A stretch of DNA of 64,000 bases, from assembly GCA_019828565.1 (NCBI GenBank), contig JAHDYR010000037.1, positions 62,001 through 126,000 of the forward strand. The letters run 5' to 3'. This document shows positions 1 to 64,000 of the stretch, one piece after another. Positions within the stretch are counted from its first letter, which is position 1, and each line of letters opens with the position of its first letter. Source of the stretch: Carpediemonas membranifera BICM (taxonomy: Eukaryota; Protista; Fornicata). Below the pieces are notes generated by a model. The model was not told where the DNA came from. It made no database searches and was given only the letters and a program-made list of their open reading frames with translations. The translations under genes and the position numbers were made by a program.

Positions 1-1477
1 AGAGCCCTCAATCTCCAACTACCTCCCCTTGCAACCTTCCTTAGCCCATCTGTCACGCGCCTCGTGCGCCTCCGCGTCCCTATCGACGATATCCCCGACG
101 GCGACCTCTTCGACACTATCGCGACCGAGTTCTTCAAGTTTCATACACAAGTTGAAGCTTACCAGTCTATCCAGCGCCTCCGCCTGCGCTCCCTCGAGCC
201 GCCGGCCCTCTTAGCCCACATAGACTTACCATAAGACCCTCGCGCTATGTGATGATAACACTCGCCCCATCGATCAACAGACGCGGAAGCTCTTCACTGC
301 CTCGCTCCCCTCGGCCCTCAAGACTCGCCTCAAGATCGTTAGCCCCGAGACGTTCGCTGAGGCCTGTGAGGCGGCCATCACAGAGCTCGATGACATAGTC
401 TCCATCCGCGCGCAGAGCGAATCTTTCCGCGACGAGCCCCGCCTCGACATGCCGCCCCGGCGCCCTCCGCCCATCAAGGCCAAGGCTGAGCCGACCGCCC
501 CTACCGTCGATCGCCGGCCGAAGTCGGAGCTCATCTGCCACGGTTGTGGCCTCACAGGTCATGTACGGCCCGAGTGCCCTCACCGGGATCACCCCGGCTT
601 CTTCGCGCATGGCATCCGTCGCCAAGCGCTCAACCTCACTGCTAAGTTGGCCGCCCACACCAACAACAGCAGCCCTCATGTGAGCCTCCATTTCTCTGAC
701 CACGTCCCTCGCACCGCCTTGCTTGATACCGGTGCCAGCCTTAACTTCATCCCTCCAGCGCTTGCCGAGGAGATGCACCTGCGTCTCTTCGAGGCCCACG
801 TCCCGCTCGAGACGGCCAACGGCACTATTACCGCGGAGTATACGACCCGTCCCGTGACTATCACACTGCAGCTCGAGCGCCCAGTGGAGGTCACGGCGGA
901 GTTCTTCGTCCTCCCTTCCGCCGGAGAGCTAATCATCGGCGTGCCCACGATACGCGCCGTGGGTTTGTTGCCCGACCTGCTCGCCCCGCGCGCCGAGGCA
1001 GAGTTCGTTGAGGCCACCCCGGTGCCCCTGCCTGACGATCGTGCACCAGCCGAGATCGCTCATCCGCTGATCCAGGACTACCCGGACCTGTTCGCTTCTG
1101 AACTGCCTGGTGTCATCGGTGTTGAGCCTTTCCACATTGACCTATCCGACACCGACGTCGCCCCGTTTCCACCGCGCCGTATGTCGCCCGCCCTAGCTGA
1201 GGCCGTCAAGGCAGAGGTAGATGGGCTCCTCGCCAGAGGCATTATCCAACCCTCGACCTCGCCTTTCGCCTCCCCCGCCTTCACAGTGCCGAAGCGCGGG
1301 GGCAAGCGTCGCATGGTAATTGACTACCGGCGCCTGAACGAGAAAACGGTCCCCCTGCAGTACCCGCTAAGCAACCCGGCTGAGCTGCATCGTAGGCTCG
1401 CCGGCCATAACTACTACACGACGATTGACCTGGTCAGCGGATATCACCAGGTTCCGGTGGACCCGGCCTCCCGTCCT
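1..1477 (+). mobile_element. Ty3/Gypsy LTR retrotransposon gag-pol, truncated inside RT by the outer DNA transposon
   Basis: ORF 449.. has a CCHC knuckle (CHGCGLTGHVRPEC), aspartic protease (LLDTGAS) and RT N-half (SPFASPAFTVPK..RMVIDYRRLN..DLVSGYHQV). It stops being RT-like at 1478, before YxDD. Confidence 0.92.
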
Positions 1478-1536
1478 CATGCTGTTTTTTCTGGTACTTT
1501 AACCGGGACTTTAAGTCCCGGAATAAGTCCCGGAAT
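1478..1536 (+). repeat. Left TIR of element C
   Basis: CATGCTGTTTTTTCTGGTACTTTAACCGGGACTTTAAGTCCCGGAATAAGTCCCGGAAT; its reverse complement is at 63459-63518 with a few mismatches and 1 indel. Confidence 0.92.
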
Positions 1537-1644
1537 ACATGAAAAAAGGACGATTGCAAGAAAAAATGAACGCGCTCAAACAATTAAACTACAGCGTATT
1601 ACGCCTTGCACTTGCACAAGGCATCGTTTAGACATCCGTACAAC

Positions 1645-2417
1645 ATGCTGAAGACCTTCACTCGCGAAGTCAGTGGCATCGCACAAACTCTCGTCGAAAA
1701 ACTGTCTCATGGTTCATCTAGGGTCGGGATAGACTGCCGTGCCTCCCCCACTGGTCCAGTATGCCGAGATAAAATTTCCTGGGTGCGTAAAGATGCGATT
1801 TTTGGGAATTGCTCCGAAAGAAGTTTGCTTTTGCTCGCCAACAAAGAAGGCCGAAAGCAAGTGAGAACATCTGTGTCACATAACAACCTTTGTTCTGCAT
1901 CAAATAGCAGCAAGATTGCATACGGCATCGAGTATTCTCGAGAAAACACTCAAAACTTTGCCTGGCAAACGAAAAACGATCCTAAAAGCTAATTTACCTC
2001 CAATGTCTCCAAAAGTGAGCCGCATGATGTATATTTCTATGATCTTTGTCTTTCACCTTCAGTTCTTCTTCAAATCATCCATACGCGGCATATCAAGCAT
2101 TCCTCGTCGTTTGGTCAATTCTGGCAAATCAACAAAAGGTATCCATCGGCTCAGAAGAGGCTGTGGTGGTAGCCTCGGTCCCGCTTACACCCCCGTGCGT
2201 GCCTTGTGATGAAGAAAACTTGTGATATGGCCGGAATGCACTTTATGACAAACGAATGAAGCGGGCCGAGTTTATCGCCGAAATCAAGCAAATGCGCGTT
2301 AAGCTGAGTCACTTGACTGAAATGGATGACTATTACGCCATTGCCGACGACGTTACTAAGAATTACCTGACAGTTGCCTCAAATTTCTTACTGAAAGCTG
2401 TTCTTCGCTCGCAATAG
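1645..2417 (+). pseudogene. Possible fragmented or spliced gene of unknown function
   Basis: Consecutive short + ORFs, a GTGAGC...TTCAG intron-like stretch near 2015-2062, and an end convergent with the transposase stop. No recognisable domain. Confidence 0.3.
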
Positions 2418-2495
2418 ACGTAATTGACTGTAGATTGGTGAAGATAGTGTAAACATAAAGAACCCTTTATATACATACTCCGATTATCCATCTAT

Positions 2496-4041
2496 CTATC
2501 TTCTCGGGCGAAGATTGTGCCCAGTCCTCCTCATCAGCTCCTCCGCTCGCTGCTCACTGTTGCACAGATTGCAGATGCAGAGAGTCTCATCCAGACCACT
2601 GTCCGCCGTCCTTACACAAATCGTCTTGGCTGTCTCGTCAACAGTGATGAGTTCCCGGATCTCCTCCGGCTCCTCACAGATACCCTTGACCCATCCACTA
2701 AACAGCGCATTCAGCGACTGTTGGCTCGCCTCCCTATCCCAGTTGGGTACCTTAGTTAATAGACGATTTCTCCAGGCGGCACACCGGTCGGCATCAAATA
2801 GACACGAGCAGAATGTGACAGACTTACACTGCCTTGCAATCGGCAACACCATACCATGCTTTCTCGATGAGCCACGGCGGGTGTAGTGAGCAAGGACACG
2901 ACCGACCATTGTCTTCTGAGCCAGGAAGCCGAGAACCCAAGATCGATGCTTGTCCACTCGCAACTGGGCATTGATGAGGAAATCACGTTCGAAGTACTCC
3001 TCAAGCAAATAGAACATCGGAAGCCGCAGTTTCGAGTGAACCTTGGGCAGAACTGACACCACTGCATTCAGATATAGCGAGCCGGTAAACTTGGGAGAGT
3101 AAGTCAGTCTGAGACCATCATTGAGCGTCGTAGCAACCGAGGAGCGACTCGATGGAAGGTCATAGAACAACGTCAAGACATGGAACATAATGAACGTAGA
3201 AAAGGACGCCGCGTGATGGAAATCGATTGTCTGGTGTCACGTGGTCAGAGGAGTAATACAACGCCTGTAACTTGGCTGTAAGGAGTATGAAGGGCTGGAG
3301 TGACTGGTCAAACTCCTCAAGGTGCTCGTTGACTAGTGTCGCGAGCTTTCGTCTGTTCCAGCTCTGCTCGTTGCAGCCAGTTGTCCGCGTGAACAGCTTT
3401 TCAATCTGCTCAAGTGTGTGCACGTTCTGACCAGCGTGTTGAACCTTGACAAGGCCAAGCAGCGTCCAGAAGTCCTTCATAAGATAGTGACTCACATGCA
3501 TGACAGGTGGAATGAACGTGACATCAGCGTACTTTGTGAGCACGTGAAGTGGGCCATCTATCTCGTTGGCATAGGTCAGACAGCAGACATTTCGGTGACC
3601 ATCGCGGGACCCAAACCGTGTCATGTCTTTCACGCCACCAGCGTCACGAAGACGGATGCTATCTGCGATTGTCCAGCGATCGCAACGATTGGCAAACGGG
3701 TCGCTTGCGACCTTTCCCATGTGTAGGGAGGAGAATGGAGAGCGGTAGTATCGTCCCCGCTTGACGCCACTAACAATCTGCAACGCTTTGTGATCGCCGC
3801 AGATCCCGAGCAGGCTGATGACAACACGGCTGCGTGGGAGCAACGAACTGTCACCACATGCGAAGGGGATACCAATGAGCTTGTTCATTAGCCGCTGTAC
3901 ATCATCAAAGAACGAAGGAATGAGCTTCTCTGTGCCCTGAAATGTAAGAAGCGTCATGGGTGGGGTAATCTTCTGTGGTAGGGCTGCTCCCTCGCGATCA
4001 ATTATGCGATATTTGACCGCCGTACAGTCGGCCCGATATCC
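2496..4041 (-). CDS. Transposase of element C, 3' part (RAG1/Transib-like DDE), interrupted by A1
   Basis: Motifs CGDHKAL, PPVMHVSH, GCNEQS, LQALYYSS and FYLLEEYFERDF are shared with the A and B transposases; one frameshift near 3220. Confidence 0.8.
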
Positions 4042-4091
4042 CATACTGTAAGAATGGCTAGAGTCTCCCGGGAGATACTCTGGAGATACTC
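4042..4091 (+). repeat. TIR of A1
   Basis: CATACTGTAAGAATGGCTAGAGTCTCCCGGGAGATACTCTGGAGATACTC. Confidence 0.97.
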
Positions 4092-4377
4092 ATGTGTCAA
4101 CGCTGGTCAAACCTCGCGATCCAGGCGATCTCAGGCACCTCCAGAACATCTAGAAGGTAGTTATAGAAGCATAAAAGACATGTCTGGCGTCTTGAAGTAT
4201 CACATGGTGTCAGTGTTGATAAAAGAGGATAACGCATTTTATGTTGTAAATGTGAAGTGCTCGTTCGAACATGGGATCTTAACAGCGGTGTTTTATAGCT
4301 AATAGCAATGCCCTCTGAAGTTTTCAGCCTCCAGTATCTTCTACTTCCGTATGAATTAATGATTGAATCAAGAGATT

Positions 4378-4484
4378 GAGAAAATGAAGACTTCCCCACA
4401 AAAACCAAACATGGGGGGATAATCCATGGGGGTCAAGTACTATCCGTACATACTCAGGTTCTGTGGGGAAGTCTTCATTTTCTC
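4378..4484. repeat. 23-bp perfect inverted repeat (hairpin)
   Basis: GAGAAAATGAAGACTTCCCCACA (4378-4400) pairs with 4462-4484. Confidence 0.9.
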
Positions 4485-5001
4485 GCATTCGAAAAATCTG
4501 CAAAATTTTATCAACGATGAGATGGTCTTGGAAGATTGTGCTAACAACAGAGGTGTAACTAGATCAACAAAGGATCATGGAACCCTTGGTTTGTCCTAAC
4601 GCCCGAAACAGTGCCCAAAGAGCTCGTGACACAGGTGAACGCCAGAAAGAAATGAAGTTGCTCAGAGTGTACACCATATTGTCCTAGTTCCAATACTTTT
4701 TACCATTTTCTTCCAGCTGCTTTCGTTGGCGAGTTTCATTTTTTTCTTACCGTTACTTCCGCAGTATCTTGCAAGATTCAGGGGGAAATTCAAATTCACT
4801 TTTCCTTTGAGGGCAAAGCAGAATTGCGCAATAACGCATCAATGGGTATGAGAAGCATAGAATACGTATAAAACTCAGTGTAGTTGCTGCTCACAACTTT
4901 TTGGAGGAAACAGAGCAGCGGAAGCCCCAAACCAAAAATCTTTCACAAACTCTTGTGAAACTTGTGAAATGTGAAAGTGACTTCAGCAAAAATTCCTGAG
5001 C

Positions 5002-7555
5002 ATGCACATTGTCATACAGACCTTCATTGGCACTGTCTACGACAATACTGGCCCTCCAAGGACTGCAGAGCGTATGAACTACATTCTCGCTCATACATAC
5101 CTCTCCCTTGTTGGTATTGGCGGAAATACACAGGATCGAGGGCCGCCAGCGCCGAGAATTCCGTGAACTCATCTTGGAAATGGCTAACCAGGGCCTATTT
5201 GCGGACATGGAGGTCGATCCGAGATTTTTCGCCGACCCGCACGACTCTCGACCCTTCTTGCGTGCAGTACGTTCCCATAGAGGAGTCGCCCCGACCTTCG
5301 ATGTCTTCGTACGTGACCACGCGCGTATTGCTGTCACCCACGAACGCTTGCGGAGACAGCACGAGGTCTCAACTGAGGAAACTGACAACTACAAGCAGAT
5401 TTTTGGAGCTTGTTTCTATCCTGATGTACATCAAGTCGGGTTGTAACGCAACCCATGAGCTCTTTAAGCTCATCCGTAGTCTTTCTGCGCGACTTCATAT
5501 GCCAATCATCTCCAGCAAGGCTGCTGATATCTTCGTGAAGCAGTTGCAGGTCAATATCACCAAGATCAACGGCCTGGTTGCAGCGCTGACTAGACCAGAG
5601 GTTGCTTTCTTGGGTCATCTCGTCCCTGTGGAGTCTGTCACAGTCAACACGACCTGGCGGTGGGGCAGAAATGGCACAAAGTCGAGACTCGAGTGCACCA
5701 ATCGCCTAACGGTGGACGAGGGTGTCGATATCCAGCCCCTGACGGACGCGGAGAACGTCATTGACTTCAAGTGGGAGAAGCCAATGCTTGATCTTCACTA
5801 CGAGACGAGCGATGAGGCCACAAGTCATCGCCCTGAGCTCAAGCAGACCCAGGGAGTCACCCTCGGCAAGCGGCTCAACAGCTCCACATGGGACAAGGTT
5901 GATCGAGTCTGGTTTGATGCCGTTCGTTACCTCAAGCAAGCTGTTCGCCACCCGGAATGGCTCGAGTCGGACCAGCCCAACTACGTTCGATGCAAGAACG
6001 CCCTTGGCAACAGGGTTGGAGTCACGTTTAGCCCCATGAAGATCCTACTATGGCTTGACGGGTGGAAAGGGGGTTCTGCTGCCTTCAAGCTCCGCATCTA
6101 CGACCCCACAGGCTTCACATTCCCCAACAAGATTACTCCACCTTTCCGTATAGTCGAGTATATGGGTAGCGAGGGTGATTTGTTGATGGAAGAGTCTCTT
6201 TCTCGCGTCGAGAAGGAGATTGAGCGCCTATACACGAGTCAGATACCCATCAGAGACACTGGTGAGGTCACAATCTTCGACCATGTCATCGTCATGGGCG
6301 ATCATGCCGCCCTCCGCCACATGCTGTCCAGAAAGTCGGGCCGGCCCAACTATCCACACCCTTGCAACACGATTTACCACAAAAGTAAGGCGCTCCACCC
6401 GATAGCAGGCCGCCATCGTCTCACCATCAAGGACAACCTGGACGATAAGACAGCATACCAGGCTGAAGTCGACGACCCGAACCGAGTTCAAGATGTACTT
6501 GCAATCTATGGCGATTTCACCAATGAACGCATGGTGTTCGAGAATTGTAGTGTCATCCCTCTTGAGAAGATCGTCATATGCCCTCCATTCATGCACGACT
6601 CGCACCGTTTACTCGAGCAGGTTGCCCATATCTGTGGTTCTTTCAAGAAGCATCCCACCACCCGCGGGTCCCGCGAGGAGATCATCCAGAATAAGCTCCT
6701 CAACCTCAAGCTTGGCCGTATGTCGTCCATGCGAAGCATCGATAGGACCGTAGGTTGTAACGAGCAGTCGTCCGCACGTGTAAGGATGGCTGCCACGACC
6801 TTAAGAGGACTACGTTGCTCTCCCTGAGTGCATTCAAGATATCATTCGGCTCATTGGCTACCTCCAGGCCATGTACTACTCGTCCGAACCTGTGACTGAC
6901 GCGGCTGTCGCGTTTCACTTCATGGCTGCCGCAGTGGCCCACCTCATTCACGTCACGATTGCGTTCATTCCTAACAAGGATAAGACTTCCATATCCCTGC
7001 TATCAAGCAGCGAAGCGAAGACGAAGGAGAAACCGTGCGCTGAGAACCTCTACAGCATCAGCAGACTCACGACGCAGCCCCTGTGCCACAAGCATCTCAA
7101 GGTGCCGCTGTTCTATATCCTAGAGGAGTACTTTGAGCGAGAGTTCATCAAGAACCAGGAGGTAGCAGCCAAGTTGCACAGGAAGGCAGTCCTTGAGGGC
7201 ATTTGCTTGATCGAGCAGACAACTCTCGCGTGTTCCTTCCTGACGGGCATGCGTTCTTTTTGGTCGGCAGGACTACTCTGTCCCCCAGCTCCAGCGACTC
7301 AAGTGTGTGCGAGTTCACGACTGCTGTAAGGATGCGAAGCATTGGTTTGGTGTCCGCACACTGACCACCGTGACCTTCGAGCCAACTCGTGAGATGATCC
7401 AGACCTTTCAGGAGACTGTTGATGAAGTGTGGGAGTTTGTAGAAGAGCATACGACGCTGACGTGGGGTGAGGAGGGCACGATGTCATGCAGTCTGGCGGA
7501 CCATGGCATAGAGTTAGTTTGCTGCCTGTGTGGAGAGTGTAGCAGACAGAATTGA
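5002..7555 (+). CDS. Transposase of A1 (~850 aa after repairing frameshifts), RAG1/Transib/Chapaev-like DDE
   Basis: LLWLDG (D1), VMGDHAAL (D2), CPPFMHDSH, GCNEQSSAR, PLFYILEEYFERE (E), Cys-rich C-terminus. Pieces 5108-5446, 4971-6827, 6871-7329 and 7307-7555 are colinear with the B paralog. Confidence 0.78.
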
Positions 7556-7681
7556 GGCATCCGCGTGATATAAAGTGATGTAAGATGGTTCCGTGATAAA
7601 TTCATTCATTTTTCATATGTGCCACTTTTTTTCATGAATGGCACATTTCACATTTCGCAGGTTTCACAAAAGTTTGTGAAA

Positions 7682-8639
7682 ATGAACCAAACGGGGAAAG
7701 AATCTTGGACAGAGGATACTCTTGCAGCCCATAAGGCTTATATACAGTACGTAAGACTTTCTGATAAGTCAGACATCATCCCCAGTGTCCGTACGTTTTT
7801 TTAAGCAGGACGTTGCCACGAGAGGAGTTGATGACATCGATCATCGCTTCTTCATGTTTGTTCACCCAGTGTTGCCCAGGTATTTACCCAGATTGGTTGC
7901 GATTCGTGACTGCAAGACTGATTCCATCATTTCGGCCTTGTTGCTCACGAAGGAGTCATACAACACCGAAGCTACTGATGAAACCCCTTCCGAGCTGCGC
8001 CAGGACTTATATGTTGTGGTTATTCGCACGGCATTCTATGCCAGGGGCAATGGTCTCGCCACGATTCTTCTTTCGGTTGCCTCTGCCGGACAGAGGATCC
8101 GCCTACAGTGTGTAAGTTCTCTTGTGCCAGCCTACCAGCGTATGGGGATGTCCATCTCCAAGCAAAAGTCCACGATGGAGTACCTGGATGATGCGAAACT
8201 GGTGACCATGGAGGCAACATACGGCCCGAACAAGTGGACGAAGCTCGGTGAGAGTCTCGTTGCTTGCCATGGATATGCCATGAAGTCCTGGAGGGCTCCC
8301 CCGTCCGTCGACTACGGTACGGCTTTCACTTCTGTGGACCAGGTCCAGCCTCCCCAAAGAGAACCCAAGCAACCCAACCCACCCTGCCCACCAAGCCCTC
8401 GGACAAGCTCAACCGCTACATTAAGCGTCTGAGGAAGAGTGTTACCCCGCACCCGACGCGCAAGAAGCAACGTGAGATAATCATCGCCCTTTACGACAGC
8501 AACCGAAGGGATTTGGTCCAAAAAGATCGTGGATAAGAGATCAAAGATGCGTAAGGATTACCAGAAAGAGAACTATTTCGAGGAAGAGTGGTACCATCTG
8601 CTGTCTGAGAAGGAAGATGAGGAAGAGAATGAAGATTAA
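7682..8639 (+). CDS. GNAT-family acetyltransferase (intron 7856-7891; frameshifts)
   Basis: Acetyl-CoA motif A IRTAFYARGNGLATILL, motif B LVPAYQRMG, and a basic/acidic C-terminal tail. Confidence 0.8.
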
Positions 8640-8659
8640 ATGAAGAAGCAGTCGATTTA

Positions 8660-9346
8660 TTACTCATTTGAGTTGACGTTAGCTGCGTGGAAGAGCAGGA
8701 GGCTCGCGTAAACGGGTATACGCAGAACATCACGAGCCTCTGCAGCGGCACGGGCAGCGTTCCTCTTCTCAATCACAGCGGCGAGGTCCTTGAAGGTCTT
8801 CGAGTGCTTCTTGAGGACAAGCTGCGGACGCTCGAAGATGAGCTTAGAGTCCTTGCGGCACACACTCTCCAGAAGGACCTCTCTGACCTTGTCGACAGAG
8901 ATACCAAGCCTCTGGGCGACGAAGGCGTAAGCGCGGGGGCGGACCGACTGAGGGATGCCGTGGAACAGCTCGCGGTACTCACGGACAGTTGCCAAGAGAG
9001 GGCTGCCATGGTCGACCTCATCTCCTTCGGCGTCCAGGCTGATGAGGGCCCTGAAGCGCTTCTCCTTGGCCTCAGAAGACTCGCCCTTGTACTGCGCCAT
9101 GATCTGCTCAATGCTATCGAGAGAACGGAACTCCGCTTCATCCCTAAGATCCTCCGGAACGAATGTGGGGAGGTCATTGGGGCGTCTGTCAACCACCTCA
9201 TTGCAAATGCGGTTTCCGGTGGCGACATCGGCAGCGGAGATGCTTCCAGCAGCGTGCTCCTTCTCTAAGTAAGTAGAAATCATTTCCACAGCGTTTAGAC
9301 GCTTTCTGCCCTTGCTCTTAGCAGTATTACTCCGTTTCGGAGGCAT
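8660..9346 (-). CDS. Conserved unknown 228-aa helical protein with basic N-terminus
   Basis: Homolog at 48025-48786 (RFRALISLDA/RFKALLSLDA; KRNAARAAAEARDVLR/KRNAERAEAESRDVLR); copy at 39997-40683. Confidence 0.85.
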   Translation of the reverse strand: MPPKRSNTAKSKGRKRLNAVEMISTYLEKEHAAGSISAADVATGNRICNEVVDRRPNDLPTFVPEDLRDEAEFRSLDSIEQIMAQYKGESSEAKEKRFRALISLDAEGDEVDHGSPLLATVREYRELFHGIPQSVRPRAYAFVAQRLGISVDKVREVLLESVCRKDSKLIFERPQLVLKKHSKTFKDLAAVIEKRNAARAAAEARDVLRIPVYASLLLFHAANVNSNE

Positions 9347-9876
9347 AACGTTTCTTCAAGGTGCACTTTATGCTCGCAACGAAATTAGAAAACCAAACGA
9401 AGAAAGGAGAAGAGTATCGATCCTCAAACGCTGGCAAGCATGTTTATATCACTAAAAACAACATCATGAGAGCTCTGTGGCCTCGAATGGCCTGTAATAG
9501 AACCTAAACAACATCAACAATTGTAACTCGTCGAGGAAGCGTTGAGATGAACTATAAACGCGGGAATGGATCAAACAATGGATTTAAGAGTGGCATACAA
9601 GGCCAGAATACCGCAATTATCGTCCGTTGATCCACGTGACCTCCATCTTGGTCGGTATCCAGAGAAAGCCCTTCAGACGCTCGCAACACAACATTTAGAA
9701 GACTTATCGTGAATGGCTCCTTCCATGATGGACCTTCACCTGGACATGCCATCTCTGACATGTCCAATGGTCTCCATTGAGCTCGCATTCATCCCTCTGA
9801 GCATCCGCCCCATGGTCCAATCAGATGCCCAATCAAAATTCTGCACCGAAGTGCCCCGAGGACCTCCTCTGAGTTC

Positions 9877-10044
9877 ATAAGGCTCTCAGAGCCTTATACA
9901 CCAATTCGAAATCGTGTATAAGGCTCTCAGAGCCTAATGAATCTCCCGCGCGCCGTTGCCTACTGATACTGGTCATTTTTCCGCATGGTTTATTAGGCTC
10001 TCAGAGCCTTATGAATTTTTTTCATTAGGTCCTGAGAGCCTTAT
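9877..10044. promoter_or_regulatory. Four copies of a 21-bp palindrome upstream of the OTU gene
   Basis: ATAAGGCTCTCAGAGCCTTAT and variants at ~9877, 9918, 9992 and 10024; the last ends 4 bp before ATG 10049. Confidence 0.7.
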
Positions 10045-10048
10045 AATC

Positions 10049-11423
10049 ATGCAATCGGTTTTCGACTTCTACATGCTCTTGAAGCGTTCGAAAACGTTTG
10101 GTAAGCAGTTCTTTATCTTCTATGACAGCGCTGAGATCAGTCAGGCCTCATCAAACGCGCAGGAGATGATCAAGTGCTCACTTCTTCGTAAGTTCCTTCT
10201 GCCCGATGACAAGATCCTCACCGCCCTTCTTCGTGATCGTAAGTACTTTCCCCATACCTTTTTACACAGATATTGGCTGGAAAACGCTTCGCAAGCTCTT
10301 CAGGTCGCCTCACCTTATCCTGCACCTAAGAGAAACTGCCGAGGCTCAGCTTGAGCTGATCACGACATCGGCTGAGCTGAAGAAGGTCATGGGAGATCAT
10401 GCCTACGACAGCCTTGTCCAGAAGGTCCGCCGAGAAGTGTCTTCGGATCACGAGCACGACGTTGTAGGTAAGTACTCCAAATAACTCCTGCTTATTCAGT
10501 CCTTTCGCTGCTCCGTGAGCGCATAATGCGCAAGGTGAAGCCAGGAAGGTCGGGGGGTCGTCCGTTCGTTCAAGAACAACGCCGAGCCTGAGCTGTCGGA
10601 CCCGGTCGACGTGCAGTTCGACCGGATAAGGCACCTGGACGCGCTTCTGATGGACTCTCCCGTCCACAGAAGTACCCTGAGTGGCACATCGCGCCTCCTG
10701 CGCCGCCATCTTGCCGTGGAACACAACGGTGCGATCCGTGATTTGAAGAGGGAGCTTTGGCGAGCCCGGGCCAAGATTGAAAAGCTCGAGACGGAGAAGC
10801 TTGTGCCCTTGAAGAAGGAGGCTGAGGTCATAGACCTGGATCGGGAGGCTTTGGTGGCCGCAGACCCCAAAGATGACGTCCAGACCATCATGGAGAAGAC
10901 CGCTAAGAAGTTTAAGAACGATACAAGCTCTCTGAAGCGGTCTGAGGTGCCTGGGGATGGCTCATGCATTCTCAGCGCCATGCATCTCATCAGGACTGGG
11001 TCCCAGCCTACTGTTGGTGAGAAGCTTCAGCTGTACGAGGACATCCGATCCTTCTGTGAGGGCAAGGGGTTCGAGGGCGACCCGTTCTCTGAGATGCCTG
11101 GCTCCCCTTTCCCCTGGGCAGACCATGAGGCCATCCAGGCCAGTGTAGAGCTGAGTCACACTCCGGTAATCATCACCCAGATCGACGAGGACCTTACCTG
11201 CCTCTGGGTCCACAAAGGTTGGGAAGATTCAGAGTTCTTGCCCATCCAGGATGCGACGCTGGACAAGATCTTAGGTCTTTGTGAGAGCATGAAGCTCACT
11301 CAGTTCATCGTCATCGAGAATCGTCATGCCTGTGTCTACAGTCTTCCGGACCGCAAGCGCAAGGCAGCTGCCGCAGAGCCCGAGAAGCGTGCTACTCGTC
11401 CGGAGGATGTCACCCGCTCATAA
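10049..11423 (+). CDS. Coiled-coil protein with C-terminal OTU-like cysteine protease (introns 10239-10269, 10468-10499)
   Basis: VPGDGSCILSAM (Cys), WADHEAIQA, NRHACVY (His). GTAAGT..AG introns join the upstream ORFs. Confidence 0.8.
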
Positions 11424-11453
11424 ATGATTGATTGAATTGATATCTCTTCAAGT

Positions 11454-12456
11454 TTATTCACTCTTGCCTTGAGTCATGCGCGCAGTGTGGAAGCGCTTAC
11501 GGGCGGGGTTGGACTTGGTCTTCCGCTTGCGGGGCTGCGGCTTGACCTGCAGTATTTTGAACTGCTCCACCTTTCGAGCGAGGTAGTGAGGGTCATCTAT
11601 GGCGAGACTCTTGAAGCGAGCAATCGGGTGCTCCTCTTCATCGGCCTCAAAGTAGGTCTCGCCATAATCGATGCGCAAGAACTCGCCGCGAACGATGTTG
11701 GCAGTGGCCCTGACCGATATCACTGGCAGGCCATCCACCAAGACGTCCACGAACTCACAGTTGACATCGTCAGGGCTGTGGTTAATCAGGTGGACACCCG
11801 CTGCGGCCGACATGGCATCGACGGCGACCTGACTGTCAGCGAATGACATGCTGTGTAATGGTAATGGAATATGCGAAACAAACACCATCTGGCCGTTGTT
11901 GCTGGCCGTCTCAGCATCGGGAATCAGCTTCCCGAAGTATATGCCGAGACATGTGCCAGCTGAGATATCCTCAGTGGCAATCATGCCTCGGCCGACGCTC
12001 TGCGTCCGATTGAGGGCCGGATGGTCGGGCTCCTGGGTCAGACGGGGGTCGCAACGGGTCTCGGATGAGATCCAGGCCGGAGCAGGAATGGCCTGAAGGC
12101 TTATCTCATCCGAAATCAGCCGCTTGACGTCCTGCAGGTCTGAACCCGGGTAAACATGCGTCCACCTAGGGTGGACGTGCATGACGGACCCCTCGACGGA
12201 GTCCTCCTCGGCTTCAGACGAGCTGGATGAATGGGAAGGCGACTCGGGAGGCGGAGGAGGAGGAGAATCTTGCTCCTTACCATCCTCGGGCGACTCGGGA
12301 GGCGGAGGAGGAGGTGATGCTGCCGTTACAGTCGTTTCCGCAGGACGTTGATCCTGCGGAGAAGCAGATGACTCAAAAGTCTTGTTGGGTGGATTTTGAG
12401 TCCTTCTCTTACCTACCGGTTGCTGCTTCCCTTGCGGGCATCTTTCTTCTCGCCAT
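11454..12456 (-). CDS. SET-domain lysine methyltransferase (intron 11851-11883)
   Basis: GRGMIATEDISAGTCLGIYFG, LINHSPDDVNCEF, IVRGEFLRIDYG; Pro/Ser-rich N-terminus starting MARRK. Confidence 0.9.
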
Positions 12457-12578
12457 ATCTTCGTTCTCTTTTTTTCTCGCAACTCCCGATCCGAAGAACA
12501 GGCGCATCGCTGATCAGATCCGAACAATACTGCAGTAGCATGCATAAATAGTGTAGCAATGAAGGTATACCTCTTTAC

Positions 12579-13652
12579 TTGGATCAAAAGCTTGTCCTTT
12601 GCTTCAAATCAAAATGTGCCATTCATGAAAAAAATGGCACATTGCAAATGGACGAGAAATACGGAGAATTCGGCACGCGACGCATCAGTAAGGACCAAGA
12701 AGTCTTTGAATGTGTCTGTGGTAAGGTTCAGCTCAGGCGTGGACATCGCGGGATCGGTTTCAAGTCTTCTTCCTCTCACGAGTGTCCTTTTACAACAGAG
12801 AAGTTGATTAACCGACGGGTGCTAATCACCATCGAGCCGCTGCATGGTTTCGAGACCCCGACTCAGCCCTACCCCGTCTTCCGCGTGGAAAGTCTTGCCA
12901 ACTCATCTGGCTATCATTTCAAGCTCAAGACGGCTCTAGAGCTCGTTGATGATGAGTGGCTGACTGCCGTTGCCCGCACCTTTAAGTCTACGTCCCATCT
13001 GGCCGAGGTACTTGAGGAGTTGGCGTCGCAGTACTCTAACTTCGACACTTACTGGGTGATATCGGGTCATTCTGATACAGAAACGTCGCGTATGATCATT
13101 GATACGTCTACGAACGAGTTTCTGTATCACCATGATCTGGTCCAGCTCATCCTCAGGTCATTCGAGAGCCCTTCCTTGGTGAGATCGACGCGTGTGCGTC
13201 AGATTTACTTTGCCACCTGCTCCGGACTCGACAGATCTGAGGAGTCTCAGCTGTGCAGTGCTATTTCGACAGCCAAGTACAAGAACACATGCATTATCCT
13301 CACTCCTGAGAAGGTTCTGGCGCATGAGCTTGTTCTCCAGGACGCCTATTGGCTCTACCGCGTGACATGCCTCGACAATCCTCTTTTCTTTCTGACGAAG
13401 TACTTCTCTGGCTATCGTTTCGCGCCTGGCTCAGCAGGAAGACGGATTATAGCCAATGGTTCCTTGTCATTTCCCAACGAGGCCAGGGTCATCATGTCTG
13501 AGACTAGCTATGCCCGGCCCATTCCTCTTCCTGAAATGCAAGACATCGTTTCTGATGTCAACGAGTATGACCCGTTAAGAACCGACCAGAGAAGACTTAT
13601 GAATGATCGATACATAAGCATGATGACCCGTGCGCTTGAGAGAGACGTGTAG
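12579..13652 (+). CDS. Putative clan CD (caspase/metacaspase-like) cysteine protease with N-terminal Cys motif
   Basis: WVISGHS...IYFATCSG His/Cys after hydrophobic strands, conserved in the B paralog (WVVSGHS...IYFATCTG). Real start probably MDEKYG. Confidence 0.6.
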   Translation: MDQKLVLCFKSKCAIHEKNGTLQMDEKYGEFGTRRISKDQEVFECVCGKVQLRRGHRGIGFKSSSSHECPFTTEKLINRRVLITIEPLHGFETPTQPYPVFRVESLANSSGYHFKLKTALELVDDEWLTAVARTFKSTSHLAEVLEELASQYSNFDTYWVISGHSDTETSRMIIDTSTNEFLYHHDLVQLILRSFESPSLVRSTRVRQIYFATCSGLDRSEESQLCSAISTAKYKNTCIILTPEKVLAHELVLQDAYWLYRVTCLDNPLFFLTKYFSGYRFAPGSAGRRIIANGSLSFPNEARVIMSETSYARPIPLPEMQDIVSDVNEYDPLRTDQRRLMNDRYISMMTRALERDV

Positions 13653-13695
13653 TAAACAGATATATATACAATTTATGATCATCTCTCACTAAACA

Positions 13696-14920
13696 CTAAA
13701 CAATCGGTCTCATGCCCTCTACTCGCTTATAGACAACCTTACATTTGCTGCAGAGGGGAACGATGTACAACTTGCCATCAATGGTGTACTGCACTTCCTC
13801 AGAGCAATGCTCACAGTACCACCAGTGACAGCCTCGGCAGCAAAGAAGAGTAGAAGCCTGTTCTTCTGCTTTCTTCGTGTTCTTGGATCTTAGGCCCTTT
13901 TTGCACGCCTGGCACTTGTTGCTAGAGCCGGTAATATAGCACGCGGGACAGTAGTCCTTCTTGCCCTTCGTCCTGACACATTGCTCGTGCAGGAAACCTT
14001 TGCAAGCACAGCATCTCCTGAACGTAGTGCCGTCTGGATTGAAGAACCACTCGGGGGTACCACACACAAGACATCCAAACAGCATTTTGCGCTGATGAAG
14101 GCTAAGGAAAGTCGTCTTACATGTCTCGGGTTCGGTAGGCGGGTCTCTCACACGGGTCTCTGAGACAACGTCGTTGATCAGGACCTTAATACGGTCAACA
14201 ACAGCATCGGACACGTTGTTAGACACCTGCTGCAGATCGTCGTCACCAAGCCTGGGTCGCTTGGCTTCCTCGTCGTCAAAGACGATCTTCTTCCGAACCG
14301 GCACCGATCGATCTGTCGTTGACTGAGGTGTGTCTGCTTCATCACCAACACCAAGTGAAGACAGTTGCGTAGTCGACCGTATCGGTGGGATCTCTGCCTT
14401 GATCATCGTAGTCGGGGTCGATTTGACCGTTGCCTTTTTGCTTGACAGGCTTATATCTCACCCGGTTGATCACAGGCAAGTTCTCAAGGCTGATTGAGTC
14501 GGAAACATCGTTCAGTCCAGCATCTGAGAGAACTTCTGAGAGCATCTGGCGGAACTCGGCATGGCAGGGCTGACTACGGACAGCAATGTGCTGCATGACA
14601 GAGCCATTGTACTCCGCAGAGGGTCTAACTGCTGTTATAAACGTAGTAACGCCGACAACAGTCGTCCGCCTGACCTGTTCCCGGAGTTCAATTGACTTGA
14701 ACCCAGGGCATTCGGCGGCGACCCTGCGCTGGACCTCCAGAAGTACCTTATGGATGTCGCGTGCACTCAAGCCGAGGTCAGTTGCCTCGTCGTCCTCAAA
14801 TACTGAAGAAACAACGGCTGTAACAAATGAACGACGGAGATTTGCGAGCTTACTGTTGCCATACTGTCTGATGGGGGGCGTAGCAGCAATAGGTTCTGGT
14901 ACAGACACTTCTGAATTCAT
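13696..14920 (-). CDS. PHD-finger protein with a second Cys-rich finger (frameshift near 14430)
   Basis: CLVC..CCAC....H..C..CPAC (C4HC3), then CQAC..CRGC..CEHC..CSKC. ORFs 14342-14920 plus 13696-14406 correspond to the single B ORF 30534-31754. Confidence 0.85.
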
Positions 14921-15006
14921 GAGAATTTCTATCCAAGCTGTTTACGTTGTTACATTTGTCTATTTACGTAGACTCCTGGCATTGACAATACCTAAAACTG
15001 CGACAT

Positions 15007-15231
15007 TTGTCGATCATGATTCGAGCAACTAGCCACCAAAAGGTAGAAACGGTAACGTCAGGGCTCGTGGAAGTTGCCAAAGTACAAGATTCTTACAAAA
15101 TAATCCGAAAAACTGCTCAGGGCTTGCGAAAGGAAGAAGAAATCAACAAAAGGGTGAATGACACAGAGTTTCTGCTGCAAGAGATACGCGATTTGTTTAT
15201 AGATGCCATACAGACGATGAGGGACAAGTAA
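15007..15231 (+). CDS. Small conserved ~70-aa helical protein
   Basis: Homolog at the syntenic position in B, 30284-30511 (EVAKVQDS/EVGKIQDS; NDTEFLLQEIRDLFID/NDTQHVLEEIGDMFID). Confidence 0.75.
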   Translation: MSIMIRATSHQKVETVTSGLVEVAKVQDSYKIIRKTAQGLRKEEEINKRVNDTEFLLQEIRDLFIDAIQTMRDK

Positions 15232-15333
15232 AAATGACATTCACTAGCTTTGCTTCTCATTTCACATATTCTTGTGAAATATGTGAAATGTGAAACAGAT
15301 TCTAGTGAATCTCATTTTTTCTTGCACTTTTTG

Positions 15334-15383
15334 GAGTATCTCCAGGGTATCTCCCGGGAGACTCTAGCCATTCTTACAGTATG
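15334..15383 (-). repeat. TIR of A1
   Basis: Reverse complement of 4042-4091 with 1 mismatch. Confidence 0.97.
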
Positions 15384-16402
15384 CCATCAAACCATAGGAG
15401 CATCTCAAGACCATAAGCCTCCTGTCGGCTCTCCGGGTTAATAGTGACGGATTGAACGAACTTGCTTGACTTGATATCGCGCTGAACTCGGTCGGGGAAC
15501 TTCAGCATGAACTTAATCTGGGCGACAGGGTCATAGGACAGAGCGCTGATCACCATCCGGTGAGATTTCTTTGTTCCACGCGGAATGATGCCCATGTTCC
15601 GGCATAATCTCTGAATCTCCGGCAGCTTGGATGGATCATCATGCGAAATGTATAGCCGTGACTCCCCCGATATCTTCTCGAAGTGGTGAGCGAAGAGGCA
15701 GTCGTGTTCATCGAGAGTCTCTTGCAGGTCGGTGTGGGTGGTTGGGTCATATAGGACGTAAAAAGCCTCCGCGACTTCCACGCTACGCGTGAAACCGGCT
15801 CCTGCTTGACATTGAAGCTCTTGGTTAGACACCCCATCACGCCCAGAGACATCGGGCTGCTCAGGAGTGAACGCGTTGACGTCCTCGATCAGTGTTGGGT
15901 CTGATATAACAGATCGTATGGCTGGGATGGACAGCAGGTCATACCCAAGATTCTGGAGACTGTCTACCACCGGTGGAGTGTGAATTCCAAGGCGAACTCC
16001 CATGTCGGAGGCCATTGAAACAAATGCATGGCGGAGTCGGTCGTAGCGATTCTTCCCTAACTCGACGGCACAGATAATTGCCATGGCCGTGTATAGGCTC
16101 TTCGTCTTCGCCTCGTTGTCGACTCGCGTAACAGTCACATGAGCAGTGCTGTGATTCCTCATCAATGCGCTCCAATCAGCATTAACGACTGCACTACGTA
16201 ACGTAGCATCACTATGTGTCACCCTCAGTGGACATGACGTCAGGAAATCTCGGAGAATGCGCAAGCACTGCTCCTTGCTGTCTAAACGAAACGATTTGTC
16301 GCGGTTTCGGAGCAGAAACTCGTCTAAGACAGCGGTGATGATAGATCCAAGAGAACTGTCCGCCCCATAGGTGATGACGACTTCCCAGTTCTCGAAACGC
16401 AT
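15384..16402 (-). CDS. Transposase of element C, 5' part
   Basis: Ends LEMLLWFDG. Joined to 4039 it reads LLWFDGYRADCTAVKYRI, which aligns without gaps to A's LLWLDGWKGGSAAFKLRI. Confidence 0.82.
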
Positions 16403-16680
16403 TGCTTCAATAGCAATAGGACAAATTTACAAAGTAAATACACAAATGTGCTGATGTAGGGCATGGTGGCGGATCTGGCGCTGGTGGCGGACGTGGAGAC
16501 ACTGGGGGTGCTCCACAACCACGTCCACTGCAAGGGTGACTCATGTAGAGTCGCCCGAAAAGCAGAAAGCATGCGGACAACACAATAGAGGATGATTCAG
16601 AGATCGAGACAAGTGGTAAGAGGGTGAGGACTGAGTAAATGGATTGCAAATGAGTCTTTTTAATGTCTCACCACCTGTTT

Positions 16681-17225
16681 GGGCCTCAGCGCTGTCGTTC
16701 AGGCCAATCCACGTTTGTGGATCCGTGCAGTTTATGGCTTATCGACCGGACATCTCCTGAACTGAGCGCCAGGGGGGCGGAGGTGGCGTTGGCGTGGGGC
16801 GTGGAGGCGCTGGGGGCGGAGGTGGCGTTGGCGTGGGGCGTGGAGGCGCTGGGGGCGGAGGTGGCGTTGGCGTGGGGCGTGGAGGCGCTGGGGGCGGGGG
16901 TGGCGTTGATATTGGGCAATTACATAAAGTGCACGGTGCTTGGAATTTCATTCCAACCTCAAAATGGCGGGAAAGCATTATTGGAAGGAACTAGTGGCAG
17001 CTATGCGGTTCTTTATACTGCAAAAGCAACCAGCTGTCGTCAAAAGCGCGCCATCTACCATCAATAACCAACATCTGCGTTGCACTCCACTGTTCTCGGT
17101 CGTTAATGCACAAAATCACTAAACAACATCAAAAGGACTGTTCATACGTTATTAAACATTGCTTGCTACTTCTGTTTCATCTTATTGTCGTTTACAGCTG
17201 TGTTGTCCTCAACAAATGCCAAGAC
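16681..17225 (+). repeat. Intergenic module R copy 1, with 39-bp G-rich tandem repeat (3+ units)
   Basis: Near-identical copies at 22975-23518, 53590-54007, 55355-55821 and 57312-57684; unit GGGGGCGGAGGTGGCGTTGGCGTGGGGCGTGGAGGCGCT. Confidence 0.95.
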
Positions 17226-17361
17226 AGATCAACGAGGCGTTCGCGGCTTCCCGTTGAAGACTTGCCATTGCCAGAGAGAGTGCCATGCCTGGCACGTCTC
17301 TCTTCTTGTCTGCCGCGTGAAGGAATCGACCAGGCTGGATTCATGTGCAGCTTATGCAGCA

Positions 17362-18434
17362 ATGGACACTCTGGAGTCAGAACTGCATTTGCAGCAGCTT
17401 ATTGCTGCTATTGAGCTTACTTGTGGCCCTGTCCCATCAGAAAGAAACAACAGACAGGCCCGAAAGATCGCCGCGGTCATTTCTGGTGAGTTTGACAGAG
17501 CATTCGACCGTTTCTTGCGCGATCTCTTCGCCGACAGCCCGTCTATCATGAAGAGCTAGATCTCCTGGCGGAGATTCCCCAAGAGCCCATTGAAGATGTG
17601 CCTGTCGCGGTAGGAGAAACCGCCAAGCCTGCATCCAAGCTTCAGCCCAAGACCACCAAGTCTGCGAAGAAGAAGGTGCAGACAAAGAAGCTGAGACAGC
17701 TGGCGCCGCGACGCGCTGGTACGCCTGCCCCGACACAACAGCAGGTCATCGTACCACTCAAGAACCTCAGCCGCCAGGAAGAGACAAGCCTTGAAACGTG
17801 GATTCGCAGCGTGCCGAAAAACTCTGCCATTACCATCGATATCTCTGGGATGGATGGTTTCAACGCCAGTGAGTCGACCCTTCACGAGCTGGAACACTCA
17901 TTCCAGGAGAACAACGTCCGAGTTATTCGGGCCTGGATTGCTTACCAGCTTTGTCTCTACGACTGTTTGTCAAGCCAGAAGATTAAGTATAACGAAAACG
18001 TGGCCCCCAGCGACGCCCTGCTCTCAGTGGCTCTTCAGCAGCAGAGGATCTTTGTCCAGGCGAACAAGCAAGGTGCACTTTCCACACGCCTTAACATAAC
18101 GAAGACCCCCTTCTACAACAACGTTGTGGAGCGTCTGAAACTGATGGGTGAGACAGAAAGCATGATGTCAAAGTTTCACAACATCATTGGTGTCATCATC
18201 ATCCACTTCGCCGACTTCACTTCCTTGCTGAAGAACCGAATGATCCCGAAGGATAACGATACAGTCAGGGGCTTGAGCACCCTCATTGTTCACAGTCATC
18301 TGTGCATGGTTTACTCAACGGCGAAAGATATCCGTCCTGAGATCTACAATGCTCTGACGACAAGCAGTACATTCCCGCCAGACCTTATGGCGTTTGCAAG
18401 AATGGCATTTGGTCTCGGACAAAAGGTGAGGTGA
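17362..18434 (+). pseudogene. 3'-truncated copy of unknown gene X (full copy at 54050-55218)
   Basis: Identical to the right-arm copy up to 18423, then fused to an unrelated duplicated block. Confidence 0.75.
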
Positions 18435-20673
18435 GAGGAGAAGTTGCCGCCCGTCACGAGGAAAAGATGCCGAAGGTTGGCTACGCTAGAGTTGATTGAT
18501 GACGTCGAGTCACTTGCAAAACGAGTCTAGCGATGGGTGGTGAGCTAGGTGCGAGAGCTATGGAGAGGGCTCCTGGCCCAGTTAAGACTTGTCAGCCGGC
18601 ACCATAAGGGAAGAGCGCTCGTGGAGGGACGTACTGTCGACCGACCCGACGTTTGAACCTGATCTGGGGCTCAGTGTCGAAGCTGGTCTGGTCAAGAGAC
18701 ATGTTGTCAAGCCTTCGCAAGAGTGAAGCTCGGGTCTTGGGCACGGATGTAGCGCGCGGCCAAGAGCTGAAGGGGCGCGAGGAACCGGGGCGTATTGTCG
18801 CCAGCGTGCAGCTGTCTGTGTTGCGATGTCACCCAGTTGTTGCGCGATAGATGACCCGGCTGGACCCGCGCGGTGTAGACTCGGCTCATGAAGAGCGCTA
18901 CTGGGAGTCGTACGCGACAGAGGTCAGTGGGCGCGGTCGGCTGATGTATGCCGAGGCTGCTGATTTCACGGATGGTCGCCGGGACCGTAACCCGAGGTAA
19001 AAGCAAGCCAGTGATAATAGAGAAGGAACGTGCGGACTGTCCAAGAGCAGGCGGTTGACTGCCGCGTGTCGTCGAGACACATGAGCGTACAGTGTATAGA
19101 TGCTGCCAAGATATAGGAGCGCTATGTCGCACATGTATGTTCTAAGGAAGCCGCTGAGGCCGCCGTAAGGTTGCTGTGTCCGCGGATAGCCGTTCAGACT
19201 ATTGCTCCACGGGGTACAACGGTGGGGTGTCCTGATGTAAGGAGCAGAGGAGTACCGAATGTGTCATGGTGGTTGCACCCAGCCGTACAGGCTGCTGAAA
19301 GTTGAGCTTGGTACTCTGAGGATGTATAGGCAGGAGCTGTCCTGACGTCGAGTCAGTGTCGTGACGTCCTAGCCTTTGTGAACGTTGGGTGAAGTTATAG
19401 AGGCGGATCTGCGACGAGCAGGCCTCAAAACCCAGTCGTTCGTGTGAAATTGTGGCCTGGATATGGAGATATGGAAAATATCTCGACAGATATGATAGAT
19501 CTGGAAGTTCGAGCATGTATGTTGTGACGCTGGGCTATCCCGGCTTACTCTGGAGAAAAGATATAAAAAGGCGAATCTAGATGCCGATGAATCTAGTTGG
19601 CGGAGATATAGTGCCGATCAGTCATAAAGAGTGGGTGTGCCCGAACGCTGCTGGGACTGGAGCGTCCGTGGGGCCCATGAATAACTTGAGGGTCAATTGA
19701 ATGACTCACTCAGATGAGACCTCTAACCCATGGTCAGGGTCGCGGGCGTGGACGTGAACCAGTTGGTGAAGCCGCAGCTTGATCGTCTGGCTCGGTAATG
19801 GTGGAATAACTCGTCGAAGGCGAAAAGTAGAAATTACCGTGCGTGTGGAGTAGCGGAGCGCGGAAGACGGAAGAAAGCGCTGAGGAATGCACGAACTAAT
19901 TAAATGGAACCCGAATTGCGCAGGTATTCGCTAAGGGATACTGGCTGAAGGGAAAAAGACTGAAGAAGTCTATCTTTGAGGAAACCGAGCTGGAAAATAG
20001 CTCCAAGGAGACAGAACTTGCTTCTGTAATGCTCCCAAAGCGTCGCTGCATACTTATTGGCAATCGTAGGGAAGTATCAGCAATTGTAGGTGCGGCGCTA
20101 GGTGCTCTGACCTAAAACTGCGGAAAAGTAGACACGGTCCGACAGTCAAGGAGTGGGTCGTATGAGGTGTGTGCTACCGCATTGCTGACGAATTTCGGTC
20201 GGATGGACCGGTCTCCGAGGTGAATGTGGCGTGGAAGCCTTGGCCGTTGATTCTCAGGATGTAGCCATGGAAGACTTGCCTCTGTAAGCCTAGACTAGTG
20301 TGTGCGGCCATTCTGATGATGATGGTATGAGGACTTAGTGGTTCGGAGACGATACGGACTCGTTGTGCAACAAGGAATTCTGAACAGCTGCTTCTGCCGA
20401 ATTACAGTAGCATCGTTGATGCTAGCCCAATAGGCCTTGTCAGTTACCTACAACGAGGCATCTAGTTGTGTTCAAGTTGCAATTGGACACTTCTAGACGG
20501 GAAATTTCCGCAAACGCAATTAGAACGGCAGATACGTGTGATTTCCTATCCAAATTCCGTAAGAAAGCTCTACGTCAGTTGTTAACCCCTGAACACGCGC
20601 GCTTAGGAGTAATATTACTGTGGTGAACGTAGGATTCACAGGGGAGCTGAACTGATTTATAAACTGCACTGAC

Positions 20674-21624
20674 TTGATCACTACAGGTGTGTTCCTCAAG
20701 GACTTCGGCGAGATCAACCTATCAAGGCTGCAGGACAACCTGCAGGCAGCATCAGGTACCACTAGCACTGTGGTATGGCAGCCTCCGGTTTCGCGCTACA
20801 TCAGCATCCCCTTCCAGACCTATTCGAAGAAGAAGGACAAGAGGGCTCGGAAACAGTCTCAACCCGCCCCTCAGTCGGTCGTAACTGTTCGTGACAATCT
20901 GGCCAGTGAACACAGACAGCGGGAAGCAGCGCACATCGACCAAGTCGCTTCCCAATTTTCCACATGTGTGGCGCAGGCAACGGCACTTATCCAGACAGGA
21001 ATGAACCGGCGCCACGCACTCGACAACTTCACTTATCAGCAGCTACGAAACTCATTGCGCATGTGTTGTGGGGTCTGTCACGATCCGATGAATCTGCTGC
21101 TGAAGATTGAGGACGACAACTCCCTGCAGTGCCAACAATGCGAGAGGTACTTCCATTATAGCTGTGTCAGTGGCTACTTGGAGGAGCGAATGGCATACCC
21201 GGCATCTAACAGGGCCGATAAGCAGAAGATATCCATCTGCGATGACTGTAAGGCAATCAATGGTAACGACGAGTGCTTTCATCGTACACCTCCAACCGAG
21301 ACCACCCAAGCAGCGGACTGTGGTAGAAGTATTAAGGATGGACCCAGCATGCTCTGCTACTTTTGTTCCAACTGGTTCTGTCCGGATCATATCGCGGACA
21401 CCGTTTTTGACACTGGAACTGACATGTTGAAGCGTCCTTCTCGTCGTGTTCCGGTGTGCGTGAATTGCTTTCCTCGCATTCAGAGAGGCCAGCGACAGTT
21501 CAACGGTGAGTATACCAACGCTGCCCGCGCTATTACAGAGCCATTGACACTCGCGGATGACGAGGCTCGTGATGATGTCAGTATCCGCGAGGAGGTGAGT
21601 GATGAGGAGGATGACCAAGAGTGA
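20674..21624 (+). CDS. PHD-finger protein of element C (5'-truncated copy)
   Basis: CGVC..CQQC...FH.SC..CDDC plus a second Cys/His finger; same architecture as the A/B PHD proteins. Confidence 0.8.
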   Translation: MITTGVFLKDFGEINLSRLQDNLQAASGTTSTVVWQPPVSRYISIPFQTYSKKKDKRARKQSQPAPQSVVTVRDNLASEHRQREAAHIDQVASQFSTCVAQATALIQTGMNRRHALDNFTYQQLRNSLRMCCGVCHDPMNLLLKIEDDNSLQCQQCERYFHYSCVSGYLEERMAYPASNRADKQKISICDDCKAINGNDECFHRTPPTETTQAADCGRSIKDGPSMLCYFCSNWFCPDHIADTVFDTGTDMLKRPSRRVPVCVNCFPRIQRGQRQFNGEYTNAARAITEPLTLADDEARDDVSIREEVSDEEDDQE

Positions 21625-21938
21625 TAAGTGGAATAAAATGAACGAATGACTGATGCGGCACATTCTGTTTACGCTATACGACGATTTTAGAGAGCGCCAG
21701 AGAGGTGCTGCAGGGAGAGAGCTTGTGCTTGCGTATCCTGAGGGATGCGGGATGGGAGGGGCCGACGTAATTGGCCAATCCACGTTTGTGGATCACCTGG
21801 TGTCGTCCATACCGGGCGTCTCTCCGCCACAGGCTGTGTTGCTGCGCATGGAAAGCAGTGTTAACTGTGTTCTATTGCACGATAGCACGGGGTTATTGAC
21901 TGATGCGGCACCTACCTTAAATTGCTCGTCATCCACAG

Positions 21939-22952
21939 TTGTGGATGGACCGATATCGCGCTAAGCATCGCCAAGCACCTCTCAAAGGGCAATCATCCGC
22001 TCGACAAGATCATCACCTGTTCATTTCACCATGGAACGATGAGCAGCTCCGCATCCTTGGCGATAATGCGCGAGTTCTTCAGCTGCTCGCCATGATGGTC
22101 CCTTGGATGCGGAAGATCTTGGCCTCGCCTGCATTTAACCCCGGGTGCAAGCCCAATAGCACCGAGAAGGACCTCCTCGGCAAAGAGCTCGAACAGGACG
22201 TGGATTCATCAAGAATCCTTCGTGAGATGTCCAATCGAGCGGCGTACAACAAAGCCCATGCCAGGATCATTCGTGATCTCGTTGAGTACCGGAACCGCGC
22301 AGCTCACAATGAGCTTGAGCCCGACACCCTGCCCAAGGTCCTGGAGCTGGTCGAGAGCTTGGCCCAGGCCTTCTCGGTTCCATTGCACGATAACGTCAGG
22401 GCGTTCATCGCGCTGCTTAAGTCGCCAGTGTCGCTCGTTGCGACAAGTGAACATCATGCTCTGACGAAGAAGGTCAGCATTCTTGAGGATGAGATTGAGA
22501 GGCTGCGTAGCGGCGGCCGTAAGACCATGCTCAGGCTGCCAGGTGTCAGGTCTCAGCCGGAGCCCACCACTTTGGAGCAGGCAACGATGACGACTTCGGA
22601 CGTCGGAGACCTGGATGAGCCGAGGCCCAGGCCCGAAGACACGGGCAAGACGCGCGGTACGCTCATGTCCCGCACACTGACTGCTAGCCAGGTGGACCAG
22701 CTAGCTATGGCCAGAACGCATGACCCCCCGCTTGTCCTGTCAGGACGTTGCATCGTGTGCGGGGGCTCATGCGAGACCTCAGAGTGGGCTTGCCGTCGTA
22801 CCTCAACGACGACACCCAAAGATCCTTGCCGAACGTTGATTCGGAAGGTTAGGACTGGGAATACTCGCGACGTCTCTGTCTACCTCACAGATGAGGCATT
22901 TGAGTGGGTCAAACGTCGCGATCAGACAGGCAAGAGAGCGAGACAGGAATAA
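21939..22952 (+). CDS. Swt1-like HEPN domain protein with coiled coil and C-terminal CxxC region
   Basis: DSSRILREM...DLVEYRNRAAHNE (Rx4H HEPN motif), then RCIVCG. Confidence 0.7.
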   Translation: MWMDRYRAKHRQAPLKGQSSARQDHHLFISPWNDEQLRILGDNARVLQLLAMMVPWMRKILASPAFNPGCKPNSTEKDLLGKELEQDVDSSRILREMSNRAAYNKAHARIIRDLVEYRNRAAHNELEPDTLPKVLELVESLAQAFSVPLHDNVRAFIALLKSPVSLVATSEHHALTKKVSILEDEIERLRSGGRKTMLRLPGVRSQPEPTTLEQATMTTSDVGDLDEPRPRPEDTGKTRGTLMSRTLTASQVDQLAMARTHDPPLVLSGRCIVCGGSCETSEWACRRTSTTTPKDPCRTLIRKVRTGNTRDVSVYLTDEAFEWVKRRDQTGKRARQE

Positions 22953-22974
22953 ATGAATGTATATGTGCATGTCT

Positions 22975-23518
22975 GGGCCTCAGCGCTGTCGTTCAGGCCA
23001 ATCCACGTTTGTGGATCCGTGCAGTTTATGGCTTATCGACCGGACATCTCCTGAACTGAGCGCCAGGGGGCGGAGGTGGCGTTGGCGTGGGGCGTGGAGG
23101 CGCTGGGGGCGGAGGTGGCGTTGGCGTGGGGCGTGGAGGCGCTGGGGGCGGAGGTGGCGTTGGCGTGGGGCGTGGAGGCGCTGGGGGCGGGGGTGGCGTT
23201 GATATTGGGCAATTACATAAAGTGCACGGTGCTTGGAATTTCATTCCAACCTCAAAATGGCGGGAAAGCATTATTGGAAGGAACTAGTGGCAGCTATGCG
23301 GTTCTTTATACTGCAAAAGCAACCAGCTGTCGTCAAAAGCGCGCCATCTACCATCAATAACCAACATCTGCGTTGCACTCCACTGTTCTCGGTCGTTAAT
23401 GCACAAAATCACTAAACAACATCAAAAGGACTGTTCATACGTTATTAAACATTGCTTGCTACTTCTGTTTCATCTTATTGTCGTTTACAGCTGTGTTGTC
23501 CTCAACAAATGCCAAGAC
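22975..23518 (+). repeat. Intergenic module R copy 2
   Basis: Matches 16681-17225. Confidence 0.95.
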
Positions 23519-23608
23519 GGAGGCAACGCTGTCCGGGCCATCTGTGTCCATGACACTCACGCCTGTTCTCATTTCACAGATGAAAGACAGCCGAACACAT
23601 CAAACCAT

Positions 23609-26088
23609 TTACTTCCTCCCCTTCCTTGTCTTCGGCACACTCTCTTCACCAGTGCCATCTGACAGAAGCTCCGCCACGAGATACACCGTGGCATGATTAC
23701 CCGTAATGACAATGACCTTCTCGTGGCCCGTCTCCCTGATGGCATCACTGAGTTGAGTCAGACTTCTGAAATCCTGAGGGTAGACCCTTCCGTTGTCGTA
23801 AACAGTCGCTGAGTTGACTATGCGACCATCTTCCTCTTCTCTGCGCTGCAGGACCATGACCTTCTCCTTCTCAAGATGCGTCCAAGCCGAGATAGCAGTG
23901 CTTGTCAGCCAGCCCTGGCCGTTGAACAGCTCGGAAGGGTCCCACCATGTGCCCCCTGACCTGGCCCTCGGCCTTTTTGGCCATGGATTCCTCGGTGTGT
24001 TCTCTCAGATGATTTTTTTGAAATGTTTGATTCGATTCTTACCCAGTACTTGGCCGTGCTTAATGTCGTTGAGCGAATGAGCGATGCAGGCTCCGTCACG
24101 GTGAATCTCCTTGGCAGGGCAGGTCAGGATCCTGTCGATCGCGGTTTGTACGTCGAAGACCAGCTCAGGCTCATGCTCGTTGTCACTGATCGACACGACT
24201 GACATATTGTCGTCATCTTCCGGCCCACGCACCACCGTGTCAGGCTCCTCCTCGTCTGCCTACTTACCCTTCTTCTCCTCTGTCTCCACCTCCTTGTCCT
24301 CCTTCTTCTCCGTCTCAGCCTTCTCCTAAACGTACACAGTCGAACGCACTACAAAGGCATATCCAAATCTTTATTCAATCTCAACGACCTCGCACTTCTT
24401 CTGGTACAGCGTGGCGTGAGCCGGATCGCCTTCGATGACAATAGCGAAATTATCTGTCAACCCCCACAAGTCTGCATCGGGTGCAAGCATGGTGGTGCCA
24501 TCAAACAGGTATAAGATGGCGGAGATGCCTTGCATGCCGTTGTATCCGTCGTATGACTGGACAACAAGGATGTTCCGCTTCTGCTTCCTTGCCCAGACTC
24601 GGATGGCGTTCGAGTTATAGTAGCCGGAGTCCGGATCTGTCAGGCTACGCTCCGTGACATTCTTCTTAGACCAGTACTTGGCCTTCACTGACTGGCAGAG
24701 GCCACGCTGCCACTTTTCGAAGTCGCCATCAACTCGGCCACCCAACTCAATGGCTTGGAGACAATATGCAACGCAGTTGCCGTCACTCTTGACATGAATC
24801 GCGGTACAGTTAGTCGTGAGAGCCTCCACGTTGATGCACGTCTGCACCGCGGCCTCAGAGGTGATGCGAGTCTGAGTCTCCGGCTCAGTCTGGATGCAGG
24901 CGTCGCATGTGTTCACCGTCTCCTCTTCTGCCTCACCCCTCTTCTCCTTCGCCTCCTCCTGCTCCTCCTCTGTCTCCTCCTCTGAGTCCTCAGGCCTGGC
25001 CTTCTCGGGCGTGATGAAGAGGGCCTTGCGCTTCACAGACATGGAGGCCTCGGGCTCGTTCGTAGCGCTTCGGGGGCAGGAAGTCCTGGAGAGCGTGCCA
25101 GACTGTGGCGGCATGGGGCTGGCGGCGAACGAAACATCGCAGGAAGCAAGGTACCCAACGTCATGCTCATGATGGATACGCCTGCACTCAAGAAAGTGGT
25201 CTCTTCTCTCGTCAGTCACCTGCTTCTTCAGCCGCTCGACCTGCTCCTTGAGAGATTGGATCTCCGTCTTCTGAGCAGAGATCAGACTGGCTGTCACGCG
25301 ACGTACGACTCGAGCTTCAGCAGGGAGTCTCGTGGTCAACGTCTTCTCGCCAGTAAGCGCCTGAGTATCGATCTGGTCGGCCCAGAGATAGCGCTGAAGC
25401 ACGTGGTCGGCGTGATCCTCGCCGGGACAGGCGGCGTTATCCCTGCGGGCCCGCACACGACGAGTACCGCAGATCTCATCGTACACTCGCTCCCATACCA
25501 CGTCATACTTGGACTCGCGCGTGTATTCCATCTCCTTTCCAACTCCTTTCGGTCTTCCTCATCGGCCAGCTTCATCATCTGAACCCGAGTACAATCCCTG
25601 ATGTCCTCGTCCTCCTCCTTCGCGAGTTCACACTCAAGCCTAGCGTTTGTCTTCATTCTAGCCTCACGAATGCTCTTCTTCACCCGAATACGCGCGCTCT
25701 CCACCTCGCCGTCGTACAGGTGCGTGAAGGTATCCCCGCCGAGGACCTGCTTCAGTGTTTTCTTGTGTTCCCCTGTGACCCTTTCACCCTCATTCAATTT
25801 CATCGTCGCCATAAACTGCGCCTTAAGGTCCTTCTTCATATCTTCTGTCTCCTGGCGCGTGAGGCGGAAGAACGTGGCAATACGCTTGAGATTAACACCT
25901 GTGTAAACAATTTCGCTCAGTAACGTACGTTCCTTGATCACAGTAGCGAGTAAATCGCGCCTAGGCAGCAAAAGCGCGCGAAGGACGTCGCATTTGCCTT
26001 TAGCGCTTGCAGCTGCATTGATCTTGGTCATTAGCTCCTTCTTCTCGAACTCAGTGGCTTCTTCCAGCCAAGTGAACAAGTCTAGCAT
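23609..26088 (-). CDS. Large coiled-coil protein with two OTU-like protease domains (fragmented by frameshifts/introns)
   Basis: OTU1 VKSDGNCVAYCL..YYNSNAIRVW..HATLY (24371-25531); OTU2 HRDGACIAHSL..WLTSTAISAW..NHATVY (23609-24235). ORF 25336-26088 overlaps upstream. Whether all of this is one gene is inferred. Confidence 0.7.
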
Positions 26089-26539
26089 CGTATATCGCCA
26101 AGAGACGTTAAATGGTTACTAAAAGTTTATGTATATCGCCTGCGGCTTGTAAGCACTCACACCGTGACTACCACCAGCCGTCATCACACCCCTAGCCCTA
26201 CCCACACGTCCATTCTCGCCGATGCTGATTAAATCGTCCGGCCAGCGAGCCGGGGCCTTTCGCAAATTTAATATGGCCAAGAGACGTTATCTGCGGCTAA
26301 AACGAGCCCCATATAACCCCCTATGAAGTTATACGGAGAAATCATCGCCGATTTTCACGTTTCGGCGAGCTCCGGCCAAGGGGTCCAGGAGTCAGCTTTT
26401 GGGGGAAGGTCTGTGGTGCTATAACGTACCTCGGGACGCACTGTGGAGGCCCCTAGAGTACTCGGTCATGGCATGTCAGACCAAGGGTCCCTCAAATCTG
26501 GCCCCATTCAGGATGCTCCCCCTAAATGTTCCGTTGCAA

Positions 26540-26857
26540 GCGTCTGACGGGCGTTCTCTGGATACCGACCAAGATGGAGGTCACGTGGATCAACGGACGA
26601 TAATTGCGGTATTCTGGCCATGCCTGGTACTTTCAAATTATCTATACTGATCTATGCTCCATTTATAGTTCATATCGTATGGTCCTGATGGACTTATGAT
26701 GATTGATGTTGTTTAGGGATTATTGTTGCTTTAATGATGCTCTGCGCCCGCTTACTGATGTTTCTTAGTGATATGTGCATGCCTACTACGTTAAAGCTGC
26801 CAGTATTCTTTCTATTCTTAAGTTCGCCATTTCAGTCTCGTTGCGAGCATAAAGTGC
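26540..26857 (+). promoter_or_regulatory. Non-coding segment shared with element A's divergent intergenic region
   Basis: 66 bp identical (26554-26619 = 39678-39743 = reverse of 9601-9666), plus TCGTTGCGAGCATAAAGTGC (26838-26857 = 39961-39980). Confidence 0.75.
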
Positions 26858-27314
26858 GCGAATGCGCGGGTCAGTTCCCCCGTTTTCAGCGAAGCTGATG
26901 CGACAACACAGAGGCAAGCGAATCCTTACACCCCAGGCGTCGCCAGGAGGCCGTTGTCTGCCATGAACACTAAGCAGTGGTGAGATAAACGGAATTCAGA
27001 CTTTCTGCCTGCACGACCTCAAATTTTGACTCCCCTCGGCACCGAAAAGGCACCTATATCCATGAATACCCTCTACAGTGATGTATCCACCCGATAAATG
27101 GATTTCAAATTTGTCGGGTCTCATGATAAATGGATTTCAGACTTTCGTACTGTTGGCCATCTGAGAATTTATGAACGACCTCTAGAATATTTTGAAATGC
27201 AAGAACGTGCCTATGGCACTCTTTTGTACCCCTGAACACGGTTTGACCACTGTTTTGGACATTTGGAGAGATTCGAATTTTTGTGCATGACGAAAGTCTG
27301 AAATCCGTATATCG

Positions 27315-28544
27315 ATGGAAGGAAGCCCGCAGGAGATGGAAACAACCATGGAAGCTGTGAAGAATGCTTGGTTGTGCACCATCAGCAAGAAATCTTCCCG
27401 GAAAGCGGCCGCAAACAACCTTTCGCGGTTCGTTCAATTCGTACAACGTGAGCGAGGGAGTACCGAGGACGAAGCGCTCTCCGTGATCCGATCCGAGGAG
27501 GTTAGATCGCTTGTGCCCGGTTTTGCTGCATCATTGAACAAGGCAACCGCTGCTGTCACTCTCAGTGCCGTCAACTCATTCCGAAACTCCGGCAGAGACA
27601 ATGTCAAGCCGCTTGGGCAGTTTGAGCCTGTCGCATCGGAAGCTATTGTCCGACTAGTCTTCCCCTACAATGCGCTGGCTCTTATCATCAGCCACACGGG
27701 CATGACAGCTATTTCCGCCCGCGATATTGACATCAGTGAGCGAGCTCTTCAGCTTCCCGAAGAGCTCGCTGCCTGGATAGTATTCTCCAAGGCCTCATCC
27801 GCACTGTCTCATGTAGCGCCGAGCACCTTCTCGGAGGCTGTCAAGCAGGTCGGGCTCAGTGTCAACCAGCTTCGCTATGCGCCCCCGGTGCATGTCGATG
27901 TCAACCAGCTTAAGACGCGGGAGATTGAGAGAGAGAGACGGACTGGCAGGCCCAGAGACTTGACCAAGGTTCGGAAGGTCATTATGGACAAGCGCATCAG
28001 CCTCACCGATGATCAGTTCCGCCACCAGCTGGCAAACAGCCACCTGACGACCCTGCAGCGCCCGACGATCTTTGATCTCAACCCGGAGATCACAAGCTCT
28101 GCCGACCTGGTGCCGCCGATGCTCGATGGCTGGCTTTACAACAGGCTCAAGGCCAGAATGATCGAGCTTCACGATACTAAGAAGAAAGAGAGGCAGAGCG
28201 AGGCTGACAAGGAGGCGGAGTTCGGCTCGCTGACTCGCGAGACAGAGATGCCAGAGGGCGAGAGAGAGGGCGATACTGACGAGGAGGCGATGTCCGACGA
28301 GCCAGCTTACCAGGCAGAGTGGATGCACTACGAGGTGCCAGCTCGCGAGGAGAGCGAGGAGGGCGCCTTTGGTGAGGAGGTGGACTTATGCAAGAGTGCC
28401 GATGAGGAACCAAAGATCGACCACGACGAGCATGGCGGGGAGGTGGCGGGCAGAGATGGTGATGGGGAGATTCAAGAGAATGTGATTGATGAGGAGCGCT
28501 CAGAGAGCGATACTGCCGACAGTATCGTCTTTTCCTTCATCTGA
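27315..28544 (+). CDS. Degenerate tyrosine-recombinase-like protein with acidic tail
   Basis: Core-binding-like helices (NNLSRFVQFV..LNKATAAVTLSAVNSF), box I-like LIISHTGMT, box II-like SVNQLRY; catalytic Arg and His are replaced. Confidence 0.45.
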   Translation: MEGSPQEMETTMEAVKNAWLCTISKKSSRKAAANNLSRFVQFVQRERGSTEDEALSVIRSEEVRSLVPGFAASLNKATAAVTLSAVNSFRNSGRDNVKPLGQFEPVASEAIVRLVFPYNALALIISHTGMTAISARDIDISERALQLPEELAAWIVFSKASSALSHVAPSTFSEAVKQVGLSVNQLRYAPPVHVDVNQLKTREIERERRTGRPRDLTKVRKVIMDKRISLTDDQFRHQLANSHLTTLQRPTIFDLNPEITSSADLVPPMLDGWLYNRLKARMIELHDTKKKERQSEADKEAEFGSLTRETEMPEGEREGDTDEEAMSDEPAYQAEWMHYEVPAREESEEGAFGEEVDLCKSADEEPKIDHDEHGGEVAGRDGDGEIQENVIDEERSESDTADSIVFSFI

Positions 28545-28708
28545 CATTGTAAAGAGGAAGAGTTTATGATTGGAGCATAGCTGATGTCCATAAACACCAT
28601 TCATAAGCCAGTCCTGGCTTGTTTTCCACTGCTACTTCTCTCGTTGCGACGCACAGCTAGCTGTCGCGAAATGCACTTTAAGACCGAATTTCACACAGCT
28701 ACCTGTGC

Positions 28709-30001
28709 ATGGTGTTCGAGCTAGATAGCGACAAGCTGGAGCGACTTACTTCCTTACCTGGTAATAGTAGACAATATCTGCACGACTTTGAACCTGAAAA
28801 GCTGCAGGTCGTGATCAAAGTTGATGAGCATTATGATATGGAGGTTCCCACCCTGCTAGCGCTCAAGGACAGTCCGCATGTCCTCCCTGTCGTCGATACA
28901 GGTTTTGTCGACCGTGATCCAGCCTTCATGGCTCCTTTGGTCAACTGTACCCCCTTCGCTGGCATCTGCAAGGCTCACTCCAGCGTGCAGTTCCGCTATG
29001 TTTCGCATCTGCTGCAGGCAGTATGCTACATGCATGACCACGGGGTTGTCCATTGCGATATTAAGCCAGACAACTTCCTCTTCAGCAAGAGTCAGAAGGG
29101 ATACCTCATTGATTTTGGGTCTGCAATGAGGAAGCCGGCTAATGGCGACGACAGGTGGGCCATACAACTGAGATTCGCATCCGAGTATCGCGGCACCCAT
29201 GGATATTTGCCCCCAGAGCTTTTCTACGAGTACCTTGTCTCGCGCTCAGTGATTCCTGCTGCACGCGACACCTCCAAGCTCGCGCGCATGACGGCAGGGG
29301 CTCTTTCCGTCACTTCTTATGTCGTGACACCTGCATCGGACATTTACTCTTGCGGTATTGTCATTATGATGCTCGTTAACGGTCTCTCTAAGTCCCCCTT
29401 TGCCGCGAAGGTGCCTGACATGGCGCAGATCGACAACAAGAAGAAGAAAAAGATGCTGAAGCTTGGTAGCTTGCTGAACTGGTGCCAATTCTATGGTGGG
29501 CAGTTGCAGTTGTCACCTCAGGCACAGACACATTTCAAAGATTGCCTCGAGTGTGTCAACGTGAACTCTGAGCTCCCGATTCGCGGCACCACGCCACCTA
29601 CTTGTCTCAGCCTGTACGACCTGGCAATGCAGATGCTCCACTTCGACCCTGCGAAGCGTCCCACTGCTGCCGAATGTCTTGACAAGCTCAAGGTCATCAT
29701 GCGCGTGCATGAATGCGTCGCCAAGCCGAGTCCGCTTCTGTTAGATGATACAGAAGAGGTCACCCTGTCTGCAGCTCAGCGAAAGAGACTGACCGACTGC
29801 TGTCAGCGAGGGTTTGAGGGTCAAGTCTTCTATCGGCGCTGCATAGTGTGTGGTAGAGAGCTTCATGGACGCGAGAACGTCAGCTGTGACACATGCCACA
29901 AGGGATACAGGCAGGTGAGCACCAATAAGTGCGCAAAAGGTGTGCGCGGAAGACTGCACAGGCAGTTTATTGCAATGATTGAGCGGACGAAAAGAGATTG
30001 A
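28709..30001 (+). CDS. Eukaryotic Ser/Thr protein kinase with C-terminal Cys cluster
   Basis: VIK, HCDIKPDN, DFG, GTHGYLPPE, DIYSCG, DPAKRPTA. Confidence 0.95.
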   Translation: MVFELDSDKLERLTSLPGNSRQYLHDFEPEKLQVVIKVDEHYDMEVPTLLALKDSPHVLPVVDTGFVDRDPAFMAPLVNCTPFAGICKAHSSVQFRYVSHLLQAVCYMHDHGVVHCDIKPDNFLFSKSQKGYLIDFGSAMRKPANGDDRWAIQLRFASEYRGTHGYLPPELFYEYLVSRSVIPAARDTSKLARMTAGALSVTSYVVTPASDIYSCGIVIMMLVNGLSKSPFAAKVPDMAQIDNKKKKKMLKLGSLLNWCQFYGGQLQLSPQAQTHFKDCLECVNVNSELPIRGTTPPTCLSLYDLAMQMLHFDPAKRPTAAECLDKLKVIMRVHECVAKPSPLLLDDTEEVTLSAAQRKRLTDCCQRGFEGQVFYRRCIVCGRELHGRENVSCDTCHKGYRQVSTNKCAKGVRGRLHRQFIAMIERTKRD

Positions 30002-30283
30002 TACTTTCTGTCATACTGTTAGAATGGCCAGTTAATCCGGGGATATACGGAGGATAAACACCCTTTTGCACAAGAAACTGCAAGAAAAAATGAGATTCAC
30101 CCGTATCTTTTTCACTATTTCACACGTTTCACCAACGTTTGTGAAACGTAGAGAAACGTGCGGAAGGTACGGGTAAGTCTCATTTTTGCTTGCATACGAC
30201 GTGCTAGGGGCATTCTTGTGATTCGTAGGTAGGTGCTGATGTTGCATAACCATTCATTGCTTATTCAAAGTGATAATAACGTG

Positions 30284-30511
30284 CTAGTGGTCTTTAAGTT
30301 GCTGTATTACATCTATAAACATATCTCCTATCTCTTCCAGAACGTGTTGTGTGTCATTCAGCCTCTCATTCACCAACCCCTCGCAATTCAGCCCAGTGAT
30401 GTGATTTCGTATTTCTCGAACAGAATCTTGTATCTTGCCGACTTCATGGAGGCAACTGGTCATATGATTAAGCCTTTCGTTCGTGGATAACCGGAACATT
30501 GTCGTCAACAC
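30284..30511 (-). CDS. Small conserved ~70-aa protein (B)
   Basis: Homolog of 15007-15231. Confidence 0.75.
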   Translation of the reverse strand: MLTTMFRLSTNERLNHMTSCLHEVGKIQDSVREIRNHITGLNCEGLVNERLNDTQHVLEEIGDMFIDVIQQLKDH

Positions 30512-30533
30512 CTGCGCAGTTTAAGATGAGAAT

Positions 30534-31754
30534 ATGACGACCAGTGAAACTGCGAAGAAAGCTGAGATTTCGCAGGGCACGTCTTGCGGATCGGATAAGA
30601 GAACAGAGTACCGCCGGCTGTTCGTGACTAGCTTCCTGGAATGCTTTTTCGACGTCGCGGACATCCCAACTATCGGTCTGACGACCTCTGACGTTCATCG
30701 CGCTCTCCTTGGCATGCAGGATGTGATATCGGGCCTCTGCAACGGCTTTCGCAAGATTGCTATTGCAAACTCCGTCAGGCGCACGACTACTGAGCCCATT
30801 CAGGCATTTGTGGCAAGTAGAAAGGGTGGCACAGAGCTCATTGGCACAAAGATACCCTACCTGGTTGTCAGAGACAGAGCAAATGCAGCTGAACACTTGC
30901 AGGAGTTTAGAAACAGGATGTCTGTGCTGTTTCGGGGACTTGGACTCCACGATGTCTCCAGTCTGATCACTTGCACCGGCATTCAATGGCCTCCAGCCGT
31001 TGTAATCAGGATCAAGCATCGCAAGCTCCAGCCTGAGCCACGTACCCCAGCAGAAACACCCGCAGAGACACCCACAAAGACTCCAGTGACAACATTGGTA
31101 CCAAAGCTCAGAAAAAGAGCTGACTTGGCTACCATCAAGCCTGATTCCCCCGTCAAGAAGCTTAATTTTGATGCGCAGATGCATGAGCCTGCTCAGAAGC
31201 GATCGAGGCTCGAAGAGGCTGACTTGAAGGAGGTTGCCGCGATGGTGACGGCTTCACTCTCCACAACTGTCACTGATCTCCTCAAGCAGTCACCCAAGGC
31301 CGTTGAAATGAACGATAAGGTCCCCGACCTCAAGCAAGCGACGTTTCTGAAGCTATATCAGCGTAAGTTACTGTTCGCATGCGCTGTTTGTGCCTCACCT
31401 GAATGGTACTTCAACCCAAACATGAAAAGAAACGAGTATGAAACATGCTATCTCTGCCATCAGTTCATGCATCTTCAGTGTGTCAGAGAGAAGAGGATTG
31501 ATGGTAAGAACAGAAAGGTTTGCGCAGCTTGCAGTCTGGCAGGAAGGTCTAACAGATGTCACGCGTGTATCAAGGACGGAGACAAGTCGACAAAGGACAC
31601 TGGCGTCTGCCGGGCGTGCCTAAACTGGTTCTGCGAAGAGAAACACTTCAGCTATGCTGAGTTCCATCTCGACGGCCAGGACTATCGTGTCAGGTTCTGC
31701 GACCAGTGTATGACTGTCTACCAGAAGGTGGCGGATATGAAGCCAATTGAGTAA
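30534..31754 (+). CDS. PHD-finger protein (B)
   Basis: CAVC..CYLC...H..C..CAAC plus a second finger; intact 406-aa ORF. Confidence 0.88.
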   Translation: MTTSETAKKAEISQGTSCGSDKRTEYRRLFVTSFLECFFDVADIPTIGLTTSDVHRALLGMQDVISGLCNGFRKIAIANSVRRTTTEPIQAFVASRKGGTELIGTKIPYLVVRDRANAAEHLQEFRNRMSVLFRGLGLHDVSSLITCTGIQWPPAVVIRIKHRKLQPEPRTPAETPAETPTKTPVTTLVPKLRKRADLATIKPDSPVKKLNFDAQMHEPAQKRSRLEEADLKEVAAMVTASLSTTVTDLLKQSPKAVEMNDKVPDLKQATFLKLYQRKLLFACAVCASPEWYFNPNMKRNEYETCYLCHQFMHLQCVREKRIDGKNRKVCAACSLAGRSNRCHACIKDGDKSTKDTGVCRACLNWFCEEKHFSYAEFHLDGQDYRVRFCDQCMTVYQKVADMKPIE

Positions 31755-31777
31755 GTTAAATAGGGAGATTTTGAACT

Positions 31778-32875
31778 TTAAGTGTCTTCCAGTGCCGCTC
31801 TGTGCGCAACTGTCATCTCAGTAATGTAGCGCGCGGCCATAACATCCGCCGGAGATCTCTGCAGTGGTCTATATGCAAGTACCTCAGAAACAAGGTCGAC
31901 CATCTCGGGAAGAGGGATTGGCGTGCGGAACTGAGTGGCTGTGAGGATCTCAATCGCGCCCGGGGTTATGGACATTGATCCATTCGCGATAACCCGTCTC
32001 CCTGCTGTGCCAGGTGCGAGCCCATAGCCGGAGAAGTAACGCGAGACGAAGTGGAGCGGGTTGTCCATGCATGTAGTGCGGTAGAGCCAAAAGCAGTCCT
32101 GCAGGACGAGTTCGTTGGCAAGCATTTTCTCCGGAGTGAGAATGATGCACGTATGCTCGTATGCCTGGGTCGAAATGGACTGCTTAAGCAGAGAGAACTC
32201 GCTATTGTCCGCTCCGGTACAGGTGGCGAAGTAGATGAGCCGAACCCGGCTGGTGGTGACGAGGGATGGCTCACGGAAAGCGAAGAGGATCATCTGTACG
32301 ATATCGTGAAGGTACAGGAACTCGTTAGCGCTCGCATTAACGATCATTCTCGACGTTGTGGTCTCGCTGTGGCCAGAAACAACCCAGAATGTCTCGAAAT
32401 TGGCGAATTCTGCAGCCAACTGTTGCAGTATGGAGCCGAGGTGGGTCGTCGAGACGAAACTGACGGCAACCGTGGTGAGCCATTCGTCGCTGACGAGATC
32501 GAGGATGGCCTTCATGCGCTTGTGGTACCCCTCGGAGCCAGCAAGCCCGGTGACAGTGAAGACCGGGTTCGCACAAGTAGGTGCTTCGAAGCCATGGACT
32601 GGCTCGAGCAGGATAACGATGCGGCGGTTCACAAGCTTGCTCAGGGTGAAGGGGCAGTCATGTGTGTACCTGATTCCGTCATATTCCTTCAGGCCCTGGT
32701 TGCGAAGGTCAGAACGCGGCCTAGTGATTCCACAGACGCATTCATACGTGAGAGGATGGTCGCTGATGCGTCTGGTACCGAATTTGCCAAATTTCCTCTC
32801 CATTTGGCAACTACCACTTTTTTTCCAACACTGGTAGTTGGCCGAACCAGCTATAGGGAAGGATATGGACCACAA
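31778..32875 (-). CDS. Putative clan CD cysteine protease (B)
   Basis: WVVSGHS..IYFATCTG; clearly homologous to 12579-13652. Confidence 0.6.
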   Translation of the reverse strand: MWSISFPIAGSANYQCWKKSGSCQMERKFGKFGTRRISDHPLTYECVCGITRPRSDLRNQGLKEYDGIRYTHDCPFTLSKLVNRRIVILLEPVHGFEAPTCANPVFTVTGLAGSEGYHKRMKAILDLVSDEWLTTVAVSFVSTTHLGSILQQLAAEFANFETFWVVSGHSETTTSRMIVNASANEFLYLHDIVQMILFAFREPSLVTTSRVRLIYFATCTGADNSEFSLLKQSISTQAYEHTCIILTPEKMLANELVLQDCFWLYRTTCMDNPLHFVSRYFSGYGLAPGTAGRRVIANGSMSITPGAIEILTATQFRTPIPLPEMVDLVSEVLAYRPLQRSPADVMAARYITEMTVAHRAALEDT

Positions 32876-32988
32876 TAAGCAAGCATTCTGGTGTTACAGA
32901 TAAGATATTGTATGTGTGTCCTTTACGGTGTGAGACGGCCCCATCAATCCCGAGAAATACCGCGTGTCCGTTTGCAAAAAAAAATCAG

Positions 32989-33798
32989 ATGGCGAGAAGA
33001 AAGGCGCTCCCACCAAAGCCGCAGCCTGGGGGTATCAGAATACCCATTACGTCCACTGCGGGCAAGACGCCGCCGTCTGCGCCTTCAAATGATTCTCAGG
33101 AGGATTCCTCAAGCGAAGATTCCATCATTGAATCCGTTGTGCATACTCAGGCACTGCATCCGGATCTGGTCGCCGCGATCTACCCAAACACTCCCGAGGA
33201 GTCGATCAGGGGAGCTTAAGGAGGCCGAGAAGGACCTTACTCCCCTCGAACCCCCGAGTTGGTTATCCACCCGGCTGACCCACCCCTCCATTGCCGTTGA
33301 GGTGCAGCCTTGTCTGGCTCCCGACCACACGGACGTGGGTAGAGGCCTCATTGCAACTGCCGCAATTGAGCCCGGAAAGCTCCTCGGCATTTACGCCGGT
33401 AGGATTGTGTCCGACGAGGACTACCACGCGAATAACAGCAACATGGTGTTTGTTCATTGTTCATTATGCCTTTACACAGCATTTCATTCGACGCTAGCAA
33501 CCTTCACGTCGACGCAGGCGAAGGTGAAGGCATTGGTGTACACCTCATCAACCACAGTGAGAGTGACACCAACTGCCAGTTCACCAACCGTTTGCTCAAG
33601 GACCTTCCAGTCCTTGCGGTTGAGTCGACGAACGTCATTCAGGCCGAAGAGTTTCTTCGTATCAGTTACGGCGAGATCTTCTTTGATGCGGGTGAGGTCT
33701 TAACCATTGCTAGGTTCCCGAGTCTGCCCATTTCTCATCCGAACTATCTCACAAGGTTCCTGGAGCAGTATCCGGCACTCAAGAAGCGGAAGAAATGA
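32989..33798 (+). CDS. SET-domain methyltransferase (B), intron 33448-33479
   Basis: MARRK start, GRGLIAT..GIYAG, LINHSE..NCQF, EEFLRISYG. Removing the 32-nt intron restores the frame. Confidence 0.88.
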
Positions 33799-33823
33799 AT
33801 TAAAATGTCAAAACATCTCTTTT

Positions 33824-33954
33824 TTACTCGGGAACTCCACGCTTAACGTCCTCGGCATCAACAACTCTCTTTTCGCGATCCTTATCGACTGCCTTGCGCT
33901 TGATATAAGTCGTATGAGCCTTTCTCTTACCACCCTTTGAACGTTTGCGGACAA
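33824..33954 (-). CDS. Displaced C-terminus of B's OTU gene
   Basis: Removing A2 and one AA gives ..HATLFVRKRSKGGKRK..GVPE-stop in frame. Confidence 0.8.
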
Positions 33955-34106
33955 CATACTGTAAGAATGGCTAGAGTCTCCCGGGAGATACCCTGGAGAT
34001 ACTCCAAAAAGTGCAAGAAAAAATGAGATTCACTAGAATCTGTTTCACATTTCACATATTTCACAAGAATATGTGAAATGAGAAGCAAAGCTAGTGAATG
34101 TCATTT

Positions 34107-34331
34107 TTACTTGTCCCTCATCGTCTGTATGGCATCTATAAACAAATCACGTATCTCTTGCAGCAGAAACTCTGTGTCATTCACCCTTTTGTTGATTTCT
34201 TCTTCCTTTCGCAAGCCCTGAGCAGTTTTTCGGATTATTTTGTAAGAATCTTGTACTTTGGCAACTTCCACGAGCCCTGACGTTACCGTTTCTACCTTTT
34301 GGTGGCTAGTTGCTCGAATCATGATCGACAA
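34107..34331 (-). CDS. Small conserved protein (A2)
   Basis: Identical to 15007-15231. Confidence 0.75.
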   Translation of the reverse strand: MSIMIRATSHQKVETVTSGLVEVAKVQDSYKIIRKTAQGLRKEEEINKRVNDTEFLLQEIRDLFIDAIQTMRDK

Positions 34332-34417
34332 ATGTCGCAGTTTTAGGTATTGTCAATGCCAGGAGTCTACGTAAATAGACAAATGTAACAACGTAAACAG
34401 CTTGGATAGAAATTCTC

Positions 34418-35642
34418 ATGAATTCAGAAGTGTCTGTACCAGAACCTATTGCTGCTACGCCCCCCATCAGACAGTATGGCAACAGTAAGCTCGCAAATCT
34501 CCGTCGTTCATTTGTTACAGCCGTTGTTTCTTCAGTATTTGAGGACGACGAGGCAACTGACCTCGGCTTGAGTGCACGCGACATCCATAAGGTACTTCTG
34601 GAGGTCCAGCGCAGGGTCGCCGCCGAATGCCCTGGGTTCAAGTCAATTGAACTCCGGGAACAGGTCAGGCGGACGACTGTTGTCGGCGTTACTACGTTTA
34701 TAACAGCAGTTAGACCCTCTGCGGAGTACAATGGCTCTGTCATGCAGCACATTGCTGTCCGTAGTCAGCCCTGCCATGCCGAGTTCCGCCAGATGCTCTC
34801 AGAAGTTCTCTCAGATGCTGGACTGAACGATGTTTCCGACTCAATCAGCCTTGAGAACTTGCCTGTGATCAACCGGGTGAGATATAAGCCTGTCAAGCAA
34901 AAGGCAACGGTCAAATCGACCCCCGACTACGATGATCAAGGCAGAGATCCCACCGATACGGTCGACTACGCAACTGTCTTCACTTGGTGTTGGTGATGAA
35001 GCAGACACACCTCAGTCAACGACAGATCGATCGGTGCCGGTTCGGAAGAAGATCGTCTTTGACGACGAGGAAGCCAAGCGACCCAGGCTTGGTGACGACG
35101 ATCTGCAGCAGGTGTCTAACAACGTGTCCGATGCTGTTGTTGACCGTATTAAGGTCCTGATCAACGACGTTGTCTCAGAGACCCGTGTGAGAGACCCGCC
35201 TACCGAACCCGAGACATGTAAGACGACTTTCCTTAGCCTTCATCAGCGCAAAATGCTGTTTGGATGTCTTGTGTGTGGTACCCCCGAGTGGTTCTTCAAT
35301 CCAGACGGCACTACGTTCAGGAGATGCTGTGCTTGCAAAGGTTTCCTGCACGAGCAATGTGTCAGGACGAAGGGCAAGAAGGACTACTGTCCCGCGTGCT
35401 ATATTACCGGCTCTAGCAACAAGTGCCAGGCGTGCAAAAAGGGCCTAAGATCCAAGAACACGAAGAAAGCAGAAGAACAGGCTTCTACTCTTCTTTGCTG
35501 CCGAGGCTGTCACTGGTGGTACTGTGAGCATTGCTCTGAGGAAGTGCAGTACACCATTGATGGCAAGTTGTACATCGTTCCCCTCTGCAGCAAATGTAAG
35601 GTTGTCTATAAGCGAGTAGAGGGCATGAGACCGATTGTTTAG
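34418..35642 (+). CDS. PHD-finger protein (A2)
   Basis: Copy of 13696-14920. Confidence 0.85.
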
Positions 35643-35685
35643 TGTTTAGTGAGAGATGATCATAAATTGTATATATATCTGTTTA

Positions 35686-36762
35686 CTACACGTCTCTCTC
35701 AAGCGCACGGGTCATCATGCTTATGTATCGATCATTCATAAGTCTTCTCTGGTCGGTTCTTAACGGGTCATACTCGTTGACATCAGAAACGATGTCTTGC
35801 ATTTCAGGAAGAGGAATGGGCCGGGCATAGCTAGTCTCAGACATGATGACCCTGGCCTCGTTGGGAAATGACAAGGAACCATTGGCTATAATCCGTCTTC
35901 CTGCTGAGCCAGGCGCGAAACGATAGCCAGAGAAGTACTTCGTCAGAAAGAAAAGAGGATTGTCGAGGCATGTCACGCGGTAGAGCCAATAGGCGTCCTG
36001 GAGAACAAGCTCATGCGCCAGAACCTTCTCAGGAGTGAGGATAATGCATGTGTTCTTGTACTTGGCTGTCGAAATAGCACTGCACAGCTGAGACTCCTCA
36101 GATCTGTCGAGTCCGGAGCAGGTGGCAAAGTAAATCAGACGCACACGCGTCGATCTCACCAAGGAAGGGCTCTCGAATGACCTGAGGATGAGCTGGACCA
36201 GATCATGGTGATACAGAAACTCGTTCGTAGACGTATCAATGATCATACGCGACGTTTCTGTATCAGAATGACCCGATATCACCCAGTAAGTGTCGAAGTT
36301 AGAGTACTGCGACGCCAACTCCCTCAAGTACCTCGGCCAGATGGGACGTAGACTTAAAGGTGCGGGCAACGGCAGTCAGCCACTCATCATCAACGAGCTC
36401 TAGAGCCGTCTTGAGCTTGAAATGATAGCCAGATGAGTTGGCAAGACTTTCCACGCGGAAGACGGGGTAGGGCTGAGTCGGGGTCTCGAAACCATGCAGC
36501 GGCTCGATGGTGATTAGCACCCGTCGGTTAATCAACTTCTCTGTTGTAAAAGGACACTCGTGAGAGGAAGAAGACTTGAAACCGATCCCGCGATGTCCAC
36601 GCCTGAGCTGAACCTTACCACAGACACATTCAAAGACTTCTTGGTCCTTACTGATGCGTCGCGTGCCGAATTCTCCGTATTTCTCGTCCATTTGCAATGT
36701 GCCATTTTTTTTTCATGAATGGCACATTTTGATTTGAAGCAAAGGACAAGCTTTTGATCCAA
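35686..36762 (-). CDS. Putative clan CD protease (A2)
   Basis: Copy of 12579-13652 with homopolymer indels. Confidence 0.6.
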
Positions 36763-36886
36763 GTAAAGAGGTATACCTTCATTGCTACACTATTTATGCA
36801 TGCTACTGCAGCATTGTTCGGATCTGATCAGCGATGCGCCTGTTCTTCGGATCGGGAGTTGCGAGAAAAAAAAAGAGAACGAAGAT

Positions 36887-37891
36887 ATGGCGAGAAGAAA
36901 GATGCCCGCAAGGAAGCAGCAACCGGTAGGTAAGAGAAGGACTCAAAATCCACCCAACAAGACTTTTTGAGTCATCTGCTTCTCCGCAGGATCAACGTCC
37001 TGCGGAAACGACTGTAACGGCAGCATCACCTCCTCCTCCGCCTCCCGAGTCGCCCGAGGATGGTAAGGAGCAAGATTCTCCTCCTCCTCCGCCTCCCGAG
37101 TCGCCTTCCCATTCATCCAGCTCGTCTGAAGCCGAGGAGGACTCCGTCGAGGGGTCCGTCATGCACGTCCACCCTAGGTGGACGCATGTTTACCCGGGTT
37201 CAGACCTGCAGGACGTCAAGCGGCTGATTTCGGATGAGATAAGCCTTCAGGCCATTCCTGCTCCGGCCTGGATCTCATCCGAGACCCGTTGCGACCCCCC
37301 GTCTGACCCAGGAGCCCGACCATCCGGCCCTCAATCGGACGCAGAGCGTCGGCCGAGGCATGATTGCCACTGAGGATATCTCAGCTGGCACATGTCTCGG
37401 CATATACTTCGGGAAGCTGATTCCCGATGCTGAGACGGCCAGCAACAACGGCCAGATGGTGTTTGTTTCGCATATTCCATTACCATTACACAGCATGTCA
37501 TTCGCTGACAGTCAGGTCGCCGTCGATGCCATGTCGGCCGCAGCGGGTGTCCACCTGATTAACCACAGCCCTGACGATGTCAACTGTGAGTTCGTGGACG
37601 TCTTGGTGGATGGCCTGCCAGTGATATCGGTCAGGGCCACTGCCAACATCGTTCGCGGCGAGTTCTTGCGCATCGATTATGGCGAGACCTACTTTGAGGC
37701 CGATGAAGAGGAGCACCCGGTTGCTCGCTTCAAGAGTCTCGCCATAGATGACCCTCACTACCTCGCTCGAAAGGTGGAGCAGTTCAAAAATACTGCAGGT
37801 CAAGCCGCAGCCCCGCAAGCGGAAGACCAAGTCCAACCCCGCCCGTAAGCGCTTCCACACTGCGCGCATGACTCAAGGCAAGAGTGAATAA
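36887..37891 (+). CDS. SET-domain methyltransferase (A2), intron 37461-37493
   Basis: Copy of 11454-12456 with homopolymer indels. Confidence 0.88.
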
Positions 37892-37921
37892 ACTTGAAGA
37901 GATATCAATTCAATCAATCAT

Positions 37922-39296
37922 TTATGAGCGGGTGACATCCTCCGGACGAGTAGCACGCTTCTCGGGCTCTGCGGCAGCTGCCTTGCGCTTGCGGTCCGGA
38001 AGACTGTAGACACAGGCATGACGATTCTCGATGACGATGAACTGAGTGAGCTTCATGCTCTCACAAAGACCTAAGATCTTGTCCAGCGTCGCATCCTGGA
38101 TGGGCAAGAACTCTGAATCTTCCCAACCTTTGTGGACCCAGAGGCAGGTAAGGTCCTCGTCGATCTGGGTGATGATTACCGGAGTGTGACTCAGCTCTAC
38201 ACTGGCCTGGATGGCCTCATGGTCTGCCCAGGGGAAAGGGGAGCCAGGCATCTCAGAGAACGGGTCGCCCTCGAACCCCTTGCCCTCACAGAAGGATCGG
38301 ATGTCCTCGTACAGCTGAAGCTTCTCACCAACAGTAGGCTGGGACCCAGTCCTGATGAGATGCATGGCGCTGAGAATGCATGAGCCATCCCCAGGCACCT
38401 CAGACCGCTTCAGAGAGCTTGTATCGTTCTTAAACTTCTTAGCGGTCTTCTCCATGATGGTCTGGACGTCATCTTTGGGGTCTGCGGCCACCAAAGCCTC
38501 CCGATCCAGGTCTATGACCTCAGCCTCCTTCTTCAAGGGCACAAGCTTCTCCGTCTCGAGCTTTTCAATCTTGGCCCGGGCTCGCCAAAGCTCCCTCTTC
38601 AAATCACGGATCGCACCGTTGTGTTCCACGGCAAGATGGCGGCGCAGGAGGCGCGATGTGCCACTTCAGGGTACTTCTGTGGACGGGAGAGTCCATCAGA
38701 AGCGCGTCCAGGTGCCTTATCCGGTCGAACTGCACGTCGACCGGGTCCGACAGCTCAGGCTCGGCGTTGTTCTTGAACGAACGGACGACCCCCGACCTTC
38801 CTGGCTTCACCTTGCGCATTATGCGCTCACGGAGCAGCGAAAGGACTGAATAAGCAGGAGTTATTTGGAGTACTTACCTCCAACGTCGTGCTCGTGATCC
38901 GAAGACACTTCTCGGCGGACCTTCTGGACAAGGCTGTCGTAGGCATGATCTCCCATGACCTTCTTCAGCTCAGCCGATGTCGTGATCAGCTCAAGCTGAG
39001 CCTCGGCAGTTTCTCTTAGGTGCAGGATAAGGTGAGGCGACCTGAAGAGCTTGCGAAGCGTTTTCCAGCCAATATCTGTGTAAAAAGGTATGGGGAAAGT
39101 ACTTACGATCACGAAGAAGGGCGGTGAGGATCTTGTCATCGGGCAGAAGGAACTTACGAAGAAGTGAGCACTTGATCATCTCCTGCGCGTTTGATGAGGC
39201 CTGACTGATCTCAGCGCTGTCATAGAAGATAAAGAACTGCTTACCAAACGTTTTCGAACGCTTCAAGAGCATGTAGAAGTCGAAAACCGATTGCAT
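37922..39296 (-). CDS. OTU-like protease gene (A2)
   Basis: Copy of 10049-11423. Confidence 0.8.
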
Positions 39297-39996
39297 GATT
39301 ATAAGGCTCTCAGGACCTAATGAAAAATTCATAAGGCTCTGAGAGCCTAATAAACCATGCGGAAAAAATGACCAGTATCAGTAGGCAACGGCGCGCGGGA
39401 GATTCATTAGGCTCTGAGAGCCTTATACACGATTTCGAATTGGTGTATAAGGCTCTGAGAGCCTTATGAACTCAGAGGAGGTCCTCGGGGCACTTCGGTG
39501 CAGAATTTTGATTGGGCATCTGATTGGACCATGGGGCGGATGCTCAGAGGGATGAATGCGAGCTCAATGGAGACCATTGGACATGTCAGAGATGGCATGT
39601 CCAGGTGAAGGTCCATCATGGAAGGAGCCATTCACGATAAGTCTTCTAAATGTTGTGTTGCGAGCGTCTGAAGGGCTTTCTCTGGATACCGACCAAGATG
39701 GAGGTCACGTGGATCAACGGACGATAATTGCGGTATTCTGGCCTTGTATGCCACTCTTAAATCCATTGTTTGATCCATTCCCGCGTTTATAGTTCATCTC
39801 AACGCTTCCTCGACGAGTTACAATTGTTGATGTTGTTTAGGTTCTATTACAGGCCATTCGAGGCCACAGAGCTCTCATGATGTTGTTTTAGTGATATACA
39901 CATGCTTGCCAGCGTTTGAGGATCGATACTCTTCTCCTTTCTTCGTTTGGTTTTCTAATTTCGTTGCGAGCATAAAGTGCACCTTGAAGAAACGTT

Positions 39997-40683
39997 ATGC
40001 CTCCGAAACGGAGTAATACTGCTAAGAGCAAGGGCAGAAAGCGTCTAAACGCTGTGGAAATGATTTCTACTTACTTAGAGAAGGAGCACGCTGCTGGAAG
40101 CATCTCCGCTGCCGATGTCGCCACCGGAAACCGCATTTGCAATGAGGTGGTTGACAGACGCCCCAATGACCTCCCCACATTCGTTCCGGAGGATCTTAGG
40201 GATGAAGCGGAGTTCCGTTCTCTCGATAGCATTGAGCAGATCATGGCGCAGTACAAGGGCGAGTCTTCTGAGGCCAAGGAGAAGCGCTTCAGGGCCCTCA
40301 TCAGCCTGGACGCCGAAGGAGATGAGGTCAACCATGGCAGCCCTCTCTTGGCAACTGTCCGTGAGTACCGCGAGCTGTTCCACGGCATCCCTCAGTCGGT
40401 CCGCCCCCGCGCTTACGCCTTCGTCGCCCAGAGGCTTGGTATCTCTGTCGACAAGGTCAGAGAGGTCCTTCTGGAGAGTGTGTGCCGCAAGGACTCTAAG
40501 CTCATCTTCGAGCGTCCGCAGCTTGTCCTCAAGAAGCACTCGAAGACCTTCAAGGACCTCGCCGCTGTGATTGAGAAGAGGAACGCTGCCCGTGCCGCTG
40601 CAGAGGCTCGTGATGTTCTGCGTATACCCGTTTACGCGAGCCTCCTGCTCTTCCACGCAGCTAACGTCAACTCAAATGAGTAA
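39997..40683 (+). CDS. Conserved unknown 228-aa protein (A2)
   Basis: Copy of 8660-9346. Confidence 0.85.
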   Translation: MPPKRSNTAKSKGRKRLNAVEMISTYLEKEHAAGSISAADVATGNRICNEVVDRRPNDLPTFVPEDLRDEAEFRSLDSIEQIMAQYKGESSEAKEKRFRALISLDAEGDEVNHGSPLLATVREYRELFHGIPQSVRPRAYAFVAQRLGISVDKVREVLLESVCRKDSKLIFERPQLVLKKHSKTFKDLAAVIEKRNAARAAAEARDVLRIPVYASLLLFHAANVNSNE

Positions 40684-40703
40684 TAAATCGACTGCTTCTT
40701 CAT

Positions 40704-41661
40704 TTAATCTTCATTCTCTTCCTCATCTTCCTTCTCAGACAGCAGATGGTACCACTCTTCCTCGAAATAGTTCTCTTTCTGGTAATCCTTACGCATCTTT
40801 GATCTCTTATCCACGATCTTTTGGACCAAATCCCTTCGGTTGCTGTCGTAAAGGGCGATGATTATCTCACGTTGCTTCTTGCGCGTCGGGTGCGGGGTAA
40901 CACTCTTCCTCAGACGCTTAATGTAGCGGTTGAGCTTGTCCGAGGGCTTGGTGGGCAGGGTGGGTTGGGTGGCTTGGGTTCTCTTTGGGGGAGGCTGGAC
41001 CTGGTCCACAGAAGTGAAAGCCGTACCGTAGTCGACGGACGGGGGAGCCCTCCAGGACTTCATGGCATATCCATGGCAAGCAACGAGACTCTCACCGAGC
41101 TTCGTCCACTTGTTCGGGCCGTATGTTGCCTCCATGGTCACCAGTTTCGCATCATCCAGGTACTCCATCGTGGACTTTTGCTTGGAGATGGACATCCCCA
41201 TACGCTGGTAGGCTGGCACAAGAGAACTTACACACTGCAGGCGGATCCTCTGTCCGGCAGAGGCAACCGAAAGAAGAATCGTGGCGAGACCATTGCCCCT
41301 GGCATAGAATGCCGTGCGAATAACCACAACATATAAGTCCTGGCGCAGCTCGGAAGGGGTTTCATCAGTAGCTTCGGTGTTGTATGACTCCTTCGTGAGC
41401 AACAAGGCCGAAATGATGGAATCAGTCTTGCAGTCACGAATCGCAACCAATCTGGGTAAATACCTGGGCAACACTGGGTGAACAAACATGAAGAAGCGAT
41501 GATCGATGTCATCAACTCCTCTCGTGGCAACGTCCTGCTTAAAAAAACGTACGGACACTGGGGATGATGTCTGACTTATCAGAAAGTCTTACGTACTGTA
41601 TATAAGCCTTATGGGCTGCAAGAGTATCCTCTGTCCAAGATTCTTTCCCCGTTTGGTTCAT
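40704..41661 (-). CDS. GNAT acetyltransferase (A2)
   Basis: Copy of 7682-8639. Confidence 0.8.
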
Positions 41662-41789
41662 TTTCACAAACTTTTTGTGAAACCTGCGAAATGTGAAATG
41701 TGCCATTCATGAAAAAAAAGTGGCACATATGAAAAATGAATGAATTTATCACGGAACCATCTTACATCACTTTATATCACGCGGATGCC

Positions 41790-44340
41790 TCAATTCTGTC
41801 TGCTACACTCTCCACACAGGCAGCAAACTAACTCTATGCCATGGTCCGCCAGACTGCATGACATCGTGCCCTCCTCACCCCACGTCAGCGTCGTATGCTC
41901 TTCTACAAACTCCCACACTTCATCAACAGTCTCCTGAAAGGTCTGGATCATCTCACGAGTTGGCTCGAAGGTCACGGTGGTCAGTGTGCGGACACCAAAC
42001 CAATGCTTCGCATCCTTACAGCAGTCGTGAACTCGCACACACTTGAGTCGCTGGAGCTGGGGGACAGAGTAGTCCTGCCGACCAAAAAGAACGCATGCCC
42101 GTCAGGAAGGAACACGCGAGAGTTGTCTGCTCGATCAAGCAAATGCCCTCAAGGACTGCCTTCCTGTGCAACTTGGCTGCTACCTCCTGGTTCTTGATGA
42201 ACTCTCGCTCAAAGTACTCCTCTAGGATATAGAACAGCGGCACCTTGAGATGCTTGTGGCACAGGGGCTGCGTCGTGAGTCTGCTGATGCTGTAGAGGTT
42301 CTCAGCGCACGGTTTCTCCTTCGTCTTCGCTTCGCTGCTTGATAGCAGGGATATGGAAGTCTTATCCTTGTTAGGAATGAACGCAATCGTGACGTGAATG
42401 AGGTGGGCCACTGCGGCAGCCATGAAGTGAAACGCGACAGCCGCGTCAGTCACAGGTTCGGACGAGTAGTACATGGCCTGGAGGTAGCCAATGAGCCGAA
42501 TGATATCTTGAATGCACTCAGGGAGAGCAACGTAGTCCTCTTGGTCGTGGCAGCCATCCTTACACGTGCGGACGACTGCTCGTTACAACCTACGGTCCTA
42601 TCGATGCTTCGCATGGACGACATACGGCCAAGCTTAAGGTTGAGGAGCTTATTCTGGATGATCTCCTCGCGGGACCCGCGGGTGGTGGGATGCTTCTTGA
42701 AAGAACCACAGATATGGGCAACCTGCTCGAGTAAACGGTGCGAGTCGTGCATGAATGGAGGGCATATGACGATCTTCTCAAGAGGGATGACACTACAATT
42801 CTCGAACACCATGCGTTCATTGGTGAAATCGCCATAGATTGCAAGTACATCTTGAACTCGGTTCGGGTCGTCGACTTCAGCCTGGTATGCTGTCTTATCG
42901 TCCAGGTTGTCCTTGATGGTGAGACGATGGCGGCCTGCTATCGGGTGGAGCGCCTTACTTTTGTGGTAAATCGTGTTGCAAGGGTGTGGATAGTTGGGCC
43001 GGCCCGACTTTCTGGACAGCATGTGGCGGAGGGCGGCATGATCGCCCATGACGATGACATGGTCGAAGATTGTGACCTCACCAGTGTCTCTGATGGGTAT
43101 CTGACTCGTGTATAGGCGCTCAATCTCCTTCTCGACGCGAGAAAGAGACTCTTCCATCAACAAATCACCCTCGCTACCCATATACTCGACTATACGGAAA
43201 GGTGGAGTAATCTTGTTGGGGAATGTGAAGCCTGTGGGGTCGTAGATGCGGAGCTTGAAGGCAGCAGAACCCCCTTTCCACCCGTCAAGCCATAGTAGGA
43301 TCTTCATGGGGCTAAACGTGACTCCAACCCTGTTGCCAAGGGCGTTCTTGCATCGAACGTAGTTGGGCTGGTCCGACTCGAGCCATTCCGGGTGGCGAAC
43401 AGCTTGCTTGAGGTAACGAACGGCATCAAACCAGACTCGATCAACCTTGTCCCATGTGGAGCTGTTGAGCCGCTTGCCGAGGGTGACTCCCTGGGTCTGC
43501 TTGAGCTCAGGGCGATGACTTGTGGCCACATCGCTCGTCTCGTAGTGAAGATCAAGCATTGGCTTCTCCCACTTGAAGTCAATGACGTTCTCCGCGTCCG
43601 TCAGGGGCTGGATATCGACACCCTCGTCCACCGTTAGGCGATTGGTGCACTCGAGTCTCGACTTTGTGCCATTTCTGCCCCACCGCCAGGTCGTGTTGAC
43701 TGTGACAGACTCCACAGGGACGAGATGACCCAAGAAAGCAACCTCTGGTCTAGTCAGCGCTGCAACCAGGCCGTTGATCTTGGTGATATTGACCTGCAAC
43801 TGCTTCACGAAGATATCAGCAGCCTTGCTGGAGATGATTGGCATATGAAGTCGCGCAGAAAGACTACGGATGAGCTTAAAGAGCTCATGGGTTGCGTTAC
43901 AACCCGACTTGATGTACATCAGGATAGAAACAAGCTCCAAAAATCTGCTTGTAGTTGTCAGTTTCCTCAGTTGAGACCTCGTGCTGTCTCCGCAAGCGTT
44001 CGTGGGTGACAGCAATACGCGCGTGGTCACGTACGAAGACATCGAAGGTCGGGGCGACTCCTCTATGGGAACGTACTGCACGCAAGAAGGGTCGAGAGTC
44101 GTGCGGGTCGGCGAAAAATCTCGGATCGACCTCCATGTCCGCAAATAGGCCCTGGTTAGCCATTTCCAAGATGAGTTCACGGAATTCTCGGCGCTGGCGG
44201 CCTCGATCCTGTGTATTTCCGCCAATACCAACAAGGGAGAGGTATGTATGAGCGAGAATGTAGTTCATACGCTCTGCAGTCCTTGGAGGGCCAGTATTGT
44301 CGTAGACAGTGCCAATGAAGGTCTGTATGACAATGTGCAT
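41790..44340 (-). CDS. Transposase (A2)
   Basis: Copy of 5002-7555. Confidence 0.78.
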
Positions 44341-45298
44341 GCTCAGGAATTTTTGCTGAAGTCACTTTCACATTTCACAAGTTTCACAAGAGTTTGTGAA
44401 AGATTTTTGGTTTGGGGCTTCCGCTGCTCTGTTTCCTCCAAAAAGTTGTGAGCAGCAACTACACTGAGTTTTATACGTATTCTATGCTTCTCATACCCAT
44501 TGATGCGTTATTGCGCAATTCTGCTTTGCCCTCAAAGGAAAAGTGAATTTGAATTTCCCCCTGAATCTTGCAAGATACTGCGGAAGTAACGGTAAGAAAA
44601 AATGAAACTCGCCAACGAAAGCAGCTGGAAGAAAATGGTAAAAAGTATTGGAACTAGGACAATATGGTGTACACTCTGAGCAACTTCATTTCTTTCTGGC
44701 GTTCACCTGTGTCACGAGCTCTTTGGGCACTGTTTCGGGCGTTAGGACAAACCAAGGGTTCCATGATCCTTTGTTGATCTAGTTACACCTCTGTTGTTAG
44801 CACAATCTTCCAAGACCATCTCATCGTTGATAAAATTTTGCAGATTTTTCGAATGCGAGAAAATGAAGACTTCCCCACAGAACCTGAGTATGTACGGATA
44901 GTACTTGACCCCCATGGATTATCCCCCCATGTTTGGTTTTTGTGGGGAAGTCTTCATTTTCTCAATCTCTGATTCAATCATTAATTCATACGGAAGTAGA
45001 AGATACTGGAGGCTGAAAACTTCAGAGGGCATTGCTATTAGCTATAAAACACCGCTGTTAAGATCCCATGTTCGAACGAGCACTTCACATTTACAACATA
45101 AAATGCGTTATCCTCTTTTATCAACACTGACACCATGTGATACTTCAAGACGCCAGACATGTCTTTTATGCTTCTATAACTACCTTCTAGATGTTCTGGA
45201 GGTGCCTGAGATCGCCTGGATCGCGAGGTTTGACCAGCGTTGACACATGAGTATCTCCAGAGTATCTCCCGGGAGACTCTAGCCATTCTTACAGTATG

Positions 45299-47296
45299 AA
45301 ATAGCGTCGCATGCTCATCCTTGACGACCACAATAGCTTGCGCCGCAGCCACATCTTCATCAGATCCACGCCGGACCATGCCGGACTCATAAACTTCCGT
45401 CAAATGCATCCGCACAATATACTTGTCATGGTACGTCAACATCTTGACCCAGATAACGACTACAGTCTTGCTCTTCAGAGCTGACCAGGCCATGACACCA
45501 AAGTTGCTGTACCAATCAGTGGCATCGTCGAACATCAGGGTGGGCACGAACACGTTAGACGTCTCAAGCCTCAGCCTCTCGCCAGCATCGGAGAATCCCC
45601 AGGCGCGCACCTCCTCCCTCACTGCTGCCACTTCCTCTGCCGCAAACTTCTTGTCGAACTCGCCATTCTCAACCTTCTGCAGGCAGTAGCCGATGCACAA
45701 TCCATCCGGGTTGACTGCAATCTTCCGCCAACTCTTACGATCTTTGAGAACTCGCTCGCCTACCTTGTCGTACTCCACGTCGATGTACTTCTGCCTATCA
45801 ACGTCGCTCCGTAAGTATATCTGCATAGGGGGAACATTGGCAGGCGTCGGAGAGTGCTGTTTGATGATAGCCTTCATCTCTGGCGACAGACCGAGGTCGA
45901 GGGGTGGGACCGTTATGAACTTCTGGCCCCCGTACCTCATCATGGTGCTATTGATCCGAGTCCATAAGGCTCCAGTCACATTGTTCCTCTGGAACAGTAC
46001 CATCAAGGCAGCGAGAGGAACGTAGCGGTCAAGCTCCACTGTTGCCTCCTCGGCGCGCCTGACAAGCTCAGCCCAGTTGTCCTCGAGTTCATCGGCGAGC
46101 GCTTCAAGCCCAGCCTCACTCGCCCGTGCCAACTCTGCTTGAGTAAACTGATGGATCGCCTGATCCTCGGCCTTCTGCTGACCTAACTCAGCTTCAAGTC
46201 TCTTCTGGGACTCCTCAGACTCTCTGTTAGCCTGTTCAAGCGCCTCCCTCGCCTCCCTCTCCTCAGCAAGCCGTTTTATCAAGGGCTCGTACTGCTCCAA
46301 CAAGCGCACAGACTCAGGGACATCATCAAGGCCTGCAATGGTGTCGTCTAGCTGCTGAAGGAGAGAACCAACGGTGTCTGTGTCGTCCACATCGGACTCT
46401 ACGTCGACGTCTTGATCAGACTGTGGCAAAGGAACGCCGTCACCCTGCATGGCGGCCGGTTCAGAGTGGCCATCGGACTCGGACTCGTCAGTGTCGGAAA
46501 ATTCATCGTGTGTCGTGGACTCTGCGTCGACAACCGGAAGCGGCTGAGGGGCAGCAACAACGGAAGAAGGCTTGGTGGCTGCTGCTGAGCGATCCTGGGC
46601 CCGGACTAACTCCTCTTGGACCTTCATCAGAGCAGCAGTCGATGAGGCGAGCTCCTTCTCAAGACGAGCGATCTTCCTCTTCAGAGGAGCTGACGGATCG
46701 AGCGAACCGATCTTAGCCAACTCCTCGGCCAGCTTCTCTGAGCCAGCGAAGGACAGCTTCTTGCTGAGCTGGGCGTGGGCGATAAACTGGCCAAATTGGC
46801 CTGCCGGAACACGAGAATCGAGTTTCTTCGAGTCCTTGTGGCGCAACACAAGGTGGAATGCGCGGTAAATCTCAACCTGCTTCTCAACAGGGAGCGAGTC
46901 GACGCCGACTAGAGCCTTATGAACAGATTTGGCGGTGAAGTGGTCACAAAACTTCCGTCGGAATGCCTCAATTGTGTCGGGAGAGTCAAAGTCGACCTCG
47001 CAGAGGTAGTTGCGGTTAGTTGCGTCACATATCGCGCGTAGTTTGGCAACTCCATAGTCGTGAACGTGCTGGCTTAAAGTGCGCTTCAACGGGAACCCGA
47101 AAACAACGTTGATCGTACGAATGCTGATCAGACGGACGCAAACGAAGAACAGAGGGTCATCAGAGACGATGCCGTGATCTTGCAGCCAGGTTATACGGCT
47201 CTTTGTGGACGAAAGGGCGTCGTATGCACGGAATGAATCATCTGTGTAAATAGGACCGTGAAAATGAAAGTGACATACCAGAATCGTCAGGAGCAA
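45299..47296 (-). CDS. Coiled-coil/acidic protein with OTU-like domain (B), cut by A2 just after the catalytic His motif
   Basis: VNPDGLCIGYCL..WYSNFGVMAW..HATLF. The ORF's last ~85 aa are read-through into the A2 end. Confidence 0.8.
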
Positions 47297-48024
47297 GCAT
47301 TGTCTCCTTCAGTTTGCCGAGAGAGATGATGTCTTCGTTAACCATTGTCAATTTGGTCCTCAGAAGACTTTCTCGAAAAATGAAATACGTTTTATCTCAA
47401 TAAATATTGCCAGCTGTCATGTAAATACCTCCGATCAGCCATAAAGACCCAAGAGCTACCCCTTGGCCGATTTTCAGCTCATTCTGCACCTGCGCTGTTT
47501 TGGCCGTTTTTCGATGGGCATCTCCTCGCTCCATTTTCGATTTTGTCAATTTGGTCCTCAGAGGACACAGATTAAATTTTTCAGTGTCCTCTGAGGACAA
47601 CATTGACAGGATTTGTAGCTTATCCATGGCCAGAAACTGAAATCGCTGAAAAGCTCAGAGACGTCGTTATATCATCTATAACGGCATCTCTGAGCTTTTG
47701 GGCGCACGGTTTCATCCTGACGTGGAGATCGATGGTGGTGAAAATGAAGAATTGACTAGGAGAGCTCTACGCTTGCATGCAGCCTTCTATTAGGTTGTTG
47801 ATGTTGGTTATATGCTTCTTTTTCGTTCTCGATGCGTGTGGATGAGTATTCTGTTGCAAGATTCATTTTGATGGACTGATGTTGGTTATAGAGGATAAAG
47901 GCACCAGAATGGATCATATGCATGCTATAAACCCGTTCTGTGCCGTTGGAATACCATAGCTGCGCAGCAATGTCGAGAGTCACAGTTCATTTCACATTTT
48001 CACACGCATTTTAAGGAAACAACG

Positions 48025-48786
48025 ATGGCAAGAAGTAAACAAGGCAATATACAGGCCACTGAAGCTCAAAAGGAGAGGAGAATGGCTCTTGGCAAGAAAG
48101 CGCAGCAAAAGAGCCAGAGCAAGTCCAACAAGTCCACGAAAACAGCCCGAAAAGCTCACAAGACGCCCGTCGAGATTGTTCAGACCTTTATCAGCAATTT
48201 CCTCACTAATAATGACGATATTACCCGCGCAAACGGATGGGTTGTCGACTTCAGCCAGAAGTTTGCCGCCGAGGTCCCTAAGATGAAAGTAGCCTCCTTG
48301 AAGAAGGACAAGCTCTACGGCAATCTCCAGTCGGTCGAAGAGATCAGCCGCAAGTGGCAGGGAGGCGGTGATGAGGACAAGCGTCACCGCTTCAAGGCTC
48401 TCCTCAGTCTTGACGCTCAGACAGATGAGCTAGACACGGACGACCCACTCATCGCGACTGTCCGCGAGATGGATGATGCCTTTCACCGCATTCCCATCGC
48501 CTACCGGGCTAAGGTCCATGCCTTCGCTGCTTCATCGTGCGGTGTGACGGTCGATGACGTCAAGCTCGTCCTGAGCAAGCCTTGCCGTGACCGCGACGCG
48601 GATCTCATCTTCGCCAGACCCACCAGAGTTCTGAAGAAGGAGGCTAAGACACTCAGTCAGCTCACTTCTGTCATTGCGAAGCGGAATGCGGAACGTGCTG
48701 AGGCTGAATCGCGTGATGTGCTGCGTCGCAAGGTATACCAAGCCATCATGAATTACTACTTAGAGTGTTCGGCACAGGAGCTATAA
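48025..48786 (+). CDS. Conserved unknown 253-aa protein (B)
   Basis: Homolog of 8660-9346. Confidence 0.85.
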   Translation: MARSKQGNIQATEAQKERRMALGKKAQQKSQSKSNKSTKTARKAHKTPVEIVQTFISNFLTNNDDITRANGWVVDFSQKFAAEVPKMKVASLKKDKLYGNLQSVEEISRKWQGGGDEDKRHRFKALLSLDAQTDELDTDDPLIATVREMDDAFHRIPIAYRAKVHAFAASSCGVTVDDVKLVLSKPCRDRDADLIFARPTRVLKKEAKTLSQLTSVIAKRNAERAEAESRDVLRRKVYQAIMNYYLECSAQEL

Positions 48787-48810
48787 ATTCTTGTTTTATT
48801 TTCATTTCAT

Positions 48811-49736
48811 TTACACTTCTTCGTCATCCTCAACGGAAATATTCCATTCACTGTCCCAGAAGTTGGCTTTCTTCTCCTTACGCATCTCGGTCCTCGTTTC
48901 CTTGATCTCTTTGACCAGCGTGAAAGAACGAAGGTTGTAATGGCGGATAATCATCAACTTCTGCCTGATTCGGGTGACGTTAGGCCGTTTTGCCGCACGT
49001 TCACGGCGCACGGACACACGGGTGCGTTCCACGAACGAGTCAACACTCCTCTTGTCGGAAGCAGGCATCCCATGAGCGTGCTGATCAAGTCTATTACCAT
49101 GGTTGGTCACGCGGATCAACGTAGAGCCTTGCATTATCATCCCACAGCACTCTGTCAGGCTCTTGCCGAGGTTGGTCCACTTGTTGGGACCCATCGTGCC
49201 CTCCATCGTGACAATGGCAAGTGGGTTGCCCCCCGTGTCCACCAGCTGCTCGACCTGCGACGGGTCCGATGACTCCTTGAGGCCAAAGGACGCATACATG
49301 TCCTGGAGTCGCTTGTCGCACTGCAGTCGGACGAGTTCTTCGGCAGATGCTATGCTAAGAAGCACCCTCGCGAACCCAAGACCTCTGCAGGAGACGGCTG
49401 TCCGTAAGCCGATGACAAACCGCTCCTGGTGCAGTTGTCCGCTCAGGGTCTGCCCCTCCCTGTACGACTCGCGGAAGAGAAGGCATGCAGCCTTGATGTT
49501 GTCCATCTCAACCCCACGAATTGCGATGAGACTGTGTTAACAAGAAGTGTAGTGGGTCTGACATACATGACGAATGAGTAGTTCAGACAGTCGAGGTTCG
49601 AAGTCGCCAGATCTCTGTTGAAGAAGGCCCTGACAGACGGCAAGAGCTCAGACTTGTCTGAAAGCTTGACATATTGAATATAGGCCTTGTGTTGCGATAA
49701 ATTCATCGTCAGCCATGTCGGAAGTGACGTTTCCAT
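48811..49736 (-). CDS. GNAT acetyltransferase (B), intron 49532-49566
   Basis: LRTAVSCRGLGFARVLL, MYASFGL. A 35-nt GTATGT..ACAG intron fuses ORFs 49443-49736 and 48811-49506 in frame. Confidence 0.82.
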
Positions 49737-49859
49737 TGTTTTTCACCAAACAAGTGACGTAATGTGAAAATTGTGAAACTACCAATGTTGAAAAAAAAAT
49801 TGGTAGTTGGGGGAAACACACCAAATGGGATGTACTGACCAATAAAACTCCTTTACTCA

Positions 49860-52438
49860 CTACTCAGCGCGTGCATGACCGCAAATGCAGCAAACAAGCT
49901 CCTCACCCATGTCTGCCAACTCGCAAACCATCACCCCAGACTCTTCGTCCCATGCCAAAGCCGAATAATCGTTGACGTACTGCCACATCTCGTCAACGAG
50001 CTCCTGGAAGAGGCGCACCACCGCCGCCGTGGCATGGAATTGGTGCCTTGCCTCCATGTGGCTGCGAATGGCGAACCATGAGCGAGCTTGTCTGCAGCAT
50101 TGGTGGACTCGGACACGACGAAGCCTGTTCAGCGGGGGGACTGAGTAGTCCTGGCGACCGAACGAGCGAATACCCGTTAAGAACGTGCAGATGAGGGTGG
50201 TCTGCTCGGTCAAACACAGCTTCTCGATCATGGCCGACCTGTGCAACTCGGCTCGGACCTCCTGGTTCTTGATGAACTCTCTCTCAAAGAACTCCTCGAG
50301 GAGGTAAAAAAAGAGGAATGCGGAGATGATCGTGAAGAAGAGGCTGGGCAGTGAGCCTGCTGTTGACATAGAGTGTCTGGGCACATGGCTTCTCCGCCTT
50401 GTCTGCTTGCCCAGGAGGGAGCAACGCCAGCTTTGTCTGGTGTGCCTGCAGACTGAGCATGACGTGGAACAGGTGGCACATGGACGCGGCCAAGAAGTGG
50501 AATGCGACTTTGCTGTCGGTGACAGGCTCGGTTGAGTAGTAAAGAGCCTGGAGATAGCCAATGAGTCGCACAATATCTTGGACGGACTCAGGAAGAGCCT
50601 CGTAATCCTCGTTCGTGGTGTTCGCCATGCGAACTCTGGCAGCAGACTGCTCGTTGCACCCGACAGTGCGGTCAATACTGCGGTTGGATGACATGCGCTG
50701 GAGCTTGCGCTTGTCTACGGCAGTTGCGTTCCGATCAGCGGGGAAGCTGGCGCATAGCCGTGCCACTTGCTCGAGCAGGCGGTGCGAGTTGTGCATGATC
50801 GGAGGACAAAAGACAACTCGCTCCGTGTGGATGACTCGGGGCTCTGGCCGGTTCTCGAAGATGGCCCTCTTGTCGGAGAAGTTGCCATACTCCTCTTTCG
50901 GGTCCTGCACACGGTCGGGGTCGGCCTGCACGGCGTGGAACGCTGCCTTCTGCTCGAGCAAATCATGCAAGGTGACCCGAGAGTGCGCCGGAATGGGGTG
51001 CAGCGCCTTGTGGTCTCGACGGATGCTGTTGAAGGGCTGGGGATAGTGCCCTCCATTACCCTCGATGCCGGATGACAGCTTCCTGATGGCCGCGTGATCG
51101 CCCATGACGATGACTTGGTCGAAGGTGGTGACCTGGTCAGTTCCTCTGATCGGTATGAGGGCTTGATAGATCCGCTCGACTTCTTCCTCAACGAGTTGAA
51201 GGTTTCCCTCCTCCGTCAGCTCCTTCTCACCGGCAAGACACTCAACGAGTCGGAAGGGGGGAGTGATGCGGTTAGGGAACGTGAAGCCTGACGGGTCGTA
51301 GATGCGGATCTTGAACGTTGCGGTATGTCCCTTCCATGCGTCGAGCCACAGGAGTAGTTTTAGTGGTTGGAACTCGACATGGCCTGGGTCCTGAAGGGCA
51401 CGAGAGCAACGCTCGAAGTTCGTCTGGTCAGACTCGAGCCACTCCGGGCGAAGCACTGCCTGCTGCAGATAGTACACGCCATCAAACCACACCGTTTCCA
51501 CCTTGTCCCAGGTCGAGCTGTTCAGTCGCTTGCCCAGATGGGCGATACCTACACTGCCTTTGAGGGACTGGTAGTGCTGGACAGCGTCGGATTCGCTGTC
51601 ATAGTGGAGGGTGAGCGTCGGTCGCTCCCAAGTGTGGTCGGCGACGAGGTCGTGGTCGAAAAACGGAGTCGGCTCGGCTCCGTCGGCTACAGTCAAACGG
51701 TTCGTGAGCTCAAGTCGCGACTGCGTGCCGGACATGGTACGCCGCCATGTTGTATTGCCTGAGACCGACCTGCACGGCACGAGATGCTTGACGAAGGCGC
51801 GCTCCTCCTCAGTGAGGGCCTCTGAGACACCAGATATTCTGGTCATGTCAATGCCAAGGTCCTTAATGAGCACCTCCGCGGTCTTGTTCTTCGAGATCGG
51901 CTTTCCAAGCCGGCGGGAGATGTTGTTGATGAGCTTAAAGAGCTCTTGGGTCGAGTTGAAGCCATTGCGGACGTACATCAGGATCGATGTGAGCTCCATG
52001 ATTTCAGAAAAGTTGGCGGAGCGCTCCTCTGAGTCGTTGTAGTCCTGCACAGCACGCTCCTGGATGGCGTGGGTGCGGTAATTGTCCCGTACGAAGACAG
52101 GGGTGAGGAGGGTGTTGATTTCCGTGTGCGGTTGCGGCACGTTGGAAGGGACGGGAGTCTGCTGGAGGGCGGAAGAACCTTGCGTCGTGAATGCGCTGGG
52201 AGATCAGGTCCGCCTCCTCCATCTCGCGGACGAGCTGGCAGAATTGCTCGCGCTGAGGTCTTGTTCTGGCGGAGTTGAGGCCAATTCCGACCATGGCGAA
52301 GTAGGTACAGCCAAGAAGGTAATTCATGCGCTCAACTGAGCGTGGCTGGTCATCATATATTGTACCGATGTGGCTCTCGAACACAATATGAGCAACCATG
52401 ATTTCTGTAGAGTTTAAAAAAACAAGATTTTTGTACAA
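49860..52438 (-). CDS. Transposase (B)
   Basis: LLWLDA, VMGDHAAI, CPPIMHNSH, GCNEQSAAR, FYLLEEFFEREF; three overlapping ORFs. Confidence 0.78.
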
Positions 52439-53589
52439 AAACTAGGCAGGTACATGCGCAACGGTCTGTGAGATAAATCAGACAATTTGGCTGTTGCTAT
52501 AGCTCTATAAGAGCAGCTACAACTGCGCTGCCGGGGTTCCTTCTTCTTCTCTGGCCGTTTCAACACTATTTCACAATTTCACCAGTTTCACACAATTGGT
52601 GAAACAATGTTCAGAACTCCTTCAGTTTATGGACGTTGGCTCCGAAACTAAAGCAGTGTGTGTATGAGAGTGCCTGATTAAGATTCATCTGATTTTCATC
52701 TGCATTACTTGCGAATTTGCTGTTGTGCTCCTTGTGCACAAAAAAAAGCAAATCTGGATTTGATCTCGAATATTGCCATGATGAAGGCGACACAAAATGC
52801 TCATTTGCCAACCAGTGCAGCTAGAAGAAAATGGTAAAAAGTTATGGATACTGCATGGGATGAGGCCCCCGTTGATGTGTTAAACGGCCATGATCGACCG
52901 CTCAACGTCAGCGCCTCTTTGGGCACCTTCTGCGGCGGTGGATCATGCCAATTGCCGATCTCAGCTCTATGGAGCTAAGTGCACTTGAGCTCTGAGCCAA
53001 GTCTTCTGATTCCATCTTATCGCCGATAAAAAAATGCAAATTTTGAGATACAGAAGATTGAATCTGTCCCCAGAAAACCGAACATACTCCGATGATGTAT
53101 ACTGACTATATACCACCGTAGTATGGCCTGCTTTCTGGGGGACAGCTTCATTCTTTTGATTGGTTGATTCAGTCATTAGTTCCCGGCGACTGAGAAGGAG
53201 TTGACGCATAAAAACAACAGAGGATACTCTTTAGAACACACAGACTTTGCTGACAAGGCCACTTGGTCGTACGACCACTTTTGCCTTCGACCTTAAAATG
53301 CGAGAGGCAATTTGCTCGACCACCAATCTCGCACATGTTACATCAAGCATGGATATGTCATTAATGCACTCGCATCTATCATTTCAGCTGCTTCTTAGGA
53401 CTTCGAACGCCCTGAAGCACGAATAAGGAATTTGCGTTTATCCTCCGTATATCCCCGGATTAACTGGCCATTCTAACAGTATGGTGATGCAGGAATGAGA
53501 TCAATGCTGCTGACAGGTCTCGAGATGGCAGAGGTGCTGGAGAAGAGAGAGCAGAAACAGAATCAGAAGTAAATGTCCTAAGGAGATGT

Positions 53590-54007
53590 AACAGAAGTAG
53601 CAAGCAATGTTTAATAACGTATGAACAGTCCTTTTGATGTTGTTTAGTGATTTTGTGCATTAACGACCGAGAAAAGTGGAGTGCAACGCAGATGTTGGTT
53701 ATTGATGGTAGATGGCGCGCTTTTGACGACAGCTGGTTGCTTTTGCAGTATAAAGAACCGCATAGCTGCCACTAGTTCCTTCCAATAATGCTTTCCCGCC
53801 ATTTTGAGGTTGGAATGAAATTCCAAGCACCGTGCACTTTATGTAATTGCCCAATATCAACGCCACCCCCGCCCCCAGCGCCTCCACGCCCCACGCCAAC
53901 GCCACCTCCGCCCCCCTGGCGCTCAGTTCAGGAGATGTCCGGTCGATAAGCCATAAACTGCACGGATCCACAAACGTGGATTGGCCTGAACGACAGCGCT
54001 GAGGCCC
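53590..54007 (-). repeat. Module R copy 3 (1+ tandem unit, shortened)
   Basis: Reverse complement of part of 16681-17225. Confidence 0.93.
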
Positions 54008-54049
54008 AAACAGGTGGTGAGACATTAAAAAGACTCATTTGCAATCCAT

Positions 54050-55218
54050 TTACTCAGTCCTCACCCTCTTACCACTTGTCTCGATCTCTGAATCATCCTC
54101 TATTGTGTTGTCCGCATGCTTCTGCTTTTCGGGCGACTCATGGGTCACCGCCGCGGTTTGTCCGAGACCAAATGCCATTCTTGCAAACGCCATAAGGTCT
54201 GGCGGGAATGTACTGCTTGTCGTCAGAGCATTGTAGATCTCAGGACGGATATCTTTCGCCGTTGAGTAAACCATGCACAGATGACTGTGAACAATGAGGG
54301 TGCTCAAGCCCCTGACTGTATCGTTATCCTTCGGGATCATTCGGTTCTTCAGCAAGGAAGTGAAGTCGGCGAAGTGGATGATGATGACACCAATGATGTT
54401 GTGAAACTTTGACATCATGCTTTCTGTCTCACCCATCAGTTTCAGACGCTCCACAACGTTGTTGTAGAAGGGGGTCTTCGTTATGTTAAGGCGTGTGGAA
54501 AGTGCACCTTGCTTGTTCGCCTGGACAAAGATCCTCTGCTGCTGAAGAGCCACTGAGAGCAGGGCGTCGCTGGGGGCCACGTTTTCGTTATACTTAATCT
54601 TCTGGCTTGACAAACAGTCGTAGAGACAAAGCTGGTAAGCAATCCAGGCCCGAATAACTCGGACGTTGTTCTCCTGGAATGAGTGTTCCAGCTCGTGAAG
54701 GGTCGACTCACTGGCGTTGAAACCATCCATCCCAGAGATATCGATGGTAATGGCAGAGTTTTTCGGCACGCTGCGAATCCACGTTTCAAGGCTTGTCTCT
54801 TCCTGGCGGCTGAGGTTCTTGAGTGGTACGATGACCTGCTGTTGTGTCGGGGCAGGCGTACCAGCGCGTCGCGGCGCCAGCTGTCTCAGCTTCTTTGTCT
54901 GCACCTTCTTCTTCGCAGACTTGGTGGTCTTGGGCTGAAGCTTGGATGCAGGCTTGGCGGTTTCTCCTACCGCGACAGGCACATCTTCAATGGGCTCTTG
55001 GGGAATCTCCGCCAGGAGATCTAGCTCTTCATGATAGACGGGCTGTCGGCGAAGAGATCGCGCAAGAAACGGTCGAATGCTCTGTCAAACTCACCAGAAA
55101 TGACCGCGGCGATCTTTCGGGCCTGTCTGTTGTTTCTTTCTGATGGGACAGGGCCACAAGTAAGCTCAATAGCAGCAATAAGCTGCTGCAAATGCAGTTC
55201 TGACTCCAGAGTGTCCAT
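54050..55218 (-). CDS. Unknown gene X (one frameshift near 55040), basic linker plus helical domain
   Basis: 310-aa ORF plus the upstream MDTLESEL.. ORF; duplicated at 17362-18423, and its 3' end again at ~16552-16639. Confidence 0.65.
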
Positions 55219-55354
55219 TGCTGCATAAGCTGCACATGAATCCAGCCTGGTCGATTCCTTCACGCGGCAGACAAGAAGAGAGACGTGCCAGGCATGGCAC
55301 TCTCTCTGGCAATGGCAAGTCTTCAACGGGAAGCCGCGAACGCCTCGTTGATCT

Positions 55355-55821
55355 GTCTTGGCATTTGTTGAGGACAACACAGCTGTAAACGACAATAAGA
55401 TGAAACAGAAGTAGCAAGCAATGTTTAATAACGTATGAACAGTCCTTTTGATGTTGTTTAGTGATTTTGTGCATTAACGACCGAGAACAGTGGAGTGCAA
55501 CGCAGATGTTGGTTATTGATGGTAGATGGCGCGCTTTTGACGACAGCTGGTTGCTTTTGCAGTATAAAGAACCGCATAGCTGCCACTAGTTCCTTCCAAT
55601 AATGCTTTCCCGCCATTTTTGAGGTTGGAATGAAATTCCAAGCACCGTGCACTTTATGTAATTGCCCAATATCAGCGCCACCCCCGCCCCCAGCGCCTCC
55701 ACGCCCCACGCCAACGCCACCTCCGCCCCCTGGCGCTCAGTTCAGGAGATGTCCGGTCGATAAGCCATAAACTGCACGGATCCACAAACGTGGATTGGCC
55801 TGAACGACAGCGCTGAGGCCC
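55355..55821 (-). repeat. Module R copy 4
   Basis: Reverse complement of R. Confidence 0.93.
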
Positions 55822-55885
55822 AAACAGGTGGTGAGACATTAAAAAGACTCATTTGCAATCCATTTAACCACATCACTCTCTCTGA

Positions 55886-56386
55886 TCATTCATATTTGAA
55901 GGTTAGGGCATTAACAACCATGTGATCCTTCGCGCTGGAGTTAAGACGATAAATGATGTAGTAGGTAAACTCTTCTTCATCGATCTTCTCGTCAACAAGC
56001 GCCTTATACCAAACCATGAACTCATTGGGAACGGTGACCATCACGAAGACAATCTTGCGTTCAATATCAGAGACACGGAAGGGGAAGTGCTGAGTCGCAA
56101 AGTCAGCTAGCGTCCTGCCGCTACAGGAAAGGGCGATCTTGCCCCAATGCAGGAACTCCAAGTGACGCTGCATGACGCTTGATGCTCGCTCAATGCTCGA
56201 TACATGCTCGACACCACGAGAGGAAGATGATATTGTTCTCGTGATGCTGTCCGTACCCGAGCACCGCACAACTCCGTCTCCATAGCTCTCCTGCAGAGCA
56301 GCCGTTTTCTCGTTGTAAATCGTCGCCGCGTTCTCTGTAGTTAGCCAGAACATCACAAATCGTTCCACACAGGAATCCTCGATCAT
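55886..56386 (-). CDS. Hypothetical 166-aa protein
   Basis: ATG-started ORF with globular composition, divergent from the SET gene. Confidence 0.55.
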   Translation of the reverse strand: MIEDSCVERFVMFWLTTENAATIYNEKTAALQESYGDGVVRCSGTDSITRTISSSSRGVEHVSSIERASSVMQRHLEFLHWGKIALSCSGRTLADFATQHFPFRVSDIERKIVFVMVTVPNEFMVWYKALVDEKIDEEEFTYYIIYRLNSSAKDHMVVNALTFKYE

Positions 56387-56576
56387 GTTGATGCATTGAC
56401 TTGCGGTCTCTATCTTACCACGCTTTATAGTGGTGTATAGAGCCGCAAGATGCTCAAATGCGATCCACTGTTGGCTGTCTGTCGTCGTCGTTCAAATCCG
56501 ATGTACAGGTTATGGAACAGAGAGCGAGTTTCGCAATTGTGAGTGACAACAGGAATGCACACTATCATGATCCCGC

Positions 56577-57272
56577 ATGTTGCTACAGATGGATCAGAGG
56601 AAGAGGAGAACATTACAATGTCTTTTAGATGATTACGAGAAATTGATGTCTCTGAAAAAGCTCTCTAAGGAGGATAGAGAGCAGTTCCTCGGTGCAGGTG
56701 GCAAGAAGGCGGACTCTGAGCATGCAGGCGAAGAACTACTTGAGAACGGCATCGCTAAGACCGCAGATGGGATCCTTCTTGAGCCACAGAAGTCCCTCAT
56801 GGGCACCGATGTTGGCCAAGGGGTCATCTCGTCGCACCGAATCGACGTCGGTTCTCTGGTCGGTGTCTATGCTGGTGAGGTCATCCATGAGCGCCAGTCA
56901 AATGGTAACTACGACTACCTCATCGATGGAACCCAGTTTTGCGTCAGCGCCAACCCTGAAACAATCGGTGTCCATCGCATCAACGACAATTTGGTCGTGA
57001 CCAATGTGCAGTGCCACATTGGTCACGTTCTTGTTCGTGTTGCTGCTGATGAGACGAAACTGCTCCCGCTTCTCTTCTTCGTGTGCGTTCGAACAATTCA
57101 CCCCTACGAATATTTATCACTCGAGTACGACCATCACTACTGGGCCCAAGGAGAGTGGGAGCGACTTCCGCTGTTCGTTGTGTCGTTCAAGCGCCTTGCC
57201 CAGAACGCATCCCTCCATGGTATATCTTCTGCCCGAGAGACGGCGCGTCAGTACCTGCGCCTGGCTGAATAG
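56577..57272 (+). CDS. Divergent SET-domain protein of element C
   Basis: GQGVISSHRIDVGSLVGVYAGEVI, HRINDN (NHS altered), IHPYEYLSLEYD. Confidence 0.78.
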   Translation: MLLQMDQRKRRTLQCLLDDYEKLMSLKKLSKEDREQFLGAGGKKADSEHAGEELLENGIAKTADGILLEPQKSLMGTDVGQGVISSHRIDVGSLVGVYAGEVIHERQSNGNYDYLIDGTQFCVSANPETIGVHRINDNLVVTNVQCHIGHVLVRVAADETKLLPLLFFVCVRTIHPYEYLSLEYDHHYWAQGEWERLPLFVVSFKRLAQNASLHGISSARETARQYLRLAE

Positions 57273-57311
57273 GTAAACGGACGTCTATAGTATCTATCTT
57301 TTGTTCCTTTC

Positions 57312-57684
57312 TGATGTTGTTTAGTGATTTTGTGCATTAACGACCGAGAACAGTGGAGTGCAACGCAGATGTTGGTTATTGATGGTAGATGGCGCGCTTT
57401 TGACGACAGCTGGTTGCTTTTGCAGTATAAAGAACCGCATAGCTGCCACTAGTTCCTTCCAATAATGCTTTCCCGCCATTTTTGAGGTTGGAATGAAATT
57501 CCAAGCACCGTGCACTTTATGTAATTGCCCAATATCAACGCCACCCCCGCCCCCAGCGCCTCCACGCCCCACGCCAACGCCACCTCCGCCCCCTGGCGCT
57601 CAGTTCAGGAGATGTCCGGTCGATAAGCCATAAACTGCACGGATCCACAAACGTGGATTGGCCTGAACGACAGCGCTGAGGCCC
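57312..57684 (-). repeat. Module R copy 5 (shortened)
   Basis: Reverse complement of part of R. Confidence 0.93.
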
Positions 57685-57706
57685 AGACATGCACATATAC
57701 ATTCAT

Positions 57707-58720
57707 TTATTCCTGTCTCGCTCTCTTGCCTGTCTGATCGCGACGTTTGACCCACTCAAATGCCTCATCTGTGAGGTAGACAGAGACGTCGCGAGTATTC
57801 CCAGTCCTAACCTTCCGAATCAACGTTCGGCAAGGATCTTTGGGTGTCGTCGTTGAGGTACGACGGCAAGCCCACTCTGAGGTCTCGCATGAGCCCCCGC
57901 ACACGATGCAACGTCCTGACAGGACAAGCGGGGGGTCATGCGTTCTGGCCATAGCTAGCTGGTCCACCTGGCTAGCAGTCAGTGTGCGGGACATGAGCGT
58001 ACCGCGCGTCTTGCCCGTGTCTTCGGGCCTGGGCCTCGGCTCATCCAGGTCTCCGACGTCCGAAGTCGTCATCGTTGCCTGCTCCAAAGTGGTGGGCTCC
58101 GGCTGAGACCTGACACCTGGCAGCCTGAGCATGGTCTTACGGCCGCCGCTACGCAGCCTCTCAATCTCATCCTCAAGAATGCTGACCTTCTTCGTCAGAG
58201 CATGATGTTCACTTGTCGCAACGAGCGACACTGGCGACTTAAGCAGCGCGATGAACGCCCTGACGTTATCGTGCAATGGAACCGAGAAGGCCTGGGCCAA
58301 GCTCTCGACCAGCTCCAGGACCTTGGGCAGGGTGTCGGGCTCAAGCTCATTGTGAGCTGCGCGGTTCCGGTACTCAACGAGATCACGAATGATCTTGGCA
58401 TGGGCTTTGTTGTACGCCGCTCGATTGGACATCTCACGAAGGATTCTTGATGAATCCACGTCCTGTTCGAGCTCTTTGCCGAGGAGGTCCTTCTCGGTGC
58501 TATTGGGCTTGCACCCGGGGTTAAATGCAGGCGAGGCCAAGATCTTCCGCATCCAAGGGACCATCATGGCGAGCAGCTGAAGAACTCGCGCATTATCGCC
58601 AAGGATGCGGAGCTGCTCATCGTTCCATGGTGAAATGAACAGGTGATGATCTTGTCGAGCGGATGATTGCCCTTTGAGAGGTGCTTGGCGATGCTTAGCG
58701 CGATATCGGTCCATCCACAA
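57707..58720 (-). CDS. Swt1-like HEPN protein, second copy
   Basis: Copy of 21939-22952. Confidence 0.7.
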   Translation of the reverse strand: MWMDRYRAKHRQAPLKGQSSARQDHHLFISPWNDEQLRILGDNARVLQLLAMMVPWMRKILASPAFNPGCKPNSTEKDLLGKELEQDVDSSRILREMSNRAAYNKAHAKIIRDLVEYRNRAAHNELEPDTLPKVLELVESLAQAFSVPLHDNVRAFIALLKSPVSLVATSEHHALTKKVSILEDEIERLRSGGRKTMLRLPGVRSQPEPTTLEQATMTTSDVGDLDEPRPRPEDTGKTRGTLMSRTLTASQVDQLAMARTHDPPLVLSGRCIVCGGSCETSEWACRRTSTTTPKDPCRTLIRKVRTGNTRDVSVYLTDEAFEWVKRRDQTGKRARQE

Positions 58721-59034
58721 CTGTGGATGACGAGCAATTTAAGGTAGGTGCCGCATCAGTCAATAACCCCGTGCTATCGTGCAATAGAACACAGTTAACA
58801 CTGCTTTCCATGCGCAGCAACACAGCCTGTGGCGGAGAGACGCCCGGTATGGACGACACCAGGTGATCCACAAACGTGGATTGGCCAATTACGTCGGCCC
58901 CTCCCATCCCGCATCCCTCAGGATACGCAAGCACAAGCTCTCTCCCTGCAGCACCTCTCTGGCGCTCTCTAAAATCGTCGTATAGCGTAAACAGAATGTG
59001 CCGCATCAGTCATTCGTTCATTTTATTCCACTTA

Positions 59035-59985
59035 TCACTCTTGGTCATCCTCCTCATCACTCACCTCCTCGCGGATACTGACATCATCACGAGCCTCGTC
59101 ATGCGCGAGTGTCAATGGCTCTGTAATAGCGCGGGCAGCGTTGGTATACTCACCGTTGAACTGTCGCTGGCCTCTCTGAATGCGAGGAAAGCAATTCACG
59201 CACACCGGAACACGACGAGAAGGACGCTTCAACATGTCAGTTCCAGTGTCAAAAACGGTGTCCGCGATATGATCCGGACAGAACCAGTTGGAACAAAAGT
59301 AGCAGAGCATGCTGGGTCCATCCTTAATACTTCTACCACAGTCCGCTGCTTGGGTGGTCTCGGTTGGAGGTGTACGATGAAAGCACTCGTCGTTACCATT
59401 GATTGCCTTACAGTCATCGCAGATGGATATCTTCTGCTTATCGGCCCTGTTAGATGCCGGGTATGCCATTCGCTCCTCCAAGTAGCCACTGACACAGCTA
59501 TAATGGAAGTACCTCTCGCATTGTTGGCACTGCAGGGAGTTGTCGTCCTCAATCTTCAGCAGCAGATTCATCGGATCGTGACAGACCCCACAACACATGC
59601 GCAATGAGTTTCGTAGCTGCTGATAAGTGAAGTTGTCGAGTGCGTGGCGCCGGTTCATTCCTGTCTGGATAAGTGCCGTTGCCTGCGCCACACATGTGGA
59701 AAATTGGGAAGCGACTTGGTCGATGTGCGCTGCTTCCCGCTGTCTGTGTTCACTGGCCAGATTGTCACGAACAGTTACGACCGACTGAGGGGCGGGTTGA
59801 GACTGTTTCCGAGCCCTCTTGTCCTTCTTCTTCGAATAGGTCTGGAAGGGGATGCTGATGTAGCGCGAAACCGGAGGCTGCCATACCACAGTGCTAGTGG
59901 TACCTGATGCTGCCTGCAGGTTGTCCTGCAGCCTTGATAGGTTGATCTCGCCGAAGTCCTTGAGGAACACACCTGTAGTGATCAA
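59035..59985 (-). CDS. PHD-finger protein of C, 3' part
   Basis: Copy of 20674-21624. Confidence 0.8.
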   Translation of the reverse strand: MITTGVFLKDFGEINLSRLQDNLQAASGTTSTVVWQPPVSRYISIPFQTYSKKKDKRARKQSQPAPQSVVTVRDNLASEHRQREAAHIDQVASQFSTCVAQATALIQTGMNRRHALDNFTYQQLRNSLRMCCGVCHDPMNLLLKIEDDNSLQCQQCERYFHYSCVSGYLEERMAYPASNRADKQKISICDDCKAINGNDECFHRTPPTETTQAADCGRSIKDGPSMLCYFCSNWFCPDHIADTVFDTGTDMLKRPSRRVPVCVNCFPRIQRGQRQFNGEYTNAARAITEPLTLAHDEARDDVSIREEVSDEEDDQE

Positions 59986-60040
59986 GTCAGTGCAGTTTAT
60001 AAATCAGTTCAGCTCCCCTGTGAATCCTACGTTCACCACA

Positions 60041-62683
60041 GTAATATTACTCCTAAGCGCGCGTGTTCAGGGGTTAACAACTGACGTAGAGCTTTCTTAC
60101 GGAATTTGGATAGGAAATCACACGTATCTGCCGTTCTAATTGCGTTTGCGGAAATTTCCCGTCTAGAAGTGTCCAATTGCAACTTGAACACAACTAGATG
60201 CCTCGTTGTAGGTAACTGACAAGGCCTATTGGGCTAGCATCAACGATGCTACTGTAATTCGGCAGAAGCAGCTGTTCAGAATTCCTTGTTGCACAACGAG
60301 TCCGTATCGTCTCCGAACCACTAAGTCCTCATACCATCATCATCAGAATGGCCGCACACACTAGTCTAGGCTTACAGAGGCAAGTCTTCCATGGCTACAT
60401 CCTGAGAATCAACGGCCAAGGCTTCCACGCCACATTCACCTCGGAGACCGGTCCATCCGACCGAAATTCGTCAGCAATGCGGTAGCACACACCTCATACG
60501 ACCCACTCCTTGACTGTCGGACCGTGTCTACTTTTCCGCAGTTTTAGGTCAGAGCACCTAGCGCCGCACCTACAATTGCTGATACTTCCCTACGATTGCC
60601 AATAAGTATGCAGCGACGCTTTGGGAGCATTACAGAAGCAAGTTCTGTCTCCTTGGAGCTATTTTCCAGCTCGGTTTCCTCAAAGATAGACTTCTTCAGT
60701 CTTTTTCCCTTCAGCCAGTATCCCTTAGCGAATACCTGCGCAATTCGGGTTCCATTTAATTAGTTCGTGCATTCCTCAGCGCTTTCTTCCGTCTTCCGCG
60801 CTCCGCTACTCCACACGCACGGTAATTTCTACTTTTCGCCTTCGACGAGTTATTCCACCATTACCGAGCCAGACGATCAAGCTGCGGCTTCACCAACTGG
60901 TTCACGTCCACGCCCGCGACCCTGACCATGGGTTAGAGGTCTCATCTGAGTGAGTCATTCAATTGACCCTCAAGTTATTCATGGGCCCCACGGACGCTCC
61001 AGTCCCAGCAGCGTTCGGGCACACCCACTCTTTATGACTGATCGGCACTATATCTCCGCCAACTAGATTCATCGGCATCTAGATTCGCCTTTTTATATCT
61101 TTCTCCAGAGTAAGCCGGGATAGCCCAGCGTCACAACATACATGCTCGAACTTCCAGATCTATCATATCTGTCGAGATATTTTCCATATCTCCATATCCA
61201 GGCCACAATTTCACACGAACGACTGGGTTTTGAGGCCTGCTCGTCGCAGATCCGCCTCTATAACTTCACCCAACGTTCACAAAGGCTAGGACGTCACGAC
61301 ACTGACTCGACGTCAGGACAGCTCCTGCCTATACATCCTCAGAGTACCAAGCTCAACTTTCAGCAGCCTGTACGGCTGGGTGCAACCACCATGACACATT
61401 CGGTACTCCTCTGCTCCTTACATCAGGACACCCCACCGTTGTACCCCCGTGGAGCAATAGTCTGAACGGCTATCCGCGGACACAGCAACCTTACGGCGGC
61501 CTCAGCGGCTTCCTTAGAACATACATGTGCGACATAGCGCTCCTATATCTTGGCAGCATCTATACACTGTACGCTCATGTGTCTCGACGACACGCGGCAG
61601 TCAACCGCCTGCTCTTGGACAGTCCGCACGTTCCTTCTCTATTATCACTGGCTTGCTTTTACCTCGGGTTACGGTCCCGGCGACCATCCGTGAAATCAGC
61701 AGCCTCGGCATACATCAGCCGACCGCGCCCACTGACCTCTGTCGCGTACGACTCCCAGTAGCGCTCTTCATGAGCCGAGTCTACACCGCGCGGGTCCAGC
61801 CGGGTCATCTATCGCGCAACAACTGGGTGACATCGCAACACAGACAGCTGCACGCTGGCGACAATACGCCCCGGTTCCTCGCGCCCCTTCAGCTCTTGGC
61901 CGCGCGCTACATCCGTGCCCAAGACCCGAGCTTCACTCTTGCGAAGGCTTGACAACATGTCTCTTGACCAGACCAGCTTCGACACTGAGCCCCAGATCAG
62001 GTTCAAACGTCGGGTCGGTCGACAGTACGTCCCTCCACGAGCGCTCTTCCCTTATGGTGCCGGCTGACAAGTCTTAACTGGGCCAGGAGCCCTCTCCATA
62101 GCTCTCGCACCTAGCTCACCACCCATCGCTAGACTCGTTTTGCAAGTGACTCGACGTCATCAATCAACTCTAGCGTAGCCAACCTTCGGCATCTTTTCCT
62201 CGTGACGGGCGGCAACTTCTCCTCTCACCTCACCCGGTACCAATGCCACCTATCATGCTGTGGGTATATATCAGCCCACGCTCCCGGCATACTAACACGC
62301 GACAAAGTCTCGACGACAGACGCGACTCATGTAGCCACACCAGTACCGACGCTACAACATCAGCGGCGTCATGCATCCTTCCTATTAGAAGTACGACCCT
62401 CGAGATTCGGGCCGTGGGGGCAGTGCTGTCAGGTGCATGCCGCTTTGGCGCACCTGACGATCGGCCTTGCCAACGTCCACGCTCTTCCTGACCACATCTC
62501 GACACTCTTACATTCCCCATCTTTGTTCGACATCAGCGTTCTCAGCAACGACGTTCGACTTCACTATTGACCAAAAGCACGTGGCACACCAACCTCCAAG
62601 TCACGGTCCGCTTCGGTTTTGCCCTGACTCTCTCTTCATTATCATGTCCTGTCCTCACCTTTGGCTCCGGGCCGTGGGGGCAG
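60041..62683. other. 2.6-kb ORF-poor insertion flanked by a 67-bp direct repeat
   Basis: 59974-60040 is identical to 62684-62750. Confidence 0.75.
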
Positions 62684-62713
62684 TGTAGTGATCAAGTCAG
62701 TGCAGTTTATAAA

Positions 62714-63004
62714 TCAGTTCAGCTCCCCTGTGAATCCTACGTTCACCACAACACCCTTGACCTTACCCTCGGTGTTGATCTGGTAAGACGAGGGGGCGAG
62801 TCCATCCAGAGCGTGGATAAGGGCATGACGAAGAGAACAAGCCATCGCTTGCTTCTTCTTGTAGAGAGCTCGGATATCATCTGGCAGAATAGCCCAGCAC
62901 ACCTCTGAAACCGCAACAGGCATGGCTTGAGCACAATCGCGTTGAAAGTAGAATACTTCTTTTGCAATTGCAATCAGGATTTCTCGTTTTTGGGTCTTTT
63001 CCAT
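62714..63004 (-). CDS. 96-aa ORF, probable 5' exon of the PHD gene at 59035-59985
   Basis: Becomes adjacent to that ORF once the insertion and one repeat are removed; the repeat ends CTGAC...CTACAG on the minus strand, like an intron 3' end. Confidence 0.5.
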   Translation of the reverse strand: MEKTQKREILIAIAKEVFYFQRDCAQAMPVAVSEVCWAILPDDIRALYKKKQAMACSLRHALIHALDGLAPSSYQINTEGKVKGVVVNVGFTGELN

Positions 63005-63458
63005 GATGCCTGTATGTGCACTTTAAGGTTGAAGATTGCTCACACAATTTGACTTTTCTTTATCGAATGGGATAAAGTTGGAAGTAAATAAAGTACTATT
63101 CCGTTGCTAGGACAGCAAGGGGATGTTACAGTAGGAGTTTCAACACTTTTTGAGAGGATACCCCTCAGAGGTGACAGTGCAACACCCGAAATTTTGTCTA
63201 TACACGTCATATACAAGGTCTAATGCATCTTTGCCAACCACTTTTAGCGTTTGTATGTGTCAGACGATCGAGTTCTGAAGAGCGACTTTGGCCAAGTCAT
63301 GCGACCTTATCCTGCACTGACGATACGGAAAACGATCATAAATATTTTTTGTGACATCGACATGCGCTAATAATGTTTCCAGAGGTAGAACTAGGCTAGT
63401 AGAAGACTGTCACCCACTTTGGGGATGATCCGACGACATCGATCAAAATCAATCAAGG

Positions 63459-63518
63459 ATTCCGGGACTTGATTCTGGGACTTTAAGTCCCGGTTAGAGT
63501 ACCGGAAAACGCAGCATG
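63459..63518 (-). repeat. Right TIR of element C
   Basis: Imperfect reverse complement of 1478-1536. Confidence 0.92.
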
Positions 63519-64000
63519 AAGAAGAATGGCGCTGGGCCCCAGCCGAAGGGTAGGACGTTGAAGGCATAGGGTCTCCCGTCGACCACGAAACCCAGCAGCG
63601 GGCTGTCCGAGGCCCTGACCCCTAACTGGTAGTAGCCCTTGACTAGGTCCAAGCGTGCCATGTAGTCTCCTTCGCGAAGCTGGGCCATCGCTTGCTTGAC
63701 TCCCTTCAGCCGAAAGGTTCGATGTTCCGTTGACACTGCGTTCAATGCCCTTAGGTCGTGGATCAGACGCGTCTCTGGTGGCGTCTTCGGCACAGTGAAG
63801 ATAGGTGAGATCAAGCTGGGAGACCGGCATGGGCTTGCCGCGCCCAGGCTCAGGAGGGTTTTCAGGTGGTCGCGGAATGCCTTGCGGTCCTTGGCGCGAG
63901 TTGGTGGTAGGCGCGGATGACGAGGGTGCGCTCTTAGGGATATCGGGACGCCCTCTCGTAGCCACGTAACCACCTCTGATGGCGCGCCCAAGTGCCTCCA
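63519..64000 (-). mobile_element. DIRS/Ngaro-like retrotransposon RT, truncated by the TIR
   Basis: SPIFTVPK..RLIHDLRALN..GDYMARLDLVKGYYQL..YAFNVLPFGWGPAPFF, cut before YxDD. Confidence 0.85.

Follow-up and report, generated by a model that had tools for sequence, protein, structure and literature searches.

Conserved genes of histone-modifier type accompany RAG1-like transposases in Carpediemonas membranifera

Do genes of histone-modifier type that lie between transposon ends form a cargo selected within the element, and on what would such a cargo act? This question is raised by a window of 64,000 nucleotides (the whole stretch of DNA analysed; contig JAHDYR010000037.1, positions 62,001 to 126,000, assembly GCA_019828565.1) from the free-living protist Carpediemonas membranifera. 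A preliminary description of this DNA had noted two copies of an element A, one element B and a further element C, with A and B bounded by terminal inverted repeats (TIRs) and target site duplications (TSDs). These boundaries were confirmed (Table 1). The TIRs of A and B are 48-50 nt long, start 5' with CATACTGT and give the termini 5'-CA...TG-3'. The TSD is 2 bp long (CC for A1, AA for A2, GT for B). Three empty sites prove this length: A2 compared with B copies without the interruption, a copy of A on contig C24, and, on contig C26, a T-type copy compared with C-type sequence. Matching 2-bp flanks were found in 10 of the 12 copies checked. A2, which is 99.7% identical to A1, sits nested inside the OTU gene of B, and the two parts of B (30012-33954 and 45299-53483) total 12,128 bp. 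A1 inserted into a C-type transposase gene; the ORFs on either side of A1, at 15374-16402 (-) and at 3160-4044 (-), together make up a single transposase split in half. Only two of the 11 insertions checked lay inside other elements, so nothing suggests that insertions home to the chromatin of elements. All of these subfamilies (A, B, T and more distant ones) are very probably autonomous cut-and-paste DNA transposons, and the whole TIR-bounded unit of 11-14 kb in all likelihood moves in one piece, duplicating 2 bp of its target. The C-type TIRs are flanked by CT and AA and therefore have no TSD in common. Of the SET, PHD and OTU genes earlier credited to C, the SET-like gene and the PHD genes were recovered, the former without a Pfam match of its own, while the OTU-like remnant is weak (the element OTU profile matched it with E-values of 5.7e-5 and 2e-3).

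Table 1 Features of the transposable elements in the window (positions are those of the window)
Feature	Position	Strand	Remarks
C-type TIR	1478-1536	+	tip CATGCTGT
Element A1, full length	4042-15383	+	11,342 bp; TIRs, TSD CC/CC
A1 left TIR	4042-4091	+	50 nt, tip CATACTGT
A transposase gene, RAG1/Transib-like DDE (predicted)	4980-7546	+	frame broken in A1 by 1-nt indels
A GNAT-type acetyltransferase gene	7578-8630	+	A1 ORF 7785-8432
A conserved gene, function not assigned	8660-9346	-	228 aa; possible helix-turn-helix
A long gene ending in OTU-like cysteine protease domain	9801-11420	+	domain ~10900-11350
A SET-domain lysine methyltransferase gene (predicted)	11454-12587	-	SET domain ~11661-11993
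A protease-like alpha/beta protein gene	12579-13652	+	N-terminal Cys/His cluster
A PHD-finger protein gene	13696-14942	-	frameshift splits A1 copy in two
Small conserved ORF	14986-15228	+	~71 aa from Met; common to A and B only
A1 right TIR	15334-15383	-	
C-type PHD protein gene	20656-21621	+	
C-type OTU-like remnant	23612-24259	-	weak, two frames
Element B, right-hand part (element orientation)	30012-33954	-	
B PHD gene	30525-31751	+	
B protease-like gene	31781-32893	-	
B SET gene	32857-33795	+	
Element A2	33955-45298	-	11,344 bp; inverted A copy, TSD AA
B OTU gene	45041-47308	-	interrupted by A2; gene end in 30012-33954 part
Element B, left-hand part	45299-53483	-	TSD GT
B counterpart of 8660-9346 gene	47899-48783	+	
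B GNAT gene	48814-49536	-	
B transposase gene	49863-52203	-	
C-type SET-like gene	56571-57269	+	E 9e-17 against element SET profile
C-type PHD gene, second copy	59038-60003	-	
C-type TIR, partner	63459-63519	-	88% identity to 1478-1536

The genome contains at least 70 of these elements, with ~29 A-type copies (92-100% identity at the protease-like protein), ~22-25 B-type copies, 7 T-type copies and at least 10 distant ones. In a search with the transposase profile, 283 candidates appeared at first look and 68 matches were scored, many with open frames of 850-906 aa. The family is large and recently active, with elements of 11-14 kb. In A1 and A2, 1-nt indels break many of the frames. These indels vary between copies 99.7-99.96% identical (counting substitutions only) and are most likely long-read assembly errors. 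Intact ORFs for the broken genes occur in other copies, including an 824-aa transposase on contig C35 and PHD proteins of 414 aa.

No Pfam transposase family was matched by the transposase. With its AF2 model (pLDDT 84.5, pTM 0.85), all 47 Foldseek matches at E<=1e-3 were RAG1 or Transib, the best at 1.5e-9 over ~500 columns. VIA-align ranked RAG1 (Z 15.0, 385 aligned), the P element (14.7, 296 aligned), amphioxus RAGL (14.2) and Transib (10.6) above the following match at 7.9. The D, D and E motifs were kept in all full-length homologues, with candidate catalytic residues within W-x-D, (A/G)-D-(H/N) and L-E-E-x-F-E. On these grounds the transposase is highly likely to be a DDE enzyme of RAG1/Transib/CACTA type, though a divergent one. 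The CACTA-Mirage-Chapaev-Transib (CMCT) clade is defined by CA..TG termini and a TSD of 2-5 bp (PMC12730594), and the RAG1-like core fold of the model, the 5'-CA..TG-3' termini and the 2-bp TSD therefore place the Carpediemonas elements in this clade. As points of difference, they measure 11-14 kb and carry six or seven extra genes, and their transposases have neither a Pfam transposase match nor C(2)C, a motif characteristic of the clade, with H(2)H where H(3-4)H is expected. In distant relatives C(2)C is present 19 residues past the second Asp, as in RAG1.

A, B and T proved collinear by tblastx and blastp, in the order transposase>, GNAT>, <unknown, OTU-gene>, <SET, protease-like>, <PHD. 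Eight genes in the same order had been claimed for A and B; the seven larger ones stand and extend to T, whereas the small ORF originally listed (14586-15032) runs antisense within the PHD gene, and the one conserved between A and B is that at 14986-15228, which T lacks. T also lacks the OTU domain, and in distant subfamilies no SET or GNAT was recognisable by blastp or element profiles; the full kit is therefore not universal. PHD and protease-like genes accompanied the transposase in every subfamily examined, and the distant subfamilies unite the protease-like domain with the OTU domain in one protein (a Rosetta-stone fusion). Between subfamilies, dS was 1.2-5.6 or incalculable, and codon-position identity followed 2>1>3 in every gene. 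The dN/dS ratios of 0.11-0.60 in these comparisons, rather than values near 1, and the coding-type conservation of the seven larger genes despite saturated synonymous sites agree with the earlier view that the cargo is not a random capture. It is thus very likely that the accessory genes of A, B and T form a fixed set kept by purifying selection. Linkage was also found outside this genome: in the unannotated NCBI assembly GCA_002919055.1 a transposase lies beside a protease-like gene, two SET genes, a GNAT and a PHD gene, and on an ENA metagenome contig (L045) beside PHD and GNAT genes, at a transposase identity of only 27-30%.

The domain calls of the preliminary description hold for SET, GNAT, PHD and OTU with graded strength, whereas clan CD membership of the protease-like protein is only compatible with the data. 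At the sequence level the SET call is solid, with a Pfam match for the A protein (PF00856, 4.9e-11), NHS and DY motifs, and KMT5A/SETD8, LegAS4, MLL and ASH1L as relatives in the PDB. In A and B, the GNAT, OTU and PHD proteins themselves stay under Pfam cut-offs. The GNAT call is supported by the acetyl-CoA motif R-x-x-G-x-G/A retained in the family alignment, a family profile that matched only GNATs in the PDB, and homologues in two other sources (L042 and L045) that exceed Pfam cut-offs. The C4HC3 signature of the PHD finger was invariant across nine homologues, with PHD-type Pfam matches below threshold. The OTU call is moderately supported, with OTUD3 as top PDB match and OTU neighbours in 30 of 30 cases in the Atlas. 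The putative substrates of SET, GNAT and OTU need not be histones. The unassigned gene is conserved in A, B and T and gave weak HTH matches only in Pfam. Contigs of small 2017 runs cover it; such contigs give the only hint of transcription, the RNA status of the runs being a guess.

No description of SET, GNAT, PHD, OTU and protease-like genes combined in one transposon was found in the literature (Repbase and Dfam being outside this scope), as the preliminary description had supposed. Published cargoes are single: SET, OTU, Ulp1, VANC and TET/JBP (PMC12730594, PMC2836005). HarbingerS and MuDR families of Phytophthora are likewise DNA transposons with a SET histone-methyltransferase-type gene (Kojima and Jurka 2014, cited in PMC12730594), but they have PIF/Harbinger and Mutator transposases and, going by the citing text, a single SET, whereas that of Carpediemonas comes with GNAT, PHD, OTU and protease-like genes. 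Fungal DNA transposons (KDZ, EnSpm, Plavaka and others), some of them in the CMCT clade like the Carpediemonas elements, encode TET/JBP dioxygenases (PMC12730594), which, like VANC of VANDAL and putatively the Carpediemonas cargo, are epigenetic modifiers or anti-silencing factors that elements encode and that have been retained from one transposon lineage to another. Those systems target DNA methylation through a single gene exchanged between superfamilies, whereas the Carpediemonas cargo is one linked multi-gene set of histone/ubiquitin type. Papain-like cysteine proteases of deubiquitinase or deSUMOylase type also occur as cargo, with OTU domains in Ginger1 DNA transposons and Helentrons and Ulp1 in MULE and CACTA (PMC2836005, PMC4067079). 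These elements have other transposases; the Carpediemonas OTU, in contrast, is very divergent and under the Pfam cut-off, and is accompanied by a second His/Cys protein, with which it forms a fusion in some subfamilies. The RAG1-RAG2 recombinase also combines a RAG1-fold enzyme with a separate protein that has a PHD finger at its C-terminal end; in RAG2 this finger reads H3K4me3. None of the comparisons run revealed a resemblance between the N-terminal half of the element PHD protein and the Kelch propeller of RAG2, and the TSD is 2 bp rather than 5 bp.

The protease-like gene is the best conserved of the cargo, and its product may be a caspase-like His/Cys alpha/beta protein. The His164/Cys214 dyad is invariant, its members 50 residues apart and each predicted at the C-terminal end of a beta-strand, as in caspases; caspase-3, pro-caspase-1, c-FLIP and SAVED-CHAT were among the top structural matches, the longest aligned stretches on the VIA list belonged to caspase, c-FLIP and CHAT, and DUF6642/CHAT were the nearest language-model clusters. 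However, sequence searches of Pfam and PDB gave no significant match, the model was poor (pLDDT 49), and fold searches placed generic alpha/beta folds level with caspase and CHAT, dehydroquinase, SGNH esterases and periplasmic binding proteins scoring equal to caspases among the top matches. There is accordingly a sizeable minority chance of another His/Cys or a non-catalytic alpha/beta protein, such as a hydrolase of SGNH- or flavodoxin-like type, or an accessory that binds DNA or protein and has a zinc cluster near its N terminus.

For the cargo as a whole, the frequent capture of genes by large DNA transposons, the loss of the OTU domain from T and the failure to detect SET and GNAT in distant subfamilies would suit passengers, that is, host genes that an ancestral element took up on a single occasion and that were carried along without benefit to the element. 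This reading is disfavoured and highly improbable, since every cargo gene keeps its coding pattern at saturated synonymous divergence, catalytic motifs are retained, and in the two other sources these gene families again lie beside the transposase despite its low identity there. It is unlikely, too, that the cargo serves transposition itself rather than chromatin, with SET and GNAT modifying the transposase or host repair/ubiquitin factors, OTU and the His/Cys protein processing or stabilising element proteins, and the PHD-type zinc fingers acting as protein- or DNA-binding accessories like TnpA of CACTA. Such service is consistent with the constant presence of PHD and protease-like genes beside the transposase, even in subfamilies where SET and GNAT go undetected, with the protease-like/OTU fusion, and with enzymes of non-histone substrates, e.g. 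KMT5A, among the closest solved SET relatives. Yet SET, GNAT and PHD jointly are classic histone-tail writer and reader families, the PHD signature is complete, and nothing points to a polyprotein in need of processing, because each gene is an ORF of its own and both strands are used. As an overall explanation, transposons with a selected cargo are probable, while the proposed action of this cargo on chromatin, taken alone, is somewhat less likely than not.

A RAG1-like transposase travels here with a conserved histone-modifier-type gene set, an unusual cargo. This cargo would act on the chromatin or ubiquitin state that the element meets: the PHD finger would read histone tails, SET and GNAT would write lysine marks, and OTU with the protease-like protein may strip ubiquitin-type marks or process partners. 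A chromatin function in anti-silencing or targeting is tentatively predicted, through which element copies would stay transcribable, or integration would be steered.

The window (C38:62001-126000) comes from an assembly of 24.2 Mb in 69 contigs, and holds two copies of one transposon subfamily (A1 and A2), one copy of a sister subfamily (B), and a separate C-type element sequence around them. Inverted repeats of 48-50 nt starting with CATACTGT were found at the element ends, so that the termini read CATACTGT...ACAGTATG, i.e. 5'-CA..TG-3'. A1, A2 and B were flanked by 2-bp duplications of CC, AA and GT, respectively. The empty site of A2 was present in two B copies at other genomic positions that lack the interruption, and the occupied site had exactly two additional bases. 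The same 2-bp result was obtained from two further empty sites, those of an A copy on contig C24 and of a copy of the third subfamily, T, on contig C26, both of which were inserted in C-type sequence whose uninterrupted version lies in the window. These empty sites prove a target-site duplication (TSD) of 2 bp, and the bounding of A and B by terminal inverted repeats (TIRs) and TSDs, as put forward in the preliminary description, was borne out. Matching dinucleotide flanks were seen in 10 of the 12 copies inspected. Homing into other elements was unsupported, as only 2 of the 11 insertions checked were located inside another element.

Coordinates of the elements, open reading frames and sequencing-run contigs (window positions unless another locus is named; loci L005, L006 and L017 are from Carpediemonas membranifera)
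Feature	Coordinates	Strand	Remarks
A1	4042-15383		repeat analysis
A2	33955-45298		inverted relative to A1, 99.7% identical; repeat analysis
B	30012-53483		A2 inside; 12,128 bp without A2; repeat analysis
Protease-like/OTU fusion ORF	L005:5420-7102	-	
Protease-like/OTU fusion ORF	L006:5535-7217	-	
Protease-like/OTU fusion ORF	L017:1781-3253	+	
2017-run contig	8649-9271		
2017-run contig	10113-11334		
Weak-HEPN protein	21939-22952	+	E 0.03-0.04; C-type sequence
Protein kinase	28709-30001	+	Pfam 1.9e-23; C-type sequence; ORF ends 10 bp before B insertion
ORF with retroviral-type aspartyl protease and first part of reverse transcriptase	449-1651	+	

None of the transposase versions tested matched a Pfam family. 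When 1.84 billion representatives were searched exhaustively with HMMER, only 28 proteins were found, comprising 18 strong hits and 10 weak relatives; the latter share W-x-D-G, A-D-H-K and P-P-x-M-H motifs, and none of the ten matched a transposase family in Pfam. A comparison of the transposase profile with PDB sequences gave just two coiled-coil matches, which were dismissed as chance. A model of the transposase core from 26 of the 28 sequences was of high confidence (pLDDT 84.5, pTM 0.85), and all 47 Foldseek matches of this model at E<=1e-3 were RAG1 (best 1.5e-9) or Helicoverpa Transib (3e-6), with the P element next. By VIA-align, an independent aligner, the Z scores were 15.0 for RAG1 (385 aligned), 14.2 for an amphioxus RAG1-like protein (RAGL) and 10.6 for Transib, before a drop to 7.9; the P element tied with RAG1 at 14.7, but with only 296 aligned. 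The likely DDE triad was conserved in every full-length homolog. According to the predicted structure, the catalytic core of the transposase is of the RAG1/Transib DDE type.

The CACTA-Mirage-Chapaev-Transib (CMCT) clade, to which RAG1 also belongs, was characterized by Kojima by CA..TG termini, TSDs of 2-5 bp, and C(2)C and H(3-4)H motifs (PMC12730594). The 5'-CA..TG-3' termini and 2-bp TSD of the present elements agree with the first two of these features. In contrast, the C(2)C motif was found in distant transposase relatives only, with Y-P-S-P-F in the Carpediemonas proteins where the distant relatives have C-x-x-C, and the Carpediemonas His motif M-H-x-S-H is H(2)H as opposed to the H(3-4)H of the clade. 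With two clade features shared and C(2)C absent from the Carpediemonas proteins, the family is placed in or next to the CMCT clade. The Mirage superfamily has a 2-bp TSD.

The tblastx and ORF-by-ORF blastp comparisons showed that A, B and T were collinear over their full length. Their shared order is transposase (forward), GNAT (forward), a gene of unknown type (reverse), a long gene ending in an OTU domain (forward), SET (reverse), the protease-like gene (forward) and the PHD gene (reverse). A small ORF of ~71 aa near the right end was common to A and B only, and the ORF at 14586-15032, which lies antisense within the PHD gene, was rejected as a gene. In more distant subfamilies, represented by loci on contigs C8, C50, C54 and C68, the transposase was either inverted or placed at the opposite end. 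These subfamilies retained the PHD protein and the long gene's N-terminal part, and their protease-like protein was fused to an OTU domain in a single ORF of 491-561 aa. This Rosetta-stone fusion ties together two genes, protease-like and OTU, that are separate in A and B. The kit conserved across subfamilies that had been proposed from the sequence alone therefore stands for the collinear A, B and T, except that T is without the OTU domain, and appears narrower in the distant subfamilies, where neither SET nor GNAT was detected by blastp or profile searches.

The domain names of the preliminary description held to different degrees: SET is firm, GNAT and PHD are well supported, OTU is probable, and a clan CD peptidase (caspase, CHAT, legumain) is only a possible identity for the protease-like protein. 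SET was the sole family found by Pfam on single A and B proteins. The A copy matched PF00856 at 4.9e-11 (43.4 bits versus a cut-off of 22.4) and a T-type copy reached 1.3e-12 (48.5 bits); the B and C copies fell below the Pfam cut-off, but are homologous. The motifs H-L-I-N-H-S and R-I-D-Y were present, with NHS and DY in A, B and T, and the closest solved relatives were Legionella LegAS4-type effectors, KMT5A/SETD8, MLL and ASH1L. The GNAT proteins of A and B had no Pfam match. Homologs above the Pfam cut-off of 27 were found in a contig of the NCBI assembly GCA_002919055.1 (L042, 31.4 bits) and in an ENA metagenome contig (L045, 36.5 bits), three GNAT models being passed, and the A protein was homologous to such outside proteins by blastp (1e-5) and by profile (1e-10). 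The acetyl-CoA motif A (R/Q-x-x-G-x-G/A) followed by the beta5/alpha4 region was present in the family, whose alignment showed invariant R61, G64, L69, L70, A73-A75 and Y91. All 16 PDB matches of the family profile at E<=1 were GNATs aligned on the acetyl-CoA motif (best E 0.004). The PHD protein carries a C4HC3 zinc signature (C-x2-C ... C-x2-C-x4-H-x2-C ... C-x2-C) shared by nine homologs from three sources, with five ligand positions invariant and a second Cys-rich module following. Its Pfam matches to PHD, PHD_4 and PHD_NSD were all below threshold (best 20.6 bits versus 24).

The OTU proteins of A and B had no match to the Pfam family (PF02338). Their D-G-x-C loop and C-terminal His-Ala could be aligned with those of the fusion proteins; in a low-confidence model, a helix begins at the Cys, and the His belongs to a strand. 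The top PDB match of the OTU profile was the OTU domain of OTUD3 (E 0.022), covering the Cys loop and beyond, while the next matches (E>=0.5) were noise. All 30 nearest clusters in the Atlas, a language-model protein cluster map, were OTU (score 0.90). In the protease-like protein, Gly-His164 and Ala-x-Cys214 were invariant in six divergent homologs; the two residues lie 50 positions apart, each at the end of a predicted strand as in caspases, and their order and spacing fit clan CD. The family had no sequence match in Pfam, nor did its profile match any PDB sequence. For the protease-OTU fusion protein, AF2 gave a poor model (pLDDT 49), and with it Foldseek and VIA-align ranked caspase-3, pro-caspase-1, c-FLIP and SAVED-CHAT level with dehydroquinases, SGNH esterases and binding proteins, so that no fold was decisive. 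The Atlas pointed to DUF6642/CHAT clusters (score 0.90, 161 shared features), which is a lead only.

Amino acid identity among A, B and T ranged from 22% (OTU gene) to 57% (protease-like gene). Synonymous sites were saturated (dS 1.2-5.6 or not calculable by NG86), which limits the A versus B dN/dS. A ratio near 1 had been named beforehand as evidence against the kit, and values of 0.11-0.60 were found among the three subfamilies, though with dS saturated. Nucleotide identity was always highest at codon position 2, then 1, then 3, with third positions at ~0.27-0.47, and the intergenic DNA of the subfamilies did not align. Taken together, the saturated dS, the codon-position pattern and the unaligned intergenic DNA indicate that genes 1-7 have been maintained as proteins; the small ORF showed the same codon-position pattern, more weakly. 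Copies within a family (99.5-99.96% identical) are too alike for a selection test. The long OTU gene has an acidic coiled-coil region in its middle, which was 71-93% identical between subfamilies, against only 25-50% for other genes, in a comparison of the B gene (L001:7188-9323, ~aa 270-500) with loci L002/L012, L003/L013, L005/L015 and L006/L016. This pattern suggests recent recombination or gene conversion of the module between subfamilies.

Related elements occurred outside C. membranifera. GCA_002919055.1, which is unannotated, contained transposase homologs at 27-30% identity in contigs of ~48% GC, adjoined by a protease-like gene (E 1e-23 to 1e-36 versus A and B), two SET genes, a Pfam-passing GNAT and a PHD protein. 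On the ENA metagenome contig (ERZ23495434), the transposase was adjoined by a PHD protein and a Pfam-positive GNAT, and both sources gave a weak OTU-profile match. Beside one related element of GCA_002919055.1 (L041, contig PPCM01001064.1), an RCC1-repeat gene was located at 782-2371; it had more than 30 paralogs at 35-69% identity, seemingly in the same assembly, and no named relatives.

Within the genome, the protease-like protein had 114 matches, of which ~29 were at 92-100% identity (A), ~22-25 at 56-58% (B), 7 at 49-51% (T) and at least 10 at 26-28%. The transposase profile gave 68 scored matches among 283 first-look candidates, many with open frames of 850-906 aa. The family amounts to at least ~70 elements, ~3% of the 24-Mb genome, and was recently active. 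Full-length A copies, compared between A1, A2 and copies in loci L021-L040, were 99.7-99.96% identical by substitutions, yet had dozens of copy-specific 1-nt indels that break frames. The published assembly combined Nanopore and Illumina reads (PMC8516963), and the indels are most simply explained as long-read errors left in repeats where polishing with short reads was not possible. Accordingly, the broken frames of A1 and A2 are not to be read as decay, and frameshifts as introns or real decay were rejected. Every gene had an intact ORF in at least one copy, with 824 aa for the transposase, 414 aa for the PHD protein and 380 aa for the protease-like protein. All analyses were performed on natural copies, with no consensus built, and caution is advised with genes called in the repeats of this assembly. 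Parts of the window were present in just three small public runs of 2017, whose type was guessed as RNA, and their contigs were confined to the unknown gene and to portions of the OTU gene. Such coverage would be more in keeping with RNA than with shallow DNA sequencing of a repeat present in 30 copies. One of these contigs had a 33-nt replacement at 10464-10498, which was rejected as an intron and attributed to a variant copy.

C-type TIRs (tip CATGCTGT) were located at both window ends, at 1478-1536 and 63459-63519, with differing flanks (CT versus AA). An inverted duplication of 6-8 kb inside C (16548-23528 versus 53584-62234) carries PHD and HEPN-like genes, and C represents either two copies or a rearranged one. 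In L041, too, a kinase resembling that of the C-type sequence lies close to the related element (21% identity, E 5e-6). The reverse transcriptase match of the ORF at the left end of the window stops near the C-type TIR at 1478, and this ORF may derive from a retrotransposon that was truncated when C inserted.

SET and GNAT proteins are canonical writers of histone tails, PHD fingers are readers, and OTU proteins are erasers of the ubiquitin type. Tentatively, and at somewhat less than even chances, we prefer the reading that the cargo genes would form a system, carried by the element, that acts upon the state of chromatin or ubiquitin and serves to counteract silencing or to guide targeting. 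The transposase is constantly accompanied by the PHD and protease-like genes. The cargo might instead serve in the transposition machinery itself, which we consider unlikely. When the transposase core and its cognate PHD protein were predicted as a complex, the score was 0.00, with alignments unused and the partner fold uncertain, and this prediction carries no weight either way.

The preferred reading, a system acting on chromatin or ubiquitin state, could be extended to a more specific proposal, to which we give roughly one chance in five: that the elements form an unrecognized lineage of RAG1-fold transposons with their own chromatin machinery. In such machinery, reading would fall to the PHD protein, writing to SET and GNAT, and erasure to OTU and caspase-like domains, whether fused or paired; an element would use it to detect histone or ubiquitin marks and to rewrite them, either where its own copies lie or at target sites. 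The constant pairing of a RAG1-like enzyme with a distinct PHD-finger protein would then parallel the RAG1-RAG2 arrangement of vertebrate V(D)J recombination, either independently or by ancestry.

Several of these cargo types have been described singly. SET genes in Phytophthora HarbingerS and MuDR elements are cited in a passage of PMC12730594; OTU has been published from Ginger1 and Helentrons, and Ulp1 from MULE and CACTA elements (PMC2836005, PMC4067079); VANC is carried by VANDAL in Arabidopsis, and TET/JBP by eleven fungal transposon lineages (PMC12730594). In agreement with the preliminary description, which knew of no element with this gene set, the literature, searched outside Repbase and Dfam, contained no CMCT-type element with SET, GNAT, PHD, OTU and a protease-like protein together, and no description of transposons in Carpediemonas was found there. 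The genome paper did not describe these elements (PMC8516963), and the proteins encoded in the window are C. membranifera hypothetical proteins at NCBI. Element-encoded epigenetic modifiers have so far been scattered single-gene cases (oomycete SET, fungal TET/JBP, Arabidopsis VANC); here, a whole writer-, reader- and eraser-type set is kept with a RAG1-like transposase, through deep divergence and into other organisms.

To our knowledge, the chromatin biology of C. membranifera is largely unexplored. The organism has been reported to be without ORC/Cdc6 and most kinetochore proteins (PMC8516963). The element family is invisible to Pfam transposase models. A kept multi-gene kit, in a little-explored host and in an abundant, recently active and Pfam-invisible family, therefore matters in three ways: for the annotation of metamonad genomes, many of whose 'hypothetical proteins' are encoded by elements; as a tractable system in which to ask how mobile elements manipulate host chromatin; and for tracing the history of RAG1-type enzymes and of the PHD-bearing proteins that partner them.

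Follow-up and report, generated by a model that had tools for sequence, protein, structure and literature searches.

The question raised by this locus is whether three related proteins encoded near each other in the genome of the free-living metamonad Carpediemonas membranifera are products of host genes or the enzymes of mobile elements and, if the latter, to which group of transposases they belong. The window analysed here comprises 64,000 nucleotides of the 24.2 Mb genome (positions 62001-126000 of the contig). A sequence-only reading of it had described a divergent RAG1/Transib/Chapaev-like DDE transposase in three paralogous versions, referred to as A, B and C. Our analysis makes it highly probable that the proteins are DDE transposases and that they belong to autonomous DNA transposons of the cut-and-paste type, which occur here as three nested families, represent a new lineage of the CMCT assemblage and carry chromatin-type cargo genes. 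The CMCT clade unites EnSpm, Mirage, Chapaev, Transib/RAG1, Plavaka, ESTA and Lanisha (Kojima 2025, PMC12730594).

A six-frame motif scan recovered the six shared motifs, in the order originally proposed, in A, B and C and also in a second copy of A. Copy A on the plus strand shows LLWLDG at 6045, GDHAA at 6297, PPFMHDSH at 6582, GCNEQS at 6753, YYS, and FYILEEYFER at 7111 (span 6045-7140), and copy A' on the minus strand (42205-43298) has motifs identical to these. Also on the minus strand, copy B encodes LLWLDA at 51354, GDHAA at 51102, PPIMHNSH at 50805, GCNEQS at 50661 and FYLLEEFFER at 50309 (span 51354-50280). The minus-strand motifs of copy C are found in two places, with LLWFDG at 15400 and GDHKA at 3798, PPVMHVSH at 3510, GCNEQS at 3378 and FYLLEEYFER at 3014 further away (3798-2985). 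Copy C is not contiguous, which corrects its first description: the transposase gene is split by an insertion of element A into the parts 16402..15386 and 4041..2496. The segments that follow the second Asp do read YPHPC, YPQPF and YRSPF in place of CxxC, as had been noticed at the outset.

The sequence-only reading had called for repair of the frameshifts, and the broken reading frames of A and B can be compared with other genomic copies. Transposase A (5108..7555, plus strand) is interrupted at a T5 run (5403-5407), at 6801 and at 7257. The latter two breaks are 1-nt insertions relative to genomic copies with an intact 824-aa frame (loci L009 and L010) and are private to this copy; the base at 6801 is also absent from a 219-nt contig of a microbial-mat metagenome. 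The apparent frameshift in the T5 run is present in every A copy read. It could stem from long-read sequencing as a systematic error; alternatively, A could be non-autonomous. Transposase B (49860..52399, minus strand), which shares 57% identity with A over the core, has 1-nt insertions at 52103 and 50312 when compared with L029, another genomic copy, whose 860-aa frame is intact.

The transposase genes are parts of larger elements, the ends of which can be read from the sequence. Element A copy 1 (4042..15383, plus strand) is a complete transposon of 11,342 bp with ends set by other copies: in a comparison of the window with 40 other genomic loci, the similarity starts at 4040-4042 in eight other copies and stops at 15383 in three. 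Its terminal inverted repeats (TIRs; left 4042..4091, plus strand; right 15334..15383, minus strand) are 50 bp long, differ by one mismatch and start with CATACTGTAAGAATGG, so that the ends of the element read CATACTG..CAGTATG. In the left TIR the tip CATACTG is followed by a CCCGGG palindrome and then by two GGAGATAC half-sites, and an A-rich box, GCAAGAAAAAATGA, is located about 55-75 bp from one end only. The element is flanked by a 2-bp target site duplication (TSD), CC, at 4040..4041 and 15384-15385. When 4042-15383 and one CC are removed, an open frame of the C transposase, ..LLWFDGYRADCTAVKYR.., is restored, and this frame matches the uninterrupted relative P0015. Element A copy 2 (33955..45298, minus strand) lies in inverted orientation inside element B, has the TSD AA at 33953-33954 and 45299-45300, and carries its transposase gene at about 41790-44232 on the minus strand. 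The large inverted repeat of the window is this second A copy in opposite orientation.

Element B itself (30012..53483, minus strand) has about 12.1 kb of own DNA, which is split by A copy 2, and is flanked by the TSD GT. Its TIRs are perfect over 48 bp, start with CATACTGTTAG and have the same tip as those of A, CATACTG. The left part of element C (1478..4041, minus strand) begins with the TIR tip CATGCTG at 1478, where it splits the protease-RT (pol) gene of a retroelement, and contains the C-terminal two thirds of transposase C (4041..2496). The N-terminal third (15386..16402, minus strand) was severed just after LLWFDG by A copy 1, which sits inside the C transposase gene. The tip common to the families is CATRCTG.

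All three complete insertions in the window have a TSD of exactly 2 bp (CC, AA and GT), none of which extends to 3 bp, and the same length follows from one empty-site reconstruction. Genome-wide we found at least 28 right ends of A on about 20 contigs, with full-length end pairs 11.3 kb apart, and at least 14 near-identical copies of C, all of which start at the end equivalent to 1478. Between copies of A, substitutions amount to about 0.13% and gaps to 0.2%, most of the latter being 1-bp indels. The genome has more than 100 loci for the transposase, many of them with open frames of 820-906 aa, and they fall into subfamilies with about 100, 57, 48 and 30-34% identity to A. The elements look recently active, given their near-identical copies, the nested insertions and the intact frames of 824 and 860 aa. 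What had been described as three paralogous versions are transposases, each of which belongs to one of three DNA transposon families nested in one another; these are mobile elements that were amplified recently, and not paralogous host genes. It is hardly credible that the versions form a family of host genes or go back to a duplication in the assembly. The near-perfect 11-kb inverted repeats in the window could resemble an assembly artefact, but each of them is a full element, bounded by TIRs of its own and flanked by 2-bp TSDs that differ from host to host, their copies are spread over about 20 contigs, the A insertion precisely splits another transposase gene, and C splits the retrotransposon pol gene at 1478. 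We therefore rejected the artefact on the basis of the TIRs and TSDs and of the copies on many contigs.

Element A encodes further proteins in addition to the transposase. ORFs of this cargo in A are conserved in B at 28-56% identity, and several recur beside the transposase on foreign contigs. An ORF at 7785..8432 (plus strand) is 40% identical to its counterpart in B and has a relative on contig L046 with weak Pfam marks of a GNAT acetyltransferase. A SET-domain protein is encoded at 11454..12587 (minus strand; Pfam SET, E 4.9e-11), with homologues in B and on contigs L046 and L047. No function was assigned to the ORF at 8660..9346 (minus strand; 37% identity in B) or to the best conserved cargo gene, which encodes 357 aa at 12579..13652 (plus strand; 56% in B, 27-29% in L044 and L046). 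A Cys-rich, PHD-like protein at 13696..14920 (minus strand) is distributed over two overlapping ORFs in A and has homologues in L044 and L045, and the corresponding region in B forms the C-terminus of a single 406-aa ORF (30534-31754). The PHD-like protein has C4HC3 spacing by eye, and its Pfam matches (PHD_4, E 0.013; RH_dom, E 6.5e-4) are both under the cut-offs. The sequence-only reading had compared this protein with the PHD partner of RAG1, RAG2, and had seen no kelch repeats. Co-encoding and conservation of a PHD-like protein are borne out; a RAG2-like partner combining a kelch propeller with a PHD is not, as Pfam gave no kelch or propeller signal in any cargo ORF. The parallel with RAG2 would be an analogy drawn from the co-encoded PHD-like protein.

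At the sequence level the family has no tie to any known family, and the link described below comes from structure prediction and a metagenomic intermediate. With the pieces of the window as queries, Pfam yielded nothing at E<=1, and with 19 members of the family nothing relevant at E<=10, in a copy of the database that contains neither the newer RAG1 sub-domain models nor PF26100. The HMMs of Plavaka (PF18759) and Transposase_21 (PF02992) matched neither the proteins nor the six-frame translated genome at E<=10, and the family profile gave only a chance flagellin match (E 5) against all PDB sequences, RAG1 and HzTransib included. When 5.8 billion proteins were queried by word index, first the A core and then the family profile retrieved only C. 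membranifera proteins. Exhaustive HMMER searches over 1.84 billion representative proteins yielded 19 relatives, none of them annotated, which are "hypothetical proteins" of C. membranifera and proteins from a short-contig eukaryotic assembly (GCA_002919055.1) and from a few metagenome contigs. The foreign contigs that carry relatives are short and yielded no pair of TIRs, and we found no literature that ties Carpediemonas to Transib, EnSpm or RAG1.

An alignment of the 19 members (22-55% identity) points to the catalytic residues, which are numbered here according to the B-type protein (D353, D434, E701/E702). W351, D353, K363, R365, D368, E391, D434, P532, P533, M535, H536 and R577 are invariant and E701, E702, E705 and R706 nearly so; once a distant metagenomic subgroup joins the alignment, D353, D434, E701, E702 and E705 are all nearly invariant. 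Judging from these alignments, motif conservation across the family is far beyond chance. The AlphaFold model of the intact B-type protein (846 aa, 19-sequence alignment; pLDDT 79, pTM 0.74) contains an RNase-H-like core, as the original proposal required, with the RNase-H-type strand order beta1-beta2-beta3-alpha-beta4-helix. In this model D353 is located at the end of beta1, D434 just after beta4, and LEExFER with E701/E702 on a later helix, and an extra RRM-like domain (residues 214-304) precedes the core. All 46 Foldseek matches of the B-type model at E<=0.001 were RAG1, BbRAGL or HzTransib (best 1e-8). A second model, of the metagenomic protein P0031 (14% identical to B), showed the same hierarchy of matches, with scores of 14.6 for RAG1, 13.2 for Transib, 13.1 for RAGL and 11.1 for the P element, and lower ones for ISCth4 (7.3), Hermes (5.7) and retroviral integrase (5.5). 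A comparison of predicted structures with RAG1 and HzTransib had been suggested earlier, and for the two models, which rest on one shallow alignment of fewer than 20 sequences and are not fully independent, RAG1, RAGL and Transib proved to be the only strong matches in the PDB. The ends of the structural alignments (746~1008 and 606~1007) place E701/702 and E559/560, respectively, about two residues from E962 of RAG1, and the motif-by-motif correspondence with RAG1 appears to agree with these offsets. From the topology and the offsets we infer that the three acidic residues would cluster. A RAG1/Transib-type core fold with a DDE triad is present in the predicted models.

The metagenomic subgroup is informative with regard to the zinc site of these transposases. 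A word-indexed search that started from the most distant relative, P0019, retrieved four more proteins from the same metagenome (subgroup P0019/P0030-33). In this subgroup we find ..ADHKQL..SQRCSFC.., i.e. SQRCxxC (SxxCxxC) 21 residues past the second Asp, and ..LYWHSMLH.. (LYWHxxxH) about 20 residues ahead of SEENFE (SEExFE). SxxCxxC has been reported from Transib and RAG1 (PMC1131882). Neither zinc motif survives beyond single residues, if at all, in A, B, C and the proteins nearest to them; in A, B and C the first reads YPQPF or YPHPC and the second His is gone. Going by their sequences, A, B and C appear to have lost, through decay, the CxxC/HxxxH zinc site of the CMCT group.

Hallmarks of CMCT transposons are the SxxCxxC and HxxxH motifs, 5'-CA..TG-3' termini and a TSD of 2-5 bp (PMC12730594). 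Elements A and B have such termini (CATACTG..CAGTATG) together with a TSD of 2 bp, and the motifs are contributed only by the sister subgroup P0019/P0030-33. Taken together with the RNase-H-type strand order and the PDB matches, these features support the earlier suggestion of a deep-branching relative of the RAG1/Transib/CMC group. We read the family as a new, very divergent deep lineage of the CMCT assemblage and not specifically as a Transib. An ESM Atlas search with the Atlas model of P0031, a comparison that covers this protein only and has predicted models on both sides, gave TM values by query that reached 0.73-0.75 for clusters of Plavaka and Transposase_21 and 0.67 for RAG1 fragments. 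The language-model neighbours were RAG1 (best-named, 0.94, 174 shared features), Transposase_21 and Plavaka. As far as tested, these models suggest that Plavaka and EnSpm are at least as close to the family as RAG1/Transib is.

Three other placements have to be weighed against this one. A lineage on the Transib/RAG1 side, i.e. a protist outgroup of the RAG ancestor with the PHD-like protein as counterpart of RAG2, seems rather improbable to us. It would fit the top PDB matches to RAG1 and Transib, the rank of RAG1 among the language-model neighbours, the SxxCxxC of the sister subgroup and the co-encoded PHD-like gene. However, RAG1 is closest in the PDB because the CMC side has no solved structures and the ranking is thereby biased towards RAG1, RAGL and Transib, and Plavaka and EnSpm, when compared as predicted models, give a fit that is no worse. 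The TIR of Transib consists of a heptamer that starts with CAC, conserved in all Transibs, and an A-rich nonamer (PMC1131882); here the tip CATRCTG begins with CAT and not CAC, no heptamer-spacer-nonamer arrangement is evident, and the TSD is 2 bp long where that of Transib has 5 bp. Compared with the Transib/RAG1 core (HzTransib 6PQX, mouse RAG1 4WWX and 6DBL, BbRAGL 6B40), the family shows no detectable sequence similarity, A, B and C are without zinc ligands, the RRM-like domain is additional, and the elements are 11-12 kb long with 6-8 cargo genes, none encoding a RAG2-like kelch. We did not file the family as Transib because it lacks the 5-bp TSD, the CAC heptamer and the sequence similarity.

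A far-diverged CMC element of the Plavaka or Mirage type, with no separate rank for the family, is a possibility that we take somewhat more seriously, although we still consider it unlikely. PlavakaB of fungi shares with the family a TSD of 2-3 bp, CAT.. termini (CATCA..TGATG) and large elements with chromatin-modifying cargo, such as TET/JBP in fungal CMCT elements (PMC12730594), and the TM value by query to a Plavaka cluster is 0.73. On the other hand, the Plavaka and Transposase_21 HMMs remain without a match, all relatives among the 1.84 billion representatives are the 19 unannotated ones, and the zinc motifs C(2)C and H(3-4)H, still present in Plavaka, have decayed in the three Carpediemonas families. 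Moreover, the cargo is SET, PHD-like and GNAT-like here and TET/JBP there, in a metamonad and in basidiomycetes, respectively. With EnSpm/CACTA, Mirage and Chapaev the family has in common the short TSD (2-4 bp), large multi-gene elements and short sub-terminal repeat arrays (here in metagenomic relatives), as well as a predicted fold with TM values by query of 0.74-0.75 to Transposase_21 clusters. In contrast to these groups, its termini are not CACTA, the Transposase_21 HMM does not match, and DUF4218 and Transpos_assoc modules are lacking. Very improbable, finally, is an unrelated RNase-H-fold transposase from the P-element/THAP9 or IS256/MULE side, in which a large alpha-helical insertion would produce the likeness to RAG1 as a generic effect. 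The alignments with RAG1 and Transib span 400-450 residues, take in regions on both sides of the RNase H core and have the higher scores in both models, whereas the P element transposase of Drosophila (6P5A, 6PE2) aligns over a shorter span of 290-345 residues. P elements make 8-bp TSDs and have a THAP and GTP-binding architecture, and neither these nor a P-type insertion domain were seen in the family; in addition, the SxxCxxC and HxxxH of the sister subgroup are CMCT marks.

For the preferred reading, a new CMCT lineage, a working model can be proposed by analogy with known systems. The enzyme of 820-860 aa would use an RNase-H-like core (D353, D434, E701/E702) within the multi-domain arrangement of a RAG1/Transib core. 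A dimer might bind the 48-50-bp TIRs, which would combine the shared CATRCTG tip with family-specific inner boxes. Cleavage at the CA..TG ends would proceed with two metal ions, possibly via hairpins on the flanks as in RAG, Transib and hAT, and the 3'-OH ends of the transposon would then attack the target DNA with a 2-bp stagger. What the analysis established is how the elements are built, their TSD, their number and recent spread, the conserved residues and the similarity of the fold; the chemistry, the formation of a dimer, a hairpin step if there is one and whatever the cargo contributes belong to the proposed model. Ku70/80 and DNA-PKcs are missing from metamonads, and the host is without canonical NHEJ (PMC8516963). 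Donor breaks would therefore need recombination or alternative end joining. It is a speculation that recombinational repair copies the element back, which could help to explain the copy number. A more far-reaching version, which we regard as quite improbable as a whole and put forward very tentatively, would see in the family an undescribed RAG1-fold branch of superfamily rank that is restricted to Carpediemonas-like anaerobic protists, is devoid of the zinc site, acts with its own conserved PHD-like reader and SET/GNAT-like writers in parallel to RAG1 and the PHD of RAG2, and multiplies via recombinational repair in a host that lacks Ku and DNA-PKcs.

The placement proposed here would extend the RAG1/Transib/CMC assemblage to a free-living metamonad. 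It suggests that members of the group can lose a zinc site regarded as its hallmark, and that a RAG1-like fold is compatible with a target stagger of 2 bp. Near-identical copies and intact frames make available a new enzyme that can be compared biochemically with RAG1 and Transib. Chromatin-type cargo is conserved. In a host without canonical NHEJ (PMC8516963) it may be asked how the breaks left by excision are repaired and how the elements are targeted or shielded. More than 100 loci of the family are annotated as "hypothetical protein" in the C. membranifera proteome and should be masked as transposons.

The window as a whole is an assemblage of transposons nested one within another. At its left side, a retroelement pol gene on the plus strand (449-1651, cut at 1478) encodes an aspartyl protease and a reverse transcriptase, as identified by Pfam, and its exact truncation point is the start of element C at 1478. 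The three transposon families A, B and C have an A-rich box in common, GCAAGAAAAAATGA, which is located approximately 55-75 bp inward and at one end only of each element, namely the right end of A (15310-15330), the left end of B (30070-30090) and the left end of C (1545-1565). Beyond the TIR, each element therefore lacks symmetry between its two ends. TTTCAC repeats come after the box in A and B. A C-like right end (..CAGCATG) was identified at 63459-63518 as an imperfect match to the left TIR of C at 1478. No shared dinucleotide was found in the flanks of these two ends, and the C-like right end is probably part of another C-type copy and not of that starting at 1478.

Metagenomic relatives of the transposase family on two contigs from outside the C. 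membranifera assembly carry short sub-terminal repeat arrays next to the transposase gene (L049, 504-811; L050, 3132-3291). The repeats, ACCCTTGATGACCCTT and CCTTGACTGC, occur in both orientations. CACTA-type elements likewise have short sub-terminal repeat arrays. Both contigs terminate within their arrays.

In transposase A the N-terminal frame (5108-5405) separates from the main frame at a T5 run (5403-5407), whereas transposase B is encoded in a single continuous frame. The T5 run reads the same in the other A copies examined. The break may reflect a systematic error in long-read sequencing or a programmed shift, or else the A family as a whole may be defective. A 219-nt contig from a 2018 microbial-mat metagenome matches 6673-6892, differing by a single substitution and lacking the additional base at 6801; element A or its host is therefore present in the microbial-mat habitat.

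Among the cargo of element A, the ORF at 10611-11423 (plus strand) had no Pfam match, and tblastn did not find a counterpart in element B. Its GDGSC..H pattern recalls OTU-type cysteine proteases. The insertion of the second A copy truncates a long B-specific ORF of more than 660 aa (45299-47296, minus strand), for which Pfam gives no family. On the plus strand, a protein-kinase gene (28709-30001) stops 10 bp short of the left end of element B. The transposase family member on another outside contig, L044, also has a kinase gene and an RCC1 gene next to it, and all these genes may belong either to the host or to the cargo.

Two identical 300-bp direct repeats (16773-17072 and 23066-23365) are situated 6.3 kb apart and bound a segment that may represent an LTR-type element or a portion of C-type cargo. 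This segment includes an ORF with a weak PHD match (20674-21624; E 4.7e-4). A second, inverted copy of the segment is found in the region 53584-62234.
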